Shown: positions 1 to 64,000 of the stretch, one piece after another | Position numbering within the stretch: the stretch's first letter is position 1 | How the letters are laid out: every line of letters starts with the position of its first letter | Virus record (IMG/VR): IMGVR_UViG_3300033066_000778 | Coordinates: 1-64,000 of that record | From: a virus | Taxonomy: Duplodnaviria > Caudoviricetes | Reading direction: 5' to 3' (one strand) | Length of the DNA stretch: 64,000 nt | The notes under the pieces: generated by a model | What the model was told of the DNA's origin: nothing | Database searches by the model: none | Seen by the model: only the letters and a program-made list of their open reading frames with translations | Made by a program: the position numbers and the translations under genes

Positions 1-1721
1 GTTTCCTTTACATTTACTCCCGTGTCAACGCTAAAACCGGGTTCTCCAGTTTTAAGCATCTGACGCACGGTACTCCAATAAATGGATTGAGCCTGTGCAT
101 GTAGAGGGTGCTTTTCATTATTGAATGCTTTAAAGAAGTCGTCATCTAGCTGGATTGAAACGTTAGTTCCATCGAGCGTAGCGGGGAAATCAAAGTCTTT
201 TTCCTTCAGTGCTCTTACTTCTGGGATCCAGTTCTTGACAGTAACGAACTTTTGGGCATCAGCGTGTTTCCAACTCAACCCTGCCCAAATAGCACTACGA
301 CGAGAGCCACCCTGCATAATACCCCTACCACACTCATTAACCATCTTCATAAGTGCAATAGGTCCAGTTGCTCTTCCACCCGTTCTACGAATTAGTTTTC
401 CTTCAGGTCTAATTTGACTATAGTCTACGCCAATACCTGCTCCGGTCATAAGGGCCATTGCAGACTTATAGAGTAAGTCAGACCAACCTTCTCTTGAGTC
501 TTCAGCACGAAGGAGGAGACAATTAGATGTAATAATACCATTAGCTAGTACAAAACTTTGTGTTTCAGGTGCAACTACACAATACACAGGTTCATATTTA
601 TTAGTGTATTCAACAGAAAGTACTTCTATTGAAGTATTTCTGTAAACTAGTTGTCTATCCTTAACATTATTAATATGATTAGGTAAAATAAGAGGCGCAG
701 AAATAGGCTTAATAAACACAGTACACATTTCTCTTTTTTTACCATTATAAGGATTTTTAGTAGAAGAAATACGAGTACTTGTTACAACGCATCCTGCTAA
801 TACAGCTAATTTTGCTATATTTTTAGCTTTCTTTAATCCCTCACAGTTAATCATTACTGAACCTGTTTTTGAAACACAGCCGTCTGTAGCAATTAATCCA
901 GCAATAAATCCTCTTGCGTAAGATTCCGTACAATCATTTAATGTTGGTAAATATTTATAATGTAAAGGTTGCAAACTAACTATTGTACCTCTTTTTGTTT
1001 CTCTAACAGTATTAATTTTAATTTTAGCACCAAAACCAACTGTTACTTCTCTTTCTTCTTTACTGAAGTAAGAAACAAGATGCTGATCTTTTTGAGGATT
1101 AACAAAAATTATTTGAGAATAAGCGTATTCTTTTGTCTTTTTGTTCTTAATCTTATGTCCGTCTCCAAAAATAATACCGTGTTTAATACCTTCAGGATCT
1201 AATTCTGGAAAATGTGTGGGACAACTTAGGAGTACTTCTTCTAAGGAAGAAGTTGGAACCCTGGAGTCATCTTTTTGCCACCATAGATGACCTTCTGTGG
1301 TATAAATAATATCATTATTCGCAAGAACAATTTTTACAATTTCCTGTTCTCCAAAGCATTCTACATAAGCTTTTTCCCATCTGTTATGTTTATTTCTTAC
1401 ATAAACAGGATTATTTACTGTTTCTTCAAAGGTTTTTATACCATTACTAGTGACAAATTCAGTGTCACCTCTAAAACAATTTTGAACTTGGTGTATTGGT
1501 CTACCTGTGGCGTATAGGTATCTACCTCCTGGTAAGAACTTTCTCCTGTAGATAAGATCCTTTACTTCCATGATTACATTACTTGGAACATCAATAGACT
1601 TAAGAACAGTCTTAGCTACTCTTGTCGCTACGTCTTCCCATGTCTCTTTTTCCCCGTCTTTAAGATCATGGGCGTATTTTTGATTTAGAATTGACTTGGC
1701 GAAGAAGCTCATTTCAGTCAT
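1..1721 (-). CDS. nrdJ: Ribonucleotide reductase large subunit, probably class II (NrdJ-like), intein-containing, 3'-truncated by the window edge
   Basis: Absent from the ORF track; translated by hand from the ATG at 1721: MTEMSFFAKSILNQKYAH..ETWEDVATRVA..KFLPGGRYLY..QN|intein|CLLLRAEDSREGW..GAGIGVDYSQIRP..QGGSRRSA..TNVSI..TGEPGF. No ATP-cone. Class assignment is inferred. Confidence 0.88.
   Translation of the reverse strand, partial: MTEMSFFAKSILNQKYAHDLKDGEKETWEDVATRVAKTVLKSIDVPSNVIMEVKDLIYRRKFLPGGRYLYATGRPIHQVQNCFRGDTEFVTSNGIKTFEETVNNPVYVRNKHNRWEKAYVECFGEQEIVKIVLANNDIIYTTEGHLWWQKDDSRVPTSSLEEVLLSCPTHFPELDPEGIKHGIIFGDGHKIKNKKTKEYAYSQIIFVNPQKDQHLVSYFSKEEREVTVGFGAKIKINTVRETKRGTIVSLQPLHYKYLPTLNDCTESYARGFIAGLIATDGCVSKTGSVMINCEGLKKAKNIAKLAVLAGCVVTSTRISSTKNPYNGKKREMCTVFIKPISAPLILPNHINNVKDRQLVYRNTSIEVLSVEYTNKYEPVYCVVAPETQSFVLANGIITSNCLLLRAEDSREGWSDLLYKSAMALMTGAGIGVDYSQIRPEGKLIRRTGGRATGPIALMKMVNECGRGIMQGGSRRSAIWAGLSWKHADAQKFVTVKNWIPEVRALKEKDFDFPATLDGTNVSIQLDDDFFKAFNNEKHPLHAQAQSIYWSTVRQMLKTGEPGFSVDTGVNVKE
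522..1478 (-). mobile_element. Intein (319 aa) with LAGLIDADG homing endonuclease, inside RNR
   Basis: In-frame insert starts CFRGDTEFVT, has block B TTEGHLW and LAGLIDADG motifs HGIIFGDG and GFIAGLIATDG, ends VYCVVAPETQSFVLANGIITSN, and is followed by Cys. More AT-rich than its flanks. Confidence 0.92.
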
Positions 1722-2185
1722 TATTTTTCACACTTTCTGCGTACTCGTGCTTTACTTCTTAGCCTCTCACAAGCTTTGCATATAGGAATGTAACCAGTTA
1801 ACGCACGAGAACTCTTTTGGAATAAGCCTAAATCCATTTCTTTACTACATTTCGTACACGTTGCATTATTTAATAACAGGTTAATTGTTGATTTCTCCTT
1901 AGCTACGTTAAAGCTTAACTCAACTATCTGTATATTATCTAATGTGTAGTCTTTAGCTGCGTCTAGCCGGTCTAAAGATGGCCGAACTAAACTAAGTATC
2001 TTTTCTTTTTGCTCCGTACAGAAGTTCTTATACTCCTCTCTAGAGAAGCAAATAAGTATATTATCGTAGTATTTAGATTTACTTTTCGTACTATACTTTT
2101 TGTACTTTCCGTTACCTGCACGAATATTCAGGTTTCCCCAACTACTATGTATAAAATTACCTAATTTAGTTCGTTTATGACTCAT
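1721..2185 (-). CDS. HNH-like endonuclease with C-terminal Zn ribbon (putative free-standing homing endonuclease)
   Basis: PSLDRLD..DYTLDNIQIV..FNVAK beta-beta-alpha-Me-like motif; CTKC..CKAC; AT-rich. Confidence 0.65.
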   Translation of the reverse strand: MSHKRTKLGNFIHSSWGNLNIRAGNGKYKKYSTKSKSKYYDNILICFSREEYKNFCTEQKEKILSLVRPSLDRLDAAKDYTLDNIQIVELSFNVAKEKSTINLLLNNATCTKCSKEMDLGLFQKSSRALTGYIPICKACERLRSKARVRRKCEK

Positions 2186-2631
2186 TTCTTATCAGTACTT
2201 CCAAAACCGCCTGTGCCACGAATAGTATCAGATAGCTCTTCTACCTGTTCGAAATCAGCTTGTACAACAGGAGCAAAAACTAACTGTACGATTCGCTCTT
2301 GAGAGTCAATGAAAACACGCTCTTTACCAACGTTAGCAATAATTGCTTTAACCTCGCCACGATAGTCACTATCAATCGTACCAACTCCATTGACTAGGAC
2401 TAAACCCTTTTTTGCAGCTAGGCCAGAGCGCATCCGTAACTGTGCTTCATAACCTTGAGGTACTTCGATAAATACCCCAGTAGGAATGATCTTGATTTGG
2501 TTTGGTTCAAACCATTCTGGAAATTCAATACAAGCGCAAAGATCGGCTCCAGCAGATCCGGGTGTAGCATAGTAAGGAACTGGTAGTCGTAGATGATTAA
2601 ATAGGTCAGATACCTTAAACTTTACTTGCAT
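2182..2631 (-). CDS. dut: Trimeric dUTPase
   Basis: Motifs AGADL, RSGLA, GTIDSDYRGE, RIVQLV, RGTGGFGST. Confidence 0.97.
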   Translation of the reverse strand: MQVKFKVSDLFNHLRLPVPYYATPGSAGADLCACIEFPEWFEPNQIKIIPTGVFIEVPQGYEAQLRMRSGLAAKKGLVLVNGVGTIDSDYRGEVKAIIANVGKERVFIDSQERIVQLVFAPVVQADFEQVEELSDTIRGTGGFGSTDKK

Positions 2632-2653
2632 CCTACCTCCCCATAATGTAGGT

Positions 2654-2685
2654 AAAAAGGAGGCCCCATGCTAGACGGAGCCTCC
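2654..2685 (-). terminator. Intrinsic terminator upstream of dut
   Basis: Minus strand reads GGAGGCTCC-GTCTAGCAT-GGGGCCTCC followed by TTTTT. Confidence 0.8.
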
Positions 2686-2706
2686 GGAATAATGGTAATT
2701 TCTTTT

Positions 2707-3102
2707 TCACTGCACGGTTAGTTTGTCAGAAACTGTGATTTTTGCTTTATCCTCTTCAGGATGTAATAGGCTTTGAGGTACTGTAGCATTGATATAGAAG
2801 TCCACAGCATTATGAAGTACAGAAGCTACGGTAAATGGATCAGTAGCAATTACACGATTAAGATTGAGTAGTTGCTTGTAGCCGATGTCCGGTTCGGGTG
2901 ACTTATACAATGCACTTATAACTTGATTTTGCTCCAGCGTAGCTCCCGTGGCTGTTGCGGCATTCCACCCAAGAACAATATAGAAACAAAAGGTATCTTC
3001 ACCTAGAACACCATTAAGCGTATGTTCAATATGCTTAATAGCATTGGTAAGATACTCTTTTGCTTCCTCTTTGGTTTTAGGAAGCGTATCATCCTTCGAC
3101 AT
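2707..3102 (-). CDS. Hypothetical protein
   Basis: 131-aa ORF in operon orientation, overlapping the upstream gene end. Confidence 0.75.
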   Translation of the reverse strand: MSKDDTLPKTKEEAKEYLTNAIKHIEHTLNGVLGEDTFCFYIVLGWNAATATGATLEQNQVISALYKSPEPDIGYKQLLNLNRVIATDPFTVASVLHNAVDFYINATVPQSLLHPEEDKAKITVSDKLTVQ

Positions 3103-3652
3103 TTACAGGTTCCTGTGTTGGAACTACAGCGTCCATACCAAACTCTTCATTAAGAGCTTCAACTTCTTCCGCTGTAAATTCAGTTGGATTCTGCGTTATG
3201 TAACGGGCAAGTCCGAAATGCTCAGCCTTAGCCTTTAGTTCATGTTCGGGTACAGAATTCCAAGCCCGTACGATATCAATGCGCTCTCGGATTGGCTTCT
3301 CAGAATGTTCACCAGGAGGATTGATTGTATCAAGGAAAGCGACGAAGTCGAGCGTCTTCTGGAATTCTAGTTTGAAGTTCTTTTCAAAGTCGGGTACAGC
3401 CTTCTCAATGAGCCGTACCATTGTATCAAGCTGAAGACCGTTTAGTCTTGCCATATGACCAATACGTCCAATCGTACTAGAAGAATACTGGGCTTGACCA
3501 TGAACTAGCTCAAGGAGCTTTTCCCACATCTTCTGCATATCAGACAACATTTCAGCCCTCGTAGGCTTACCCTGTAGATACTGATCTGCTTCGCGGGAAC
3601 TACCGAAGTTAGGCATGTTTCCAAGATTTACGTCTAAATTACTCATTCTCAT
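3089..3652 (-). CDS. Hypothetical protein (possible paralog of 20896..21345)
   Basis: 187-aa ORF coupled to its neighbours. Confidence 0.75.
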   Translation of the reverse strand: MRMSNLDVNLGNMPNFGSSREADQYLQGKPTRAEMLSDMQKMWEKLLELVHGQAQYSSSTIGRIGHMARLNGLQLDTMVRLIEKAVPDFEKNFKLEFQKTLDFVAFLDTINPPGEHSEKPIRERIDIVRAWNSVPEHELKAKAEHFGLARYITQNPTEFTAEEVEALNEEFGMDAVVPTQEPVNVEG

Positions 3653-4343
3653 CCTCTATTAAGTTGTCGATCATGTCTTCTAACTTGATCTTAGCTGTAT
3701 TTTTGGGATCTTTTTCTTTCTTTTCGAAGATATGCCCTGTTTCCAATAACATTTCTTCACCATCACGTCTTGATAGGTCGATTGCCTCTACGTCGAGTTT
3801 AGGTAGTGTTCCCTTAGAGATCTTAGCAGTGAAGTCAAGTAAGGATTTCTTTAATTCCGTTACCTTTTCTAAGTCTTCAAGGAATAACCTTAATCGTGGT
3901 ACTGAGATGTAACAACGATGTGCTTCTTTCTCGTCATCAGTAAGATCATCCCAGTTTTCTGGTTTATCCGGCCAGTCCTCAAAGTTTCTATATTTGAGGT
4001 CACCGTCAAGAGTACGTTCAATCTTGATTCTATGACTGTATTGAATCGCTTCAAGCATAGCAAAAGAATGCTGGTAGAGATCTCCTACTTGATATGAGAT
4101 TTCTCTAGTAACACGCTTTAGTGATTCTTCAGAACGGCGGGAAGAAGTAATGTCTCTTTTTGAAAGCCAACCATACCTTGAAGACCTAGACTCAATCGTA
4201 GAAATAGGAATACCAGTCTTTTCTGAGATCTCTCGTAGAGATACTTCAGTGTTTTCGACTAGATTCTTTGCTAGACCCCAGGCTTCTTCGGTATACTTGC
4301 TTTTAGGACCGGGTTTACCGATCTTGATTATTTCATTACTCAT
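3639..4343 (-). CDS. HTH DNA-binding protein, possibly terminase small subunit-like
   Basis: N-terminal HTH SLREISEKTGIPISTIESRSSRYGW resembles TerS N-termini; function inferred. Confidence 0.5.
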   Translation of the reverse strand: MSNEIIKIGKPGPKSKYTEEAWGLAKNLVENTEVSLREISEKTGIPISTIESRSSRYGWLSKRDITSSRRSEESLKRVTREISYQVGDLYQHSFAMLEAIQYSHRIKIERTLDGDLKYRNFEDWPDKPENWDDLTDDEKEAHRCYISVPRLRLFLEDLEKVTELKKSLLDFTAKISKGTLPKLDVEAIDLSRRDGEEMLLETGHIFEKKEKDPKNTAKIKLEDMIDNLIEDENE

Positions 4344-4896
4344 TCTTAGTTTCTTTGCTCTGACGGGCCTTTACTTCCTCAGCGTCAAAAAGGAAAGTGC
4401 TATCAAGATAAATTACTTGATCCGCTGACTTCTCTAGTTCCTTCTGTAACGAGGACGTAAAGGATAGGACAGTAACCTTTTTCCCCGATGCTTTAGCTGC
4501 GGCGACTACGGGGCAAAAGAGTCCATTACCAGAAACAATATATAGCTTGTCATAGAAAGGGAGAGTTGTGAGAATATCCCAAGCCATGGATCCAGCCCAA
4601 GAACGATTCTTAAATTGAAATCCTTCATTTTCAGTCTCATTTACTGGCTTCTTAACTACCTCCGCAAACTTGCGCATAATCGTGTAGTTATTGTTCTTGA
4701 GAAACTGAACAAACTTATGGTCGTCATGGAAAGGGGAAGCAAGAATATACGCTACTTTTTCTAGTTCGTCAGAAGCGTCCTGTTCCTTAAGGAAGTTACT
4801 GAGCTTTACGTAGTCCATTCGAGCTTGTGGGCCGTACTCTGCTCTCGCAGAAAGGAAAAGGGTTTGTACGTCGATAATTGCTAACGCTTTTGGCAT
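4336..4896 (-). CDS. NYN/LabA (PIN-fold) domain protein with degenerate active site
   Basis: AIIDVQTL..DYVKL..IVSGNGLFCPVV..GKKVTV..LEKSADQVIYLD. Start moved to MPKAL (4896), which follows an AGAGGAG SD. Confidence 0.8.
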   Translation of the reverse strand: MPKALAIIDVQTLFLSARAEYGPQARMDYVKLSNFLKEQDASDELEKVAYILASPFHDDHKFVQFLKNNNYTIMRKFAEVVKKPVNETENEGFQFKNRSWAGSMAWDILTTLPFYDKLYIVSGNGLFCPVVAAAKASGKKVTVLSFTSSLQKELEKSADQVIYLDSTFLFDAEEVKARQSKETKNE

Positions 4897-4907
4897 TATT
4901 ACTCCTC

Positions 4908-5417
4908 TTATATATGGGAAAGAAACGTTTCCCACGTAAATATAACTACACCGAGATCATCTAAAAAGAGTTCTACTGAGGCTTCTTCATAATTAAGATC
5001 CCTTGTTTTCATGGAGTATTCTCCATGCCCGTAAGTATCATAGTCCATCATTACGAAAAAAGGCATCCGATTCTTAGTGAAGACTAGTATAACTGGGGCA
5101 TCTTTATCATACTCCGGGTCAATACAAAGCTTCTCTTTTGCTTCCTTGAACCACTTATATGGTTCCCATTGCTCCTTTCGCATAATTCCATCGAAAGACC
5201 AACCGGCGTCATTTCTTGATTTGATTTCTACGAAGAACGGAAAACGCTTACGATGCTTCGGATGTATCCACAGGTCTGCTCTAGTAATGAGGGCACCAGA
5301 GGCAGGAGTACGGCGTAGCTCTCCACCATACTCAACACCGAGCTTATCTGCGATGTCGTGAGCTACAGATAACTCGTTTCTTTTTCCTTTAGCCTTACCG
5401 TTTACCTTTTTCTTCAT
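4908..5417 (-). CDS. Holliday junction resolvase (Hjc-like PD-(D/E)XK)
   Basis: KAKGKRNE..RTPASGA..ADL..FVEIK. Confidence 0.8.
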   Translation of the reverse strand: MKKKVNGKAKGKRNELSVAHDIADKLGVEYGGELRRTPASGALITRADLWIHPKHRKRFPFFVEIKSRNDAGWSFDGIMRKEQWEPYKWFKEAKEKLCIDPEYDKDAPVILVFTKNRMPFFVMMDYDTYGHGEYSMKTRDLNYEEASVELFLDDLGVVIFTWETFLSHI

Positions 5418-5596
5418 ATAGCTAGTAGACTTAATTCATAGTGTTCATTACAGAGATTAGTACAGGTCTTATCTCCAAAAAGTTCAGAGAGATAAGGATC
5501 TGGTCCATGATGATCAGAAAGAGCACCACAGATGTCACAATAGTCTCCGATCTTTTGGTTGCAGTTATTGCAGAATTGGTTTGGTTCGTAGGTCAT
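5414..5596 (-). CDS. Small Cys-rich Zn-finger protein
   Basis: CNNC, CDIC, CxxxCxxH; overlaps both neighbours. Confidence 0.65.
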   Translation of the reverse strand: MTYEPNQFCNNCNQKIGDYCDICGALSDHHGPDPYLSELFGDKTCTNLCNEHYELSLLAI

Positions 5597-5721
5597 AGAT
5601 ATTCGTACGTTCCGAGGTCACTAAGGACTTCTTCTTCGGGTTCGTGGAAGTCTACAGCGAAAAAATCATCAGGGAATAGAATATTTCCGATTACACGTAG
5701 GATAAACTCTAGGATAAACAT
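5593..5721 (-). CDS. 42-aa small protein (not in ORF track)
   Basis: AAGGAG SD, then MFILEFILRVIGNILFPDDFFAVDFHEPEEEVLSDLGTYEYL*; ATGA overlap with the next gene. Confidence 0.7.
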   Translation of the reverse strand: MFILEFILRVIGNILFPDDFFAVDFHEPEEEVLSDLGTYEYL

Positions 5722-5731
5722 TTTGGCTCCT

Positions 5732-7927
5732 TTACTCGGAGAGTTTCTGTCCGACCTTATTCTTTTCTAAGGAAGAAACGCCATCTCTCTTTGTAATAAC
5801 AAAGGCAGTGTCGAAGTATTTCTTGATGTGTGACGAGTGCGTAATTAAGAAGATACTTTTATCTTCCAAAGAACGCAATAATTCAATTAAGTGCTCGATA
5901 CCTGCCCCATCTAATGTATCGAATACTTCGTCAAAAATCAAGGTGTTCCATTCACGAGTTGAATAACTCTTTACAAGGTCTTGAATAGCGAGAAGAATGC
6001 AAACGTCAATACGCCTTCTTTCCCCGTCACTGTTTCCATAATATACTTTAGAACCATACATATTCTCGGCGGTGACAGACAGTTTTTCTCTTGCCTCTCC
6101 TGACTTAAGAATTGTGATAGGAGAGATGTTGATTTTAATCGTTCCACCTGTTAGGAAGAGGGAATAGTAATTAGCCCTCTCTGTGAGGAACGGAAGCGAC
6201 GACTCAAGGATGAAGGATCTAATGCCTTTTGGGCCGAAGCCCTCATTCCAGAACTCAAGCTTATCTTTGTAGTCGTAAGCTTGTTTTAGCTTTGTCTTAA
6301 GGCCAATAACATTTTGGTTTATACTATCAAGCTCACCTTGGATGTTACGAGCATTCTGTTCACAGTTAGAAATAAGCATTTTCTTTTCTTGAATCTTAGC
6401 TTGTATCTGGGAAATAATACTATTTAACTTTGAGATTTCAAGAATGTTATCTGAGAAACGTTGCTTGGCGTCAGCTACCTTATTATTGTACTCAGCATGG
6501 ATAGCTTGTGATATTTGAGTATAGGCAGCATGGAGTTCTCGTTGCTCTGATGCTTGATCTTGCTTAAGATTTAGTTGTTCCTTACTAAACTCTTTCTCAA
6601 TATTAAGCACAGCAGCAGAGTACCAGTCTTGATCTTCTTTTTCCTTTTCCTTGATCGCACGAAGAAGATTAAGTTGTGTAGCAACGATACCTTCATTAAA
6701 CTCTTTTAGCTCTGTCTGAAACCTATGTTTTAGCGCCTGGAGTTCCTTCTCTTCAGTAAGCGCCCTGTGAAGCCGTTGTTCGTAATGCTCGTCAGGAATA
6801 GCCATATCACATTCCTGACAGGTAGTCATACCTTCTTGCTTCCTAATCTTACTAACTAGAGACGCGTTATTTCGGATCTGATGGTTTAACTCAGCTTCTT
6901 TCTTTAGAAAGCTCTTAGTCTCTTCATCTACCTGGAGAGATAGTTCATCTAATTTCTTTTTAGCCTCCTGTAGGCTATTACTTCGTGATCGTCGGGCTAT
7001 AGTTACTCTATCTAGTAATGCATCCTTATTCACGATTAAGAAGGTCATCTTCTTCTTATACTCTTCATCGAGAGCAAGAAGCTTTTCAGAGTAATCTTTC
7101 TTTGCCTCAGTTTGTTTATTTGTATGTTCTTGTACGAGACCGTCAGCCTCCTCACGTAGAGAGGGAGTCCTTTTTTCTTCCTCTTTTCGCATACTTTCAG
7201 CCATATTAAGCTGAACTTGTAGTGCTTTAATTTCTTCTTTAGATCCGGTAATAAGAGACTCTGACGAATTCTTTACGATCATAAACTGTTTTTCTTTTTC
7301 TTCTCTTAAGTTATTATAAACAGACAATTTAGCATCACTCGTTTCAATAATAGATTTAGTCTCAGAAAGGGACTCTTTAACTTTTGTCAAGATAGTATCA
7401 AAGGATATGGTCTGAAGAATCGTATCAAGAAGATCTTTTCGTTCTTCATCAGACGCAGACATAAAGAACTTAGTTAGTCCTTTACCAAAGAACACAGAGT
7501 TAGTGAATGCTTTGAAGTCTAGTCCTAACCACTTATCTATATACTGCTGAATATCTGTAGAAGAGTCAGCTGGGAAAAGTGGAGTACCATCGAGTGTGGA
7601 AGCACTGACGATGGACTTTGTCTTCATCCGATGCCTAGAAATGAGAACAGGGCTAGACCCGTCTTCAGGATCTAGCCTAACTGTTACTTCCATTGTAGAC
7701 TGACCGTTACGAACTACATCATTGATAGTGGTTTCGTTTCTAAGGAGCTTTCCGTATAGACACCATGTCACAGCCTCAAATAATGCACTCTTTGCAGAGC
7801 CATTTGAGTCATAACACTTATTGTCTACGTTATTTCCGAGAATAAGATTAAGTCCGGGCTTATCCAGTGAAAACTCAATCTTTTTAATCGACATGAAATT
7901 TTCGATTACAATATCAGTTATTTTCAT
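5732..7927 (-). CDS. sbcC: SbcC/Rad50/T4 gp46-like ATPase
   Basis: IENFMS, Walker A SNGSAKS, coiled coil with CQEC Zn hook, signature SDGE, Walker B IFDEVFDTLD, ITH. Confidence 0.93.
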   Translation of the reverse strand: MKITDIVIENFMSIKKIEFSLDKPGLNLILGNNVDNKCYDSNGSAKSALFEAVTWCLYGKLLRNETTINDVVRNGQSTMEVTVRLDPEDGSSPVLISRHRMKTKSIVSASTLDGTPLFPADSSTDIQQYIDKWLGLDFKAFTNSVFFGKGLTKFFMSASDEERKDLLDTILQTISFDTILTKVKESLSETKSIIETSDAKLSVYNNLREEKEKQFMIVKNSSESLITGSKEEIKALQVQLNMAESMRKEEEKRTPSLREEADGLVQEHTNKQTEAKKDYSEKLLALDEEYKKKMTFLIVNKDALLDRVTIARRSRSNSLQEAKKKLDELSLQVDEETKSFLKKEAELNHQIRNNASLVSKIRKQEGMTTCQECDMAIPDEHYEQRLHRALTEEKELQALKHRFQTELKEFNEGIVATQLNLLRAIKEKEKEDQDWYSAAVLNIEKEFSKEQLNLKQDQASEQRELHAAYTQISQAIHAEYNNKVADAKQRFSDNILEISKLNSIISQIQAKIQEKKMLISNCEQNARNIQGELDSINQNVIGLKTKLKQAYDYKDKLEFWNEGFGPKGIRSFILESSLPFLTERANYYSLFLTGGTIKINISPITILKSGEAREKLSVTAENMYGSKVYYGNSDGERRRIDVCILLAIQDLVKSYSTREWNTLIFDEVFDTLDGAGIEHLIELLRSLEDKSIFLITHSSHIKKYFDTAFVITKRDGVSSLEKNKVGQKLSE

Positions 7928-8846
7928 TCAGACTCTTAAAAAAGTCAGTTAGCGTGGTATCGTTGAAATTGACCCTGTCAACTGACGTACTGGACTTAGC
8001 GTACTGTTGCTTAACGGCATCAATATACATGGTGTACTTACCATCATTACCCATGAAGCAACGCGACCACGTTTTAGCATCAAAAAAACGTTTGATATTA
8101 AGTTGCTCTAGAGCAAGATTATCAAACGAAAAAACAAAACCTTCCTGTCTGAGATATTTTCCGATCTTCGTATACCAATCGTAATGTTCCGCGACAAGAA
8201 ATGGACCTTTTTTATCAGCGAACTGAACACCCCTTCCGAATGTCTTGTAACCAAGAATAAGAACCTTAGTTTCTTCAAGACCAACAAGCCTAGTAAGTCT
8301 GTTGAGTTCTGGAAGACAGATGTCGATAGGAGTTAGTCCGTTAATTACGTGGAATACAACATTAGATGTTTTTGGAAGATTATTCGATACTTCCTGTATA
8401 GCAGAAGGAGATATCGAAGTCATTGAAATACCAATACCGTAAACTAGGCATCTTTCCGTAAGCTCTCGTACAAGGTCAGGATATGTACAAGCATGAAAAG
8501 CATTAATGGTAATATTCGGTATGTACCCTTTTTCATTAAGTTTCTCTAGGAAGGGAATAAGCGATGGGTGATCGAGGGGATTACCACCGCCAATAGCAAG
8601 CTCAACGCCAGGAGGGAGTTCAGACAGAACATCAAGAAGTCGTCCAAGATCCGCATGTTTACCTTTCTCGGTTGAACTTTCATGACAGAAAGAACAGCCC
8701 AAATTACAGTAATCTGTTATTTTAACATCCATTGATTCAGGATGTGTCAAAATGGCAGTATCACCATTTGTTACTCGAATTTTAGTACCGTCATTATAGA
8801 GCTTTACTTCAGTATTACCGTTTGTGTACTCAGCAATGATACTCAT
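7914..8846 (-). CDS. Radical SAM protein
   Basis: ITDYCNLGCSFCHE (CxxxCxxC) and AIGGGNP; no SPASM cysteines seen. Confidence 0.92.
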   Translation of the reverse strand: MSIIAEYTNGNTEVKLYNDGTKIRVTNGDTAILTHPESMDVKITDYCNLGCSFCHESSTEKGKHADLGRLLDVLSELPPGVELAIGGGNPLDHPSLIPFLEKLNEKGYIPNITINAFHACTYPDLVRELTERCLVYGIGISMTSISPSAIQEVSNNLPKTSNVVFHVINGLTPIDICLPELNRLTRLVGLEETKVLILGYKTFGRGVQFADKKGPFLVAEHYDWYTKIGKYLRQEGFVFSFDNLALEQLNIKRFFDAKTWSRCFMGNDGKYTMYIDAVKQQYAKSSTSVDRVNFNDTTLTDFFKSLNENN

Positions 8847-8847
8847 A

Positions 8848-9327
8848 TCAGTGATTATCGTTGTCGATAATAAGTCTGCTTTTTGGGTTAAAGATAAAGT
8901 CTTTTAGTGTTTCATCATTAACAAAAACTTCAGCGCGGGCGCTACCAACAGACTGATGGTCGATGTAGCCAACGCCCGTACTCTCTGTGAACCAACCAAA
9001 TTCATCACGAGGGTCGTCATCACCAGCGAAAACTATGTCTTTCGCTCCTGTATGGCTTGTAAGTACCTTGAAGAGCATAAACTTATACCTAGACCGTTCT
9101 AGTTTATTCGGTATGTAAAGAATATCAAGCCAGCAATAAGATGCCTTCGTATGTGGATCGTTATACTCTTCTTGACCCCAACCGAATTCCCCTTCAGGTA
9201 TAAGGGTTATGACACCATCATCATCAGGGACAATGGTGTCATACGTAGTCTCATCTCCACTCATAATAGTAAAAGAATGAGAGGAAGACGAGTTAGTTTC
9301 GAATACTTTATGGCGAACTTGAATCAT
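8848..9327 (-). CDS. Hypothetical FETNSSSSHS-motif protein adjacent to the radical SAM gene
   Basis: N-terminal VRHKVFETNSSSSHS, GEFGWG, GYIDHQS, C-terminal IIDNDN. Confidence 0.8.
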   Translation of the reverse strand: MIQVRHKVFETNSSSSHSFTIMSGDETTYDTIVPDDDGVITLIPEGEFGWGQEEYNDPHTKASYCWLDILYIPNKLERSRYKFMLFKVLTSHTGAKDIVFAGDDDPRDEFGWFTESTGVGYIDHQSVGSARAEVFVNDETLKDFIFNPKSRLIIDNDNH

Positions 9328-10406
9328 TACTGGTTCTCCTTATAGAGCTTTACACCGAAGTCCAAGTACGGTTTAGCTTTAGGGGAATCTCCAAGTTTAA
9401 CTTCAACATACTTCTGAAAAAGCTTATCAGCTGAATCGGTTACTTCCATTGAAGTACGAACCTTGGACTTCTCTTCTTTTGGAAGTGTATGTACGAAAGC
9501 CCCTTTAAACTGTTCTTTTACCTTCTGAGCATCCTTGGAACTTCCAAACCACCGTATGAGATTGTAGTCATTTTCACTGTAGGTTGGAATACTCTTGGTT
9601 GTTTCTAATTCGTATATGTTAAACCGGGGTGAGGTGCTGTTAGAAATATGTGACCATTTCCCATCAGTGTCAACATACACGAAACCACAGTCGTAATCTC
9701 GTTCACCAAAGTTATGCTGGAGAAGGCTACCGACGTAAGTTAAACTGTTCTTTTCCCCTGGAATAGTCTGATGCAGGTGGTAATGCCCACTAAAGCTTAG
9801 GTCAAAAACAGGTAAGGCCGAAACAGATAGAGGGTGAGGCATCTTAAATTGATGACTACCAAATACAGCACCATCGACTGAATGATGGTATATAGCTACG
9901 TTTATTTTATCTGAATTGGATTCTTTCTGTAGTTTATTCGCATCGGCAATAATTGTTTCAGCCGAGATGTTGAAAGGAAAGAGCATTACGTGAAACGATT
10001 TGAGTTTAACAGTAGTGGGCTTATACACGACTGTACAGAAATCCTTAAAAGGATAAACGGAAACTAGTCCTTTAGTTCCGTACATCGCGTATAAGTCCAC
10101 CATGTCATGGTTACCGGGTATCACATAGAGAGGGATTTGTTTACTTATTTTTGCAAAGATGCGGTAAACAGCATTGAATACCGCAATCTCAATAACTTTT
10201 CTCTCGTGGAAGACATCGCCAGCTACGATGATTGCTTCAGCATCTTGTTCAACGGCAAAGTCATATGCAGCTAGTACAGCATTGATAATGTTGTACATAC
10301 GGGAGTTACACCCTGGGAACTCATCCGTAGTGGTTACTTCTTGCGCCCACTGCTTATGGTTCCCAAAGTGTAAATCCGAAATTATAACCAACCCACCTTT
10401 ATTCAA
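9327..10406 (-). CDS. sbcD: SbcD/Mre11/T4 gp47-like nuclease
   Basis: Metallophosphoesterase motifs SDLH, AGDVFH, PGNHD, YHH, SGHYH, YVGS. Confidence 0.93.
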   Translation of the reverse strand: MNKGGLVIISDLHFGNHKQWAQEVTTTDEFPGCNSRMYNIINAVLAAYDFAVEQDAEAIIVAGDVFHERKVIEIAVFNAVYRIFAKISKQIPLYVIPGNHDMVDLYAMYGTKGLVSVYPFKDFCTVVYKPTTVKLKSFHVMLFPFNISAETIIADANKLQKESNSDKINVAIYHHSVDGAVFGSHQFKMPHPLSVSALPVFDLSFSGHYHLHQTIPGEKNSLTYVGSLLQHNFGERDYDCGFVYVDTDGKWSHISNSTSPRFNIYELETTKSIPTYSENDYNLIRWFGSSKDAQKVKEQFKGAFVHTLPKEEKSKVRTSMEVTDSADKLFQKYVEVKLGDSPKAKPYLDFGVKLYKENQ

Positions 10407-11301
10407 TCTCCACTAACTCCTCTTCAGGTAGCTCATCACGTTCCTTTTTGTCAATACAAGTCATGCCTTCCTTGGTAACACGGAACGTAATCTTAGGAGC
10501 GCCTGGATCCTTTTTATTGATGTGATTCTTTTGGAGCTTGAAGATAACGTCTGCTCCGGCCCTTACCTTCTTACCGTCCTGTGTGCGCTCATACCATGCC
10601 CTACGTGACGTTTGGTACATTAGGGAGGAGAACAGGTGCATAGCTCCTCCTCCTGCCGTAGTCTGCCCAGGAGAGCCCATATTCGCGTAGGTGTAGGAGA
10701 TTAGAAGTACGCCAGCGTTATCCCTTGACATCCTTGTTAGGATCTTGCTAAGTCCTAGACGATTTGCTTTTCCCTTTCCTCCGGGCGATGAGGACTGTTC
10801 GAGCATATCAATTTCTTCATCTCGTCTAGAAAGAAGATTTCCAATTGAATCTATAATAACGAGAAGTGGAGCGGTTGGGTACTTTTCCTTGAAGTCATCC
10901 CACGTAGCAAGAAGGGCTTCAAAAAGTTCTTCTGCGACGAAAGAAGAAACCTTCATTACCTGTGAAGGGTCTACTCCCCAATCAGCAAGGTCGTTCTCAG
11001 TAGTCTTTCCTTCTGTTTCACAGTAGATGATAGCGACATCTTGCTCTTGCGCAGCTTTCATTACTTGAATAGCAAAGCTGGTCTTACCGCTATCAGAAGG
11101 ACCAGAAACTGTTACGAGTCTTCCTAGGGGAAAGCCAATGAGTCTTGTAGGTTCAGACCACCACTTACCTAGTTTGATATAGTCTTTTTCATCAAGAATT
11201 CTTAAATCCGAACCGAGACCAATCTTAGCTTGGAACTTATCAGATTTGAATTGCTTTTTAACAGACTCAACAACTGAAGCAACGTCGTACTTTTTAGCCA
11301 T
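10399..11301 (-). CDS. uvsX: RecA/UvsX recombinase
   Basis: GFPLGRLVTVSGPSDSGKT, VIIDSI, TTAGGGAM. Confidence 0.9.
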   Translation of the reverse strand: MAKKYDVASVVESVKKQFKSDKFQAKIGLGSDLRILDEKDYIKLGKWWSEPTRLIGFPLGRLVTVSGPSDSGKTSFAIQVMKAAQEQDVAIIYCETEGKTTENDLADWGVDPSQVMKVSSFVAEELFEALLATWDDFKEKYPTAPLLVIIDSIGNLLSRRDEEIDMLEQSSSPGGKGKANRLGLSKILTRMSRDNAGVLLISYTYANMGSPGQTTAGGGAMHLFSSLMYQTSRRAWYERTQDGKKVRAGADVIFKLQKNHINKKDPGAPKITFRVTKEGMTCIDKKERDELPEEELVEIE

Positions 11302-11680
11302 TAGTATGGGCTTCCTTTATCTGCTGCCTATAAAGAAGATGCGCATTCTTAAAGACATCAAGTTGAGTATTCAAGTAGTTAATGGTATTTTTCACGGTTC
11401 CAAGATTCTCTTTTGCTTCTAGGTATTCAGGAGAAGCCTCTGTAAGCATATTCTTTTCTTGAACCGTTTTTGCCATTACGCCGTTGAACACTTTAGCGAA
11501 CGTAGCCTTTTCAATAGAACTGTATTTAAGTAGTTCTGCTTCAATCATTCTACGTTCTTCGTTAATAACAGAACAGATTGCGAGGAATTTAGCGGCTTTG
11601 AAACGGCAATCATCAGAAGGACGGAAGGGCAACATTTCGTTGCCCTTCTCAATCAATTCCGATACGATGTCGGAAATCAT
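11294..11680 (-). CDS. UvsY-like recombination mediator
   Basis: Helical 128-aa protein (KTVQEK..SPEY) lying between SSB and UvsX. Confidence 0.55.
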   Translation of the reverse strand: MISDIVSELIEKGNEMLPFRPSDDCRFKAAKFLAICSVINEERRMIEAELLKYSSIEKATFAKVFNGVMAKTVQEKNMLTEASPEYLEAKENLGTVKNTINYLNTQLDVFKNAHLLYRQQIKEAHTNG

Positions 11681-11688
11681 CTTATTCC

Positions 11689-12546
11689 TTATGCTTCGTC
11701 GTCATCTAGTATTTTGCGAATGGCGGCACTCTTTTCCCTCTTTGCAGACGGAGGAGGTGTCGGTGGAGGTACGAACTCTTCTTCTTCGGTTGTATCCTCT
11801 TGGATAGCCTTGTCGATCTTAACGCCAGCGGGGGACCAGTTAAGGGCCATACCACCAGTCTTGAGGTACTGTACGTCACCGCGCATCAAGGCGGCGACTT
11901 CATCCTGATCGGGGGCTTCTGCGAACCGATAAAGGAAAGGAAGAGAAGACTGGATTTCAGCGATGTTCGGTCCAGCAGGAGTCTGGTTTGGCTTAGGAAG
12001 TACGTCGTATTCGGTTTCTCTCATGGAACCAGTACGTGTGAATGTAACATCACGTCCGGTATTGAGATCCGTGATATCGCCATAATCAGGGTTCTTAAGA
12101 ATTCCGATTACCTTGTTGAGAATGACCTTACGAGCCGGATAAATAACCACTTCACCCATCTTTGGACCTTCGCGGGGGATGAGAGCGATGTAATAACGGT
12201 AAACGGGCTTGAGCTTTTCTGCGATTGCTTTATCAGCAGCGTTTCCTGTAGCGTTGAGTTCGTTCATCCTCTTGCAAACGTGACAGTAAGCAAGATTGTT
12301 TTTGGCCTTGCCACAGATAACAGGGATCTTAGCATTGCCAGGAGAAACACTGTAGTGGAGGATTGTCTTACAGAAGAAGTCACGATCCGGGTTATTGGGA
12401 TCCATTCCAGGGAGGATACGAGCCTTTAGCGTCCCTTGGGGGAGATCGTAGTAGTTGGGTTTGTCTGCGTTGTTTCCTTTACTCGTGGTAAATTCGGAAG
12501 CATATCGGGCGAGTCTTTCGTCATAATTTGCCATTTTGTGTTCCAT
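11689..12546 (-). CDS. Single-stranded DNA-binding protein (gp32-like)
   Basis: ARILP, HY..C..CHVC Zn site, DITDLNTGRDV, acidic C-terminal tail. Confidence 0.85.
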   Translation of the reverse strand: MEHKMANYDERLARYASEFTTSKGNNADKPNYYDLPQGTLKARILPGMDPNNPDRDFFCKTILHYSVSPGNAKIPVICGKAKNNLAYCHVCKRMNELNATGNAADKAIAEKLKPVYRYYIALIPREGPKMGEVVIYPARKVILNKVIGILKNPDYGDITDLNTGRDVTFTRTGSMRETEYDVLPKPNQTPAGPNIAEIQSSLPFLYRFAEAPDQDEVAALMRGDVQYLKTGGMALNWSPAGVKIDKAIQEDTTEEEEFVPPPTPPPSAKREKSAAIRKILDDDEA

Positions 12547-12548
12547 CC

Positions 12549-15500
12549 TTATTCTTCTATTTTTACTTGGTTACCCCAAGTTGGGCCTATCGACGCCCCA
12601 CAGAGTAATCTTACTCCCGAGGCACGTATAAAGTCAAGGTCAGGATCCTCCAGTATTTTATACTTCACGGTTTCAAACACTTCGTCGAAATCTTTCTTGT
12701 AAACGGAAAGTAGAATCGAATCATGTACGGAACCACGAAGTTTCGACGGCTTAGTAGGATCGGTATGGTTCATAGTTGATAAGAAACGATGAATTTTCGT
12801 AAGGCCATAGAGAGTTAGATCTGAAGCATCTGATTGAATAACGCTATTAACTGCTTTGCGTAGTGCGGCCTCCTTTAAGCCTTCATTCCTAGACCTAGCA
12901 TCAGGTAAATGCCTGATTCTTCCGAATTTAGACTTTACATAAAGATGTTGCTGGGCGAAGGCTTTTTGTGCATTAATCCATTTCTTTAGATTTGGAAAGA
13001 ACTTGAAATACTCTTCCATGAAGTGCTCAGCTTCTTTAATAGAGCATCCGATTTGAGAAGCAATCTTTGCTGGTCCTGCTCCGTAAAGAACTCCGAAAAC
13101 ACAGTTCTTTGCGTAAGCACGTTCAAGGGGAGTAATATCTTCTGGTTTCTTATTCAGTAGCATTGAAGCCGACCAAGTATGAAAGTCGCCTGACCCTTTG
13201 GCGAAAAACTCTTTCATCTTTGGCTCTTCCGAATGGATAGCTGTTATTCGTAATTCAAGACCGCTATAATCCAAATCTAAAATAACATGAGACTTATCAT
13301 CTGCTAAAAAAAGCTTTTTAATCCTCTTCGTTTCATCTCGTGAAGGGACTTGCTGAAGGTTAGGATTAGAACAATTATGTACAATAATCTCAGAGGTACA
13401 AAAATTATGTGTATCTTCTACCTCTAAGTCATATACACGCTTAAGCCCAACAGGTATAATAGAAATTACTTTATGATTATAAGGAATTCTATATAAAAGA
13501 CATAAACGCTTTAATGATCGCGTACCTATATTGAGTATCCTTGCTGCTGTTTCTGCATCATGACCTTTTTCTAACGCCTGAATAACTACTGTTTTACTTA
13601 GATGTACCCCTATCTTATTATAGCGTCTACGAATGGCAGAGAGGTCTATTCCATGCTCCTTACACTTTTCTTTTAATGTAGCAAAGTTCATATTTACACT
13701 CGTTGCTTTACCTTTAGCTCGGGCGAGGAGGCGAAGCAACGTAAACTTTGAGAAAGCAATATAGTGTGGACTATCTTTACCTTTAAGTATTCGCCTTGGT
13801 GACGTAAGCAAATGTTCCCATTTTACTTTTCCTTCTGCTCTAGCAATGTTGCCATGAATCTTACCATGAGCGGAATTACTGAGAAGGAGTAAATTCTCTA
13901 AACGATTATCTCCTTTATTAAAATTGATATGATGTACATGTTGAGAAGGACTCCCGTTAAATAGCTTCTCTTTAATAATCTGCTCTTCCAACTTTTGGTA
14001 GCTTTTATTTGAGTAGATCCGAATACGTCCTGTGGATAATTTTGACTTATTGATGAAGGAAAGTCTATCCCCGTACTTAAGTGACTCGGCACGAATCCAT
14101 CGCCCATCAGCAAGTCGAATTTTATGGTCTGGTGTGCATGTTAGGGAATTCTTCTCAAAGTTACCAACACTTTGAAAGTTAATTTGCACACAAGGCTTTA
14201 CCCCATTATATACTTTATTTATGACTTTCTTTAAAGTCGGCAAACCTTCTTCAGAAAAAGAGTATACGTAATCACCGACACATACGTCTTTAATTGGCTT
14301 ATACCCGCCGAGTACTGAGACTAATTCGTTCTCTTCAATACATGCAAGGCGTCCCGTAGCCGTACCTTGTTCGGAGTCATCTTCTTCATTATAGAATTTG
14401 ATTAGCTTGTAGTCTGGGTGGATTCGAGACTCTTCATCAATAAACTTTCTGTAGGAATCTACGAAGGCAACCTTTTGCTTAGACGAACGCCGATGAATTA
14501 AAAGAGTCTTAACAATATCCTTGTCTTTTAAAGCATCAAGGGCGAAACGTCCAACTGATGGTTCCTGGGTTTTCTTAGAACGGAACTGCTCGCTTATAGG
14601 AAAATGAAGTTTTTCATAGAATAGTTTAGAAACGTGTGCAGCCGAAGCCATGTTAAACTCAATAGGGAGTTTGCCTCCATTAAGTTCTGTTAGCTCCTTT
14701 TCAACTTCGTCTATTTCCTTTGGAGCCATTAGTCTAAAGTCAGCAATTGCCTTCTTTACCTCTAGGTCAAGTTCAACTTCAAGGTTATCAAGTTGTTCCT
14801 TATTGATTTTAATACCCTCATGCTCAATATCGAAAAAGGCACGAGAAGCATTCATCAGCATGGTAAACAAAAAGTATAGCTGCGTATCTTTAGCGAGCTT
14901 AGCATTGAATATGTTAAATACGCGAAATGTTACATCTACGTCACAACAACCATACGTAGCCAAGCCAGAGTACGGATAGTGAAACATATCGTATTTCTTA
15001 TCCGTGTCGAGTGATTCAGTATACTTCGACTGCTCTTCTTCGTAACCACCAAGATCAGTAAACTGCCAAGCCAACTTCTTCAATCCAGAAGATGTTTCTT
15101 CGAAAAGCCCATGGGCGAGCATCGTATCAAACTTAAGATACGGCTTAATACCAAGTGTTTTATAGATCCACTTAGAGTCAAATTTGAAATTATGCCCAAT
15201 CAAAAAGTGTTCTTGGTTCTCCAATATATCCTGTAGGTAAGGAAGAATCTGTAGCCAATCATCTTGATTCCATGCAAACCCGTCAGGATTTATGTGAATA
15301 AACTTTTCGTGCGCAACCGGGAAGAACCAGCCAGACTTCTCTCCTGTACTAAACTGGATAGACACGAGCGGAAACATCCCGTCCTTACGTTCATCCTTGT
15401 AAGGGTTTAGACCTCTTGTTTCAATATCGCAACTAAATATCTTCTTTGCTTTAATCTCTTCGTACATCTCCATGAAGTCAGAGACAGTACTTATATGCCG

Positions 15501-16085
15501 GTAGTTAAGAGTATTTAGCTTTTCTTCATTCCAGCAGTTTACACCAGACTTAACAGCATCATGGGCTCGTTTAATATCCGCTAAAACCTGAAATTCTAAT
15601 TCACGATTCTCTTTAAGGATAAAGGCGGGAGATAACGTTGGGATAACTTTAAATTCATGGTCCTCGATAGTAACATTATAGAAGGAACCACGGTGTTTTA
15701 GGATGCCGGTTTTTTCAGGAAGTAAGTAACTCATTACCTCCCGCCCTACTGCTACAACAACCTTTGGTTTATACTTTAGGATCTCTTTCTTTAACCAATG
15801 ATCTGTACATGCCTTAAAAGAAGGAGTCTTAAGCTTCTTATGCTCTTCTGGAACGAAGCACTTTGCCGCATACGTAATATAGTAGTCTTCATCAACATTA
15901 AGGTTAGCCCGTTCTAGCAAAGAGACAAAAAGGCGAGCAGACTGGCTAATAAAGGGAATGTTAGCCCTTTCCTCTGCTGGTAATGGACGTTCCAAGACAA
16001 AGAACAAACCAGAGTTCGGATTTCCCTTACCGGGGATACAAACTGAGCTTACTATATTATGAAGCTCACACTTGTCACAACTCAT
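12549..16085 (-). CDS. polA: Family A DNA polymerase with N-terminal UDG-like domain, 3'-5' exonuclease and intein
   Basis: UDG4-like CDKC..GKGNP; exonuclease DIET, HNFKFD, YGCCDVD; TATGRL, NPNLQQ, DYSGLELR, AKNCVFGVLYG, VHDS. Confidence 0.95.
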   Translation of the reverse strand: MSCDKCELHNIVSSVCIPGKGNPNSGLFFVLERPLPAEERANIPFISQSARLFVSLLERANLNVDEDYYITYAAKCFVPEEHKKLKTPSFKACTDHWLKKEILKYKPKVVVAVGREVMSYLLPEKTGILKHRGSFYNVTIEDHEFKVIPTLSPAFILKENRELEFQVLADIKRAHDAVKSGVNCWNEEKLNTLNYRHISTVSDFMEMYEEIKAKKIFSCDIETRGLNPYKDERKDGMFPLVSIQFSTGEKSGWFFPVAHEKFIHINPDGFAWNQDDWLQILPYLQDILENQEHFLIGHNFKFDSKWIYKTLGIKPYLKFDTMLAHGLFEETSSGLKKLAWQFTDLGGYEEEQSKYTESLDTDKKYDMFHYPYSGLATYGCCDVDVTFRVFNIFNAKLAKDTQLYFLFTMLMNASRAFFDIEHEGIKINKEQLDNLEVELDLEVKKAIADFRLMAPKEIDEVEKELTELNGGKLPIEFNMASAAHVSKLFYEKLHFPISEQFRSKKTQEPSVGRFALDALKDKDIVKTLLIHRRSSKQKVAFVDSYRKFIDEESRIHPDYKLIKFYNEEDDSEQGTATGRLACIEENELVSVLGGYKPIKDVCVGDYVYSFSEEGLPTLKKVINKVYNGVKPCVQINFQSVGNFEKNSLTCTPDHKIRLADGRWIRAESLKYGDRLSFINKSKLSTGRIRIYSNKSYQKLEEQIIKEKLFNGSPSQHVHHINFNKGDNRLENLLLLSNSAHGKIHGNIARAEGKVKWEHLLTSPRRILKGKDSPHYIAFSKFTLLRLLARAKGKATSVNMNFATLKEKCKEHGIDLSAIRRRYNKIGVHLSKTVVIQALEKGHDAETAARILNIGTRSLKRLCLLYRIPYNHKVISIIPVGLKRVYDLEVEDTHNFCTSEIIVHNCSNPNLQQVPSRDETKRIKKLFLADDKSHVILDLDYSGLELRITAIHSEEPKMKEFFAKGSGDFHTWSASMLLNKKPEDITPLERAYAKNCVFGVLYGAGPAKIASQIGCSIKEAEHFMEEYFKFFPNLKKWINAQKAFAQQHLYVKSKFGRIRHLPDARSRNEGLKEAALRKAVNSVIQSDASDLTLYGLTKIHRFLSTMNHTDPTKPSKLRGSVHDSILLSVYKKDFDEVFETVKYKILEDPDLDFIRASGVRLLCGASIGPTWGNQVKIEE
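13374..14342 (-). mobile_element. Intein (323 aa) with HNH homing endonuclease, inside PolA
   Basis: GRLA|CIEENELV..CTPDHKI..HVHHINFNKGDNRLENL..H..VYDLEVEDTHNF..IVHN|CSNPNLQ. Confidence 0.95.
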
Positions 16086-16387
16086 TATCCCTTACTTCCC
16101 CATGCCTCAACCTGACGTTTGATTTCTTTAGCAATTTCAACATCACGTTCTTCAGCAGAGTCATTTAGACAGTCTTTGTAGATTTCAACGCAACGAGAAA
16201 GGTCAAGTTTAAATGAATCAGCTGTTTTGTCAAGCCAAAGTTGTAGTTGACATAGAGCAACAACATTATCCGTTAGAGAGCCAAACTTACCTTTTTCTTT
16301 GAAGTTATTTGCACGTTCAATAATTGCGTCGGCTAGAAAAGTTGCGGTACTCACAGGTGGAAGTGTTGGGTTACTTGTTGAGCGCAT
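16085..16387 (-). CDS. Hypothetical protein
   Basis: 100 aa, coupled between primase and polA. Confidence 0.7.
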   Translation of the reverse strand: MRSTSNPTLPPVSTATFLADAIIERANNFKEKGKFGSLTDNVVALCQLQLWLDKTADSFKLDLSRCVEIYKDCLNDSAEERDVEIAKEIKRQVEAWGSKG

Positions 16388-17336
16388 GTTTTTCCTTTAC
16401 GAAAGTTAAGTCATAAAACTGTGGGAAAGATAGTGGATTAGTCAAAATAGCTTCTAAAGCCTGTTTTGATAAAGAGTTTGGGTCTTCACCTTCCGGTAGC
16501 AAGGCAAACTTAATGTCTGGAACGTGAAAGATCAACTGGTTATAAAGAACAATTGCATCTTTTTTCGCGTCAGGGTCCAAACATATCGTAATACGCCTGG
16601 GCTTGGCCTTGATGATCTTAGCTAGCTGTGGTAGGGTCGCAGCCTTACCGAATAGGGCTACACCAGATGTTCCAACCGACAGGCAATCAAAGACACCTTC
16701 AGTAATGATTAGATGACTCGTTCTCTTTGCTTCAGGTAAATTATAAACATGTTCTTTTACTCCGTAGTTACCAGTTGCTTTTGGAGTCATTACCTTTGGG
16801 ATTCTATCTGTATATGTACGCGCCACGTAACTAACAAAGTTTCCATCTTCGTCAATTACAGGAAAGATTATACGCTCTCTTAAAGAGTACTCATCTGAAA
16901 CGCAAAGTTTGTAAAAGTAGATTTGCTCGTCAGAGATCTTACGCGCCTTCAAGTAATCAAACGCGGATGCCAAGCATAGTTTGTTTTTTGCCGTGTCATC
17001 AGACAAAAACTCAAGATTTTCGGGCATTTTAAACAAAATTTGTTTTTCCTCTTCCATAGGAATAAACAAACTTTCTTTACCCAGTTCAAAATCTTCCATG
17101 CTAAAGCTAGATGAACGACTCTTTTCATGGTACTTAGCAATTAAGTAAGCTAAACCACCTCGTTCATTACAAACGAAGCAGTTGAACATCCCTGTAGTTA
17201 AATTCAAGTACATCTTATACTTATAGTCCTCGTGAAAGATGCAGTTCAGGTTAGCCTCATGACCACCTGAAACAATCTTATGGGGAACTCTATACTTAGA
17301 AAGAAACTTTCTAACGTTGTACTTTTTATTTTGCAT
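16371..17336 (-). CDS. DNA primase (DnaG/gp61-like)
   Basis: Zn finger CIFH..CFVC, RIIFP, TOPRIM ITEGVFD and CLDPD. Confidence 0.92.
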   Translation of the reverse strand: MQNKKYNVRKFLSKYRVPHKIVSGGHEANLNCIFHEDYKYKMYLNLTTGMFNCFVCNERGGLAYLIAKYHEKSRSSSFSMEDFELGKESLFIPMEEEKQILFKMPENLEFLSDDTAKNKLCLASAFDYLKARKISDEQIYFYKLCVSDEYSLRERIIFPVIDEDGNFVSYVARTYTDRIPKVMTPKATGNYGVKEHVYNLPEAKRTSHLIITEGVFDCLSVGTSGVALFGKAATLPQLAKIIKAKPRRITICLDPDAKKDAIVLYNQLIFHVPDIKFALLPEGEDPNSLSKQALEAILTNPLSFPQFYDLTFVKEKHALNK

Positions 17337-18819
17337 AGAGAGAGTTTAGTGCAGCAGCTGAATAAGGCTGAGGAAGTCCTTCTTCATCAAAGTTAGTAAG
17401 GGAGTCTAATGAGCCGAGCTTTTCCAATCCAACAATCGGGGCGGATGGGTTAAGGTCATCCAGCTTAACGATGTTCTTTTCTTCTCCGTAAAGACGTGAA
17501 ATATCAAATCGAGTAGAAACTTGTACTACAGCGCCATCGCCGGGACCAAGTCTATTCTTTAAGAAGACTAACCGTGCTTGATTCATATCCTTTTCTTCTT
17601 GGGTACGGGCGATAGCAATACTCACATCACAAATATGAATTTTTGCCCGCGCTTCATTGACGTGGCGAACGGTAATAATTCCCGATTTCTTTTCGGCTGC
17701 GGCAGACCCCTCATCATTCATTTGACTCGCCGTCCAAGTAACAAGATTTTGCTTTTTTGAAAGAGAGCGAAGCCCCTTATATATAGATGCAAAAGCGGCC
17801 CGATCATGTTCAAAACGTCGTTCAGCACGTAGGTTGTCAGCATAGTCTACCACTAAAAGGTTTGTTAGGAAACCCTTTTTTTTTAGACGCTCTACTATAG
17901 CATTTATATCCGATACAGTAGCTTCACCGTCAGGTACTTCAACAACTTGAATGCGTTTTAATACACTGGTATACACCTTTGACTTAACTAGCTTATCTCT
18001 TACTCTAAGGGCATCCTTTTTTATCTTACTAAGTTCCATTCCAGTAATACACGCGTCAAAACGCCTTTTAATCATATCTTCGGAAAGCTCTGCTGATACA
18101 TACAAGACATTATGCCCACGTAATGCAGCGTCGTAGCTAGTGTGTATGAGTGCCATACTCTTTCCACTATTGGTGGCCGCCAAAAAGAATCCAAGGGAAC
18201 CAGGTGGGAGACCTCCTTCTTCAAGGTAAGATGCGAAGCTAGGAACAAGGAGATCAATTGTGCCGGGAGTAACAGTACTTGCCAGCCGAGTGGCTATACG
18301 CTTTTCAAGGTCTTCTAAGAGGTTAACACCTGTTGAAACTGGAGTAGCAATCGTAACAGCATCAGCAATGTCTTTGGCGAACTGTTCGATGTCAGCCGTA
18401 CCATTCATAAGAGAATCTTTATAGAGAAAGACTTTCTTTTGAACTTCAAGCTGTTGAAGGATATTTACAAGGTTCTTTTCAATGTAGGGGACATCTTCAA
18501 TGTCATCCTCTACGATTTGGATGAAGAAATCCTTTAGAACGGAAAGCTCATCCTTAGAGAGAAGGGTAAGGTCTAGGTCAAGATTCCTACCCTTTTGCCT
18601 AAAAAGCTCCTCAGCAATTACTTCCATAGTAGGAAAGCGGTCATAGTACTTTACGTACGAGAATACCGCCTGAGCAATTGTAAAAAGGAACTTATCCCCA
18701 AAGTTAAAGTGTTCTACTTTTAGAACTGGTAAGTATTTATCTCTGAAATCTACGTCATTAAAGAGCAATGACAGAATAGATTTCAGAAGAAAAGGAGAGA
18801 ATCCTCCTTGTTCTGCCAT
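17326..18819 (-). CDS. Replicative SF4 helicase (DnaB/gp41-like)
   Basis: AATNSGKS, YVSAEL, VVDYAD, WTASQ, KNRLG. Confidence 0.93.
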   Translation of the reverse strand: MAEQGGFSPFLLKSILSLLFNDVDFRDKYLPVLKVEHFNFGDKFLFTIAQAVFSYVKYYDRFPTMEVIAEELFRQKGRNLDLDLTLLSKDELSVLKDFFIQIVEDDIEDVPYIEKNLVNILQQLEVQKKVFLYKDSLMNGTADIEQFAKDIADAVTIATPVSTGVNLLEDLEKRIATRLASTVTPGTIDLLVPSFASYLEEGGLPPGSLGFFLAATNSGKSMALIHTSYDAALRGHNVLYVSAELSEDMIKRRFDACITGMELSKIKKDALRVRDKLVKSKVYTSVLKRIQVVEVPDGEATVSDINAIVERLKKKGFLTNLLVVDYADNLRAERRFEHDRAAFASIYKGLRSLSKKQNLVTWTASQMNDEGSAAAEKKSGIITVRHVNEARAKIHICDVSIAIARTQEEKDMNQARLVFLKNRLGPGDGAVVQVSTRFDISRLYGEEKNIVKLDDLNPSAPIVGLEKLGSLDSLTNFDEEGLPQPYSAAALNSLYAK

Positions 18820-18822
18820 TTA

Positions 18823-19404
18823 TTATCCTTCGATTTGAAAAGGAAAGTCAGTCCCGAATTCTTTTTTATAGAAACCAGACTGTTTTAATGAGTTGTAAAC
18901 GGGATGATTTAGAATGAAGTGTGTTGAAAGTTGGGAGGAGAGAAATACATCTCTAAAAAATTCCTCAACACTTTCAATGTCGTAAGCAACCATTAGTGTT
19001 TTCATTTTCTTATCTGAAAACATATCCATGTCAGCTTCCGTAGGGACGTATGCAATAGTCGCTTGCTTTACGTGACGAAGGTATTCTTCATACCGTTCAA
19101 TCCCTTTTTGGGAAGCCATCATTTTAAGTGTTGGTACTTCCCGAGCTTTACGATTTGGTTTCTTATACATAGAGATCTGGGCAAGGAGATATGTTCGAGG
19201 AGAAACCTTCAACTGTTTGATTAGCTGAAGAAGAATGACAGCGTCTTTAAACCAATCGACATTTGAGAGTGTGTCAATGTTCTTTCTTACCTTTAACATA
19301 TACTTATACGGGTGTGTTACAGAGACTATTGTGTTATGAATACTTATGAACGAGCTAACCTCATCCAGCGTTATCCCCGTAGTCTCCAATAGGTTCTTTT
19401 TCAT
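18823..19404 (-). CDS. Hypothetical replication-associated protein
   Basis: 193 aa, located between the two helicase genes. Confidence 0.7.
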   Translation of the reverse strand: MKKNLLETTGITLDEVSSFISIHNTIVSVTHPYKYMLKVRKNIDTLSNVDWFKDAVILLQLIKQLKVSPRTYLLAQISMYKKPNRKAREVPTLKMMASQKGIERYEEYLRHVKQATIAYVPTEADMDMFSDKKMKTLMVAYDIESVEEFFRDVFLSSQLSTHFILNHPVYNSLKQSGFYKKEFGTDFPFQIEG

Positions 19405-20896
19405 TATACTCTCCTAAAACCTCTTTAGCTTTCACAGAAGTAACTGAATCAAACAAAGACTCTTCCAGATAGTGTGTTAACCTAGTAGTAGCGTGCTTTT
19501 TAAGATAAGGATTCGTCGTATCCATCACGTCAATGATCTCCGCATCGGAGCCATCGGCTTTTAGCCGTAAAGCCCTACCAACGCGTTGTACGGTCCTATT
19601 GTAAGACTCTCCACCACCAACTGTCAAGAGGCAATTGATAGATGGAATGTCGATACCTTCATCCGCAATTACTGTAGTAATAACACAAGAGATTTTCTTT
19701 TGTTTCAATTCTTCGAAAGCTTCATCTACATCTTCTATACCCGAAGAGCCATTCACCATACGAACTTTTTCTTCAGGTACTTTAGAAATCAGTTTTGCAT
19801 ACGCATTTTCTGCTAGGGCGATTGAATTACCAACTAAAAGCAGAACTGTTTTTCCTTCGTCTATCCTTTGTTTGGCGATCTCCGTAAAGACATCCGTACG
19901 ATATGGGTTGTAAACAATAAGGCGCTTATACGCTTCTTCCCAACTGAGGCTTTCCTGCTTAGGTTTGGAAACTACCAAACACGTAAGTCTAGAACGGGAA
20001 ATAGTCCCTTTCTTTTTTAGCTCTTCAACTGGAATGTCATAGATAATCGGGCCAATTAAACTCCTAAGTAATAGGTCTCTATCATCTTCATTTCTCTTTG
20101 GCGTTGCTGAAAGCCCTAAGCGGATTGGTGCATCAAGGAGTTTTAGAACAGAGGAGAATGTTTTACTTGTACTTCTGTGGACCTCATCGCAAATGACAAA
20201 TTCAATACGCTTTAATAGCTCTTTGAGATCATCGCTATACTCGTCTGATGTCAGACGGGAGTAAAGAGTATTGATCGACGCTACCGTTAACTGGCTTGGT
20301 TCCCAGTGATCCGCGTCGATGAGGCCAACCTTGTCCTTGTCTTTTCCGAAGACTTCATAAATTACTTCGAAGTTCTGTTTTGTTAATTTCTTACCACGGA
20401 CTAGAAACAGCGTTGGAAGATCAAGAACTTTAGCTAAAGTCCCACCAATAAGCGTTTTGCCACCTGAAGTTGGAATTTTGATAATCCCTCTCGGAAGCGT
20501 CATATCAGAGTTCTTAATTAAACCTAGGAACGCTTCCATAGCTTTCGTCTGGTAGTCGTAGAAAGTGAACTTTCCTATTTTGCTAGGGAGATTTATATTC
20601 ATGTACGAATAGTCAGAGTCAAACTGCCGTTCTATTTCGTACTTAATATGAAAACGGTCCAAACAATCCAAGATTATATCAAGTACGCCAGGAGGAAAGG
20701 CATAGGAAGCCCTACTAAACAAGTGGAGCTTCCCATCCCATACCCTTGTACCATCTGACCTACGCTTTTTGTATAGCGTAGAAAACTGATAGTTTGTTAC
20801 GAAGGCAGACGTTGCAGAATCAATGATATCTATAACATTGCCCGGTAACTTGCCTTCGATAAGGCAACGCTTGGAATCAGCAATAACCTTGACCAT
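19361..20896 (-). CDS. uvsW: UvsW-like SF2 helicase
   Basis: YDYQ, PTSGGKT, DEVH, GLSATP, EGIDIP, QRVGRALR. Confidence 0.9.
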   Translation of the reverse strand: MVKVIADSKRCLIEGKLPGNVIDIIDSATSAFVTNYQFSTLYKKRRSDGTRVWDGKLHLFSRASYAFPPGVLDIILDCLDRFHIKYEIERQFDSDYSYMNINLPSKIGKFTFYDYQTKAMEAFLGLIKNSDMTLPRGIIKIPTSGGKTLIGGTLAKVLDLPTLFLVRGKKLTKQNFEVIYEVFGKDKDKVGLIDADHWEPSQLTVASINTLYSRLTSDEYSDDLKELLKRIEFVICDEVHRSTSKTFSSVLKLLDAPIRLGLSATPKRNEDDRDLLLRSLIGPIIYDIPVEELKKKGTISRSRLTCLVVSKPKQESLSWEEAYKRLIVYNPYRTDVFTEIAKQRIDEGKTVLLLVGNSIALAENAYAKLISKVPEEKVRMVNGSSGIEDVDEAFEELKQKKISCVITTVIADEGIDIPSINCLLTVGGGESYNRTVQRVGRALRLKADGSDAEIIDVMDTTNPYLKKHATTRLTHYLEESLFDSVTSVKAKEVLGEYNEKEPIGDYGDNAG

Positions 20897-21345
20897 TAGT
20901 TAGTGGACTTATCCTCAGCTTCCTTGATGATGTACTGCGAAATGAATTTCTTAAACATCTCTGAGTGGGGAAGTTCAAGCGTTTTCGTTGCTGTTGCGTG
21001 TGAAGTGCCTCCTGCATCGACAACCTGTGAGATGATTTCAATGTCATCCGCAAAGAGTTTAAACGTAAGTGTAGCATTAAGTTCAAGCGCGGTATCGACA
21101 CGTTTGACAAGATTCTGCTCCTTAAGACACTTCATTAAACCTTCGCGCCATTGACGGTAATCTTCCGTTGATGTTACGAAATCACCGTATTCCATTACCT
21201 TTTTATTAGAGAGAAACCTAATAGCCGTTTCAAGTCTAGCTACAGTACGAAACTGCTCTACTTTAATGTTAGAGAGTTCCTGAGACACTGAGTCAACAAC
21301 GGACTTAAGTTGTTCAACTGTTACATACTGTGGGGTTTCGGCCAT
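20896..21345 (-). CDS. Hypothetical protein, first gene of the replication operon
   Basis: Start moved to MAETP (21345), which follows an AAGGAG SD. Confidence 0.75.
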   Translation of the reverse strand: MAETPQYVTVEQLKSVVDSVSQELSNIKVEQFRTVARLETAIRFLSNKKVMEYGDFVTSTEDYRQWREGLMKCLKEQNLVKRVDTALELNATLTFKLFADDIEIISQVVDAGGTSHATATKTLELPHSEMFKKFISQYIIKEAEDKSTN

Positions 21346-21368
21346 AAAAATACTCCTTAGTACCATGA

Positions 21369-21397
21369 AATATATAGACCCCTATGCACTAAAGCAA
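21369..21397 (-). promoter_or_regulatory. Sigma70-like promoter for the replication operon
   Basis: TTGCTT-N17-TATATT immediately upstream of the SD and ATG; overlapped by an inverted repeat. Confidence 0.65.
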
Positions 21398-21424
21398 GGG
21401 GCCTTATACCGTATTAGTTCTTAA

Positions 21425-21960
21425 AAAATTATGAGGGGGGAGGAGAGAGTACACCGGGGGATTCCCAAAGGATATTGGGTAGGGCTCTTGTTTGAATTTC
21501 TTTAGGAATAACCATAAATCTTAACGTATGAGTGATGTTAATCATAATAGTTTAGGCTCTTTTAGGGGATCTTTAGTGATCCAATTGATTGCTATTGTTG
21601 GTACGCCTCGCCAAGTTAATCGTATCGGTTAGATCGTAAAAACCAGTGGGTACATGCATTAATTAGGGTTAAGATCTTATGGCTCTTCCTAAAGTTGTTT
21701 TGCGCCTCTACTCTCAGTCAGTTAGTCTAAATCCCTACTTGATGACATAGGGTTTCGATAATTTCTTATCGTATCCATATGACCAGGACGTATCCCCCGT
21801 AGACCGGCGATCAATTACGCCTCCGTTGCCTGGGTTTCCTGACTGAATGGTGCCAAAGGTATGATTCTTCTCGTAACGAACCATTATAAATCACCGAAGT
21901 AGAGACAATCGAGCTTGTTTTGGAAATTCGCTCGGAAGCCTCCAACCATGCACAAGAGCA
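21425..21960 (-). ncRNA. Candidate large structured ncRNA (~535 nt)
   Basis: No convincing ORF; many helices including a ~26-bp imperfect stem, GAAA and cUUCGg tetraloops and an 8-bp long-range pseudoknot; own promoter and 3' U-tract. Confidence 0.62.
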
Positions 21961-21965
21961 TGAGG

Positions 21966-21993
21966 AATATATTACCTTTTCGGTGAAAGTCAA
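21966..21993 (-). promoter_or_regulatory. Sigma70-like promoter upstream of the candidate ncRNA
   Basis: TTGACT-N16-TATATT. Confidence 0.55.
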
Positions 21994-22063
21994 GGTTGGT
22001 TATTCAGCAAAGTAGCCTAGTTTAAATGGTACAGGAAGAAGTTTTAGATCCTATCGAGGAGTT

Positions 22064-22309
22064 TCACGTTACAACTACTCCTGTTCTTAAAGAAAACAAG
22101 CCTAAGCAGTTTTCAGAACAAAAAGTAAAAAACGATGATTGTACTAAACCTTTAAATCCAACCGTAACTGTTATCGCATCGCATATTGGTAGTTTGTTTT
22201 TACATGTAATACAAAGTACCAAAATACTAACGTCAAATTGATCGTAAGTTCCGGTTATGTCATGAATGTAGTCTACAGCGATGTCGTTTATTGTACTTCC
22301 TAGTGCCAT
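22064..22309 (-). CDS. Small TRASH/MYM-type Zn-ribbon protein
   Basis: CITC...FCSENC; follows the upstream gene after 4 nt. Confidence 0.6.
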   Translation of the reverse strand: MALGSTINDIAVDYIHDITGTYDQFDVSILVLCITCKNKLPICDAITVTVGFKGLVQSSFFTFCSENCLGLFSLRTGVVVT

Positions 22310-22313
22310 AATT

Positions 22314-22715
22314 TTACAGTAGTTTGTTAAAGAGTTTTTTCTCCAATGTGTAAACTACATTTTCCCATGATACCCGAGTACGTGAAACAAGTTCTTCCAC
22401 GAGCTTCTTATTAGTAATGTGCTTTACTGCCTCAGAGTGTTCATCAATAAGAGGCCACGTAAGCATATGAAGAATTTCATGGAAGATCGACCGTTTTAGC
22501 TCGACGGCATGTAGCGTTTTGAGAAGTTCTTTGTTAAAGAAGACAATGAATGCCGTTTTGTCATGATTGTCTCTTTCAGACCTTCCAACCAGAAATAGCG
22601 TGATGTCGTGATCAGGGCATACTTCTTCGGTAAGAGGTCTGAACGTTAAATCAAAATCCAGCTTCATCTTTGTAAGTTGAGACTGGAAAAGCTTCTTAAT
22701 CTTAGTTTCATTCAT
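22314..22715 (-). CDS. HEXXH zincin-like metallopeptidase domain protein
   Basis: IFHEILHML; start MNETK at a TAATG overlap. Confidence 0.65.
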   Translation of the reverse strand: MNETKIKKLFQSQLTKMKLDFDLTFRPLTEEVCPDHDITLFLVGRSERDNHDKTAFIVFFNKELLKTLHAVELKRSIFHEILHMLTWPLIDEHSEAVKHITNKKLVEELVSRTRVSWENVVYTLEKKLFNKLL

Positions 22716-23290
22716 TACGATTCCGATCCTGCTGTAAAAGTAAATGTCCATTCAGCTTCTAACGTGTTTAGGGGGGTTTTAATCTTATCCCCGAAAACTC
22801 TTCTAGCAAACCACGAAAACTTGATTGGAGTATCTCCTTCTTTTGACATAAGTACCGCTTCGCGGAACGTAAGCCCTTGACCGGATGATCCGTTTCCTAG
22901 GTTCCCTGGCAAAGATACTTTGAGAGTGATGGAATTGCTAGAGGAAGAATAGAAAGTTGTTTTTATGATTTCTGATGCGTAAGCAGGACTGATCGTGTTA
23001 GGGTCTAGCGTTCCATTGTCGTAAGGAGGAATATCCGTCCTTTGAGGAGGAGTAGCTCTAGTACCGAATTGAATATAAAGAGGAAGATACGGCATTGCTT
23101 TATATGATTGGTATAACTTCGTCCCAGCAGATATATCGGAAGGTAGGGAAATATTACCAACTAGTAAATTACATAGGGAAGTAAGACCGGAGTTTAAAAT
23201 AAGATTTGAATCTTCATCAACAGAAAGTATGTTACCATTAAGGTCTTTCATGGTAAGTTTGAGTTTTCCGGCAACTTTAATGTTTTCCAT
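22715..23290 (-). CDS. Baseplate/tail-fibre attachment structural protein
   Basis: NLILNSG..REAVL..FARRVF..KIKT..EWTFTF pattern typical of tail collar/baseplate proteins. Confidence 0.6.
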   Translation of the reverse strand: MENIKVAGKLKLTMKDLNGNILSVDEDSNLILNSGLTSLCNLLVGNISLPSDISAGTKLYQSYKAMPYLPLYIQFGTRATPPQRTDIPPYDNGTLDPNTISPAYASEIIKTTFYSSSSNSITLKVSLPGNLGNGSSGQGLTFREAVLMSKEGDTPIKFSWFARRVFGDKIKTPLNTLEAEWTFTFTAGSES

Positions 23291-23299
23291 AATTAGTCC

Positions 23300-26200
23300 T
23301 TACTGGTAAGTATAGTACTTTGTTTTTAGGTCGTACTGCTCGTCAGGGTTTGTTACCCTAACGTCGTAGCTATGATCTTGAATTGGTGGAGGAACGATGA
23401 TAATACCACCACCTGGCTGTTGAATAACCGTTGGCGTCCTTATGATAGTAAGAGGCTCTGGTATCATGGTTCCAATCTTGAGGTAAGGGGGTGTAATAAG
23501 CTGTGTAGATCCTTCTTGGGTGACAAGTAGGGTTTGGTCCCCGATGGTCACAGTGCCCGTTCTGGTCGCTCCTGCGTTAGCCATTACTGCTATTGTTACG
23601 GAGCCATTACCTGTACCTCCAGCCGAAACTGGAATTCGAATCCATGCATCTGTTGTAGTAACGGTCCATACACAAGATGGTCCTGTCGTTACTGCTATGA
23701 TATGTTTCGTATCTACGCCACCAGTAGGGATGTAAATAGAGCTAGGATTTAGAGTAAACGTACATCCGCCAGCAGATGCTTGAATAACAGTAAAAGTATT
23801 TCCTTCTACTGTTATAGTCCCGTTTCTTGGAGGACCAGAGTTTTCAGCAACGTCAAAAAAGATCTTCGCACTACCTGTGTTATTGGTAGGACTGGTTATG
23901 GTTAGCCATGCATCGTTGCTTACAACTGTCCAGGGGCAAGTAGGTCCACTTGCTGTTACTTCAAATGACATCCCTGTAGATGCCGTAGCTGGAACGCCTA
24001 CCGATAAACTTCCTAACGTGATAGTACAGACATCGGGAGGAGGTGGAGGAGTTTGTAGGTAGATATTAAGACTTTCGGAACAAACAGCCTCATCATTGAG
24101 TGTAAGCGCGAACTGCACCCTATCCAGAACGGTAGTTGTGGGCTTTATGAGCTTAACCTTATTTACGATGTAGTCTAAATGTGCTTTGGTTAGGAATGTT
24201 CCAGTAGTTCCCTTCGCTTTGATAAGAAAGTGAGGAGTTTGATACCAAATATAGTGTTGTGGGTCTGTGTCCTCAATTGTATACGCGTAAGAGACGAAAA
24301 TTCTTGAAGGTGAAATAAGAATTGGTCTAAAACCAAAAATTAGCTTGTTACAGCTGTTATTTACCTGTAAGTTATCGAGTTCTAACGTTTCAGTCGGTCC
24401 AAAGGAGCTATTTGTTACGGTTAACTGGCTATTTACTACTGAAGCTACTAATCCTGCTCCAGTAAACGTTGCATCATTGTTCAAAAGAGTACTTAAAGCA
24501 CTTGGAAAGTACCCTGTCGTGTTTTGTGGAACTGGAACGATGATTCTTGTTCCACGTACAGAGAAATACAGTGAAGAAGACGTAAGAACTTTTACAGGCC
24601 AAGTAACATTACTTCTGATTACAGCTTTTTTATACGAGTTTACGCCATTTTCCGTAAAAAAGACTAAATCGGAAATAATTCCAGTTTTATAGTCAATTTT
24701 TCCTAGTAATTTTGATGATGTAACACTATCTGTGGTGTAAGACCATGAAATTGGGTCACCAACAGCGTCAAAAGTCTTCTTTCTGTTATACAAGTATCCA
24801 TCACCTAGGTAATCTCGTAGGTATACAATGTTGTTATTATCGTCTGTGTACGAAACAACAACGCTATTTGGCTGAATACTGGTGTTTTGGAGTGTTAACG
24901 CGAATTTATTCTGTGTCTTAGTCCAAAAAACAGGTTTTGACACATTTTTATTGAAAACATTTACGTTAACTTTTGCTTCGACAAGCGATTTTTTGTTCTT
25001 CTTATCATACTCAGCGACGGGAACATGGTCCTGAACGAGGTAAATAGTACTTCCTGGTATAAAAGTAGGTTCAGTACCAAAAAGCGTAGGACCAAGGTCG
25101 TAAAGTTTTTCAAAATTTACGTCAAAATTGACAAAATTGCCGTCGCCCTTCTCAGTAGTCTCAACAACGAGTTTATTTCCGATTAGAATGAACCTGAAAG
25201 GCCAATTTTGAACAGCGGCATTTAAAGTCTCTACTACATTGGAGTACTCTAACACCAAACCTGGAGCAAGCGTAAGCGTGTAGTCCGTATCATTTACGTT
25301 AAAGTATAGCTTATTCGATAGTAATGAGACAACGATTGGGAAAGTGACTTCCTCACCTTGGATGTAGGCACTTTGGTCTTCAGTTACGTTTTCCGGATAT
25401 AGAAAATTGTTGTAGTTTGGAGAATTTCGGTCTAAATCAATAGGAGCTTGATAAAAGTACGTGTAATTGTACTTAAGAGGAACTAAGACCTTACCATCTC
25501 CTCCACCACCGCCTCCGGTTCCACCCCCACCGCCTGAGCCACCATCACCAGGAACAGTGAATAAGGCGGTACAGATCCATGGGCTTTCACTGTAAGCATT
25601 TGAGGACTTAACACAAGCTCTATAACGTGTGTTGGGCACGAGGTTAGGAATCTTTAGACTTCCTCCCCATTGCCCCATTTCATATACGTTGTAGTACCAG
25701 TGAACGCCCGGATCGGTTGGATCTGATCCAGCAGCATCGGTATTTGTGACCTTTACGAAGTACTCATAAGTATAAGGAACGAGCTGCGTTAGAGACTTAG
25801 GAATTTTCCATAAGAACGCAGCATTAGTTCCAGATACTTTTAAAGCAACGATTTCAGGGATTTCTGGTGGATGAGAGCCGGGATCAATTGGTATTGGCCT
25901 TCCTACAATAAAGGAAGATGGACCGTATCCACCAGCATTAAAGGCTTGAATCTTAAATGTGTAGTCTGTTGTATTATCTAATCCAGTAAATTCCGCTGTA
26001 TGAACAGACCCAGAGATCTGCTTTACTTCTCCAGTAGATATATTGGTTACGCTGTATCCGTCGATGTTAACTGACGTTCCACTAACAACCCCACCAGGGG
26101 CTTGCAATGTCGTAGCATAGTCCAACGGAGGGCTCCACGTAAGGACAACGCTCTGATCCCTACCTTGGATGCTAAAGCCTTCTACGGAGCCAGGAACCAG

Positions 26201-27424
26201 GGTTCTTCCATCTATACCTACAATTGAAATTACAGGAGAAGAGGATAGACCAAGATAGTTTTGTGCTTGGATCGAGAATGAATACTGTACGTTAGGTAGT
26301 AACCCAGTAACTACAAGAGAAGAAGTTCCCGGTTGCGTCCAGAATTCTTCTCCAGTATTCATGTTTTTGATTAGGTAGGCAGATATTGGGTAGCCACCAT
26401 TATCAATCGGGGCTGACCACTGTAAGGTGGTATTCGTTCCACTTACGGTATTCTTAAAGTAAGAAACAGGCCCTGGAAGGAACTTTACACCAGGATCAAC
26501 TCTTAACTGTAATTTAACGTTTACAAAAGTAAACTGGTTAAATCCAGTGGGAAGGGTATTGTTCTTTTCTAATTCTGAAATAAGAGCAAGTTTAGTATAG
26601 CCTTTCTTGTTCACGGCTAAGGAACCAAGAGGTATTGAAACTTCCTGTCCAGCCAGTAAAGCTGCTCCTCGGGTGCCGATAACTCCTAGTTCTGTCAAAA
26701 CAGGAGTAAATGTAGCATTTGTCGTTGAGTCATCTGCCGTCTTATAGACATAGAGATTTATACTATCATCATTTAAGACAGTCTTCGTTACGTCTAGCGT
26801 GACTAATAAATTAGCTTCTAAGACAGCATCTTGCTCATTGAGAGATCTTGTATCAAATAGTAGATACGGACGACTATAATTAGTCGTAATTGCTGTTTGG
26901 TCAGAGATATCACGGAGATTATCTACCCAAGCATTTTTTATTGCTAATCCCTTATCTGCAATAAAAATAGAACTAGCTTCATACTGAAGTGAGCTAAAGT
27001 AGTTATCTGTGAACTTAACCAAGTCACCTACGTTACCGTACCGCATCAAGATATCTTTGGTGTAAGAAGAATATGGTATTTTCCCAATTCCTCTGCTTAC
27101 AGCAAAACTAAGTAGACACTTCTCAGCAAATGCTTGTATTGACGGAGTTACGGTACACGTAGCCGGAAGCTGCTTAAAATATGTTGATGGCCCTACAGTT
27201 ATAGGTAGCTGTTCACGAAAGCTATTTCTGTAAGTTACAGTATCTCTGTAATCAATGTTTGGGTATACATCTGTTGGTGACACGTATAGAGAAGACGCCG
27301 AATAATCTCTGGAAAGAACAGATATTCCAGTAATGAAGGCATCTGGAGACTTGACGAAATCTCTATATGGAATACCATTTAAGGTACTCCATGACATGAT
27401 GGGGTATGTTTTTATTTCCGTCAT
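23300..27424 (-). CDS. Large baseplate wedge/fibre protein with 3 FN3 and 2 BACON-like domains and a C-terminal half-IPT motif
   Basis: FN3 LQWSAP..GGYPI..Y.FSIQAQN; BACON CPWTV..DAWL..VAENSG..RNGTIT; gpI-like IKPTTT. Confidence 0.75.
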   Translation of the reverse strand: MTEIKTYPIMSWSTLNGIPYRDFVKSPDAFITGISVLSRDYSASSLYVSPTDVYPNIDYRDTVTYRNSFREQLPITVGPSTYFKQLPATCTVTPSIQAFAEKCLLSFAVSRGIGKIPYSSYTKDILMRYGNVGDLVKFTDNYFSSLQYEASSIFIADKGLAIKNAWVDNLRDISDQTAITTNYSRPYLLFDTRSLNEQDAVLEANLLVTLDVTKTVLNDDSINLYVYKTADDSTTNATFTPVLTELGVIGTRGAALLAGQEVSIPLGSLAVNKKGYTKLALISELEKNNTLPTGFNQFTFVNVKLQLRVDPGVKFLPGPVSYFKNTVSGTNTTLQWSAPIDNGGYPISAYLIKNMNTGEEFWTQPGTSSLVVTGLLPNVQYSFSIQAQNYLGLSSSPVISIVGIDGRTLVPGSVEGFSIQGRDQSVVLTWSPPLDYATTLQAPGGVVSGTSVNIDGYSVTNISTGEVKQISGSVHTAEFTGLDNTTDYTFKIQAFNAGGYGPSSFIVGRPIPIDPGSHPPEIPEIVALKVSGTNAAFLWKIPKSLTQLVPYTYEYFVKVTNTDAAGSDPTDPGVHWYYNVYEMGQWGGSLKIPNLVPNTRYRACVKSSNAYSESPWICTALFTVPGDGGSGGGGGTGGGGGGDGKVLVPLKYNYTYFYQAPIDLDRNSPNYNNFLYPENVTEDQSAYIQGEEVTFPIVVSLLSNKLYFNVNDTDYTLTLAPGLVLEYSNVVETLNAAVQNWPFRFILIGNKLVVETTEKGDGNFVNFDVNFEKLYDLGPTLFGTEPTFIPGSTIYLVQDHVPVAEYDKKNKKSLVEAKVNVNVFNKNVSKPVFWTKTQNKFALTLQNTSIQPNSVVVSYTDDNNNIVYLRDYLGDGYLYNRKKTFDAVGDPISWSYTTDSVTSSKLLGKIDYKTGIISDLVFFTENGVNSYKKAVIRSNVTWPVKVLTSSSLYFSVRGTRIIVPVPQNTTGYFPSALSTLLNNDATFTGAGLVASVVNSQLTVTNSSFGPTETLELDNLQVNNSCNKLIFGFRPILISPSRIFVSYAYTIEDTDPQHYIWYQTPHFLIKAKGTTGTFLTKAHLDYIVNKVKLIKPTTTVLDRVQFALTLNDEAVCSESLNIYLQTPPPPPDVCTITLGSLSVGVPATASTGMSFEVTASGPTCPWTVVSNDAWLTITSPTNNTGSAKIFFDVAENSGPPRNGTITVEGNTFTVIQASAGGCTFTLNPSSIYIPTGGVDTKHIIAVTTGPSCVWTVTTTDAWIRIPVSAGGTGNGSVTIAVMANAGATRTGTVTIGDQTLLVTQEGSTQLITPPYLKIGTMIPEPLTIIRTPTVIQQPGGGIIIVPPPIQDHSYDVRVTNPDEQYDLKTKYYTYQ

Positions 27425-27433
27425 AAATACTCT

Positions 27434-27901
27434 TTAGTAGAATTGGTATCCGCTGGTGTAAGTATATAGCTGTTCGTCAGGATTAACAACTGTTACATCT
27501 ACTGACTGAGCTAGGTACTGAACAGCGGGCATGGTTAGTTTTATGTACGGAGGGGAAATTTCTACGTATTCTGTGTAGTCTGGCGTCCATAATGGAATGA
27601 TATCTACGTCTATACCAAGAGAGTAAAAGAGTATTTTGATTGAATCTACTGTTCCTTTTGTTTTGTACAGATCAATAGCATATTTGAGATTTTTTCTCAG
27701 GAAACTTGGATCTTCTTCTTTATCTTGTGGATAACCGAGTATATTATGGATAATATCCAAGTTTTCGTCAGGAACACGGTCTATGTCAAAGTTATCCAGT
27801 AACGTATCAATGAAATACTTGACGTTGTCAAGTGTCATCGCTGCTAGCTGTGTTACTGCTCGGACATCCGATTTATTCTCTGTATTAAAGTCTAATTGCA
27901 T
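27434..27901 (-). CDS. Baseplate wedge protein (P2 gpI/T4 gp7 core-like)
   Basis: DIDRVP..L..LGY..AIDLYKTKGT..SI..LG; C-terminal half-IPT motif. Confidence 0.75.
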   Translation of the reverse strand: MQLDFNTENKSDVRAVTQLAAMTLDNVKYFIDTLLDNFDIDRVPDENLDIIHNILGYPQDKEEDPSFLRKNLKYAIDLYKTKGTVDSIKILFYSLGIDVDIIPLWTPDYTEYVEISPPYIKLTMPAVQYLAQSVDVTVVNPDEQLYTYTSGYQFY

Positions 27902-30291
27902 TATTGTTCTTCTTTAAATACGGAAGGTAGATAATCAAACAAATAGAGTTGGTGAAAGGCGTCGGCAACAGTTACGGCTTTCGATTGAACAGAGATCAAT
28001 CTTGGCTTTTGTACAAGTATTGTCCCTGGATCCGTACTGGAGCATTCACCTTCTGATCTGATTACAAGTGAAAAGTCCTTTTCTCCTGTAAGTCCTTTCG
28101 CGTCAATAACCTTTATCGTAACGGGCCATGTACCATATTCAGTTGGGATACCATGTAGTTCGCCTGTCATCTGGTCTAGTAATAAGCCTTCAGGAAGGCC
28201 GTATTCAGAAACAACGAACCAGTAATACGGTGGTGCTCCACCAGTTACGAGTATAAATTGCTGGTAAGCGTAGTTCTGGCAACCAATCTTTAGATCAGGA
28301 TTAAGGATTACTGGTATCCCTACGACGTTTAAATAGAACGTTAGAGTATCTGCACACTTATTTCCATCAAAGGCCGTAATTGACTGAGCGTATAAGCCTT
28401 CTTTGGTTGGTGTACCATATAACGTTCCAGTTATACTATTGAAGAATAATCCATCTGGAACGTCTGAAAGTTCCCATGTTAATGGTAGCGTTCCACCTAC
28501 AGCAGAGAATGTGTATTCGAACGGCTGTCCTACTCCTACGAAGGAGAAGTTTGGTGCTTGAACTACTGGAGAATCAAATACTACTATCGTACAACCGTAG
28601 AGGTAAACGATACCCATTCCAAACGTTCTTGTTGCTGTTATTTCAAAGTAGTACGTTCCTGGTTCGGTCGGAATGCCACTGATAACACCACTTGAATTTA
28701 GTGTAAGGCCAATTGGCAGACTTCCAGTAACGAGTTCATAAAGGAATTCAGGATCCCCTGGAGCTATGATTCGTTCAAAAACGTATTCAAATCTACTATT
28801 TTTACAGACGGAACCTAGATCAGTTGCTATCGCAGAACTATTTGCTACAAGAAATGTAAGTGTTTTAAGACCAATTCTGTCTAAAGAGTCTTGGGCAATT
28901 ACGTCTACAAGGTAAGTTCCATTCGAGGCAATTGATCCAGTAATGATTCCCGTATTCTCGTCAATGAGTAATCCAGCAGGAGGTGGATTATTGATACCGA
29001 ACGACCAGCGGTATGGAGCGTCACCACCTGTTGCGGTGCATACAATAGTATAAGGGGTGTCAGGAACTACAGCGGGTGGAGTTGAAGGCAAACAAGCTAT
29101 GTCAATACCGGCAGTTATGTAGAGTACTGTATCCCATCGGTCGTAGCAACCTGTCCCGTCAGTACTTGCAAGGATAGAGATAGGGAATATGTTAGAAAAT
29201 ACCGTTGTTCCTGAAAACAATCCTGTTGAACTTACGGTAATTCCCGTTGGTAGTAGCCCAATACCATTAATTTCATCTACAGTATATGAGTAAGCAAATG
29301 TGTTTGTGTTTGTGATTGCTAGCTGAAATGAATATGGTGTATTTATTTGTCCTACGGCCAATGGCGTAGCCGTATCTAAAACAGGTCTATTACTCCACGG
29401 TATTTCTCTAGAATAGTCATACGTAGATGGTGTAAGGGCTGAGTCTGTAACTCTTACTGTTAAATTAAAGGACTGAAAGTCTGGAGGGGCATCAAAGTCT
29501 GGGAACGTTAGGTAGATTAAATTTCCATCGAAATAGCCACCGTCTGGAAGTGGATCACTGCCGGGGGCTAGCGCATAAGAGTAAGGTGGTGTGCCTCCCC
29601 AAGTGTAATCAGCCGCTGTCGTTGATACAACGCCTATGTTAGCACAGAATGCTCCGACAGCCCCGCCTTTAGCATATACGTTTGGATCACCAATGGAGGC
29701 AATTGCAGCTATCCATGGTGTTATATAGTGAGTAGAGCCGTTTGCATCTGTAACACGAACTGTTGATTGGTATGCTTCTACGGCATCAGGTGTTACTGTT
29801 AGTAGCCCCGTATTATCTACACTGACGTAAGCTGGTGACCAGTCTAATGACCATGTGATTGGCAGGACTCCACCAACGCAAACAAATTGAACAGTATCTG
29901 TGTTACCAACTACGAAAGGTGCTAAGTAAGAATCCCCAAGATCTCCCCAATAAGTTAAAGTACCCCCAACATCAATAAAAATGTTTGGTGATGTTAAAAC
30001 ATTGAGAGTAAAGGTCTTTGTTATTGTCTCTGGTGAGACTGGATGAGAGTCAGTAACTCTAACTGTAATTGAGTGAGATCCGACATAGTCTACAACGTCA
30101 GGTGTATTCCCAGCTGTTACGTTACATGTAAGAAGACCCGTTCCGCTATTAAGCGTAAACATACTATCTGGATCATCCTCGATAGTCCAGACGTATGGTT
30201 CATAACCATCTATTGCTACTAGTTGCTCTTGAAAAACATCCCAGATGTATGAATCTGAGAATGTCGTTCCATTAGTTATGCTTAAGGCCAT
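27901..30291 (-). CDS. Putative Ig (He_PIG-like) repeat virion protein
   Basis: Repeated GG.PPY.W..LP.GL.L...G.I.GTPT..G.Y. Confidence 0.8.
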   Translation of the reverse strand: MALSITNGTTFSDSYIWDVFQEQLVAIDGYEPYVWTIEDDPDSMFTLNSGTGLLTCNVTAGNTPDVVDYVGSHSITVRVTDSHPVSPETITKTFTLNVLTSPNIFIDVGGTLTYWGDLGDSYLAPFVVGNTDTVQFVCVGGVLPITWSLDWSPAYVSVDNTGLLTVTPDAVEAYQSTVRVTDANGSTHYITPWIAAIASIGDPNVYAKGGAVGAFCANIGVVSTTAADYTWGGTPPYSYALAPGSDPLPDGGYFDGNLIYLTFPDFDAPPDFQSFNLTVRVTDSALTPSTYDYSREIPWSNRPVLDTATPLAVGQINTPYSFQLAITNTNTFAYSYTVDEINGIGLLPTGITVSSTGLFSGTTVFSNIFPISILASTDGTGCYDRWDTVLYITAGIDIACLPSTPPAVVPDTPYTIVCTATGGDAPYRWSFGINNPPPAGLLIDENTGIITGSIASNGTYLVDVIAQDSLDRIGLKTLTFLVANSSAIATDLGSVCKNSRFEYVFERIIAPGDPEFLYELVTGSLPIGLTLNSSGVISGIPTEPGTYYFEITATRTFGMGIVYLYGCTIVVFDSPVVQAPNFSFVGVGQPFEYTFSAVGGTLPLTWELSDVPDGLFFNSITGTLYGTPTKEGLYAQSITAFDGNKCADTLTFYLNVVGIPVILNPDLKIGCQNYAYQQFILVTGGAPPYYWFVVSEYGLPEGLLLDQMTGELHGIPTEYGTWPVTIKVIDAKGLTGEKDFSLVIRSEGECSSTDPGTILVQKPRLISVQSKAVTVADAFHQLYLFDYLPSVFKEEQ

Positions 30292-30294
30292 ATG

Positions 30295-32814
30295 TTACTT
30301 CTTAATCTCATAGACAAACGGTGTGGTGTTCCAAGCTCGTGCAGTTATCTGCATTCCTTTTCCAAAGAAATACGTTAATTGCGTTGTAGGATCGTACCAG
30401 CTCCATTTGAAGTATCCAGTCTTTTGATTGAACCAGAATCTAAACTGTCCTTGCTCATCCTTTCCTGGGTAAAGTTCAAGGATATCACCAAATAGTGTTT
30501 TTATTACTGAATCTCTAGCGTCAAGGATGTCAAGTGGATATGTTGACGAGAGTCTAAGTTGTTCACCGGAAGGGTTGTTATACACACTTTCTAAGTTTAT
30601 GTCTAGCGTAAGTACATCACCTTCTCGTGGAATACCTATGCTCGTAACAAACAACACTGTATTCTTGTTTAGAATATAATCTTGCTGAGGAATCTGTAAT
30701 TGTCCATTTTTAAAAACAGTTAAAGGAAGCCCAACATACTTTAGTGGATACGTAAATAGGATGTTTGCCCCGTCTGTTGGTCCGGAAAGGGGTAAAGTTA
30801 CGATTATATTGTTCTTGCTATACGCGATTTCGTAGTCTACTATAATTACGTCAGTACTTTTTGGAGGGGTAACGAACGTAATGATGTTAGACCCTACATT
30901 ATATTCAATGTTGTTAAATGGAATTACCCTGACTCCGTTTTTGTATACTTGAACTGAGTTTGGTTTAGGAATGAAGGGCAACGTAAAGTACTGATTAACG
31001 TTGTTCTTTTCCCCATGAGGAAGTTCATTCAAGATGAAATCTGTAGTGTTATAGTTTACGATGATATTTACCGTATCATTAGGGAGTATAATCTTCGTAA
31101 ACTCAATTACATTTTTAGCAACGAGTTTGTAGTCGTACTCGGTATCTCCAACACGGAATTCTTTGAGACGTAATCCATTCTTGAATACTTTTAATGTATA
31201 GTTGTTTTCATTCGGATTTTCAATAACGAACGAAAACTGGTAATCGTTGATCTTCGTCATGTTTTCAAGTGTAAGACGATTATCAACGAACTTCGTATTG
31301 AAAATACTGGCTGTAATGCAGTTTTCTCTAAACTGCTGTGTACTGTTTAAGTACGTAATGATCTGATCTAGGGCTAGAATCTTACTATATTGATAAACGA
31401 AAAGCTTATCCGTAGCTTCAGGAACAGCCCATGGATTAAAGACTATTTTATTCTCTGTAGCACTAAAGACGTAGTCATTTACGTCAGTGTCACTAGTATC
31501 CCTATGTTGAAGAAGTCCGTTTTTATACACTTGCGGTATACTGACGTTTGAATATATAGGAGAAATAAAGAATGTATCAGTACCTCCAGGTGGAGGGCTT
31601 AGGTTAGGCGTAAAGACTGCTCTTTTAGTCTCATACTTTTGGTAGTCAATGAAGAGCGTGTCTACTTCTTGTGGAACGTTCTTTCCAACTAAATGTAATT
31701 CTGCTTCAAGAATAAAGTAGTCTGAGGCATCTTTTGGGTTCAGATGCAAACCATTTAGATATACTTCGATAGTCTGTACATCTGCTTCATCTGGTAGAGT
31801 AAAGATAGTATTTACACCATCTTTAATCCCCCCAGGTGGGTATTCTAGTACGGTGTCTTCGGCAGCATAGACATAAACGAGTATGAGTTTATCTGTCTTT
31901 TTAGGGGCTACACTGAACGTAGCTATTCCAACACGAGTTAAAGGGTCTAACGTGTAGGTATAATCTAAGTTTTGTATTTGTCTTACACCATTTTTGTATA
32001 TCTTAAACTTGATATTAGCCAATGGTAGTTTGAATGAGAAGTTTTTGTTTAGTCCATTTCGCTGTCCGAGTAGAAGCGTAAAATCAGCGTAAGGAATGTT
32101 TGTGAATGGAACGTCAACACGGTTATTATCTAAAAGAAAAGATAAAACCTTACCTTCAAGATCTTCATTGTTGATAGGAAACTTAGCACTGTAGCCTCTA
32201 AGTTCATTCCTAAAGACTTCTCCAAGAACAGTACCATTAGAGCCAACATGTACGTTATTTAGATAAACGAAAACTCTTGTATTACAGTCAAAGTTAGGTA
32301 GTCCAGTTCCATTATTGATGTAGTAGGAGAGGTTTCCTATTACGTGGTTTTCTCCCTCGTAAGGAGGACGCATCAAACCATTCTCGGCAATGACGCAAAG
32401 GTTGGTTGGGGTGGGAGTTGAACCGATCGCGTATGGAATAGAACGGTCAGATATAGTCTTGTAAGGTGCTTTGGCCCTTAGTGTGATCGTTTGACCGTAA
32501 TTTGACATCGAGAATACGTCAAAAAAGAATGCCGTTGTCTCCCAATTACCGTTGGTATCACTTAAGATCGTGTTTTCTTTTATCTTAATCGTCCCATCCT
32601 TATTTATCTCAGGTGGGTTGATAAGGAAACCATTAAGATATAAGTAGATATATGCATTTACCTCTGGAAGAATACGGCCATTTACGTCAACAGTACCTAC
32701 CCAACCACGCAAGAAGTTAACTCCAGGCGTGATCTCCTCAACGTAAGGAGTTGGCGTAGCTGTTTTTGTCTGGCTAGCTCGTTTAGTATCGGATAAGTAT
32801 GTCTGTATTTTCAT
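30295..32814 (-). CDS. Repeat-containing baseplate/fibre protein
   Basis: About six VYKNG..Q..DY..I.F..P..D repeats. Confidence 0.65.
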   Translation of the reverse strand: MKIQTYLSDTKRASQTKTATPTPYVEEITPGVNFLRGWVGTVDVNGRILPEVNAYIYLYLNGFLINPPEINKDGTIKIKENTILSDTNGNWETTAFFFDVFSMSNYGQTITLRAKAPYKTISDRSIPYAIGSTPTPTNLCVIAENGLMRPPYEGENHVIGNLSYYINNGTGLPNFDCNTRVFVYLNNVHVGSNGTVLGEVFRNELRGYSAKFPINNEDLEGKVLSFLLDNNRVDVPFTNIPYADFTLLLGQRNGLNKNFSFKLPLANIKFKIYKNGVRQIQNLDYTYTLDPLTRVGIATFSVAPKKTDKLILVYVYAAEDTVLEYPPGGIKDGVNTIFTLPDEADVQTIEVYLNGLHLNPKDASDYFILEAELHLVGKNVPQEVDTLFIDYQKYETKRAVFTPNLSPPPGGTDTFFISPIYSNVSIPQVYKNGLLQHRDTSDTDVNDYVFSATENKIVFNPWAVPEATDKLFVYQYSKILALDQIITYLNSTQQFRENCITASIFNTKFVDNRLTLENMTKINDYQFSFVIENPNENNYTLKVFKNGLRLKEFRVGDTEYDYKLVAKNVIEFTKIILPNDTVNIIVNYNTTDFILNELPHGEKNNVNQYFTLPFIPKPNSVQVYKNGVRVIPFNNIEYNVGSNIITFVTPPKSTDVIIVDYEIAYSKNNIIVTLPLSGPTDGANILFTYPLKYVGLPLTVFKNGQLQIPQQDYILNKNTVLFVTSIGIPREGDVLTLDINLESVYNNPSGEQLRLSSTYPLDILDARDSVIKTLFGDILELYPGKDEQGQFRFWFNQKTGYFKWSWYDPTTQLTYFFGKGMQITARAWNTTPFVYEIKK

Positions 32815-32815
32815 A

Positions 32816-34618
32816 TTAGACTGGGCTGTAAGTCGTTAGGTCCGTTTCTGGGTTTGGGTGCCCGTAGTATCCACCAGAAGGATAGGGCTCGTCTGTAATA
32901 GGTTCGTAGGTAATGTTTATATGATTTATGTTTGTACCAGGATAGTAGGTATACCCGTTTGTATAAATGTCTAACTGTCCATCCGGATTGATTACTTGAA
33001 TGTCATTTACACCGACAAAGTACGATGAGGGCATCGCAAGCTGTAAGTATGGTGGAACGACATTAGTTGGTTCAGATACCGTTGGGATCGTAGAAACGTC
33101 ACCAAAAGTTGGAATCTTCCATTTCTCTAGGATGATATCCATAGGAGGATTAGGAGCTTCATCAACTCCGATGCCTTCCGGTGTCGTGTATAGTCTGCTT
33201 ATTCTCGCCCAAGCAACACCAGGAACCGAGTTTATAAGAGAGGAAATAGCAGAGAGTCGAATGTCCTGTCCAAATGATACGTTATCGAAAGAGTAAAAGT
33301 CTAGAATACTAGTACGGATTAAGTCGATAACGATGTTTGGATCATACTGATTAACATCAATTCCAATGTGTATGGTAACGAAAATGTCTACCAATACAGG
33401 ATCAACGAAAACTAATCTTGTAGTTACAGGCATTTTTTCTGCAACTGTTTTTCTTACAATGTTATCTCGTAGTGTTCTATAACTGGCTCTAGATGCTGGG
33501 TTATAGAACATATCGCTGAATTCTTTTGAGAAGAAAGTTAGTCTTACTTTGTTAAGCAGTCTGTAGTCAGGGACAGCTTCTTCGTCTTCTCCCCATGCAG
33601 CAGCTTTTGTGACGTTTGGAATACCCTCAACAATAGAGGTATAATCTGTTTTTGATAAGGCCCTTCCTAGTCCAAAAAGATTACCGATCGCCTTTTTCTT
33701 AGCCTTATCAATACTCTCCTGGTCGTCACCACCGGCTGTAGCTTGACTGTTTACAACAAGTAATTCTACTTTGTTTCCTACAGAATCGGCAACGAGAGGA
33801 GCGCCAGATACAACTTTGTTAATAGCGTTCTTACCGACATTTCCATCAAGTCCTTTCGTCTGGATGTAGTTTATCGTAATGGTAGCGTTGTAAGGAGGAA
33901 TAGCTCCAAATTGCCCATCACTGAATGAGATGTACACCCTGGAGAACTCATCTACTTCTGTCGTAAAGTGTTTGGAATCTTCTTTAGACTTATAGAAGGA
34001 CTCGACGAGTTCCCATTCTTTAGCTTCTTCATTATCCGTTAGATCGTTGTCAATGAAGACCTGAACGGATGATTTATCAATGTTCGCTAACGTAAGAACA
34101 AACTTCTGGTTTGGTGTTCCGTCAGAAGTAAATACATCAATACTCTGTGTTCCTTGAATAACTTGGATCGTCTTAGTATCACTTGGTCCCGCTAGTGTAG
34201 TCGCACCGAGGGCCGTATACGTAATACTCTGCGTATCTTTTTGAGCGGAAAACTGTGTACCTTTAGAAACGTAAACAGGGTAAATAGGGCTTTCGTTTGG
34301 AGAAACCCTTACCGTAACAGTGCCCGTCGCCGCTGAAACGCTATTTACCTTATACCCAATTAGCTTAAGTAATGAGATAACGTTTTTTCGTTGTTTGGCT
34401 CTTTCGATATCGAGTTCATTACACTGCATATCCAAGTAGAACATTAGGTTGTCTACCATGGACATAAACGTTTCCAAAAGAACGATACCAGGATCAGAAT
34501 CATTAAGATCTGTCCACTGTCCCTTAGAAACAATCGGAATTTGTTTAATCAGTTCATCTCGTAAGGACACGTAGTCTTTAGAGAGGTAACTGGATTTGGT
34601 TGCTACAGGTACTGCCAT
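32816..34618 (-). CDS. Baseplate wedge protein (T4 gp6/baseplate J-like)
   Basis: KDY..LR..WTD.N.SDPG..LLE, FSDGQFG.IP, GLDGNV, GGDDQES, DY. Confidence 0.9.
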   Translation of the reverse strand: MAVPVATKSSYLSKDYVSLRDELIKQIPIVSKGQWTDLNDSDPGIVLLETFMSMVDNLMFYLDMQCNELDIERAKQRKNVISLLKLIGYKVNSVSAATGTVTVRVSPNESPIYPVYVSKGTQFSAQKDTQSITYTALGATTLAGPSDTKTIQVIQGTQSIDVFTSDGTPNQKFVLTLANIDKSSVQVFIDNDLTDNEEAKEWELVESFYKSKEDSKHFTTEVDEFSRVYISFSDGQFGAIPPYNATITINYIQTKGLDGNVGKNAINKVVSGAPLVADSVGNKVELLVVNSQATAGGDDQESIDKAKKKAIGNLFGLGRALSKTDYTSIVEGIPNVTKAAAWGEDEEAVPDYRLLNKVRLTFFSKEFSDMFYNPASRASYRTLRDNIVRKTVAEKMPVTTRLVFVDPVLVDIFVTIHIGIDVNQYDPNIVIDLIRTSILDFYSFDNVSFGQDIRLSAISSLINSVPGVAWARISRLYTTPEGIGVDEAPNPPMDIILEKWKIPTFGDVSTIPTVSEPTNVVPPYLQLAMPSSYFVGVNDIQVINPDGQLDIYTNGYTYYPGTNINHINITYEPITDEPYPSGGYYGHPNPETDLTTYSPV

Positions 34619-34619
34619 A

Positions 34620-35069
34620 TTAAATTCCTGCTAGGTACTGTTTTCCCTTGATTACTTCACTAAAAGGTCTTCCTGCTCTCATAAAAGGAAATACATAAGA
34701 CCCTGGGGTATTCGTCGCTTTTATTATGTATTCAACAGTAATATCAATCTGATGATCGCTTGGATCCTCAAATTTGAGGTTTGTTACTGTAATACGGCGT
34801 TCCCACCTGTCGATTGCTTCAAGTAGCGTATAGGCTAATAGACTTTTAAGAATAGCGTCGTTAGGCTCAAAAATACCGGCTAAGAGATCGCAGCCATACT
34901 CATTACTATTGTAGCGTTCACCCTTTCTTGTATTGATAAGGATGTGTAAAGCTTCGTTAATCCGGTCTTTACCAGTCGATGTTTCTAGGAACTTATTTTT
35001 CTTTGCGGAGGAGAAAGTAACAGGGTATTTAATTCCTGTTCCAATAACCTTGTTTAACTGGTAGTCCAT
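34620..35069 (-). CDS. Baseplate wedge gp25/GPW-like protein
   Basis: TRKGER..YGC.L...FEP..AI.RWE.RI. Confidence 0.9.
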   Translation of the reverse strand: MDYQLNKVIGTGIKYPVTFSSAKKNKFLETSTGKDRINEALHILINTRKGERYNSNEYGCDLLAGIFEPNDAILKSLLAYTLLEAIDRWERRITVTNLKFEDPSDHQIDITVEYIIKATNTPGSYVFPFMRAGRPFSEVIKGKQYLAGI

Positions 35070-35078
35070 TCTGTCTCC

Positions 35079-36158
35079 TTAAGAAAAAACGTACATCCGT
35101 GGGTTATTTCCTGTTGTAACGTAAATGTACGTAGAGCCTGCTTCTTCAAATCCACACCAGTTTATGAAGTTACAATCAGAATGAGATACCGTTACAACAT
35201 TAGATGCAGCTGTGTTTTCTGTAGTATCCACAGTGATATTTACAAAGCCGTAAGAAAGTGCAGTATCACGAAGGAACCATGCTCTTGGGTTAGAGCCAGA
35301 CATATAGGAGAACGCTGTTCCTAATGGTGCTGTACCGGATCCAAAGAAAGATTCTGGAGGAGAAACTTGGTATGTATGGTCTATTGTTCCATTATCGAGA
35401 ATTTCGGCTACAACAATATCTACTGGTGCTAGCGTTGTGGAGCTTAAAAGACTAACAAAGATCCAAACATGTCCTGCGTCGAATGGATCGGCAACCATCG
35501 TAAAGTCGTTTATGACATAATCTGTTGGCGTAGCGATTCCAAAGTCCGTTAGGGTTAAGACACGTTGAGTAAAGTTCTCAGTGATATCAGGAGAGCCATA
35601 CGCCCCAGATGCGTCTAGGAGAATAAGCGTTCTTACGGTATCATTTGTAAGGACGTATTTTCCATCAGACATTAACCTTGACGGAGTATTAGGTAACTCC
35701 GGTACGGTTATTTGATAAGAGGCTAGTGTACCATTTATATCCGGTGGAGGTATAGCATTACCATTACCCGCTGTTAAACTTGAATCGGATATATCAGCTG
35801 CGTAGAAGAAGTTAAAGCCTCTTCCAAACGCAACGTATTTTCCATCTGGTCTTTTAAGAATAGTGACGTTTAGTGGCCTTGGAAGATTCGAAATCGTATC
35901 TCTAACTTCAAAAATACTTCCTGAGTCAGTAAGGACTACTGTACCTGATGTCGAGTCATTCCATCCAACAATCATTCTGGTACAGTCTTTAGAAAGGTAG
36001 ATTGCCCCAACGGTACTTTGACCATCACCGTGAACGGTAAATGGACCTCCCCCGCCTTGGGTTACCATATTATGATGACCCGCTACAGAAGGAGATCCTG
36101 GTGTATTTAGATTTACGACTGAGTAGCCGTAGCACTGTGATACTACAAACTTATGCAC
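35079..36158 (-). CDS. Beta-rich virion protein (possible propeller/receptor-binding)
   Basis: 359 aa, beta-strand-rich, within the baseplate cluster. Confidence 0.5.
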   Translation of the reverse strand: MHKFVVSQCYGYSVVNLNTPGSPSVAGHHNMVTQGGGGPFTVHGDGQSTVGAIYLSKDCTRMIVGWNDSTSGTVVLTDSGSIFEVRDTISNLPRPLNVTILKRPDGKYVAFGRGFNFFYAADISDSSLTAGNGNAIPPPDINGTLASYQITVPELPNTPSRLMSDGKYVLTNDTVRTLILLDASGAYGSPDITENFTQRVLTLTDFGIATPTDYVINDFTMVADPFDAGHVWIFVSLLSSTTLAPVDIVVAEILDNGTIDHTYQVSPPESFFGSGTAPLGTAFSYMSGSNPRAWFLRDTALSYGFVNITVDTTENTAASNVVTVSHSDCNFINWCGFEEAGSTYIYVTTGNNPRMYVFS

Positions 36159-36732
36159 CGCCGACGCCTCCTATTGTCCCACCATTAGCATAGCCATTAG
36201 CGAAAATTGGAGGAAGACCGGGTGAAAGGTTTATGTTAGTTCCTGTTACAAGGGAGCCTCCAATTCCACCGGGGGAACCTCCTCCACCACCAGGAATGAT
36301 TCCTCCACCGCCTCCACCGACTGGATCAGGAATGCCTGGAGCTAATGCACCCGGAAACTGTGCTCCAGCGATACGACCCATAGCCGCTGTATTTACGGAG
36401 TTCACAAAGTCAGAAGCTGAGGGAATACCCGGAGGAGGCGGAATGGCCGGTGGTTGAGGGATCGAAATTCCTTGCCCAACAGAAGCTATAGCTTTATTTA
36501 GGATTGCATCACTGAACCCTGTTATATTGGGCGCGTTAGCAATCATGTTCGTAAAACCACCAGGACCAGACGCTAGAGCAGACAAGCCCGAGGGTAAAGA
36601 AGGGAATCCAGGTACACTTTGAAGTAACGTGAGCAAATTCCCCATCAGTCCCATCATTGCTGCTTGGGAAGTTTCAAGTGTTTTTAGTCTGGCGGCTGTT
36701 ACTTGTGTTTGGACGTTAAGGGCATTTCCCAT
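36151..36732 (-). CDS. Gly/Pro-rich hypothetical virion protein
   Basis: 193-aa low-complexity protein following the beta-helix gene. Confidence 0.6.
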   Translation of the reverse strand: MGNALNVQTQVTAARLKTLETSQAAMMGLMGNLLTLLQSVPGFPSLPSGLSALASGPGGFTNMIANAPNITGFSDAILNKAIASVGQGISIPQPPAIPPPPGIPSASDFVNSVNTAAMGRIAGAQFPGALAPGIPDPVGGGGGGIIPGGGGGSPGGIGGSLVTGTNINLSPGLPPIFANGYANGGTIGGVGGA

Positions 36733-36743
36733 CGTTACTATCC

Positions 36744-39266
36744 TTAGAGGATTTCAAATGGCGTTGTTACTGTTATTCCAGCAATTGCTACGGTTATAAC
36801 ACTAGCACCAACAGTTGTTGTTATCTCGGTTCCTGCAAAGTATTCTGATGTCGTAGTGGCACCTTCGGAAATCGTATTGGCCCTTAGAGAGATTTCGTCA
36901 GCCATAGCTGATAGATTGATGCTACTAGAAGTACTAGTCATATGAATATGGTTTTCTACGGTAATATCCCAGTAGTCTCCAACATCCATTGTGGCATACT
37001 GTGTATAGACTTCTCTAAGACGTTTTGACTTCATTTCAATCATGTCGTCAGCAGAGATAAACATACTTCCGTACGTATCTACGAATGCAGAAGAAGCATT
37101 TCCGAGTGAAGAGCCATGAGACTTCGTAACTACTCTTGTATTGGACATATAAAGGCCAAACAAGAAGGAATCACCACGCATATAGACGTAAGGTGATTTT
37201 ATATATGCTAGTTTTGCTGTTGCAGAACCAAGGGTAGTGTTTCCAGTTACTGAAATGTAATCAAAGTCTGCAATAGCGTAGTTTTGGACTTGAAGCTCTC
37301 CATTAACTTTTACTACTGAGCCTTTTACCAAGCTTTTATTAGCTGTTAAAGACTGTAGGCCACAGTAAGAAAGGTCAGTAATTGAAAGATCTTTTAGCTC
37401 TGTCGTTCCAACATCAGAGTCAGTAAGGAATGACGTTGAGCCTTTACTGGTGAAAACTTCAGATGTAATGAACTTTCCATTTAGTACACAACGAGTTATA
37501 TCAATTTCATTTACAGAGGTAATACCTTTTAGTTCAATATCATAGTTTCTGCCTAATAGTTTCGTATTAAGTGTGATAGGCCCTGTACAAGAGAAAAGAA
37601 AACTTCCCGTACTCTTGGTACTATAGAGTTCAATCTTTTCTCCAGTGATCTTTGCGTTAGTTCCTGCTCCGTTATTATCAATGATCAGGTCTGACTCATT
37701 GAGGTAAATACCCTTTTGACTTAAAATGTTCTGTGATGTCTTTACCTTGATTTTATTCCCTACTTTATTACACCTGATCGCGTATTCCTTACCTTCTAAA
37801 GTAGTGCAGTTTACAAGATTAACAACTGCGTTTGTGTCAATATCAATCCCGTTTCCTTGACTGTTAGTGGCTTTTGCACTTACAAGGTTTTTTACGGTTA
37901 ACTTTGAGAATGACCCAACTTTAAAAGCATGGGCACCTTCAATTTCTCTACTGTTAGTAATAAGAGCAAAGGAGTTATTCCCGACATAAATAGCTGCGTC
38001 GTCTGTAGTTCCACTATTTTCCATCTTGATATTGGAAACATATAGAACCTGGAGTCTAGCACCATTATTTGTTTTTACTGTTGTTTTATCTTTACTTGTG
38101 ATGTTAGTGATGTTAAGTAAGGTACAGATACTCTGGTCAAGTAAAATAGCTTCTTTTGACGAGCTACTTGTTTTCATGTCTTTTATGCTGTAAAAGTACA
38201 ACTTTGAGTTCTTCGTAGCGGATATTACAGAATCTGTATCATTGGTGATATTATCGAAAACCTTAGCAAAGATAGAAGAACTTTCAGCGTTAAAGGTTTC
38301 TTTAGCCTTAGTCTTTATCTTTGCTTGAGCTGACGCACCAATCATATCAAGATTTGATGAAACTAGTTTAAACGTTCCTTCTTGACTTTCAATTTCCTTA
38401 ATAGAAGTTAAAGAAACCTTAGACTTGTCTGCGGTAAAAAGTGTTCCACCTGTTACCGTGTTTTTATATGTTTCACCGTTAATGTAGATATCTGACGACG
38501 TAGCATCTACGAGTGTTTTATTCGCCTGAAGTGTCAAAGCTTTGTTTATTTTGATAACAGAATCTTTTGCCTTAATCAACGTTCCGACTGACTTGAAGTT
38601 CTGGACATTGAACGTTTCGAGCTTACTAGCTGAATTGATATCAAATAATGAGGTATCAGCTTTTTCGCCTTCTATCTTTGTAAAGTCCCATACCTCAGCA
38701 GTAGAATTCTTACTGAGGTAAACGAACGTAGCGTAGTTTTGAATCTTTATCGGATTAACAATAGAGATGAAACTGTTATTCTGACCCTTTACGGTGAACT
38801 CTTCCCATTTCCCCCACGTATCCTTAATGCTTTCTACACGGCTTTTAAGAACAAAAAGCCCTATCTTATTAAAAGAACCTGAAACAGAAGTCCAGTCAGA
38901 ATCTTTACTCTTTAGAAGAGATTTATTTTGAACGAATATTGACTGCTTAATCTTACACTTAATAAACTCAACCTTTGAGGAGTTGAACGTCACTTTAGAA
39001 GAAAACGTACACTCCTCAAAGATACAAGCTGAGTTTCTTAGGTTGAAGTTTGTAAAGTCCTTTTTGAAATCGCATTTGTAGAAGTAAAGGTTATTACTGT
39101 TTGTCTTAAGCGACTCAAAATTACATGAGTAAAACTGAACGTTTATATAGTCAGGAAGGGTGCAAGTTCCCTCGCACCCGTTTATCCTAATGGTAGCACT
39201 ACTGTTTGGTGGTGCCAAAAAGTAGTCTACTTGATCCTGAATTGACTTTTTTTGTTCAGTTGCCAT
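36744..39266 (-). CDS. Parallel beta-helix protein (spike/depolymerase-like)
   Basis: Long regular S/N/K/I beta-coil repeats; C-terminal short repeats resembling a gp5 needle. Confidence 0.6.
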   Translation of the reverse strand: MATEQKKSIQDQVDYFLAPPNSSATIRINGCEGTCTLPDYINVQFYSCNFESLKTNSNNLYFYKCDFKKDFTNFNLRNSACIFEECTFSSKVTFNSSKVEFIKCKIKQSIFVQNKSLLKSKDSDWTSVSGSFNKIGLFVLKSRVESIKDTWGKWEEFTVKGQNNSFISIVNPIKIQNYATFVYLSKNSTAEVWDFTKIEGEKADTSLFDINSASKLETFNVQNFKSVGTLIKAKDSVIKINKALTLQANKTLVDATSSDIYINGETYKNTVTGGTLFTADKSKVSLTSIKEIESQEGTFKLVSSNLDMIGASAQAKIKTKAKETFNAESSSIFAKVFDNITNDTDSVISATKNSKLYFYSIKDMKTSSSSKEAILLDQSICTLLNITNITSKDKTTVKTNNGARLQVLYVSNIKMENSGTTDDAAIYVGNNSFALITNSREIEGAHAFKVGSFSKLTVKNLVSAKATNSQGNGIDIDTNAVVNLVNCTTLEGKEYAIRCNKVGNKIKVKTSQNILSQKGIYLNESDLIIDNNGAGTNAKITGEKIELYSTKSTGSFLFSCTGPITLNTKLLGRNYDIELKGITSVNEIDITRCVLNGKFITSEVFTSKGSTSFLTDSDVGTTELKDLSITDLSYCGLQSLTANKSLVKGSVVKVNGELQVQNYAIADFDYISVTGNTTLGSATAKLAYIKSPYVYMRGDSFLFGLYMSNTRVVTKSHGSSLGNASSAFVDTYGSMFISADDMIEMKSKRLREVYTQYATMDVGDYWDITVENHIHMTSTSSSINLSAMADEISLRANTISEGATTTSEYFAGTEITTTVGASVITVAIAGITVTTPFEIL

Positions 39267-42200
39267 TATTCTTCAACTAGAATGATATTTTCTGGTGGTA
39301 CTTCTACGCTTCCGATAAATACTCGTGGTTTACTAGCTCCTCTAGAGAAGAAGTAGCGGCCAAGGACATAAACAGTGTTTCCACCCGAAGATGGTCCCGA
39401 GGCAGGTACGATTCCCGTAATTACAGGAGCAGCCCTGTAGGTGTACCCATTATCACCAGCGGATAATGTTCCGATTCCAGAAGAGTTTTGTACGTAGAGA
39501 TTAACGTCAACTCGACCAACGTTGTCATGCGGTAAACTCCATGTTGGCGTCGTAGCATAGATCCTTTGTGGATTAGACTGTAGATCAACCGATGTGATCG
39601 TAGCGTTGAATGAAGATCCGAAGTCTAAACCAAACTTGAATACAACGTCACTTGTGAAATTCGTACCATAAAGAACAACCGCCTGACCACCGGAGAAAGG
39701 ACCGTCTTGTTTGTCAATACTTATGATCGTTGGTACACTTTGAATCGTGTACTCATAAGTTGAAATTGACGTTGCCTGTCCACCATCAGTATTTACAACT
39801 CTTAGGTAAACAACAAGGTCAAGAGGGTTAATCTGCGATGAGGCAGCGGGTGTTACGCAAGTAATCGTCGTTCCATTGTTTAGTAATTGGATATTACGTG
39901 CTACGTTGTTACCAAAGTAAACTGTAACTCCACTGGCGAAACCAGTTCCATTGATTGTTACAGGTGTTCCACCGTCAACTGGTCCTGTTGCAGGAGAGAA
40001 TGACGTGATTGAAACAGCACTCTGCTGCGTGTTAAGGATTAAGGTAAACGTCGTGGTAGCGGATAGTGGAGTACCACCCGTACTGTCTTGTACTCTTACT
40101 GTAAACGTGTAGTTACCAGGAGTGTTATTCGAAGCAGCCGTACCGCTTAATACACCACTTGAGGAAAGTGTGATGCCCGCAGGAAGCTGCCCTGATGTTA
40201 CAGACCAAGAGTAAGGGAGAACCCCTCCCGTCGCCTGTAATGTCATGCTGTAAGGAGAACCAATCGTTGCTTGGAACAACGAAGAAGTTACGATAGAGAT
40301 TGAAGCTCCACCTGTTACGCTGATCGTAAGGGCTTTACTTGCATTCTGAGCAGGAACGGCGCTGTCTTGTACACTAAAAACGAGATCTTTTGTAAGCGCG
40401 GTTACGAGTGGAGTACCTGTGATCGCTCCCGTTGAGGAATTTAGGCTTAGTCCATCTGGTAAAGCGGGATTAACCGTCCAATTTACGTAAGGAGAAACAC
40501 CACCTTCGGCAGCAAGTGAGGTACTATAAGCACTTCCGATTACTGCGTTTGGTAATGAGCCTGTTGAAATTGAAACGGATGTTGGTACGATTGCGATGTT
40601 CGCACCAGACGTTGTTACTGCTCCAGAAAGGTAGTCTTTAACGTTTACCGTGTTTGTAGCATAGATATCATCGACGCCAAGCCATACTGATGGTATTGTG
40701 GCACTTAGGACACCGGAATTATACGTTGTTACAAGTTCGATTCTATCCCCAACATTACCTTTAGGGTCGTAAAGAACCTTACAAGAGTTATTGAAGTTCG
40801 TTCCTGTGACTTGAATTACCTTGTCTATTGGAGAACCGATCGCTTGGATAGAATTCGGAGAAACAGTTCCTACAGAAAGTACTGGTGTAGCAGACCAAGT
40901 AAAAGCACCAGCAAGGATAGCAAGTATTGTTGCGTCAGCTGTGATAGCTTCAATATCGCAGAGTCCAGCTGCTCCTCCCCATGGAACACCACCGGCATTA
41001 AGTGTGATCTCAATTACAGTTCCTGTGTTAGAAGTAGGAACGTAGTTCTGGTAAACACCTGTACCTTGTAAACGAATACGAATGAAATCTACGGCAGCAA
41101 GGTTAGTTCCTGTTACCGTTACACCTGTTAACTCTGGCCCCGTGATAGAATAAGTACTTGGCGTTATACTATCGACCGTAGTAATACCACCACCACCGCC
41201 CGATGGGTCACCGACTACTTTAACAACCTTTGAAGTTATCGCGTTGTTGTTTCGAACAGCCTTGATAATAATTGTTTTTGTAATACTCTGTGTTATTTCA
41301 CCAGTTACTCTAAGAACACAGTTACCATTTACATTTTCGATTGTTAGCCAAGGAAAATCAGTAGAGATATTGTAGTAAGAACTATATACAAACGTTCCTG
41401 AACCACCAGTTGGAGTTAAAGTATACGTATCCCCAACAGCTGATGCATTGAAGGTACATGTACCTTCTTGGCAGTTCAGATTAAAGTTAGCATCAGATCT
41501 TGGTAATGTTAGGAACCATGTATTTGCATACCCGGCTGTGATAACCTCGCCTGATACTACGTTTGTTTCATAAGCGTTGTATTCGATTGCACAGTTACCA
41601 GGAACACTTGAAAGTGTTGAGGCTGGGAGAGTATAGACGTTACTGAGCCCTGTTCCACTCTGTAGAGAACCAACAGGAGGTAGCGCAAATCCAGGTGCCT
41701 TTGAAAGTTTCCAATCACCTTTTATTGCTGCGAGTGTCTTTGAATCCCAATCTGTAGGAACGCCACGAACCGTAAAGCTCTGACCTTCAAACATGTAAAC
41801 GTATGGGTTTACGATTTGGTAGCTTGCACCTGAGTACGTTACATAGTTTGATGGCCCAGCTTCGTCGTAGTATTTTACAGTAAACTGTTTTGACGTACCG
41901 AATGATGTTGTATCCGAACTAGTACTAACTTGAAAAGTAAGAGTAAATGGATATACAGCACTGTACGTTGTGATGAAGTCTAATGGGATAATGTAAAGTC
42001 GATAGAACGTGTCCTGTGAAAATGGTCCATAGATATGGTAGTAGTCACCTGATGCAGGAGGTTCTTCAAAGTCAGAACCTATAGACGGAATGTTTGTGTC
42101 AAATCCAGTAAGGAACCAAACGGAGTTTGGAGTAGCATCACTGGCTTGATGCTTAACCTTAGTTTTAATGTAGTATGTTCCACCAGCAGTTGTTTTAAAG

Positions 42201-44392
42201 TCAATGCTATTTGACCCTGCTCCTGCTGTAGCAAACTGAGTATTTTGAAGCGTAATAGCACTATTACCGGGACCACCAGAACCACCACTGACGTTTATAA
42301 CTAAATTGAAGCTCCTTCTAAGAACCTCAACTCCTGTCATAGGGTATTGTTGTATAGCTTCTACGATTACTGTATACGCTCCGCTAGCTGTAGGCGTTCC
42401 GGAAATGAGTAGTTTTGGCCTATATTTTTCGCCAGATAGCGCACTCTTTGAGAAACTTAAGCCAGGAATCGACCCTGTTACGACATATTGTATTTTAGTG
42501 TCGTTCCATGCTGTTCCGGGTTCCCCGTTTCCACCAACATCAGGAAGGTCAAATGCTACTTTATAAGGACCATATGCCTGATCCTTCGTAGCAGCATTCA
42601 TAGTGATCGTCTTTGTTATATCACTATAGCTAGAAACCCCTGTGCTATTTGCAGCATTATAGAGGATTTCAGGTGTGATATTAAGATATATCTCAGCTAA
42701 CTTTACATAAACAATGTCATCATCTGTTCCACGGAGTTCAATTATTTTATTAGTCGCTGGCGTTTGGTTCGGGTAGCTATACGCTTTAGTTGATAAATCG
42801 TTTTTTAAAGCTTTAAGCGTTATTTTCTTACCAATAGTATCATGACTAGTAATTACAAAGGATAAACCAAGGTCTAAAGACTTACCAACATAGTAAGGAA
42901 AACTTACACTACTAAGGTCAACCAAATATCCAGAACCAATATTAGTATAGAAGCTAACACCATAGAAATTAAGCTTATACTTTACAAAAGAGACGGGTTC
43001 CGCAGAGTAATCAAATACTAACTCATATGCAGTATTCACTTGTGTATACTGATTGTAAAATACATCAAATGTATTGCCGTCTGGGATTAATGGTGTTCCA
43101 TTAAATGTGGCAACTATATTGGTAGGTGAAGCCGTTCCAGTAGCCTCAATTGTTACAGGCGTAAGTGAGGAGTAAATCGTTCCACCAGAACCAAGTGTCG
43201 AGGCTGCGCGAATCGAGAATGAAGATATAGCAGCATTATCTGGAGTACCAGAAAAGTTTAGTGTAGCACCACTTCTAGTAATCGTTAGCCAAGAAGGAGC
43301 TATACCAACAACTTCAAATCCGAATGAAGAGTTTCCGTCTCCACCAGCGATGGTCAGTGAACCACTATATGGCGTTCCTACCGTCGCCGTTGATGGAACT
43401 GTTCCCCTTACTACTACATTTGGTGTGATCTGGAACGTAAGAGCAAGTGATCCAGCGACTGATCCACCGGATAATGCTCCGAGAGATGGACCAGTAAACG
43501 TACCATAAACAGTTGGCGTTCCAGTAATAACGCTTTGGTTTCCAACTTGAGTAAATACTAAACCAGTAGGTAGCGTACCTGTTAAGTTCCATGAGTATGA
43601 ACCAGAACCACCAGACGCTCCATAAACAATTTGTGCTGCTTCTTCTTGTAAAAGTGTGATTGGATTCTGTGACGTTTTTGAAATCGTCAAAGTTCCAGCA
43701 GACGCATTGTTGATGGTTAAGCTATATAGTGGTGTTACTGTTACTTGCTTTGAAACAGAGTCAGCAATCGTAATCTGAATGTTGGAATAAACACCAGATA
43801 ACGTTGGAGTACCCGTAATATAGAATGTATCGCCAGTTAACGACAAAACGTTCGTTGGCGTTGCTTGAACGACGGCTGTCCTTGATAGTCCGAGGCCAGG
43901 AGGAAGTCCTTGAGCCGTAAGTCTATAAGCACCAGAACCATTTGTGATGGAGAACGGTGCTGAGATATAACTGTTTTGTGTTAAACCAGTCGTGATTTCA
44001 AAGCTGTTATCCGGTGTTAGCATCAGTGAGTTGCCGCCGACGACGACAGTAACAACAGCAAAGTTATCAAACGTAACCAGACCGGAGATATATCTGGCTC
44101 GTACGTAGATACTGTAAGTACCCGCTAACGTTGGAGTACCAGAAATCGTTACTCCATTTAGCGGACCTACAGGTGCTGGGTAAGTTCCAGCATTGACGAC
44201 TACGCCAGGGAAGACTGTTGCCCCCGCAGGGAGAACAGACGAACTCCCCGGAGCAGCAACAAGGGCAATATCTACCGCGTACCCCGAGTTGTCATCACTG
44301 TAAAAATAGTCAAAGACTTGACTAAATGCCAAGCCTGTATTCGTGTAAATTACAAAATTTGGGTCGGGAGTAAGTACGCTTGTAACAGCCAT
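39266..44392 (-). CDS. 1708-aa Ig-like/IPT-TIG repeat fibre or adhesin
   Basis: He_PIG repeats (ISGTPT..G.Y) and IPT domains (SP..GP..GG..VTI.GT.F); ends in half an IPT domain. Confidence 0.8.
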   Translation of the reverse strand: MAVTSVLTPDPNFVIYTNTGLAFSQVFDYFYSDDNSGYAVDIALVAAPGSSSVLPAGATVFPGVVVNAGTYPAPVGPLNGVTISGTPTLAGTYSIYVRARYISGLVTFDNFAVVTVVVGGNSLMLTPDNSFEITTGLTQNSYISAPFSITNGSGAYRLTAQGLPPGLGLSRTAVVQATPTNVLSLTGDTFYITGTPTLSGVYSNIQITIADSVSKQVTVTPLYSLTINNASAGTLTISKTSQNPITLLQEEAAQIVYGASGGSGSYSWNLTGTLPTGLVFTQVGNQSVITGTPTVYGTFTGPSLGALSGGSVAGSLALTFQITPNVVVRGTVPSTATVGTPYSGSLTIAGGDGNSSFGFEVVGIAPSWLTITRSGATLNFSGTPDNAAISSFSIRAASTLGSGGTIYSSLTPVTIEATGTASPTNIVATFNGTPLIPDGNTFDVFYNQYTQVNTAYELVFDYSAEPVSFVKYKLNFYGVSFYTNIGSGYLVDLSSVSFPYYVGKSLDLGLSFVITSHDTIGKKITLKALKNDLSTKAYSYPNQTPATNKIIELRGTDDDIVYVKLAEIYLNITPEILYNAANSTGVSSYSDITKTITMNAATKDQAYGPYKVAFDLPDVGGNGEPGTAWNDTKIQYVVTGSIPGLSFSKSALSGEKYRPKLLISGTPTASGAYTVIVEAIQQYPMTGVEVLRRSFNLVINVSGGSGGPGNSAITLQNTQFATAGAGSNSIDFKTTAGGTYYIKTKVKHQASDATPNSVWFLTGFDTNIPSIGSDFEEPPASGDYYHIYGPFSQDTFYRLYIIPLDFITTYSAVYPFTLTFQVSTSSDTTSFGTSKQFTVKYYDEAGPSNYVTYSGASYQIVNPYVYMFEGQSFTVRGVPTDWDSKTLAAIKGDWKLSKAPGFALPPVGSLQSGTGLSNVYTLPASTLSSVPGNCAIEYNAYETNVVSGEVITAGYANTWFLTLPRSDANFNLNCQEGTCTFNASAVGDTYTLTPTGGSGTFVYSSYYNISTDFPWLTIENVNGNCVLRVTGEITQSITKTIIIKAVRNNNAITSKVVKVVGDPSGGGGGITTVDSITPSTYSITGPELTGVTVTGTNLAAVDFIRIRLQGTGVYQNYVPTSNTGTVIEITLNAGGVPWGGAAGLCDIEAITADATILAILAGAFTWSATPVLSVGTVSPNSIQAIGSPIDKVIQVTGTNFNNSCKVLYDPKGNVGDRIELVTTYNSGVLSATIPSVWLGVDDIYATNTVNVKDYLSGAVTTSGANIAIVPTSVSISTGSLPNAVIGSAYSTSLAAEGGVSPYVNWTVNPALPDGLSLNSSTGAITGTPLVTALTKDLVFSVQDSAVPAQNASKALTISVTGGASISIVTSSLFQATIGSPYSMTLQATGGVLPYSWSVTSGQLPAGITLSSSGVLSGTAASNNTPGNYTFTVRVQDSTGGTPLSATTTFTLILNTQQSAVSITSFSPATGPVDGGTPVTINGTGFASGVTVYFGNNVARNIQLLNNGTTITCVTPAASSQINPLDLVVYLRVVNTDGGQATSISTYEYTIQSVPTIISIDKQDGPFSGGQAVVLYGTNFTSDVVFKFGLDFGSSFNATITSVDLQSNPQRIYATTPTWSLPHDNVGRVDVNLYVQNSSGIGTLSAGDNGYTYRAAPVITGIVPASGPSSGGNTVYVLGRYFFSRGASKPRVFIGSVEVPPENIILVEE

Positions 44393-45556
44393 TTAGAACT
44401 CCGATGAGAACGTTTTATTGAATTGTGATATTGGGAACTTACCGTTTTCTTCCGTTGAGATAACTTCTCCGGAAAAAATACCGTTTTCAGAACAGATTAA
44501 TGTCTTGTTTATGTTCAAGTTACCTGAGACGGAAACGTCACCGTTTAATATAATGTTTTCTGCATTGATTTTCAATAGCGAGGTAGCTTCGATATTTACC
44601 GTACCTGTATTGCCATCAATGAGAAGTTTTGATTTGATCTTTCCGTTTTCAATAACTTCGATCGAGAATAGGCTATTACCGGATGACATGTCAAGAATTA
44701 CGGTAGCTTTACCTAAATTCTCCTTGTTTCCAGCAACGACTTCTCGGCTATCAGAATCATAATCACCTTGTTTAGAAATGATTTTGATTCCGTTTGAATT
44801 CTTCTTTGTCTTTAGTGTTATACTCTGTCCACCAATATCGACAATTGATACTTCGGCCCCATCGGTAATAGTAGACTCAATTGGAAGAGGATCACCATCC
44901 TTGGCAGTTCTTAGTCCTCTTTGTGCGTAGTTAAATGTATTCGTTGGATATGTATCTCCGCTGGAACCCTCGCGTATTGGAGAGTCCATGAAAATACCTT
45001 GTCCACTTCGGTCAATGATGTTAAAGTGTTCTACTTCATCCCGTTCTTCAACATCTAGTGTAGTTCCTTTCATGGACTTAAAAGGAACCATTCGTTCTGG
45101 TCTGTAGTTTACTTGTTGTAGGAATTCATCCGGTCCTTCTGTCCCTGGAGGCGATGGGGCAGGCTTATCCGGTGAAGGCGACATACTAATAGGGCCTTCG
45201 GGAAGTTTCTTTGATGAATCTCTCAGTAACGGAGAGTATTCAGATGGTACGCTATCAACAGTACCAATTACTAAGGGCCATTCTCTGTTACCTGCTTCAA
45301 AGATAACAATTACTTTTGATCCAACGGGAGGAACTACCCTTGAACCGAAACCGTGACCACCACCGAAAGACTGTACTACTTGAGCCCATGGAAGTTGATC
45401 TGTTGCAACTTCTTTTACATAACCCCATAAGGCTGGGATACGAACTCTGACTCTTCCAAGCTGCATTGGATCATTGATGTATTCTACATAGCCAATGTAG
45501 AAACCATTCCAATTACCAGGATCGTCTATTCTATCTTTGTATTGTGAAAAGCCCAT
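44393..45556 (-). CDS. Baseplate central spike (gp5/VgrG OB-fold)
   Basis: DPMQLGRVRVRIP..LPWA..PPVGSKV.V.F..G....P.VIG. Confidence 0.9.
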   Translation of the reverse strand: MGFSQYKDRIDDPGNWNGFYIGYVEYINDPMQLGRVRVRIPALWGYVKEVATDQLPWAQVVQSFGGGHGFGSRVVPPVGSKVIVIFEAGNREWPLVIGTVDSVPSEYSPLLRDSSKKLPEGPISMSPSPDKPAPSPPGTEGPDEFLQQVNYRPERMVPFKSMKGTTLDVEERDEVEHFNIIDRSGQGIFMDSPIREGSSGDTYPTNTFNYAQRGLRTAKDGDPLPIESTITDGAEVSIVDIGGQSITLKTKKNSNGIKIISKQGDYDSDSREVVAGNKENLGKATVILDMSSGNSLFSIEVIENGKIKSKLLIDGNTGTVNIEATSLLKINAENIILNGDVSVSGNLNINKTLICSENGIFSGEVISTEENGKFPISQFNKTFSSEF

Positions 45557-47064
45557 TATTGTTTACTCGGTATCGTTTTTAGTGGGTCGGTGTAAATTGC
45601 TTGCCGTGAAGCTGTAATCAGTCTGAGTTTAGTCGTATATCTTCCTGGTGTTATGTTGTGAGAGATCCCGATGATTCTAAAGTATCCGGAAATCCAGTGT
45701 ACAAGTTTTTGACTTTCTGAATTCTGCGTTGGCGAAAAGATTAAGACAGCCACTTTATCAAAGATCTTGAAAGCCTTTGGATTTCCTACTATCTCTACTT
45801 CAGCCTGTAATGCTCCCATTACCAGTTCCGTTTGCTTATTCGTTTCTGAGATAATCTGGAGCATCGTGTTAGATCCTGGTGTATAGGACGTTGTAAATTT
45901 CTTTCCAAACGTCTGTGTTGGGTCGTCCTTCATTTTTTCTTGTGTATTGACCTGACCGCCACCTGTTTGGTCCGTCATAATGGCTGTATCTGAGGCTTTC
46001 TTTACCTGACTTAATGTACTCTTGTTTAAGTCAATTACAGAAGAGAAAGAACCCGATCCGCCTGAGATATTCGCAACCGTTTGATTCCACAAAGGACTGA
46101 AGTTTATCAATGCCGAGTTCTTGTCACGGAACATTGTAAAGGCAGGGACTAATCCTGAATCATTCTTGTACTTATAGTACATTGTATGAAAGTGAAACTC
46201 AACGTCATTCGTATCTGGGTTCGTATGAATGTAGTACTGATAGTTTCCTTGGTTTCCTTCAGCACTTAAGGCATACTGAGCAAGAGTGTTTATAATGAAC
46301 TCTAGATCAGTTTGGCCTGCTTGTTGGAAAATCTTTTGTACGAGTTCGGGTCCAGAAATCCCGTCTCTCGCTAAAACAGGTGCAGTTGGCTCAATAAAGA
46401 TATTCTGATCCTTAATCTTTATGTCACCAGTAGCATTTATATCTTTAACTATTTCTTTTACGATATCACTAATTAGCTGATTCTTTTCTCCAAAACCCTT
46501 AAACTTTTTCTGTAGATTAAGCTCAAAACCCGAAGCTAGACCAAAAATATGGATAATGATACCAGATTGTTTAAACTCAAGGCTATAACCTGTCGTAAGA
46601 ATCTTGAACCAAGCAGACATGAGCTTATCGGGGTAACCAAATCTGAGAGCAAACAAACCTCTATTTTTTACTAGTTTTTGCTCAATGTCTCCCCAAGTCG
46701 GGTCGAACAGTGAGATCTTTATTTTTGCTACTTCGTTTGTTAAGAAGTCACCAGTAAATGACAGTAGGTTTTGAGGAAGAACTTCAAAATAGTCTGTGTT
46801 ACTGTCTCTTAGATCTACAGTAAGAGTGTCTCCAGCCGATGTGCTTTCTAAACTAAAGAACTTGAGTAAAACCCTGGGTACATACGGTTGGGTTACTGGG
46901 TAGTACGCTGGATTATCTATTGTTACTTCTTCAACGTCGCTGAAAGGTTTTGGAGCAGCAACAGATGCAAAAGTATCGTTAGGAAGATTAAATCCTTTAG
47001 ATGCTGGTGTTAATGCCGTAAAAGCAGAGGCTAACCCTGTTGTCAGTGCTGGGTATTCAGGCAT
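45556..47064 (-). CDS. Baseplate hub protein (gp27/gpD-like)
   Basis: QTDLEFI..LA; VGNP..SGYF.I..ISH.I..G.YTT.L.L. Confidence 0.75.
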   Translation of the reverse strand: MPEYPALTTGLASAFTALTPASKGFNLPNDTFASVAAPKPFSDVEEVTIDNPAYYPVTQPYVPRVLLKFFSLESTSAGDTLTVDLRDSNTDYFEVLPQNLLSFTGDFLTNEVAKIKISLFDPTWGDIEQKLVKNRGLFALRFGYPDKLMSAWFKILTTGYSLEFKQSGIIIHIFGLASGFELNLQKKFKGFGEKNQLISDIVKEIVKDINATGDIKIKDQNIFIEPTAPVLARDGISGPELVQKIFQQAGQTDLEFIINTLAQYALSAEGNQGNYQYYIHTNPDTNDVEFHFHTMYYKYKNDSGLVPAFTMFRDKNSALINFSPLWNQTVANISGGSGSFSSVIDLNKSTLSQVKKASDTAIMTDQTGGGQVNTQEKMKDDPTQTFGKKFTTSYTPGSNTMLQIISETNKQTELVMGALQAEVEIVGNPKAFKIFDKVAVLIFSPTQNSESQKLVHWISGYFRIIGISHNITPGRYTTKLRLITASRQAIYTDPLKTIPSKQ

Positions 47065-47417
47065 TATAGTACTAGTCCAAAAGAAATGGTATTTAAGTCT
47101 GGGATTCGAATTACACGACCAACGTACAACCCATCAATTCTATCTAACGGATTTACAATATCGTTAGCGTAGCAGATAGCCCATCCGAGTAATGGAGTAT
47201 TGTAGAACTCATATGAGATAGCATCCGGTCGGTAAGCAAAAGCTGTCGTTACATAAAAACTTTTGTCTGTTTCTTTCTCTGGGATAGAGATAGGGGTCCA
47301 TGATCCAATAAACTTTTTCTTTGTATCTGGATCAATATAAACAGGATGATTCAAGTAACGGCTATACTGTGTAGTCGTTGACTGTTGATTGACGGGTATT
47401 AGTTCTGATACTTTCAT
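47064..47417 (-). CDS. LysM-like baseplate protein (gp53/gpX-like)
   Basis: RPDAISYEFY....W.I..AN.I.NP....G..IRIP. Confidence 0.85.
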   Translation of the reverse strand: MKVSELIPVNQQSTTTQYSRYLNHPVYIDPDTKKKFIGSWTPISIPEKETDKSFYVTTAFAYRPDAISYEFYNTPLLGWAICYANDIVNPLDRIDGLYVGRVIRIPDLNTISFGLVL

Positions 47418-48391
47418 TAGCGTCCAAAAATGCTTGAAACAGCACTTCCAACATTGGTTGAGATTATATTACTGAGGTTTCCACTTAGATAACTTGTAAC
47501 GCCGCCAACTCCAGGTATACTGTTTATACCGGGTATTGACTGTAATCCTGTTATAAGGGCTGAAGAAGCTAGATTAGACCCAGTATTTAGTGCGTTAAAT
47601 CCTAACGTAGATAAAACGGTGTTTAGACCACCTTGTAAATTACCTTGAACGCCACTTGAAACTAGAATGTTTACAATATCGTTTACGTTCATAGTTCCTA
47701 AAATTGACTTAAGTAGATCAATTGGTAGACCATCAGGTCCAGTTTCACTTCCACTAAGCAAAGCATCATTTGTTCTTGAATCTGATAGTTTTAAACTAAT
47801 CTGTTCCATTGAAGCAGGAATAGGCTTTACATCTTCAAACGTCAAATTAATCTGTACGCCATGTGGATTAATCCCTGCTGAACGGTCTACATCCCAAGGG
47901 TAATCTTGTGTTACAGAAGTTGAAACAGCCTTACAGACACCGTAAAAGTTAATGTAGTCTCCTACTTTAACAACACAGATAGGAGGAGGCTTTACAATAA
48001 ATCCTGTGTATACGGGATACACCAATGACTTACAGAATTGAACGCGTTCGTTGATTCGCTTAGGCGTCATCTCCTTATCGCTTTGTTCTGGGTTTGCAAA
48101 GAATTTAAGCGAGAAAGCCAGTGTTTCTGCTCCTGAATGAGAGTAAGTCTTAATTGGTGTTGACCGACCAAGTACGATGATATCACCATACATGGCAGCT
48201 TTACTATCCTGTATGGTATCTGGCATAAATTGAAAGGGTAATACGTCTTGTTGAATTACACCTTGTTTAAACCAGAAACGAGCAATAAAGGAAGAGTTAA
48301 CCGCAGAACGACTTAACCTTCCTTGACTACCACTAAACGCGCTCTGAACAAAAGAATTTGCTGCGCTACTGAGTATTGATCCTATTGACAT
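47417..48391 (-). CDS. Tail tube initiator (gp48/gp54/gpU-like)
   Basis: FQFMP..I.DSK.A.Y....VLGRS.P...Y..SG..L.F.L.F, PP.C...G. Confidence 0.7.
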   Translation of the reverse strand: MSIGSILSSAANSFVQSAFSGSQGRLSRSAVNSSFIARFWFKQGVIQQDVLPFQFMPDTIQDSKAAMYGDIIVLGRSTPIKTYSHSGAETLAFSLKFFANPEQSDKEMTPKRINERVQFCKSLVYPVYTGFIVKPPPICVVKVGDYINFYGVCKAVSTSVTQDYPWDVDRSAGINPHGVQINLTFEDVKPIPASMEQISLKLSDSRTNDALLSGSETGPDGLPIDLLKSILGTMNVNDIVNILVSSGVQGNLQGGLNTVLSTLGFNALNTGSNLASSALITGLQSIPGINSIPGVGGVTSYLSGNLSNIISTNVGSAVSSIFGR

Positions 48392-48394
48392 TTG

Positions 48395-51300
48395 TTAACT
48401 TAGCCTCAATGGTCCACCACCAGTGATATATTGTCCTTTGCTTAGATCTCCCCAGAACGGATTACTGTAAGAAGGCTGTTGAGCCTGAGCGCCCATTGGC
48501 TGTTGTCTTGGTTGCTTTAGTAAGGTTGCGATCTCTTTTAGTACGTTGTACGTTTGTTTGTCATGTACTTCTTGAAGTGTTTCAGCGTCTTCGCGTTTTA
48601 CTTCTGGTTTTACTATGGTATTTTGAGAGACAGAATCAGTTGGTTTCTCTTGCGCAACAACTGAAGAAGTATCCGGAATAGTTATAGCACCACCAACTGA
48701 AGATTTAGGTGCGACAATATTTTCTGTACCCGTTTGTCCACCACTTCGTGTCGTAGAAACCGTGTTATTAGGAAGGGTTGCTATTACTGTTAAGGGCCTA
48801 CCTGTATCCGCACTCTTTAATGCCGTACCTAGTTCGCCTTGTTTTTTATCTGGTGACGCGGAGGTGGCTGTGTACGTTGCTTCCGTTGCATCCGTTGTTC
48901 CTGGGCTAAATTTATGTTTCGCTTTTGCTTGAGCGTTTAACTGCCTACCTAATGCCGTTAGTTCATCTCGTGAAAGTCGAGGTGAGTTATATTCTTTTGC
49001 TATCTTTTCGCCATACTCTTCTGCTTCTTTTGATATATCTCGTCCGTCAGGCGCGAACCATCGTCCACCCCTAGTATTAGCGCCTCTTGTTACAGTTCCT
49101 TCTCCTGAATGATACGTAACCCCAACTAATTGTGCTTGTTCGGGGGTCATTTCTCCGTCAGAAATACCGTAGAAGCGTTTGATATTGGTTAGTTTTTGTA
49201 AGGCTTTTTCTGTACTCTTTACAGGATCTTTCGCGTCTGCATCTGATAAGCCGTATTCACGGCGTGTCCCAGGAACGAATTGCCAAAGACCCATTGCTCC
49301 GGAATCTTTGTTTGTTCTACCAGAATCATATTGACCACCAGTTTCTATCCCCGCAATAACATCCGCTAATTTAGGGTCAAACTTGTTCTGTTGTGCTACT
49401 TGTTTTATTAGCTCTCTTACTTCAGCTTTACTACCAATTTCTTGCTTTTCTGTAAAGTTGCTAAGCCTCTCGTTGACCTCGCTCAATGCACCACGTAAGA
49501 AATGCTCTTGCCTTACAGAATATGGCATTGATGGAGCACCCTTGTCTAGTATCGTCCCCTTTATATGCTTTTCATAATCATCTTTAGTGGCTAGATAGTC
49601 CTTTATTTCTTTACTATACGTGTCTTTTAGTTTCTTTTGTTCAGCTTCATATTGTGTCTTTAGTTTAGTAAGATTCGCTTCAGATTCATCTGATTTCAGT
49701 TTATCCGCTGCTTCTAGTCTACCTTTAAAACTGTGAAATGTTTGATCAGAATATTGCCCAGTCTTATTTAGATGGATAAGCCTTTGCTCTATTTCTTGTT
49801 TCTGTTCTTTTGTCTTTATATCGTGTATGTCATTAATCAAGCGATCTTGAACAGCGTTATTTCGCTGATCGTCATGAATAGCTAAGTCTTCTTTTTCTTT
49901 TCTTTTTGCCTCTATTTTACTATTTATCCATGTTCCAATTGCTACCCCAGCCCCTCCAGCTAAAACAGCTAGGACGAGTGTTCCAAGAGATAGTGTAGCC
50001 GTTGAAGTTAATGCTGTAAGCACACCCTGTATCATACCACTAAACCCGCCAGAGGCTACAGTAGTACCTAATTGACGCGCCATTAACAATGCTTGGGAGG
50101 CTTGAGGGGCTGCGGCAGCTGCTGTACCGACTGCGGTAGTTGCTGCACCGGCAGCTTGTCCTAAAAGTGGATTAAACCTTCCTAATCCAACTAAGCTAAG
50201 TAGTAATTGACCTAAACGTCCAACACCTAGAGCATTAGAAATCGCTCTAACTACACCAGCGACTAACGGCCCAACAATGAACCCGGCAACGAGGGAAGCC
50301 ATCCCTAACCCACCGAGCCCTAACCCAGACCCGCCGGTTATTTTGTCTATAAAGTCAACGGCTTTCTTTATCCATTCTCCGACCTTACTCATTACGTTCT
50401 TAAAGTCAACGACAGCTTCTGAGAACTTCCTTACTATACGTGTTTCCATTTCAGTAAAGAACTGACTGATCTGTTGGTCTAACGTAACGAAAGGACGCTC
50501 GTACTTAATAGCAGCATTTTCTAAAGATTTAGACGCTTCTTTAAAGCTCTGTTCTATTTTTTGCTGCTCTAACTTACCATCTTTTTCCTGGTAAGTTCCT
50601 TTAGCCATTGCAGCGATATCTTGATTTGAAAATTCCTTTAGTCCAAAGACATCAGCTGTCTGTCGTCTAAGGTAAAGTTGCTCGTTAGAAGCGTTATCTC
50701 CACCCGTTTGGCTATAGATCTCTCTTGCCTTAGCAGCAAACTTAGCCATGTTACCGGAAGCATCGGCTGGATTAAGGCCAAGGATCATAGATTGAATGAG
50801 AGCATCTTCTGATCCCTCAGACATTCTATTCATCTTAGCTACAGTTTCATCTACGTTCATTCCCATTGCAGCTATAGCTTTGCCAACTTCCATAGAGTTC
50901 ACTACAAACTCTTGGGAAGCTTTAGAACTTAAGCCGTATGCTCTTGCAATGTTTGGTAGTACGTCAAGTAGCTTTTTGAACTGATCCGTCGTCATGTTAG
51001 ACTGACGGTAAACAGCTGTTGTACTTAACGCGAATTTTTCCATCTCCGCATAAGTAAGACCAAGTTTCTTATGGAAATCCATTAGAGTTGCTGCTGACTC
51101 TGCTATTGGAATCCCAATACCCTTAAACAGTCCAGCAGCACCTTCTGTTAAGTTTTTAATACTACCCGCAGTATTCTTACTATACTTTTCTGACTCTGAA
51201 GCATACGTGGCAAAAGACCCCATAGCTTCTTTTCGTTGCTCTGGGGTTAAACCAAAGGATAATGCAGTCTCAGGAACGATAGATTGAGTTAAAAGAGTAT

Positions 51301-51970
51301 CTTGATACTTCTTAAGATCGCCATTTGTATTAGTAATCTTAGTATGTAATTGACCTAGATAAGTATCGTACTCTTTCAGTCTACCTATGACATTAAAGAA
51401 AATACCAAAACTGGCAGTAAGCCCTTGAGCTACTGCCGGTCCAGCCATCGCCTTTAACTTTTCAGAAAACGTGGAGAATGTCTTTGTAGTTTCTTTTGCT
51501 TGGTCGTCTACTTCTTTAAGGGCTTTCTTTGTTTTCTTTGACCCTTCTTCAGTCGCAGCAGTCGATTCCTTTACGGCAGCTGAAGCTTCGGTAGCAGCAG
51601 TTTTAATACTCTCGGATGTTTTTTTACTTGTTTCAGCTATTTTAGAGTGTGTTTTTTCACCGAGAGCCGTGATCATCTGCCCCATTTTTTCAATGGAGTT
51701 TGACCATTTATTTGATGTTTCAGAGATTTTTTTTAAGTTACTATTAAGTACATTAAGTCTTGAGTCAAAACCATTCGTAAAAGTTTTTAGTTGATCTTCT
51801 ATGCCCTTAAAAGAATCTTTAATTTCTTTTGCGGTTTCTTTTATGTCTGTACTAAAACCAATACGAATATCTGTACCAACAAGGCTACCACCACCAATAG
51901 GCGACTGTGATTTAGCCCCACCCTTTCCAAGTGGTTTTTGCGTATTTGATGGTGGTGTATTGTTAGCCAT
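48395..51970 (-). CDS. Tape measure protein with lytic transglycosylase domain
   Basis: Long Ala/Lys helical protein with hydrophobic segments; SLT motifs IETGG..SGAMGLWQF.P.T and YHSG. Confidence 0.85.
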   Translation of the reverse strand: MANNTPPSNTQKPLGKGGAKSQSPIGGGSLVGTDIRIGFSTDIKETAKEIKDSFKGIEDQLKTFTNGFDSRLNVLNSNLKKISETSNKWSNSIEKMGQMITALGEKTHSKIAETSKKTSESIKTAATEASAAVKESTAATEEGSKKTKKALKEVDDQAKETTKTFSTFSEKLKAMAGPAVAQGLTASFGIFFNVIGRLKEYDTYLGQLHTKITNTNGDLKKYQDTLLTQSIVPETALSFGLTPEQRKEAMGSFATYASESEKYSKNTAGSIKNLTEGAAGLFKGIGIPIAESAATLMDFHKKLGLTYAEMEKFALSTTAVYRQSNMTTDQFKKLLDVLPNIARAYGLSSKASQEFVVNSMEVGKAIAAMGMNVDETVAKMNRMSEGSEDALIQSMILGLNPADASGNMAKFAAKAREIYSQTGGDNASNEQLYLRRQTADVFGLKEFSNQDIAAMAKGTYQEKDGKLEQQKIEQSFKEASKSLENAAIKYERPFVTLDQQISQFFTEMETRIVRKFSEAVVDFKNVMSKVGEWIKKAVDFIDKITGGSGLGLGGLGMASLVAGFIVGPLVAGVVRAISNALGVGRLGQLLLSLVGLGRFNPLLGQAAGAATTAVGTAAAAAPQASQALLMARQLGTTVASGGFSGMIQGVLTALTSTATLSLGTLVLAVLAGGAGVAIGTWINSKIEAKRKEKEDLAIHDDQRNNAVQDRLINDIHDIKTKEQKQEIEQRLIHLNKTGQYSDQTFHSFKGRLEAADKLKSDESEANLTKLKTQYEAEQKKLKDTYSKEIKDYLATKDDYEKHIKGTILDKGAPSMPYSVRQEHFLRGALSEVNERLSNFTEKQEIGSKAEVRELIKQVAQQNKFDPKLADVIAGIETGGQYDSGRTNKDSGAMGLWQFVPGTRREYGLSDADAKDPVKSTEKALQKLTNIKRFYGISDGEMTPEQAQLVGVTYHSGEGTVTRGANTRGGRWFAPDGRDISKEAEEYGEKIAKEYNSPRLSRDELTALGRQLNAQAKAKHKFSPGTTDATEATYTATSASPDKKQGELGTALKSADTGRPLTVIATLPNNTVSTTRSGGQTGTENIVAPKSSVGGAITIPDTSSVVAQEKPTDSVSQNTIVKPEVKREDAETLQEVHDKQTYNVLKEIATLLKQPRQQPMGAQAQQPSYSNPFWGDLSKGQYITGGGPLRLS

Positions 51971-52122
51971 TAGATTCCTTCTTCTAGTGCTTCAAGACCG
52001 TTAGACTCCTTTTTTCTACTTTTTAGCTCATCATAGAATATGTACAATTCATATAATGGCATCGTGTCCACGTCGTTATACGAGAATCTTCCGTATTGTA
52101 TTAGATCAAGCTGCATCTTCAT
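51970..52122 (-). CDS. 50-aa gp51-like tail/hub assembly protein (not in ORF track; possibly a frameshift extension of the upstream gene)
   Basis: MKMQLDLIQYGRFSYNDVDTMPLYELYIFYDELKSRKKE..; TAATG overlap with the tape measure gene. Confidence 0.7.
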   Translation of the reverse strand: MKMQLDLIQYGRFSYNDVDTMPLYELYIFYDELKSRKKESNGLEALEEGI

Positions 52123-52945
52123 TAGAGACAGCTTCTCCTCCAAGGTCAGGACGAAAAAATTCCGCCGTCATCGGTAGATCGGTCGTAATTTCCTTTCCGC
52201 AAATCTTGCAGTCAACATGGATATCTGTTTTGAGTCCAGGTGTTCTCTTATCAAATTGATTCTTTAAGAAAGAACAATCCTTTGCGGAAAGTCTGGAAAC
52301 CAATTCCATAGCAGTCATCATGTCTAATGCACGACCGTTTACACTTACAAGATGTTTTGCAATTCTATAAATGTAACCAGGATCACCATCGGTGTAATTG
52401 CCCTTCTTAATTTCCTTCTCAACGTAGTTCTTGATAACCTTCGTATCCTTACCTCTAAGTAATCTAAATTGAATAGCTAGTTTACTATCTGGTAAGGTTG
52501 TATAGAAAGGTTCAACCTCATTGTCAACAGGAGGGACAACTTCAAGATCACCGGGGATCTTAACTGTGTATTTTGCGGAGGATTCACAGGAAGGACAGGT
52601 AAGGTCAAACTTATAGTCCTCACCATAACTATTTGCCCTTAAAGCAAAAAGAAGGTAGAATCTATCAGTGACCAATAACTGTTCGGGGGTAATTTTGGTA
52701 ACAAGACAACGACTAAGAATAACATCAATTACGTCATCAACGTTATTACCCTTAATACCTGCGACGAGTTTTTCTTCTCGTGCGGACATGGGCTTAATTT
52801 CAAGTTGTCCGTTTTGAACTAACCCATCTTCATAGTAAAGGCCCTTGGACGGTAAGTCAACAAGGGCTGTGACGGGTTTAGGAATGAGTGAAATTAGCTC
52901 GTCTAATGAGATAACTTCATTTGTTTTTGTAGAGGATCTAGCCAT
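52106..52945 (-). CDS. gp26-like baseplate hub/tail assembly chaperone
   Basis: LPSKGLYY, MSAREE, DR.YLL..LR..SYG, CPSC..CKIC, FFRP. Confidence 0.8.
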   Translation of the reverse strand: MARSSTKTNEVISLDELISLIPKPVTALVDLPSKGLYYEDGLVQNGQLEIKPMSAREEKLVAGIKGNNVDDVIDVILSRCLVTKITPEQLLVTDRFYLLFALRANSYGEDYKFDLTCPSCESSAKYTVKIPGDLEVVPPVDNEVEPFYTTLPDSKLAIQFRLLRGKDTKVIKNYVEKEIKKGNYTDGDPGYIYRIAKHLVSVNGRALDMMTAMELVSRLSAKDCSFLKNQFDKRTPGLKTDIHVDCKICGKEITTDLPMTAEFFRPDLGGEAVSNEDAA

Positions 52946-52949
52946 TTTG

Positions 52950-53015
52950 AATCTCCTATTCGAATAAATATAGTGTATTTATACATAAAAAACAAGTTGT
53001 CGAAATTAGGAGATT
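52950..53015 (-). promoter_or_regulatory. Promoter embedded in an SD-sequestering inverted repeat
   Basis: TTGTTT-N17-TATATT (52995-52967), with T4-late-like TATAAATA (52976-52983) in the spacer; flanked by AATCTCCTA(AT)TTCGA / TCGAATAGGAGATT. Confidence 0.65.
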
Positions 53016-53046
53016 TTCTCTACAAAACAAATCTTAGGGAATTAGC

Positions 53047-54930
53047 TTATTTCTTTTTTGGCTTTCCTGCTGTAGCTAAAGCGAAAGAAGCTAATTGGCT
53101 TGCGCCGGATCTACTTAATTTAGGACTTTCTTTTTCGGGTTTCGCTGAAGTTGGACCTACTACTGGTTTTGCTTGTTCATGAGAGGGTGCTTCACCAGCT
53201 TTTCTACTTAGGTCTGCACCGAGTAGTATCCGTCTAATGGAGTCTGGAGCCGAGGAACCCGGTGTGGGCCGGGCCAAACGAATATTCGTATTTGGTTCAT
53301 TTTGAACAGTACGAACAACGCCAGGAGCGGGAGGACTGGTATCAACACGACGTTCATCATCCTTACCGGCTACAGTAAATGAAGAATCGAATGCAGGTTT
53401 ATCTTCAGCAGTTGCTCCACCAAAATCTGCTATGAACTTAGTAGCATTTGGAGATAGTGCTGAAGCATGGAGTCCTGGGATCTTTGGAGCGGGTTGTCCG
53501 GACTTCGCCGCTAGTTCTGCTTTTGCTGCTAAAAGATCTGCCATTCTTTTACGAACAGGAATGGCCGCTGCCTGTTTGGCTTCGAAGTCTTGCTTTCTAC
53601 TTTCAAGCTCACTGGCTTTTTGTTCTTTTCTTTTCTGAGACTCCGCAGCGAGGTCAGCCTGCCTTTTAGTAAGATCTTCATAAGAAGGGCCAGAAGGCTT
53701 AGGAATTGGAGCTTCATACGTCGTTACTCTTGTTTTATGACCACCGATTGGTCTAGCACCTTGTTGTACGTTGCTCTCTGGAGGCTCTGCCTTCGAAGGT
53801 TTAAGATTTCTTATAACACCTTGAATACTTCTTGTCCGACCTATGTTATTGTCAACAGTAGCTCGTAGTGCTTCTTCTTTTGACGGTGTTGGTGTAGCTG
53901 CGATTGTTTTCGGTGCTGGTTTAGCACTTGGCATCGTTGGGGCGATACTTGGTGCTACAACAGAAGGTATTGGTGTAGTTAGACCAGATGTTGACAGTTT
54001 TTCAGGTGGTAGAGCATCGGTAACCGTACTAAACGTACCGGCTGTTCTGCCTTTTGGGCGTTCTGTCGGTGAAGCAGGAGCAGCGTTTGGACGTGGAGTA
54101 GGTGGTTCCTCAAACTTTGGCTTCTTCTCAGCACCGTTGTACCAAGGGTCATCCAACATAGGCGTTCCATCATCCCACGTTGGTCCAGCAATCTTAGATT
54201 TTAGTACAGGTTTCTCTTGCGCTGTTGCTTTACTTTGGCGACCGGCTTCTATAATTGCTCTAATTCCATGTGGGTTAATAGCACCGGCAAGAAACTTTCC
54301 ACGGTTACCAGCAAACATTCTTTCTAATGTTTCAGCCGGATGTTCTCCTTCTCTTTGTACTGCTTCGGCGGCTAACTGTGGGTTCTTACTTCCGATTCCT
54401 GCTCTGATATGGTCAATAAACTTTGACATATGTTCAGGAGACGAAAGCATGGTATGTACATCTTCTTGTGAAATTAAGTGCCCTACGTAACTATGAATTT
54501 TATCACGAAGTGCCGAAACAGTTCCAGCGATCGGATTTCTCTTCGTAAGTTCGTCGTACCTAGTTCCTACAAGATCTTTCTTACTAAGTTCCTTTTTAGT
54601 TGCGTCATCAGAAGAAGCTGTAATAGGTTCAGGTAGTGTATCATCTACCTCATATAGATTAAGAGAATTTTTTATAGCTTCTTTAAAAGAAAGTGAAAAC
54701 ATATTGATACCTTCATCCATATGAGTTTTTAAACCTAGTGCTTCTGCTCTTCGTCGGATATGTGCTGTAGCTGCTGCTTTATTCTTAGCGTGACCTCGTA
54801 GTCGTTCTGCGTTACGGAGATCCTTTTCGTTCTCGATAGGAAACGAACCATCACCCATTGCAGAACCTTTTTTAGCAAGTTTCTTTCTCTTTTTAGAAGA
54901 GAAGAATCTTTCTACGAGGTCAGTAGTCAT
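53047..54930 (-). CDS. Hypothetical Pro/Ala-rich protein, probable head-associated/internal protein
   Basis: N-terminal helical domain GSFPIEN.KDLRNA..AHIRRRA..LG, then low complexity. Start MTTDL chosen to avoid overlap with the tube gene. Confidence 0.6.
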   Translation of the reverse strand: MTTDLVERFFSSKKRKKLAKKGSAMGDGSFPIENEKDLRNAERLRGHAKNKAAATAHIRRRAEALGLKTHMDEGINMFSLSFKEAIKNSLNLYEVDDTLPEPITASSDDATKKELSKKDLVGTRYDELTKRNPIAGTVSALRDKIHSYVGHLISQEDVHTMLSSPEHMSKFIDHIRAGIGSKNPQLAAEAVQREGEHPAETLERMFAGNRGKFLAGAINPHGIRAIIEAGRQSKATAQEKPVLKSKIAGPTWDDGTPMLDDPWYNGAEKKPKFEEPPTPRPNAAPASPTERPKGRTAGTFSTVTDALPPEKLSTSGLTTPIPSVVAPSIAPTMPSAKPAPKTIAATPTPSKEEALRATVDNNIGRTRSIQGVIRNLKPSKAEPPESNVQQGARPIGGHKTRVTTYEAPIPKPSGPSYEDLTKRQADLAAESQKRKEQKASELESRKQDFEAKQAAAIPVRKRMADLLAAKAELAAKSGQPAPKIPGLHASALSPNATKFIADFGGATAEDKPAFDSSFTVAGKDDERRVDTSPPAPGVVRTVQNEPNTNIRLARPTPGSSAPDSIRRILLGADLSRKAGEAPSHEQAKPVVGPTSAKPEKESPKLSRSGASQLASFALATAGKPKKK

Positions 54931-54934
54931 AGAA

Positions 54935-55447
54935 TTAAAGCTGCATCTCCCAACGGTCAACTTGAAGCGTTAGAGAGATCTTAACTTCCCCTTGGTCGGT
55001 TTCATAGGTAAGATCAGAGAAAGTCATTGAAGAAGGCCAAACACCCTTAGCAACAACCGCTCTCTTAATTTCACCCTTGGGGTCAACTAGCTGAATCGTT
55101 CCTTGCTTCTTATAATCAGAAGCATAACCAATCTTACCAGTAGCTGGATCATGTACCTGTTCCATCCACTTGTTAAGAACGCGAAGAGTTGGCTTATCAA
55201 CGAAGTCGCGAACTACGATGGAATTTGCACCGACGTGCGCTCCACCGGAAACCTTGACATCTTCGTTCATGTAGCGAAGGTGCATAACCGCTGTATTCAA
55301 AGCAGGCATCTGTACCTTTTCAACTGATAGACGAATAAGCTCAACATCGTCAATACCGGATAAGAGAAGTACCCAGTTAAATACTCTCTGGGGCTCAAAC
55401 CCACCACCAGCAGGAGCTAGGTGTGAAGCACTTGGACTATAGGCCAT
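54935..55447 (-). CDS. Tail tube protein (gp19-like)
   Basis: FEPQR.FNW..W.EQV.DP.TG..G..SDYKK...L.DP.G..GVWP. Confidence 0.9.
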   Translation of the reverse strand: MAYSPSASHLAPAGGGFEPQRVFNWVLLLSGIDDVELIRLSVEKVQMPALNTAVMHLRYMNEDVKVSGGAHVGANSIVVRDFVDKPTLRVLNKWMEQVHDPATGKIGYASDYKKQGTIQLVDPKGEIKRAVVAKGVWPSSMTFSDLTYETDQGEVKISLTLQVDRWEMQL

Positions 55448-55946
55448 TGTTAGTAATCTCCTTTTGTGCTGCCCATTCCATTAGTAGTGGGCAATAAATT
55501 TTGATGTTTTCTACCATTTCGTCATCAGTAAAACTGTCTTTTAGTTTGTTGATGAACTTATGGATTAGTCTTAAGTTCTCTTTTTTACTTGACCCACCAC
55601 GAGAGAGTGGTAAAATATGGTCGATTTCGATATTTAAACCAGGGACGAGGTCTAATCCACTTATTGCGCATTTTCCTCGTTGTTCATGCCAGAGTGCTAA
55701 AATGACCTTACTAAATTCCGATTTAGAGTAACCACATCGCCTTGATGTTCCTGCGTATGACATACTCCAATGTTTTAAGCACTTGTTTGTTACTCCTACT
55801 GGAGGTTCGTTACATCCCATACTCACTGTACATTTGTTTGCGTATATTTTTACTTGGCGCATCCTATTGAGTTTGGCTCTATATATTTTGTGGGGTATAC
55901 TGCCTGTTTTCTTCTTGGTTGACTTTTTCCGTGTGCGTTTTGTCAT
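55437..55946 (-). CDS. HNH endonuclease
   Basis: Q.G.CAISG..IDHILPLSRGG....NL...H..IN..K. Confidence 0.85.
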   Translation of the reverse strand: MTKRTRKKSTKKKTGSIPHKIYRAKLNRMRQVKIYANKCTVSMGCNEPPVGVTNKCLKHWSMSYAGTSRRCGYSKSEFSKVILALWHEQRGKCAISGLDLVPGLNIEIDHILPLSRGGSSKKENLRLIHKFINKLKDSFTDDEMVENIKIYCPLLMEWAAQKEITNNGL

Positions 55947-56388
55947 CAGTAACTAAATCTTTTTTAGCTCTAGACTTCACCATAAATCTTATGGTTTCAA
56001 AGATCGTATCAATTGGATCATTAGCTCTACGGAATATAATCGGAGTTGTTAAAGGCTGTTTGGACTTAAGATCCTCAATGACTTTGGAGATCTCGTAGTT
56101 ATTAGCCGCGATGTATAAAATAGGCGTATTATCTGAGTAGTCAAGAGCTTCTTGTAATGAGATCTTGTTATTAGTCAGAATGATTACTGGTTCTTGTTCT
56201 AACTCAGCCATAAACTCTTGTTTAGTACCGGCTGTTAAAACATCGTACCCCAATTTCGACAAAAAGTAGATATACTTTGTTTTTGCCGAAAATGTAGACG
56301 GATCCTTTACTTGATTCTCTACTTTATGATACCCACGATCATCGGAGTACATAATTTTGTTTATTGACTTGTAATAAAGTATTTTCAT
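55879..56388 (-). CDS. Hypothetical protein between the HNH genes
   Basis: 169-aa ORF in operon orientation. Confidence 0.65.
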   Translation of the reverse strand: MKILYYKSINKIMYSDDRGYHKVENQVKDPSTFSAKTKYIYFLSKLGYDVLTAGTKQEFMAELEQEPVIILTNNKISLQEALDYSDNTPILYIAANNYEISKVIEDLKSKQPLTTPIIFRRANDPIDTIFETIRFMVKSRAKKDLVTDDKTHTEKVNQEENRQYTPQNI

Positions 56389-56402
56389 ATAATTACTTGA
56401 TT

Positions 56403-57041
56403 TTAAGTTCCTTGAAAAAGGTATTCAATCTTTGGCGTTGCCCACTCTAAAAGCTTTGGAGCAAGTTCTACTATTTTATTAACCAACTCACCGTCTGTAC
56501 TATCTTTCTTAAAAAGGTTTACAGCGTAGTGTACAAAGCGAAGATTAGTAATTTCGTTTGTTCCACCTTTTGATACAGGTAGAATATGATCAATAGTTGC
56601 TGTGCTACCGGGTATTAGTGGTATACCAGTAATAGCACAGCAACCATTTTGTTTCTGCCATAGACTTAAAAGAGCACTTGTATCAAAATTTTCTTGTCTA
56701 TTTTTATTTTCTGAGTATTTACGCGCAATCGACCTAATCCAATGTTCTAAACAATACTTTGACTTACCCGCTTGCTCTTTTTTACAGTACAATGCTGCTA
56801 CACATTTACCCGAAGGTATTTTATTACGAAATTTTATCCACGATTCTTTTTGTACTTTTAAGTAATTAGCTCTTCGTTCTGGATCTGCATCTCTAAGAGC
56901 TACTGATTTTTTAGCTACCTCTCGTCTTTTAAGATATTGCTCATCAGTTAGTTTCATATACCTTTTCCTTGACTTTATAGCAACCTTATTAGTTGAGTAT
57001 TCTTCGCTTGTTTTGTCTACTGTGTAGCGTTTTTTGTCCAT
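56403..57041 (-). CDS. HNH endonuclease
   Basis: QNGCCAITG..IDHILPVSKGG....NL..VH..VN..K. Confidence 0.85.
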   Translation of the reverse strand: MDKKRYTVDKTSEEYSTNKVAIKSRKRYMKLTDEQYLKRREVAKKSVALRDADPERRANYLKVQKESWIKFRNKIPSGKCVAALYCKKEQAGKSKYCLEHWIRSIARKYSENKNRQENFDTSALLSLWQKQNGCCAITGIPLIPGSTATIDHILPVSKGGTNEITNLRFVHYAVNLFKKDSTDGELVNKIVELAPKLLEWATPKIEYLFQGT

Positions 57042-57064
57042 AAAACTATTGAATATTCAAGGGG

Positions 57065-59749
57065 TTAAAACACGAGTTCATCAAACGATGCCCCTTGAGC
57101 GGTTAGAACGAAGTTGACCTGTAGGAACTCAGCGGCTTTCGTTGGCTTGATGTAGATGATCGCAGACATTTCGTTACGATCAACTCTATCAGCGGTGTTA
57201 GTCGTAGAGTCACAACGGATCTTGAAGTCTACAACACCCCTACGGTCCTTAACAGCCTGTAGGAATGGTTCGGCGGTGTTTACAAAGTTCGTCCAGGTGA
57301 TAGCATCATCGGGCTCGAATAGAATGTATCGACCAGTCGTGGTGATAACCTTTTCAAGATAGAGTAGAAGCTTACGAACGTTTACACGGTCAAGAGCAGA
57401 TGGTTTGCGCTGTAGTGTCTTCTGTCCCCAAACGTTGATACCGTCACGAGCGAACGTAGCGATAACGTTTACGTTGTTTGAGTAGAGAAGATCCATTTCA
57501 CCACGGGTTGGGTTGTATTCAGCCTTGGTAGGTGTTACAAGCCGTCCACGGGTTAAACCAGCAGGAGCGATCCAGGGATCAGCAACCATATCAGTATAGG
57601 CGTAAACCTGAGCAATATGGCCTGATGGAGGAGTCCAAACCTTCTTCTTGTTTACAGGGTCGTAAACCTGTAGCCAAGGCCAGTAAAGAGCAGCGTAGGA
57701 GGAATTGAATGCCTGATGATCTCCAAGGAAGTCACCAGTTCCATTATTCCAGTCTACGATCTGTTGTGGGGTGTAACCGCGTGGAGGATCTACTAGACAC
57801 ATCGCGTCTCCACGACCTGTGCAGATGGAGGTCATCTCGTTGATTACAGAAGGATCAGAAACCCCTGGAACCGCGATTAGGTTGATATCGAGTTCCTCTG
57901 CGTTTGCGAAGAACTGTAGACCAGTCTTTTCTACTCCATTAGCGACGCCAATGAAGGTTGAAGGGTTGATCGTATTGGTTGGAGGCATTCCATTAGATCC
58001 ACCAGAAAGAGCATACTTAACACCAACAGCGGATGCCTTTGGCTGAGAAGTATTCTTAACTAGTGTATCACCAACGTAGTTGTTGGTAACCGTGATTCGT
58101 GCAGAAACGCCGTTAATTGCGTTTTCTACATAAGCGGGGTTAGGAATCGTACCATTGGGGTCAAGTGGATCTACAATTGTTTCAGGAGTCATTACAAGGT
58201 TCTTGTAGGACTCGACAAAGTATCCCTTTTCATAGACATTTAGGTTAAACGTTCCATTTACGTTGGAGATGATTTCGACACCAACAGCGTTACCCCAGGT
58301 TCCAGCTGAAGCAGCAGTAACATCGAGAGGAGCAGCTACAGTAGTCGTAGTGGTCTTTTGTGCAGGAACAGTTCCGAATACCGTGTAAACTCCGTTACCC
58401 GTACCAAGCGTTAGACCTTCGTAAGTTGAACCATTCTTTAGAGCAACTTTGAGGTATTCATTTCCACCAACAGTTACTTTAGATGCGTCTAACTCAGCTG
58501 AGAAACTAGCATTGTTATTTAACGCGGTAACTAAAGTGTCGATGGTAGCATAAGTACCAGCTGTTACTGTTGCTGAAAGAGGCGTTGACGTTCCATTAGA
58601 AAACTCAAGAAGATTGAACGTAAGCGTATCATTTGTAGCAGCTACGATTGTCATAGGAGCTTCAACAGATCCAACGACGTACTTGGCAGCTACAGGGCAA
58701 CCGAATATGGCTAACGTTGCGTCACGGGAAGCTGGGGTTCCAAGGGCAAGGTAGGTATTTGCAGAAGATGCCTTAAGAGCAATCTTAACCTGACCATTAC
58801 CAGATGCGCCATTGAATACCGAAGCAACAAGATTTGTTGAGAAACCGGAGATAGCATTGATTGCCGTAACAAGATCGTCAACCGACGCGTAAACAGCAGG
58901 AGCTACAGTAAACTCAGTTGGAGACGCGAGGGCTGGTGTGGTTCCCATGATAACAGCGAACCTATCACTAACACTGTCTGTTATTGTAATCGTAGAACCA
59001 ATGTTTGATCCGAGAATGTAAGCATACTCAGAAATCGTTCCCGTTCCGAAAACAACAGGTGTTACGCCAAGGCTTCCAAGGCGAGTAAAACCAAATACGT
59101 TTTGGGAGATAGCCGTTCCGCCAAGTTGGATACTATGTGAGGATCCAACCTGCTTACCCGTGATCTTCAAGCTTCCTGTTGAAGAAGCAGAAGCAGTAAG
59201 GTAAGTAGCAAATGCTGGTGTTGAATTTAGTGCAGAAACAACGTCAGGAACTGACCGTACGACAGATCCACTGATTGGAAGTGTGAACGTAAGGTCGTAT
59301 CCAGGTAGAGATCCATCAACAATGATCTTTAGTACGTTATTTGAAGACGTGAACGTAATAAGAGAGTTGACTGTTCCTGTCATTGTTGGAGCAGTGGAAT
59401 CCTCATTAAGAGAAGTCGCTGCATATTTCGCTGCGTACTTTTCAGTAATTGGATCCGTTAGTGGATCATAAAGTGGATCAAGCTCTGCTACGCGAACGAA
59501 GTAAAGCTGACGACCAGTATGAAGATACTGAAGGGCTGAATAAACAGCGGGAAGAGGAGCAACGTCTGGATCAGTTGGATCACCAAAAGTTGACGCAAAC
59601 TGAACAGGATTCGTTACGTAGGTAGGTTCGTTAAGTGGTCCTCTTGAGGCAAAACCAACGATACCTAACGCAGTCGTAGAGAGGTTTGGCACGTAGAGAC
59701 TTAGATCAGTCTCTAAAGAGAATACTCCTGGTGAGAGATAGACAGACAT
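57065..59749 (-). CDS. Contractile tail sheath protein (gp18-like)
   Basis: YLSPGV..E.D, G.A.RGP, GTWGN, YWPW, PPSG, W.APAG..RG, WGQKTL, RVNVR.L, PTKAAEF. Confidence 0.96.
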   Translation of the reverse strand: MSVYLSPGVFSLETDLSLYVPNLSTTALGIVGFASRGPLNEPTYVTNPVQFASTFGDPTDPDVAPLPAVYSALQYLHTGRQLYFVRVAELDPLYDPLTDPITEKYAAKYAATSLNEDSTAPTMTGTVNSLITFTSSNNVLKIIVDGSLPGYDLTFTLPISGSVVRSVPDVVSALNSTPAFATYLTASASSTGSLKITGKQVGSSHSIQLGGTAISQNVFGFTRLGSLGVTPVVFGTGTISEYAYILGSNIGSTITITDSVSDRFAVIMGTTPALASPTEFTVAPAVYASVDDLVTAINAISGFSTNLVASVFNGASGNGQVKIALKASSANTYLALGTPASRDATLAIFGCPVAAKYVVGSVEAPMTIVAATNDTLTFNLLEFSNGTSTPLSATVTAGTYATIDTLVTALNNNASFSAELDASKVTVGGNEYLKVALKNGSTYEGLTLGTGNGVYTVFGTVPAQKTTTTTVAAPLDVTAASAGTWGNAVGVEIISNVNGTFNLNVYEKGYFVESYKNLVMTPETIVDPLDPNGTIPNPAYVENAINGVSARITVTNNYVGDTLVKNTSQPKASAVGVKYALSGGSNGMPPTNTINPSTFIGVANGVEKTGLQFFANAEELDINLIAVPGVSDPSVINEMTSICTGRGDAMCLVDPPRGYTPQQIVDWNNGTGDFLGDHQAFNSSYAALYWPWLQVYDPVNKKKVWTPPSGHIAQVYAYTDMVADPWIAPAGLTRGRLVTPTKAEYNPTRGEMDLLYSNNVNVIATFARDGINVWGQKTLQRKPSALDRVNVRKLLLYLEKVITTTGRYILFEPDDAITWTNFVNTAEPFLQAVKDRRGVVDFKIRCDSTTNTADRVDRNEMSAIIYIKPTKAAEFLQVNFVLTAQGASFDELVF

Positions 59750-60045
59750 TAAATTTTCTCCTTTTTGAATTTCTTCGTCTTCTTGTAAGCTTCTCTACTG
59801 TCTTCAATAATTGGCTTCGGCTTCTCATAAGAGACAGTAACTATTGGAGGTAGAGCAGTAGCAGCTATTTCTTTTAAGAAACCATTTTTTAGTTTTGTCG
59901 TTACATCCCCTGTATACTGCCAGGAGTACACTTCGTAAGTTTCAAGTGGACGAAGTTCCACTGTAAAATTAGACACTTTATCTACGGTCTTAAAGTTAAC
60001 CGATAAAGTATTCTTTGTAATGTTCTGTAGTGTTAAACTTACCAT
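59749..60045 (-). CDS. Small hypothetical virion protein
   Basis: 98 aa, coupled to the sheath gene. Confidence 0.65.
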   Translation of the reverse strand: MVSLTLQNITKNTLSVNFKTVDKVSNFTVELRPLETYEVYSWQYTGDVTTKLKNGFLKEIAATALPPIVTVSYEKPKPIIEDSREAYKKTKKFKKEKI

Positions 60046-60614
60046 TACTTGATTCCAAATTCCTCTTCAATACTTAGCATTGCTTCCGTATACGTTCGAT
60101 TCATCCCTGGTCTGTAAGTAGATGCGTCTGGTGCCTTCTCTACCTTTTTTGCCTTGGCGACTTCTCCTAATGGGCTTCTGCTCTGTGATGATTGTGAGGT
60201 TGCAGTTGTTTTTTTGGTCTTATCTTCTTTGGACTTAGGTGCTTCTTCGGCTTGTCTAACAGGAGTTGAGGGAGGGTTTCCAGAGGGGGCACCAGACGGT
60301 ATGTTCTGTGGTACATTTGTTTGACTCGGGGCTAAGCCACCAATGAGTCCACCAAGTGTTTCTGTAATGTAAGTATCAGGATTAAATTCTTCTTCGGCTT
60401 CGTTTGCCTTAGACGTTTGAGAAGGACGTGAACCCTTATTTAAAGAAGACTGGGTTCTGAGTCCAATACCATAATATCCGGCTCGCTGGTCAGCAGCATG
60501 TATCGCGGCCTGTTCCGCCTCCGCGTCAGACATGCCAGGATTATTAGCGATGTATTGTTGCTTTAGTTGTAAGATAAGTGCATCTTTTTCAGCAACAGAT
60601 GAAATTCGTGGCAT
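60045..60614 (-). CDS. Low-complexity hypothetical protein (possible internal head protein)
   Basis: 189 aa with GGAG SD. Confidence 0.65.
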   Translation of the reverse strand: MPRISSVAEKDALILQLKQQYIANNPGMSDAEAEQAAIHAADQRAGYYGIGLRTQSSLNKGSRPSQTSKANEAEEEFNPDTYITETLGGLIGGLAPSQTNVPQNIPSGAPSGNPPSTPVRQAEEAPKSKEDKTKKTTATSQSSQSRSPLGEVAKAKKVEKAPDASTYRPGMNRTYTEAMLSIEEEFGIK

Positions 60615-60660
60615 CGTAAAAACTCCATAGTATATTTACATTTAGTTTGAAATTTACCCT

Positions 60661-60683
60661 AAAATATTTGAAGTTTCAAATAT
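60661..60683. promoter_or_regulatory. AT-rich palindrome (weak terminator or operator)
   Basis: Minus strand ATATTTGAA-AC-TTCAAATAT followed by TTT, in an intergenic gap. Confidence 0.35.
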
Positions 60684-60689
60684 AGTATT

Positions 60690-61448
60690 TTATGGGTTTT
60701 GATCTTCTTTATCTTCTTCGATCTTTTCGAATACGAAGTCCCATTCATTAGTTGGTAAGACTGCCGTAGGAGATGGGAAATCAGCCCCAGGTTGGTTTAC
60801 ATAACCACCAAGAACTAGTTTCTTTACGGTTGGGAAGACGGTTGCCTCGGGGATTACCCAAGCGTCTAGATTAAAGGTAAAAGCCATACGAACTGTACGA
60901 TCTTTATCTCTTGGCTCATACTCAGTTAAATTTGACGGTCCATTGTGTAACATTGCAAGGGAAACGTATTTCTTTCCCCAAACGCCTTTAAAATCAATTG
61001 GAAGCCAAACCTCGTGGTCAATGAACTTAAGTAAGATTGTTCTTACTATCTGGTTCATCGTCGTACGGTACTTGGTCCAGCAGTCTAACTGGTACATAAT
61101 ACTAACAGGTAGTGGCTGACGAGATTGAAATACTCCGTTCCCATCCTCAGTCCAACCGAGCTTCCTATAGTGATGCTTTGTCCAACGACTCGTATCAACA
61201 GACCAGTCTAACTGTGTTAGTGCCAACGCAGGTAGTTTAACTATTTGATTTTCTCTTGTGGTGAACTCTTCGTTGGTTGGCGACAGGTTTTCTTGTGTAC
61301 CTAAGTTTAATACAGGAGGGCCTGTAACAGGAATAAGCGTTTCAAAAAAAGTTGTATTGTTAGGATCAGGAAACACGTTTATTGTGAAGAACTTTTTTAG
61401 TTCCTCATCAAACTCGTAAAAACCTATTGGAGAAGGAAGGTCTTGCAT
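60690..61448 (-). CDS. Tail terminator/sheath stabiliser (gp15-like)
   Basis: LP.LAL..P.PV.I.YQL..W.K...MNQI; positioned between neck and sheath genes. Confidence 0.7.
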   Translation of the reverse strand: MQDLPSPIGFYEFDEELKKFFTINVFPDPNNTTFFETLIPVTGPPVLNLGTQENLSPTNEEFTTRENQIVKLPALALTQLDWSVDTSRWTKHHYRKLGWTEDGNGVFQSRQPLPVSIMYQLDCWTKYRTTMNQIVRTILLKFIDHEVWLPIDFKGVWGKKYVSLAMLHNGPSNLTEYEPRDKDRTVRMAFTFNLDAWVIPEATVFPTVKKLVLGGYVNQPGADFPSPTAVLPTNEWDFVFEKIEEDKEDQNP

Positions 61449-62152
61449 TAGACTGTTGTTTCTTCTTTTTTCGTATGCTTGAGGAACTCAGCCAAAGCTG
61501 ATCGAGTAGCAGTTTTCATATCGGCTGTCCAGTTCTTTTTGAGTCTATTGCTTTCCTTCTTTATCTGTTGAAGAACGGGACGCCAGTGTGGTCTTGCTGG
61601 TATGTTTCTGCTTGGTACGCCAAACTCTAGCCAACGTGCAAGGTCAATCATTTTTACTGGTTTCTTTTGTTTTACATACATCTTTTCGATTACTTTTTCT
61701 AACTTTTTTGCTTTTAACCTTTTGATAGTAGTAGTTAGGTCTTCCTTGGTCATTTGTGAATAGGCAGCACGAAGTGTTTTCTTACGCATTATTGGTGTAT
61801 GTTCTTCATTACGGAAACCAACAACATATGCTGTAGGAAGGCCATTACCTGTACTGTCGTAGACTGGAATAGCAGAAATACTATCTACGTATTCTCCAGT
61901 AAACATTAGTGGATTTGTGCTGTTACCATGCTTTGCTTTCCAAGCAAGGTATGAATTATGTCTTCTACTTTCAGAACGTTCAGCCTTAAAGTTAAAGGCA
62001 TTACTCCGTATTTTATCTTGAAGTCTTGTTACGATTGTTTCAGCATACTCTTGTAAGTTTTCCTGCATAACAGGAATAACTGTTGAATTAAACGTCTCAA
62101 CAATTATGCTTCCCCAATCTGCTGTTGGCTTAGTAATGATTATCTTAGACAT
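61448..62152 (-). CDS. Tail completion/neck protein (HK97 gp10-like)
   Basis: LARWLEFG..NIPARPHWRP. Confidence 0.7.
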   Translation of the reverse strand: MSKIIITKPTADWGSIIVETFNSTVIPVMQENLQEYAETIVTRLQDKIRSNAFNFKAERSESRRHNSYLAWKAKHGNSTNPLMFTGEYVDSISAIPVYDSTGNGLPTAYVVGFRNEEHTPIMRKKTLRAAYSQMTKEDLTTTIKRLKAKKLEKVIEKMYVKQKKPVKMIDLARWLEFGVPSRNIPARPHWRPVLQQIKKESNRLKKNWTADMKTATRSALAEFLKHTKKEETTV

Positions 62153-62613
62153 TAGTAGTTAGATATAACAGTAGTACCCTCTGAGGGCTTTTCGTAACGG
62201 ATTCGTTTAACTTCAACTATATGAGAAAGAGGAATCTGTAGGTTTGATCCATAGTCAACTGGGTTAGTCTGTGTAACCAAATAGTAGTCATTCTGTACTT
62301 CGATTTGGTCACCAGTACCGGGCCATTCAACGTTCTTTTCCCTAAGAAGGTCCAAACTGAAGTAAATAAGTAAAGAACGGACTTCATCCATTCCGAACTT
62401 AGTCATGTAGTTTTCCCACTTTGATAAGTCAGGGATATAGGCTTCGATTGAATATGGCTCGTCATACTGCTTATTAGGGTTTTCTCCGTATACGTTATTA
62501 AACTGTTGGCGTTTAACTTTGTATACTTTAACAGGAAAAAAGAGATCTTTGTAGATCTCCACGTTTTTCCTTTGAAAGAAAGCTATGTCAGCAGGTTTTA
62601 GAAAAGTAGGCAT
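62152..62613 (-). CDS. Head-closure neck protein (gp14-like)
   Basis: NVYGE..KFG..P..GD.I..Y.V. Confidence 0.7.
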   Translation of the reverse strand: MPTFLKPADIAFFQRKNVEIYKDLFFPVKVYKVKRQQFNNVYGENPNKQYDEPYSIEAYIPDLSKWENYMTKFGMDEVRSLLIYFSLDLLREKNVEWPGTGDQIEVQNDYYLVTQTNPVDYGSNLQIPLSHIVEVKRIRYEKPSEGTTVISNY

Positions 62614-63752
62614 TAAATCCCCATTGCAATAGCAATTTGACGGTGCTTACGCTTCTTTCTCTTAGCTGGAGTAGTAGCCGGACCTAGATCTCTTGTATCG
62701 TCTAATTCGCCACCAAAGGGTTTAACTAGACCAAGCTCAGGATGGCCCATTGGCTGACTAAACGTTGGAACCATTGACGTAAGCATATTCTCAAATAGAC
62801 TTTCGTTAATTGGTTCAGTTTGCTCTTCAATGTCCGGAGCAGTAGACGTAGGTAACTCCTCAGTTAGAGTAAGAGCCTTGAGATTCTTGAGAATACCCTT
62901 ATCAAAGTGTTCCTGTAAGTTCGCTGTTACGATAGCAAACTCATTAAGGATATCTAGGCAATGGATCTGAATAAGCGTAGACTCATCTGCTCTAGTCTTT
63001 GCCCTGTTTGCACTACCTATAAGATGTTGTCTTTCTTGTGCTACCAATCCAGTTGCTGGACCGGAAAGTTCCTTTGCTTCTTCTTTACCTTCTGGGTAAT
63101 CTTCAAACTTTTTATGCGGTAGTGCTGTCGGAGGAACTTTAGTCTTACTAGCTCTATTTTTAGTAATGTAAGCATTAGCCGTTTCAGCATCTAGTTCTGT
63201 AAGGACGTTTTTGAACCCATCAAAAAAAGTACTCTCTTTTACCATTGACTTGCCATCCCATCCTTTTATGCCAGACTGCGTAATCGGATTCTTATCCTTA
63301 AAACCTAGTTCTGCTCTTTTCTGTGCTATTGTTAGGCTCTTTGCTTTTTCAATGTCATTTTGAGCAGTTTCAGCATTTTTGAAACCATGTGGAATAGGTT
63401 TTACAACATAATTTTCAAATGACGGACGGTTATACGTTCCCATCCCAGTTTCATCACTTACGTGAGGTAACGTCATCCCAGCAATTTCTTCTTTAGTTCC
63501 ACCCTCAGAAGCAATCCTACGAACAGCATTTCTTGTTATTGTTGGTACATCTTTATCTGCCATGAGCTTAGAAGGCTCTACACCAAGCTTAAAAGCTTCT
63601 TTTGCTGGCCCTAATGCTGTAACACCACCAGATATAACTTTGTACTCTTTTGGTGTAATACTATACTCTTTATCTTCATCTGCTTTTGGATTTTTATTTC
63701 CAAAAATACCTAGAGAACGTAAACGATCAGTAAAAGAACGAGAGTCAGCCAT
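62613..63752 (-). CDS. Hypothetical protein with many L/I/V-x-E motifs (possible processed head protein)
   Basis: VKE, LTE, LNE, LQE, INE and LFE clustered in the C-terminal half. Confidence 0.6.
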   Translation of the reverse strand: MADSRSFTDRLRSLGIFGNKNPKADEDKEYSITPKEYKVISGGVTALGPAKEAFKLGVEPSKLMADKDVPTITRNAVRRIASEGGTKEEIAGMTLPHVSDETGMGTYNRPSFENYVVKPIPHGFKNAETAQNDIEKAKSLTIAQKRAELGFKDKNPITQSGIKGWDGKSMVKESTFFDGFKNVLTELDAETANAYITKNRASKTKVPPTALPHKKFEDYPEGKEEAKELSGPATGLVAQERQHLIGSANRAKTRADESTLIQIHCLDILNEFAIVTANLQEHFDKGILKNLKALTLTEELPTSTAPDIEEQTEPINESLFENMLTSMVPTFSQPMGHPELGLVKPFGGELDDTRDLGPATTPAKRKKRKHRQIAIAMGI

Positions 63753-64000
63753 TAAACGTACCTCGGAAATAGATCAGCCCTTGAAGACTGAATTTCATTA
63801 AGAAGGCGATTTTGCATTGAAGTAGCTTCGGCTACCATTGCATCTCCGTCCAAGTGCATGACTGTTCCAGCTACAGGGATTTTATCATATTTCCGTCTAG
63901 CTCTTCCGACGATTAACATTGCTTCGGTAAGAGCCCAATCCGATACCCATTTATGTGAATGAGGAGGAATTGACGTTAAATCATCTTTATGAGGAAACGT
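63752..64000 (-). CDS. Neck protein (gp13-like), C-terminal fragment
   Basis: Hand translation ..KWVSDWALTEAMLIVGRARRKYDKIPVAGTVMHLDGDAMVAEA..RLLNEI..* matches the gp13 C-terminal pattern. Confidence 0.75.
   Translation of the reverse strand, partial: TFPHKDDLTSIPPHSHKWVSDWALTEAMLIVGRARRKYDKIPVAGTVMHLDGDAMVAEATSMQNRLLNEIQSSRADLFPRYV

Follow-up and report, generated by a model that had tools for sequence, protein, structure and literature searches.

The window analysed here is a stretch of 64,000 nt from a phage genome that is represented by a 153,958-bp IMG/VR record with 41% G+C. It consists of a tightly packed run of genes, all on the minus strand, in which positions 21367-22063 form a gap that is free of open reading frames and is flanked by an 81-aa ORF and a 156-aa ORF. 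On the replication side of this gap, genes for a UvsW-like helicase, a DnaB-like helicase and the other replication proteins come after the 156-aa ORF, while structural genes, including a BACON/fn3 fibre protein, occupy the other side. A preliminary description of the locus had placed a candidate non-coding RNA between structural and replication modules, and the genes that flank the gap bear out this placement. Apart from a tRNA cluster at 93-95 kb, the co-directional part of the genome has no other large gap that lacks ORFs. No ORF of at least 80 aa was found in the gap under genetic code 11, under code 4 or with TAG read as glutamine, and ARAGORN identified neither a tRNA nor a tmRNA in the 64-kb window. 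A hidden gene using a different altered code was also considered and rejected; when TAA is read as glutamine, the frames in the gap require 3-8 read-through codons and none is convincing. All coordinates below are those of the window, and all elements of the RNA are given on the minus strand.

Strand, promoters and ends of the predicted transcript

The two strands of the gap differ in their predicted folding. The minus strand folds better than shuffled sequences (z = -2.78), as compared with a z-score of -0.21 for the plus strand, which does not. Based on this asymmetry, on the GNRA loops, on the predicted promoters and on the neighbouring genes, we assign the RNA to the minus strand. A further argument that had been made for this strand, namely that several mismatches resolve as G-U pairs there, did not hold up, since the summed helix length of the pseudoknot and helix Ps (both described below) was 527 vs 512 and did not separate the strands.

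A predicted sigma-70-type promoter, P1 (TTGACT-N16-TATATT), is located at 21966-21993 and matches the consensus at 10 of 12 positions; the inferred transcription start is near 21959-21961. The number of promoter matches across the region did not exceed that in shuffled sequences, and the promoters given here are thus predictions from consensus matches only. The promoter named in the preliminary description is indeed present, and although by itself it does not rise above chance, it has a counterpart in the closest relative of the window phage, a contig designated L002. There, TTGACA-N17-TATATT (11/12) lies at a distance from the RNA core equal to that of P1, such that a strong promoter match is found ~132 nt upstream of the core in both phages. 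At the other end, a U6 tract at 21423-21428 provides a possible 3′ terminus. The U-tract had been noted earlier, and L002 likewise has a U6 tract; however, scanning of the window revealed no terminator hairpin ahead of it. Measured from the predicted start (~21960), the window RNA would extend for ~505 nt to the end of the pseudoknot (21455) and for ~537 nt to the U6 tract.

A second promoter is predicted for the downstream gene. It spans 21367-21403 and consists of TTGCTT (21392-21397) and TATATT (21369-21374) separated by 17 nt, part of it lying within a hairpin, GGCCCCU/AGGGGUC (21377-21403). In L002, the equivalent hairpin contains TTGACT-N17-CATATT and shows a C-G to U-A change. Only the L002 counterpart was listed by the promoter scan, and the window promoter was read by eye from the sequence.

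A family of related RNAs in uncultivated phages

Relatives of the window phage were reached via a homologue search with the helicase, after which the contigs encoding its matches were retrieved; a search with the two proteins that flank the gap yielded no close relatives. L002 is a 14-kb contig whose helicase is 74% identical to that of the window phage, and it carries a gap of 583 nt at the same place. Conserved blocks in the two gaps can be aligned, with variable stretches between them, and the comparison revealed compensatory changes in four helices together with the retained promoter. Specifically, CGAGC/GCUCG in the window corresponds to CGUGC/GCGCG in L002, GGCG/CGCC to GCAG/CUGC, and CUCUAC/GUAGAG to CCUAU/AUAGG. 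Similarly, a hairpin with a GAAA loop in the window is represented in L002 by GGUGG/CCACU, and AUGGUUC/GAAUCAU is replaced by UCUUC/GAAGA.

Strings that are identical between the window phage and L002 were then used in a first scan of public collections. Matches were obtained at 2 IMG/VR loci (L012 and L014), at 18 metagenome loci and in two genome assemblies, namely a chromosome of Ca. Multivorans and a MAG assigned to Paceibacterota. With the less stringent pattern CCNNGGCAACGG-N5-TANTNGAT, a further 40 loci were obtained from IMG/VR, ~33 of which are true members. Altogether the family comprises ~55 loci with 42 distinct sequences, and its member phages span ~38% to >60% G+C. Because the members were gathered by exact-match core patterns, the core looks more invariant than it is, part of this invariance being built in by the search; the collected set probably underrepresents both the size and the diversity of the family. 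A covariance model, R1, recognized the window RNA at 21779-21842 on the minus strand with 61.6 bits (E = 2.7e-14), which was its sole match in the 154-kb genome. One R1 match was likewise found in each of five other phage records (46-68 kb), in keeping with a single copy per genome.

To place the family among known RNAs, we compared it with Rfam 15. The 64-kb window gave no match at the gathering score, no relevant match was obtained at E ≤ 10 for the gap region, L012 or L014, and none at E ≤ 1 for 16 further members. This negative result covers ROOL, GOLLD, OLE, raiA, HEARO, RNase P, tmRNA, 6S RNA, riboswitches and ribozymes. A blastn search of GenBank phages with the gap and two core sequences produced no true match, and the core string had no match in the text of 8.4 million papers. 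A 2023 catalogue lists 10,006 viral candidate RNAs (PMC10690425), and some of its unnamed entries may correspond to the present family. On the strength of these sequence comparisons, we assign the window RNA to an uncatalogued phage RNA family, the CAACGG double-pseudoknot family, which occurs once per genome in unrelated uncultivated phages. The earlier view of a large, promoter-driven and pseudoknotted phage non-coding RNA of no known class is thereby upheld in that the RNA is conserved, covaries and lacks an Rfam match, its promoter being predicted. The proposed ROOL/OLE size class applies to the window copy (~500 nt) but not to typical members, which from their sequences look ~250-300 nt long. 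From the core to the 3′ strand of the pseudoknot, the window copy measures 320 nt, the longest found, as opposed to 73-161 nt in most members. The variable domain of typical members measures 85-110 nt, and in short ones such as L043, L061 and L066 the portion 3′ of the core amounts to ~80-90 nt; the size of the window copy is thus due to an expanded variable arm.

Architecture of the family and of the window copy

Read from 5′ to 3′, the common plan begins with the first strand of helix Pa, a junction that is GAAA, UUU or UUCUCU, the 5′ strand of helix Pb (CCNGG), the sequence CAACGG and a hairpin, HPt, with a stem of 4-6 bp and an 8-nt loop, UAnUnGAU. These are followed by a short linker, the 5′ strand of the pseudoknot, (U)ACGU, the 3′ strand of Pb (CCNGG), UC, the 5′ strand of Ps, a variable domain, the 3′ strand of Ps, GGGA and finally the 3′ strand of the pseudoknot. 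The pseudoknot joins the bases just 5′ of ACGUCCNGG (ACGUCC) with those just 3′ of GGGA. Ps has a characteristic register, starting 4-7 nt after the 3′ strand of Pb and ending 0-4 nt before GGGA. Pa is a long-range helix in the subfamily to which the window RNA belongs and a local, loop-capped hairpin in another. Pa encloses the 5′ strand of Ps but not the 3′ strand; the two helices therefore cross and the core constitutes a double pseudoknot. Nearly invariant bases number ~35 and belong to the junctions and to a single 8-nt loop (CAACGG, UAnUnGAU, UACGU, UC and GGGA).

Covariation was assessed helix by helix. MAFFT, when applied to ~300 nt of 16 members, aligned the core only, and the helices were therefore anchored by hand in scripts. 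In the core alignment of 41 sequences, 96.6% of cells are paired, compared with 78% in the shuffled control; at the centre of Pb, the pair is A-U in 27 sequences, G-C in 13 and U-A in one, and HPt shows two-sided changes at all five of its pairs. The 27 sequences that could be aligned to the 3′ end, a few rows of which are one column off register, have two-sided changes at 6/6 pairs of the pseudoknot, with 89% of cells paired. Exchange of the pseudoknot partners between members lowered the number of pairs formed from 5.79 of 6 to 3.03, and none of 10000 permutations was as high as the real arrangement. Furthermore, when the site was re-optimised for each cross pairing, a helix of at least 5 bp was obtained in 38/38 real combinations vs 32% of the cross combinations. 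Among the 18 members found first, the best complement is immediately preceded on its 5′ side by a GGGA-like motif (GGA in two cases), and GGGA or GGA was used in picking the 3′ site of the pseudoknot for the family set. The summed score of Ps was 677 vs 392 ± 17 in permutations, and that of Pa in 25 members was 458 vs 310 ± 16, with 0/2000 permutations as high. That the gap holds a decayed gene or a chance structure devoid of function is hardly credible in view of the ~55 loci of very different G+C that keep the RNA, with compensatory changes in five helices.

The window RNA has every feature of the family, in single copy: the core, the pseudoknot, Ps, and Pa with the GAAA and ACUAA junctions of subfamily 1. 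Its 5′ domain, comprising UGGUU, hairpin HP1 and helix P2, was worked out for the window-L002 pair and a few other members only. The motif AUGGUUGG is located at 21942-21949, and UGGUU is kept at the 5′ side in L002, L012, L015, L016, L026, L031 and L062; a 5′ pairing of UGGUU with AACCA that is seen in L012 and L015 had no consistent placement in the window RNA. HP1 (21910-21934) pairs CGAGC with GCUCG around a C/A-rich loop (..CCAAAACAA). An A-U pair of HP1 is changed to U-G in L002, and equivalents in other members are GCGGC/GCCGC, GCAGC/GCUGC and CUGAG/CUCAG. The 5′ strand of P2 (GUCUCUAC, 21899-21906) pairs with a 3′ strand at 21704-21712 (AGUAGAGGC); relative to L002, this helix has two compensatory and three one-sided changes. 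An extension of P2 to the whole family is tentative, the support for this helix coming from the comparison of the window with L002. The following arm (21846-21895) is closed by GGUG/CACC (21892-21895 with 21849-21852), in which one G-C pair is A-U in L002, and it carries the inner hairpin AUGGUUC/GAAUCAU (21878-21884 with 21861-21867).

The 5′ strand of Pa (UUCAGUCAG, 21839-21847) pairs with the 3′ strand at 21713-21721 (CUGACUGAG), and both strands covary in 25 members. The conserved core that was recognized by R1 covers 21779-21842, from GAAA to UC, with the order GAAA, CCAGG, CAACGG, HPt (GGCG/CGCC with the loop UAAUUGAU), linker, pseudoknot 5′ strand, UACGU, CCUGG and UC; Pb and HPt covary. 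The pseudoknot is formed by CGGGGGAU at 21792-21799 and AUCCCCCG at 21455-21462. The latter strand, which covaries, is the last element that is defined by the family and directly follows the conserved GGGA (21463-21466). Ps is short in this copy, with 5 bp between GGAUA (21772-21776) and UAUCC (21470-21474), both strands being in the family register; in L002 it has 4 bp only. Directly after the 5′ strand of Ps, the GNRA hairpin CGAUAA-GAAA-UUAUCG occupies 21756-21771, and other members have hairpins with a GCAA or GCGA tetraloop. The next hairpin, CCCUAU/GUAGGG (21733-21752), is identical in L002 and absent from most other members. The junction AGACUAA (21722-21728) precedes the 3′ strand of Pa, and ACUAA or AUAAG is kept just 5′ of this strand in the 25 members. 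The expanded variable arm covers 21476-21703 and, when folded alone, has a z-score of -3.96. It includes an imperfect stem of ~26 bp (21668-21694 with 21500-21525), the counterpart of which in L002 is likewise long but differs in sequence; GGAUC/GAUCC, also inside the arm, could not be aligned with L002.

All of the motifs listed in the preliminary description are present at the coordinates it gave. Covariation supports CGAGC/GCUCG (from L002 and further family sequences), CAGUCAG/CUGACUG, which is helix Pa (25 members), the crossing pair CGGGGGAU/AUCCCCCG (21792-21799 with 21455-21462), which is the pseudoknot of the family, and the GNRA hairpin (by comparison with L002). In the same way, the pairing of AUGGUUC with GAAUCAU is kept by a different sequence in L002, as is the ~26-bp stem. 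Other proposed elements are doubtful or lack support. The bases of AC-UUCG-GU fall within the better-supported helices CUCUAC/GUAGAG and GGUG/CACC, CCCAA/UUGGG competes with Ps, and the 3′ partners of both GAGAGUA/UACUCUC and the end pairing GGAGG/CCUCC are missing in L002.

A group I intron, suggested by AGACUAA together with a UAUGG receptor-like motif, was also considered and rejected. No match to Intron_gpI was obtained at E ≤ 10, and the long-range pairings lack the P3/P7 arrangement. There are no exons either; relatives that do not carry the RNA keep two separate genes, with a gap of 360-445 nt at the site.

Gene context and candidate functions

Clustering of neighbouring proteins identified no recurrent partner protein across the family. 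Those neighbours that can be named are mostly involved in DNA metabolism (HNH endonucleases, a RusA-like resolvase, helicases and a methylase), and the genes around the RNA are unrelated from one locus to many others, with the RNA antisense or convergent in some of them. An evaluation of neighbour orientation across the whole family from raw ORFs was too noisy in high-GC loci. The distance from the 3′ strand of the pseudoknot to the next start codon on the same strand has a median of ~35 nt, and in L044 the order is promoter, RNA and first gene of an operon. Both the spacing and the L044 order fit a 5′ leader, that is, a cis-acting element, either riboswitch-like or an antiterminator akin to HK022 put, that would control the downstream DNA-metabolism genes; its folded core would respond to a ligand or, in the second case, bind and modify the very RNA polymerase by which it is being transcribed. 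The window RNA itself heads the replication block, the GGGA and pseudoknot 3′ strand of L044 can form a weak alternative hairpin that is followed by a U run, and retention of the core over very different G+C is compatible with a partner that is universal, RNA polymerase or a metabolite for instance. However, a riboswitch is expected to precede one gene family on the same strand, and the genes downstream of these RNAs are mutually unrelated (HNH endonucleases, a helicase, a ferredoxin-like protein and unknowns). The long ORF that comes next is encoded on the opposite strand in L036 and L062, in convergent orientation, and therefore these copies have no downstream gene to regulate. In addition, no consistent terminator or Shine-Dalgarno-masking element was seen in the sequences inspected, the window scan finding no terminator. 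The orientation in L036 and L062, together with the separate predicted promoter of the next gene in the window and L002, favours a stand-alone RNA gene over an obligatory leader, and we regard control in cis as unlikely. Some copies may nonetheless be co-transcribed with the gene that follows.

Known leader-type elements offer partial parallels. The putL and putR sites of HK022 are phage RNAs that are located just past a promoter and share the orientation of the genes downstream, and they act via RNA polymerase, a universally conserved host machine. They are ~70 nt long and consist of two stem-loops without a pseudoknot; they have no sequence likeness to the present family, some members of which, in contrast to put, lack downstream genes on the same strand. 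Riboswitch aptamers of the ZTP/pfl type resemble the family in having conserved junctions, a closing long-range pseudoknot and a length-variable insert. The family differs from them in its much larger size, a downstream gene that is not conserved, no expression platform being found and no Rfam match.

Taken together, these observations lead us to lean towards a model in which the gap is the gene for a stand-alone structured RNA of ~500 nt, which on the minus strand would run from ~21960 as far as 21455 or beyond and which belongs to an uncatalogued family. In the window phage, transcription of the RNA would start at a dedicated promoter where the structural and replication modules meet, separately from the downstream gene with its promoter. 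The core of the RNA is a compact double pseudoknot in which Pa and Ps cross and a third long-range helix joins the pseudoknot strands. The invariant bases are situated in junctions and a loop around the crossing helices and are kept across phages whose hosts presumably differ widely; for this reason we speculate that they would converge into a pocket for a partner that is common to very different hosts. This partner could be a small molecule or a conserved host machine, for example RNA polymerase or the ribosome, and the variable arm, greatly expanded in the window phage, would serve as scaffolding.

A compact core of crossing helices with invariant junction bases could also be an active site, in which case the RNA would be a ribozyme, self-cleaving or otherwise processing its transcript. 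Consistent with this, Pa is either long-range or a local hairpin, which amounts to a permutation; twister and hammerhead self-cleaving ribozymes show comparable natural permutation. Several copies are, moreover, found directly upstream of HNH endonuclease genes. A parallel can be drawn with HDV-like ribozymes, including the phage 'theta' group. These have the order P1, P2, P3, P1′, P4, P2′, with P4 as a length-variable arm, and it is mirrored in the window subfamily by Pa 5′, Ps 5′, hairpin, Pa 3′, variable arm and Ps 3′. However, the family has an extra domain (Pb, HPt and the third long-range helix) at the position of J1/2, and its GGGA follows the 3′ strand of Ps rather than preceding it, which is the wrong side for J4/2 of HDV. 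The HDV-like topology is further restricted to one subfamily, the second, with its local Pa hairpin, being without the crossing. Neither an HDV-type match nor a match to any other Rfam ribozyme family was obtained, and no catalytic C or cleavage site could be named in the family. We therefore consider catalysis quite improbable, and the stand-alone RNA gene with a binding pocket remains our preferred reading.

In their general appearance, the members are reminiscent of GOLLD (RF01998), ROOL (RF03087), OLE and the raiA motif, which are likewise long, intricate, protein-free, often phage-borne and orphan in function, and which also combine conserved junctions with variable arms; the window copy, at ~500 nt, is in the size range of ROOL. 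At the Rfam thresholds given above, the family matches none of them in sequence or structure, and it is distinguished by a signature of its own (CAACGG, UAnUnGAU, ACGUCCNGG and GGGA), by a double-pseudoknot core and by typical members of only ~250-300 nt. To our knowledge, few large and highly conserved RNA folds exist, and each one that has been characterised (RNase P, group I and II introns, riboswitches, GOLLD, ROOL and OLE) gave new biochemistry. The present family bears the marks of such an RNA, with invariant junctions, two crossing pairings backed by covariation, permuted helix connectivity and no partner protein. Judging from these sequence features, it is conceivable, though we hold it only tentatively, that the family represents a new functional class, which could be catalytic or could sense or bind a universal ligand or host machine, with the invariant junction bases of the core as its active pocket. 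It would act early in infection in phages of very different hosts and travel between phage lineages as a small single-gene cassette. Now that a core signature and a covariance model are available, along with ~42 distinct sequences and helix assignments, the family is ready for in vitro testing, and the typical size of ~250-300 nt is suited to probing, ligand screens, cleavage assays and cryo-EM.

Finally, the preliminary description had raised the possibility of a replication primer, that is, an origin transcript that primes DNA synthesis in the manner of ColE1 RNA II or the T4 R-loop origins. The location of the RNA between the structural and replication modules, upstream of the UvsW-like helicase, is consistent with such a role, and the cumulative GC skew of the 154-kb record has a minimum near 21 kb. 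This minimum is only local, however; the global one is at ~114 kb, beside a strand switch. No iterons were found in the window gap (21367-22063), the family occurs in many unrelated contexts, and priming would not require a conserved tertiary core. More distant relatives of the window phage (L003-L011), whose helicase is ~50% identical to its own, are also informative in this respect. Their gap at the same site contains a terminator hairpin, a (CG)n motif, short iteron-like direct repeats and a TTGACA promoter. The repeats and the (CG)n motif would agree with an origin at this site, but R1 had no match in any of these relatives, and the gaps with iteron-like content are thus those without the RNA. 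While its position and the local skew minimum speak for the primer proposal, the remaining observations make it very improbable. The lack of the RNA from L003-L011 and the unrelated content of their gaps also indicate that its distribution is patchy, and that one intergenic site in related phages can carry quite different non-coding elements.

The equivalent gap in more distant relatives

In more distant relatives of the phage, the gap at the equivalent site lacks the RNA (L003:4086-4530, L005:4117-4558, L007:2292-2726, L008:4049-4435 and L010:4157-4518). A terminator hairpin is present in these gaps, an alternating CG motif (e.g. ACGCGCGCGTGCGCGC) is conserved, and a TTGACA promoter is also predicted within them. 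Short direct repeats were found as well: three copies of AGTAATGGTA in L010 and a tandem TAACTATGGTTAT in L008. The RNA-less gap resembles an origin of the iteron type or a regulatory region.

Free-standing homing-endonuclease genes of the GIY-YIG and HNH types adjoin the gap or lie inside the replication module in relatives (L008:3548-4048, L010:2443-2865 and L007:8293-8985). Several homologues of the UvsW-like helicase, about 830-855 aa long (P0012, P0018, P0019, P0021 and P0025), carry intein or homing-endonuclease domains (Hom_end, Hom_end_hint and LAGLIDADG; for example, L010:5001-7499); the window's own UvsW-like helicase has no such domain.

Genes flanking the RNA

A second promoter is predicted for the 156-aa ORF downstream of the RNA (window 21367-21403, minus strand), with its -35 box within a hairpin, GGCCCCU/AGGGGUC, whose pairing is retained in the closest relative (L002:1850-1885) via a C-G to U-A change. 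Within 21334-21366 on the minus strand of the window, the listed start of this ORF is the ATG at 21366. Because a strong AAGGAG lies 7 nt upstream of a further ATG at 21345, the latter is probably the true start. Directly upstream of the RNA, the 81-aa ORF (window 22064-22309, minus strand) weakly matches a zinc-finger domain (zf-FCS at 21.6 bits, slightly below the cut-off).

Variant members of the RNA family

Variant members at three loci have an insertion of about 50 nt between hairpin HPt and ACGUCC (L047:7200-7306, L053:2579-2685 and L070:2649-2755; 44.9 bits with R1, the covariance model of the RNA core). In L057 and L071, the pair of helix Pb is inverted (CCUGG/CCAGG) and is accompanied by a long linker. 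In one family member, a tRNA gene (L014:4191-4260) shares its strand with the RNA core and precedes it by about 250 nt.

The strand-switch region of the full phage record

Beyond the window, the full record contains a strand switch at about 110-130 kb (G000:C1:110000-130000). The global minimum of the cumulative GC skew falls within this region, at 114 kb, and the region also holds a 628-nt ORF-free gap (G000:C1:118827-119454); it is a better candidate for the replication origin. Nine tRNA genes are located at 93-95 kb (G000:C1:93099-95267).

Follow-up and report, generated by a model that had tools for sequence, protein, structure and literature searches.

The window analysed here, 64,000 nucleotides of the IMG/VR record IMGVR_UViG_3300033066_000778, belongs to the 154-kb genome of an uncultured contractile-tailed phage and carries, all on the minus strand, the gene of a 1708-aa Ig-repeat protein and the genes of a gp6/J-like, a gpI-like and an FN3/BACON protein (Table 1). 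The first of the latter three was assigned to its family by PF04865 (34.5 bits; cut-off 21.1) and phrog_219 (E 3.8e-47), and its PDB matches included T4 gp6 (5hx2, E 3.3e-10) and 9gtp (E 1.7e-32). The gpI-like protein passed the PF09684 cut-off of 20.6 marginally, with 21.7 bits over residues 15–107, and its relatives also carry PF09684, while the FN3/BACON protein, which is presumed to be wedge-associated, gave FN3 matches only in a PDB sequence search. No close relatives were found by DNA among GenBank phages. Protein searches of phage records yielded at most 26% identity for gp6 and no cultured relative, and a search of GenBank phage proteins with the gpI-like sequence returned a single weak match.

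Table 1. Genes and domain segments discussed in the text (positions are those of the window)
Feature	Position	Strand	Evidence
1708-aa Ig-repeat protein gene (He_PIG, TIG)	39266..44392	-	ORF, Pfam, blastp against five relatives
Complete IPT/TIG domains (two), residues ~1459-1652, adjoining the plug on its N-terminal side	39437..40018	-	Pfam TIG, alignments, N-half HMM
Plug: orphan IPT N-half, strands A, B, C, C'/D, residues ~1653-1708	39269..39436	-	Pfam TIG
840-aa protein, start overlapping the 1708-aa stop (TAATG)	36744..39266	-	Junction
gp6/J-like baseplate wedge protein, 600 aa	32816..34618	-	PF04865, phrog_219, PDB matches
Socket 1: IPT C-half (strands E, F, G) as an insertion in gp6, ~42 residues from its C-terminus	32942..33055	-	Pattern, HMMs
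gpI-like (Tail_P2_I) small wedge protein, 155 aa	27434..27901	-	PF09684
Socket 2: C-terminal IPT C-half segment of the gpI-like protein	27437..27553	-	Pattern, HMMs, structure models
1374-aa FN3/BACON protein, directly after the gpI-like gene	23300..27424	-	Pfam, conserved gene order
Socket 3: C-terminal IPT C-half segment of the FN3/BACON protein	23303..23491	-	Pattern, HMMs

The original prediction, made by reading the DNA alone, was that the 1708-aa protein has complete IPT domains and ends in an orphan N-terminal half of another one, and that three orphan C-terminal halves lie in the three baseplate genes. ORF reading and profile searches confirmed both kinds of halves in place, so that the split is real, exact in its coordinates and conserved. 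Two complete domains were identified by Pfam TIG and alignments, with N-half HMM matches at residues 1459–1506 and 1553–1601, and the half that follows them (the plug) is half of the third IPT domain of this protein, the ORF ending with ENIILVEE-stop. The plug region (last ~56–58 aa) matched the IPT/TIG profile (PF01833) over positions 1–45 of 84 with E 9.1e-10 and 38.8 bits (cut-off 20.9), covering strands A to C', and its B–C loop contains a clade-specific insertion, FF.RG..KPR. The third domain is not found in one polypeptide: its N-half stops, and the C-halves stand without a preceding N-half. It is truly split, and the cut falls at the D–E loop, the same loop in all cases. A search past the stop revealed no C-half in any frame, and continuation of the plug by frameshift or read-through was rejected because nothing of the kind is encoded there and because the relatives differ in how the reading frame of the next gene relates to that of the 1708-aa gene.

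Comparison of the 1708-aa protein with five relatives by blastp showed a variable N-terminal part and a conserved C-terminal region of 450–620 residues, the only part collinear among them and collinear to the very end, as would be expected of an end that serves as anchor. The plug is the best-conserved part of this C-terminal region, with a mean pairwise identity of 57% versus 35–42% for the halves of complete IPT domains. The same C-terminal cut was present in seven related loci (L001, L002, L003, L005, L006, L009 and L010) and three library proteins (P0073, P0077 and P0081); it is therefore not an assembly artefact, which contradicts the truncation that had been named in advance as a possible trivial explanation.

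A genome-wide inventory by pattern and HMM searches gave one orphan IPT N-half, three orphan C-halves and no others. The C-halves (the sockets) are 39 to 63 residues long, start at positions 33055, 27553 and 23491 and lie 6–16 kb from the plug, either within a conserved wedge protein or at its C-terminal end. The patterns PPY[LIVM].[LIVM] and NPD.Q had no other matches in the window or in the whole genome. All 31 relatives retain the segment in gp6, and its NPD.Q hardly varies among them. Shorter gpI-like proteins of 110 aa also exist, ending before the segment. The socket of the FN3/BACON protein has ~25 residues inserted between its PPY strand and the F–G hairpin; it is present in L001 and L006 and absent in L002, and its copies in three phages retain the core residues.

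The identity of these segments as IPT C-halves was supported by several profile comparisons. An HMM built from complete IPT domains of six phages placed them at profile positions ~46–85 of 85, with best-domain E-values, in a small database, of 3.5e-5 for gpI, 0.0087 for gp6 and 0.021 for the FN3/BACON protein, and hhalign aligned the segment profile to IPT columns 54–91 of the whole domain with P 5.8e-5. The Pfam TIG profile itself did not match the short segments, although the clade IPT HMM and hhalign align them to the C-half. When a gpI profile was run against 1.84 billion proteins, its positions 124–156 matched giant TIG-repeat proteins, among them P0075 (PF01833) and P0086, at the C-half of each repeat, with up to 24 repeats matched per protein. 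The claim that none of the sockets is preceded by an IPT N-half was borne out by the N-half HMM, whose three matches in the genome were all in the 1708-aa protein. HMMs made from one socket class recovered only the other two classes from the genome (E 6e-8 to 1e-3), so that chance is excluded as the origin of the similarity, and the three classes are more alike than any of them is to ordinary IPT C-halves.

The proposed search of related phages for co-occurrence was carried out, and the segment and the half-IPT C-terminus were found to occur together. An IMG/VR pattern scan with the single gp6 protein had no matches, and the relatives were found there by an alignment-based scan instead. All seven readable related loci retained both the gp6 segment and the cut C-terminus, and each of the eight phages with the gp6 segment has the plug, while ~40 more distant gp6 loci have neither. 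The comparison covers gp6 loci; more distant gpI-like proteins were on contigs of 1.3–2.7 kb or on contigs without DNA. The nearest outgroup, L047, has no Ig protein and its gp6 is short of exactly this ~50-residue insertion; the segment is likewise an insertion relative to the gp6 protein of L004. Judged from these sequences, plug and sockets were gained together in one clade, and the co-occurrence, being confined to that clade, counts as one evolutionary event.

Structure prediction was applied to the gp6-like and gpI-like proteins as monomers and to the gpI segment with the plug. In AF2 monomer models the gp6 residues 508–562 reached pLDDT values of 37–53 and the gpI residues 85–155 values of 32–43, i.e. 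both segments appeared unstructured on their own proteins. Folding of the sockets with upstream strands of their own protein, named with the original prediction as an outcome that would overturn it, was rejected as a candidate on these low-confidence models, which argue against it as far as shallow alignments allow. The complex of the plug (58 aa) with gpI residues 96–155, in contrast to the best of three controls with an ipSAE of 0.01, had an ipSAE of 0.75 (0.75, 0.79 and 0.74 in three runs), a partner pLDDT of at least 73 and agreement between runs in at least 95% of the contacts. Of 80 solved complexes, 58 pass the mark used here, as do 2 of 110 mismatched pairs; the modelling was done for gpI as one of the three pairs, with own shallow alignments of 6 and 10 rows. 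The lowest-error pairs joined plug strand B (NTVYV) with gpI 119–123, strand C (RVFI) with gpI 136–139 and strand D (I156, A2 numbering) with gpI 120–121, and these B–E, C–F and D–E pairs correspond to the ABED/C'CFG Ig topology. For the gpI pair the multimer check thus gave a high-confidence prediction of a single IPT sandwich in which the strands pair as expected. This result may stem from the predictor having learned the single-chain IPT fold, and what it suggests is compatibility of the two pieces with one IPT fold, not binding in the virion.

The observations are consistent with the 1708-aa protein being a baseplate-attached surface protein, whose conserved C-terminal end would serve as the anchor and whose variable N-terminal end would point outward. 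The anchor would be an incomplete IPT/TIG domain with strands A, B, C and C'/D, and the missing strands E, F and G would be given in trans by a short segment of a wedge protein, inserted near the C-terminus of the gp6/J-like protein and appended to the C-terminus of the gpI-like protein and, in the majority of relatives, of the large FN3 protein. Plug and segment would fold into one beta-sandwich with a hydrophobic core shared between the chains, resulting in a tight non-covalent joint. Such anchoring by a half IPT domain completed in trans is, on sequence and model evidence, probably correct. Of the docking system originally envisaged, the split, the conserved orphan halves, their joint gain and a predicted gpI complex now speak in favor, and the absence of the third socket in L002 speaks against, as does the position of the plug gene in the hub/spike module, away from the socket genes. 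Formation of the joint in the virion, use of all three socket types and a role of the protein as a fibre or adhesin are inferences. A further point against is that the single plug type faces up to four sockets per wedge (one in each of two gp6 copies, one in gpI and one in the FN3 protein), or 24 per baseplate, which means that either many copies of a 180-kDa protein are needed or the occupancy is partial or alternative. The fuller scheme, in which one plug on an Ig adhesin is accepted by sockets in three core wedge proteins, providing up to 24 equivalent docking sites under a single split-IPT code, is proposed only tentatively, with less than an even chance of being correct.

Several other explanations have to be weighed against docking of the plug by the wedge. 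T4-type wedges have a conserved (gp6)2-gp7/gpI core, and it is proteins of this core that carry the sockets; the three C-halves might accordingly knit the wedge itself, pairing mutually or with other baseplate parts, for example in a pseudo-threefold (gp6)2-gpI beta module, with the plug binding elsewhere. The closer similarity of the three classes to each other than to ordinary IPT C-halves, the lack of an obvious match between socket and plug numbers and the one relative without the FN3 copy would all agree with this. However, the E–F–G pieces have no N-half except the plug to fold on, they occur only in phages with the plug-bearing protein, and the plug–gpI model is confident with the expected Ig topology, which makes wedge-knitting rather unlikely. 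It is slightly less probable still that a single socket, most likely that of gpI or gp6, binds the plug, and that the others persist as remnants of paralogy or serve a different assembly stage or ligand: the loss of the FN3 copy in L002, the 25-residue insertion in this window and a structure model covering the plug with gpI only would fit, but the persistence of the gp6 segment and its NPD.Q throughout the 31 relatives and the core residues retained in the FN3 copies of three phages speak against it.

The protein encoded next to the plug was considered as its true partner, with the gene split inside the domain and the wedge segments unrelated. The C-terminus of this 840-aa protein resembles a central-spike beta-helix and a PAAR gene follows in the relatives; PDB sequence searches with the 840-aa and 839-aa proteins had no matches. 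The overlap of the two genes and a loose strand-turn-strand pattern, seen by eye in the N-termini of the family, favor such a partnership. Against it, hhalign of the N-terminus gave P 0.4 with IPT and 0.036 with the segment, there was no HMM match, L047 shares the conserved N-terminus despite lacking an Ig protein, and the varying frame relation leaves no conserved frameshift fusion; the 840-aa N-terminus was rejected as the missing half on the profile comparison, the HMM searches and this conservation, and we regard it as very unlikely. Decayed remnants, or annotation or assembly artefacts without function, have nothing to recommend them apart from the oddity of a truncated domain, and an identical cut in ten independent sequences, a half more conserved than its neighbours and the empty alternative frames render this explanation highly improbable.

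Completion of one chain by another is well known from chaperone-usher pili (Fim, Pap, Caf1), where an incomplete Ig-like fold is completed by the strand or strands of another chain and very stable non-covalent joints are formed. Pilins miss only the G strand, depend on a chaperone in the periplasm and on an usher, and assemble into head-to-tail polymers. The phage system resembles them in that one chain has part of an Ig-like fold and another would contribute the rest, but here strands E, F and G, nearly half of the domain, are missing, virion proteins of different kinds would be joined, and no chaperone is evident, a Pfam scan of ten neighbouring proteins having revealed no chaperone or usher families; the single-G-strand donor mechanism thus does not apply. 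SpyTag/SpyCatcher (from the CnaB2 domain) and split GFP are man-made examples of beta-rich domains cut into reassembling pieces, the former joined covalently by an isopeptide bond. The plug and its sockets likewise represent a beta-rich domain in two pieces predicted to reassemble, with no sign of a covalent bond between them. In T4, the Hoc protein projects from the virion as a row of Ig-like domains; it binds the capsid with its C-terminal end and is similar in being anchored by that end; the end of Hoc is, however, a complete domain on the capsid, not a split fold.

The closest parallel was found in the Lactococcus phage Tuc2009, in which, according to the crystal structure, a C-terminal beta-hairpin of BppU completes the beta-sheet of BppA domain 2 (PMC4742702). 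As proposed here, a C-terminal extension of a baseplate protein donates beta-strands to an accessory protein, of carbohydrate-binding type, and fixes it to the baseplate (PMC4742702). In Tuc2009, a siphophage, a single donor gives two strands to a single acceptor (PMC4742702), and no named domain is recognisably split; in the present contractile-tailed phage, three of the seven Pfam TIG strands would be donated, by three core wedge proteins. The completion in trans is a prediction in our case, coming from the gpI complex and its strand pairs, and no sequence relation to BppU–BppA was found. The earlier statement that phage baseplates offer no precedent consequently has to be qualified: sheet completion is known from Tuc2009. 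Literature searches on phage baseplates that covered fold complementation, split domains and donor strands found no described equivalent, which is a weak negative.

If the docking reading is true, a large, fast-evolving Ig-repeat protein would need no adaptor of its own to be held at the conserved core of a contractile-tail baseplate, and core wedge proteins such as gp6/J and gpI would be able to gain small docking modules. The phage would then be one more example of a broader pattern in which phage proteins are connected through domains divided between chains. For genome annotation it would mean that truncated domains need not be errors and that orphan segments of 40 residues can be sockets. 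The 56-residue and 40-residue pieces, folding only on binding, would make a candidate natural split tag, a portable non-covalent pair of four plus three strands, by which phages could hang exchangeable surface proteins on conserved machinery.

The virus record is one contig of 153,958 bp; the window covers its first 64 kb, and the minus strand carries every gene of the baseplate region. The order of these genes was maintained in seven readable related loci (L001-L003, L005, L006, L009, L010). In L005, an ORF of more than 3100 aa (8438-16848) follows the 839-like gene, runs off the locus and replaces the Ig2/gpI/FN3 series; the readable part of this locus yielded no gpI-type socket. Genes of homing-endonuclease types (GIY-YIG and Endonuclease_7) occurred inside or beside the module of relatives (L003 8198-9470; L001 21133-21809; L002 19592-19993), in L003 between spike and gp25.

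Baseplate genes of the window in order of transcription, with features and their counterparts in related loci (L handles)
Gene or feature	Order	Position in window	Strand	Position in other loci
Phage_base_V-type hub/spike protein, 387 aa	1st		minus	
He_PIG/TIG protein, 1708 aa	2nd	39266-44392	minus	
840-aa protein, C-terminus like spike beta-helix	3rd	36744-39266	minus	L001 6752-9232; L002 6805-9225; L047 5791-8013
Two small proteins	4th-5th		minus	
gp25/W	after two small proteins		minus	
gp6/J, 600 aa	after gp25/W	socket start 33055	minus	
839-aa protein	after gp6/J		minus	
He_PIG protein, 796 aa	after 839-aa protein		minus	
D[PA]FHQ.YL..Y[LV]P..F peptide	C-terminus of 796-aa protein	27901-27990	minus	L001 16220-16306; L002 14230-14311; L003 17990-18075; L006 13610-13695
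gpI-like protein, 155 aa	after 796-aa protein	socket start 27553	minus	
FN3/BACON protein, 1374 aa	after gpI-like gene	socket start 23491	minus	

The 1708-aa Ig-repeat protein contains two complete IPT domains and a third one cut after the C'/D strand by the stop codon: its last 58 residues matched positions 1-45 of the 84 in the Pfam TIG profile (E 9.1e-10, over the curated cut-off). The 3' junction of the gene reads GAA GAA TAATG, and the missing strands were not encoded in any frame past the stop. Truncation as an artefact was not borne out, since the large Ig protein ended in the same half domain, 0-3 residues before the stop, in seven of seven readable related loci, as did three more library proteins (P0073, P0077, P0081). 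This half domain, the plug, is the most conserved stretch in the C-terminal region (mean pairwise identity among relatives 57% vs 35-42% for the halves of complete IPT domains). The relatives are collinear over the last 450-620 residues only, with different N-terminal parts and lengths (1083-1708 aa), as is usual for a protein with a C-terminal anchor end and a variable, distal N-terminus.

Four lines of sequence evidence agree in assigning the three segments in the gp6/J-like, gpI-like and FN3/BACON proteins, the putative sockets, to IPT C-halves, and the split was confirmed exactly at the coordinates originally noted. With an HMM built on the complete IPT domains of six related phages, every segment aligned to positions ~46-85 of 85, and when the segment profile was compared with a whole IPT by hhalign, the alignment covered the last 38 columns (P 5.8e-5). 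In a search of 1.84 billion representatives with the gpI-like family profile, its positions 124-156 hit giant TIG-repeat proteins (one of them, P0075, has PF01833 in its precomputed annotation), in as many as 24 repeats of a single protein; in each 85-residue IPT repeat the part matched was the F-G hairpin, ...VDV.V.NPD.Q......F.Y. The split point is the loop joining strands D and E, across which whole domains read ...V.V.S-PT-YI.A.AP, while in the split form one protein ends in ...IILVEE-stop and the others have PPYI.L..P. The patterns PPY[LIVM].[LIVM] and NPD.Q had no other matches in the whole genome, and HMMs of a single class (gpI, gp6 or FN3) recovered both remaining classes and had no further hits there (E 6e-8 to 1e-3), so that the sockets are nearer to one another than to the resident complete IPT domains. 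Genome-wide, the N-half HMM gave three matches, all of them to N-halves in the 1708-aa protein; none thus precedes an orphan motif, as had been stated, and the combined searches leave a single orphan N-half, the plug, and three orphan C-halves, the sockets. In this phage only, the PPY strand of the FN3 socket (23303-23491, minus strand) is separated from the F-G hairpin by ~25 extra residues; they hold a second strand-like GGGIIIVPPP, taken by the aligner as the E strand, and may represent a duplicated E strand.

The gp6-like protein had 31 relatives at 46-59% identity with a nearly invariant NPD.Q, and its segment was located 42-43 residues from the C-terminus in all seven readable related loci. 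The gpI-like protein ended in the segment in every readable related locus containing that gene, and the FN3-protein segment was present in L001 and L006 and absent from L002. About 40 more distant IMG/VR gp6 loci (24-34% identity) had neither plug nor socket. The nearest outgroup, L047 (34% identity, a 166-kb contig), retains the 840-like protein, PAAR, gp25 and gp6 but has no large Ig protein; from its gp6, precisely the ~50-residue segment is missing, with the flanking EKW.IP and H.N.T blocks in place. Complete 110-aa gpI-like proteins ending just ahead of the segment were also found. These comparisons are consistent with acquisition of plug and sockets as a package, which would agree with their coupling. 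The predicted co-occurrence held in all seven readable relatives, albeit within one clade, and is therefore a single evolutionary event that does not amount to a statistical test.

AF2 modeling of the gp6 alignment gave a confident body (most 10-residue blocks with pLDDT 80-92) and pLDDT 37-53 for residues 508-562, while the gpI alignment gave helices up to residue 94 and unstructured residues 85-155 (pLDDT 32-43). Although the alignments were shallow, this argues against the segments completing themselves on their own proteins. Complex prediction for one pair, the C-terminal 58 residues of the Ig protein and gpI residues 96-155 with an alignment for each, produced the single IPT sandwich anticipated in the original prediction, with ipSAE 0.75 (runs 0.75, 0.79, 0.74; best of three controls 0.01), partner pLDDT of at least 73 and at least 95% of contacts agreeing between runs; halves of a familiar fold may score high from the model's memory. 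Among 80 solved complexes, 58 attained the scoring mark, against 2 among 110 mismatched pairs; since custom alignments were supplied, these counts are only approximate here. Errors were lowest for the contacts of strand B (NTVYV) with gpI Y119-T123, of strand C (RVFI) with V136-V139 and of strand D with 120-121, which correspond to the B-E, C-F and D-E pairing in an ABED/C'CFG Ig sandwich. The model shows that plug and gpI segment can fit one IPT domain, from which their meeting in a particle does not follow.

The 840-aa family, probably the central spike, had no sequence match in Pfam, PHROG or PDB; its C-terminus consists of short repeats resembling the gp5/VgrG beta-helix, with PAAR next in relatives, and its N-terminus is conserved (..[IL]Q.EIDYQ...G......F.[IL].D..G.C..P). 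The relatives' 87-89-aa PAAR gene lies between the 840-like spike gene and gp25; no PAAR match was found anywhere in this genome (record estimated 83% complete), where a 193-aa Gly/Pro-rich protein and a family-less 359-aa protein occupy that place (35079-36732, minus strand). L005 and L006 likewise have a ~180-aa protein in this interval. The Ig-rich protein before the gpI-like one ends in D[PA]FHQ.YL..Y[LV]P..F in all relatives, on bodies that vary (He_PIG, PKD, Sortilin-type), except that in L006 the 839-like protein carries the peptide. This peptide resembles a further docking tail of a different kind.

The missing IPT half is unlikely to come from the neighboring 840-aa protein, whose N-terminus has no profile similarity to IPT or the segments and is conserved in L047 despite the lack of the Ig protein there. 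The main puzzle is copy number: two gp6, one gpI and one FN3 socket per wedge make up to 24 per baseplate, whereas there is only one type of plug, borne by a 180-kDa protein. Occupancy may be partial, at alternative sites or by one socket type alone, and the sockets could also pair among themselves or with other wedge parts. Of the original proposal that the adhesin is completed in trans by three sockets, the split, its conservation and, for the plug-gpI pair, the in silico fit are solid, while the adhesin role, the copy numbers and the use of every socket type are inferences.

The classic analogue is donor-strand complementation in chaperone-usher pili, where a single strand is donated with the help of a chaperone and an usher. 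For baseplate joints made by sheet completion, a solved structure exists from the Lactococcus phage Tuc2009, in which a beta-sheet in domain 2 of BppA is completed by the C-terminal hairpin of BppU (PMC4742702), so the original assertion that such docking is not known from phage baseplates applies to the present arrangement only: literature keyword searches found no description of a split IPT plug with wedge sockets. The present case differs in that the cut divides a named Pfam domain (TIG) 4+3, the C-halves belong to three distinct wedge proteins, all conserved and encoded 6-16 kb away from the plug, and a single plug type faces several socket types. The pairing is a variant of an already-known type of joint, sheet completion, and its peptide-level study is possible without a cultured phage.
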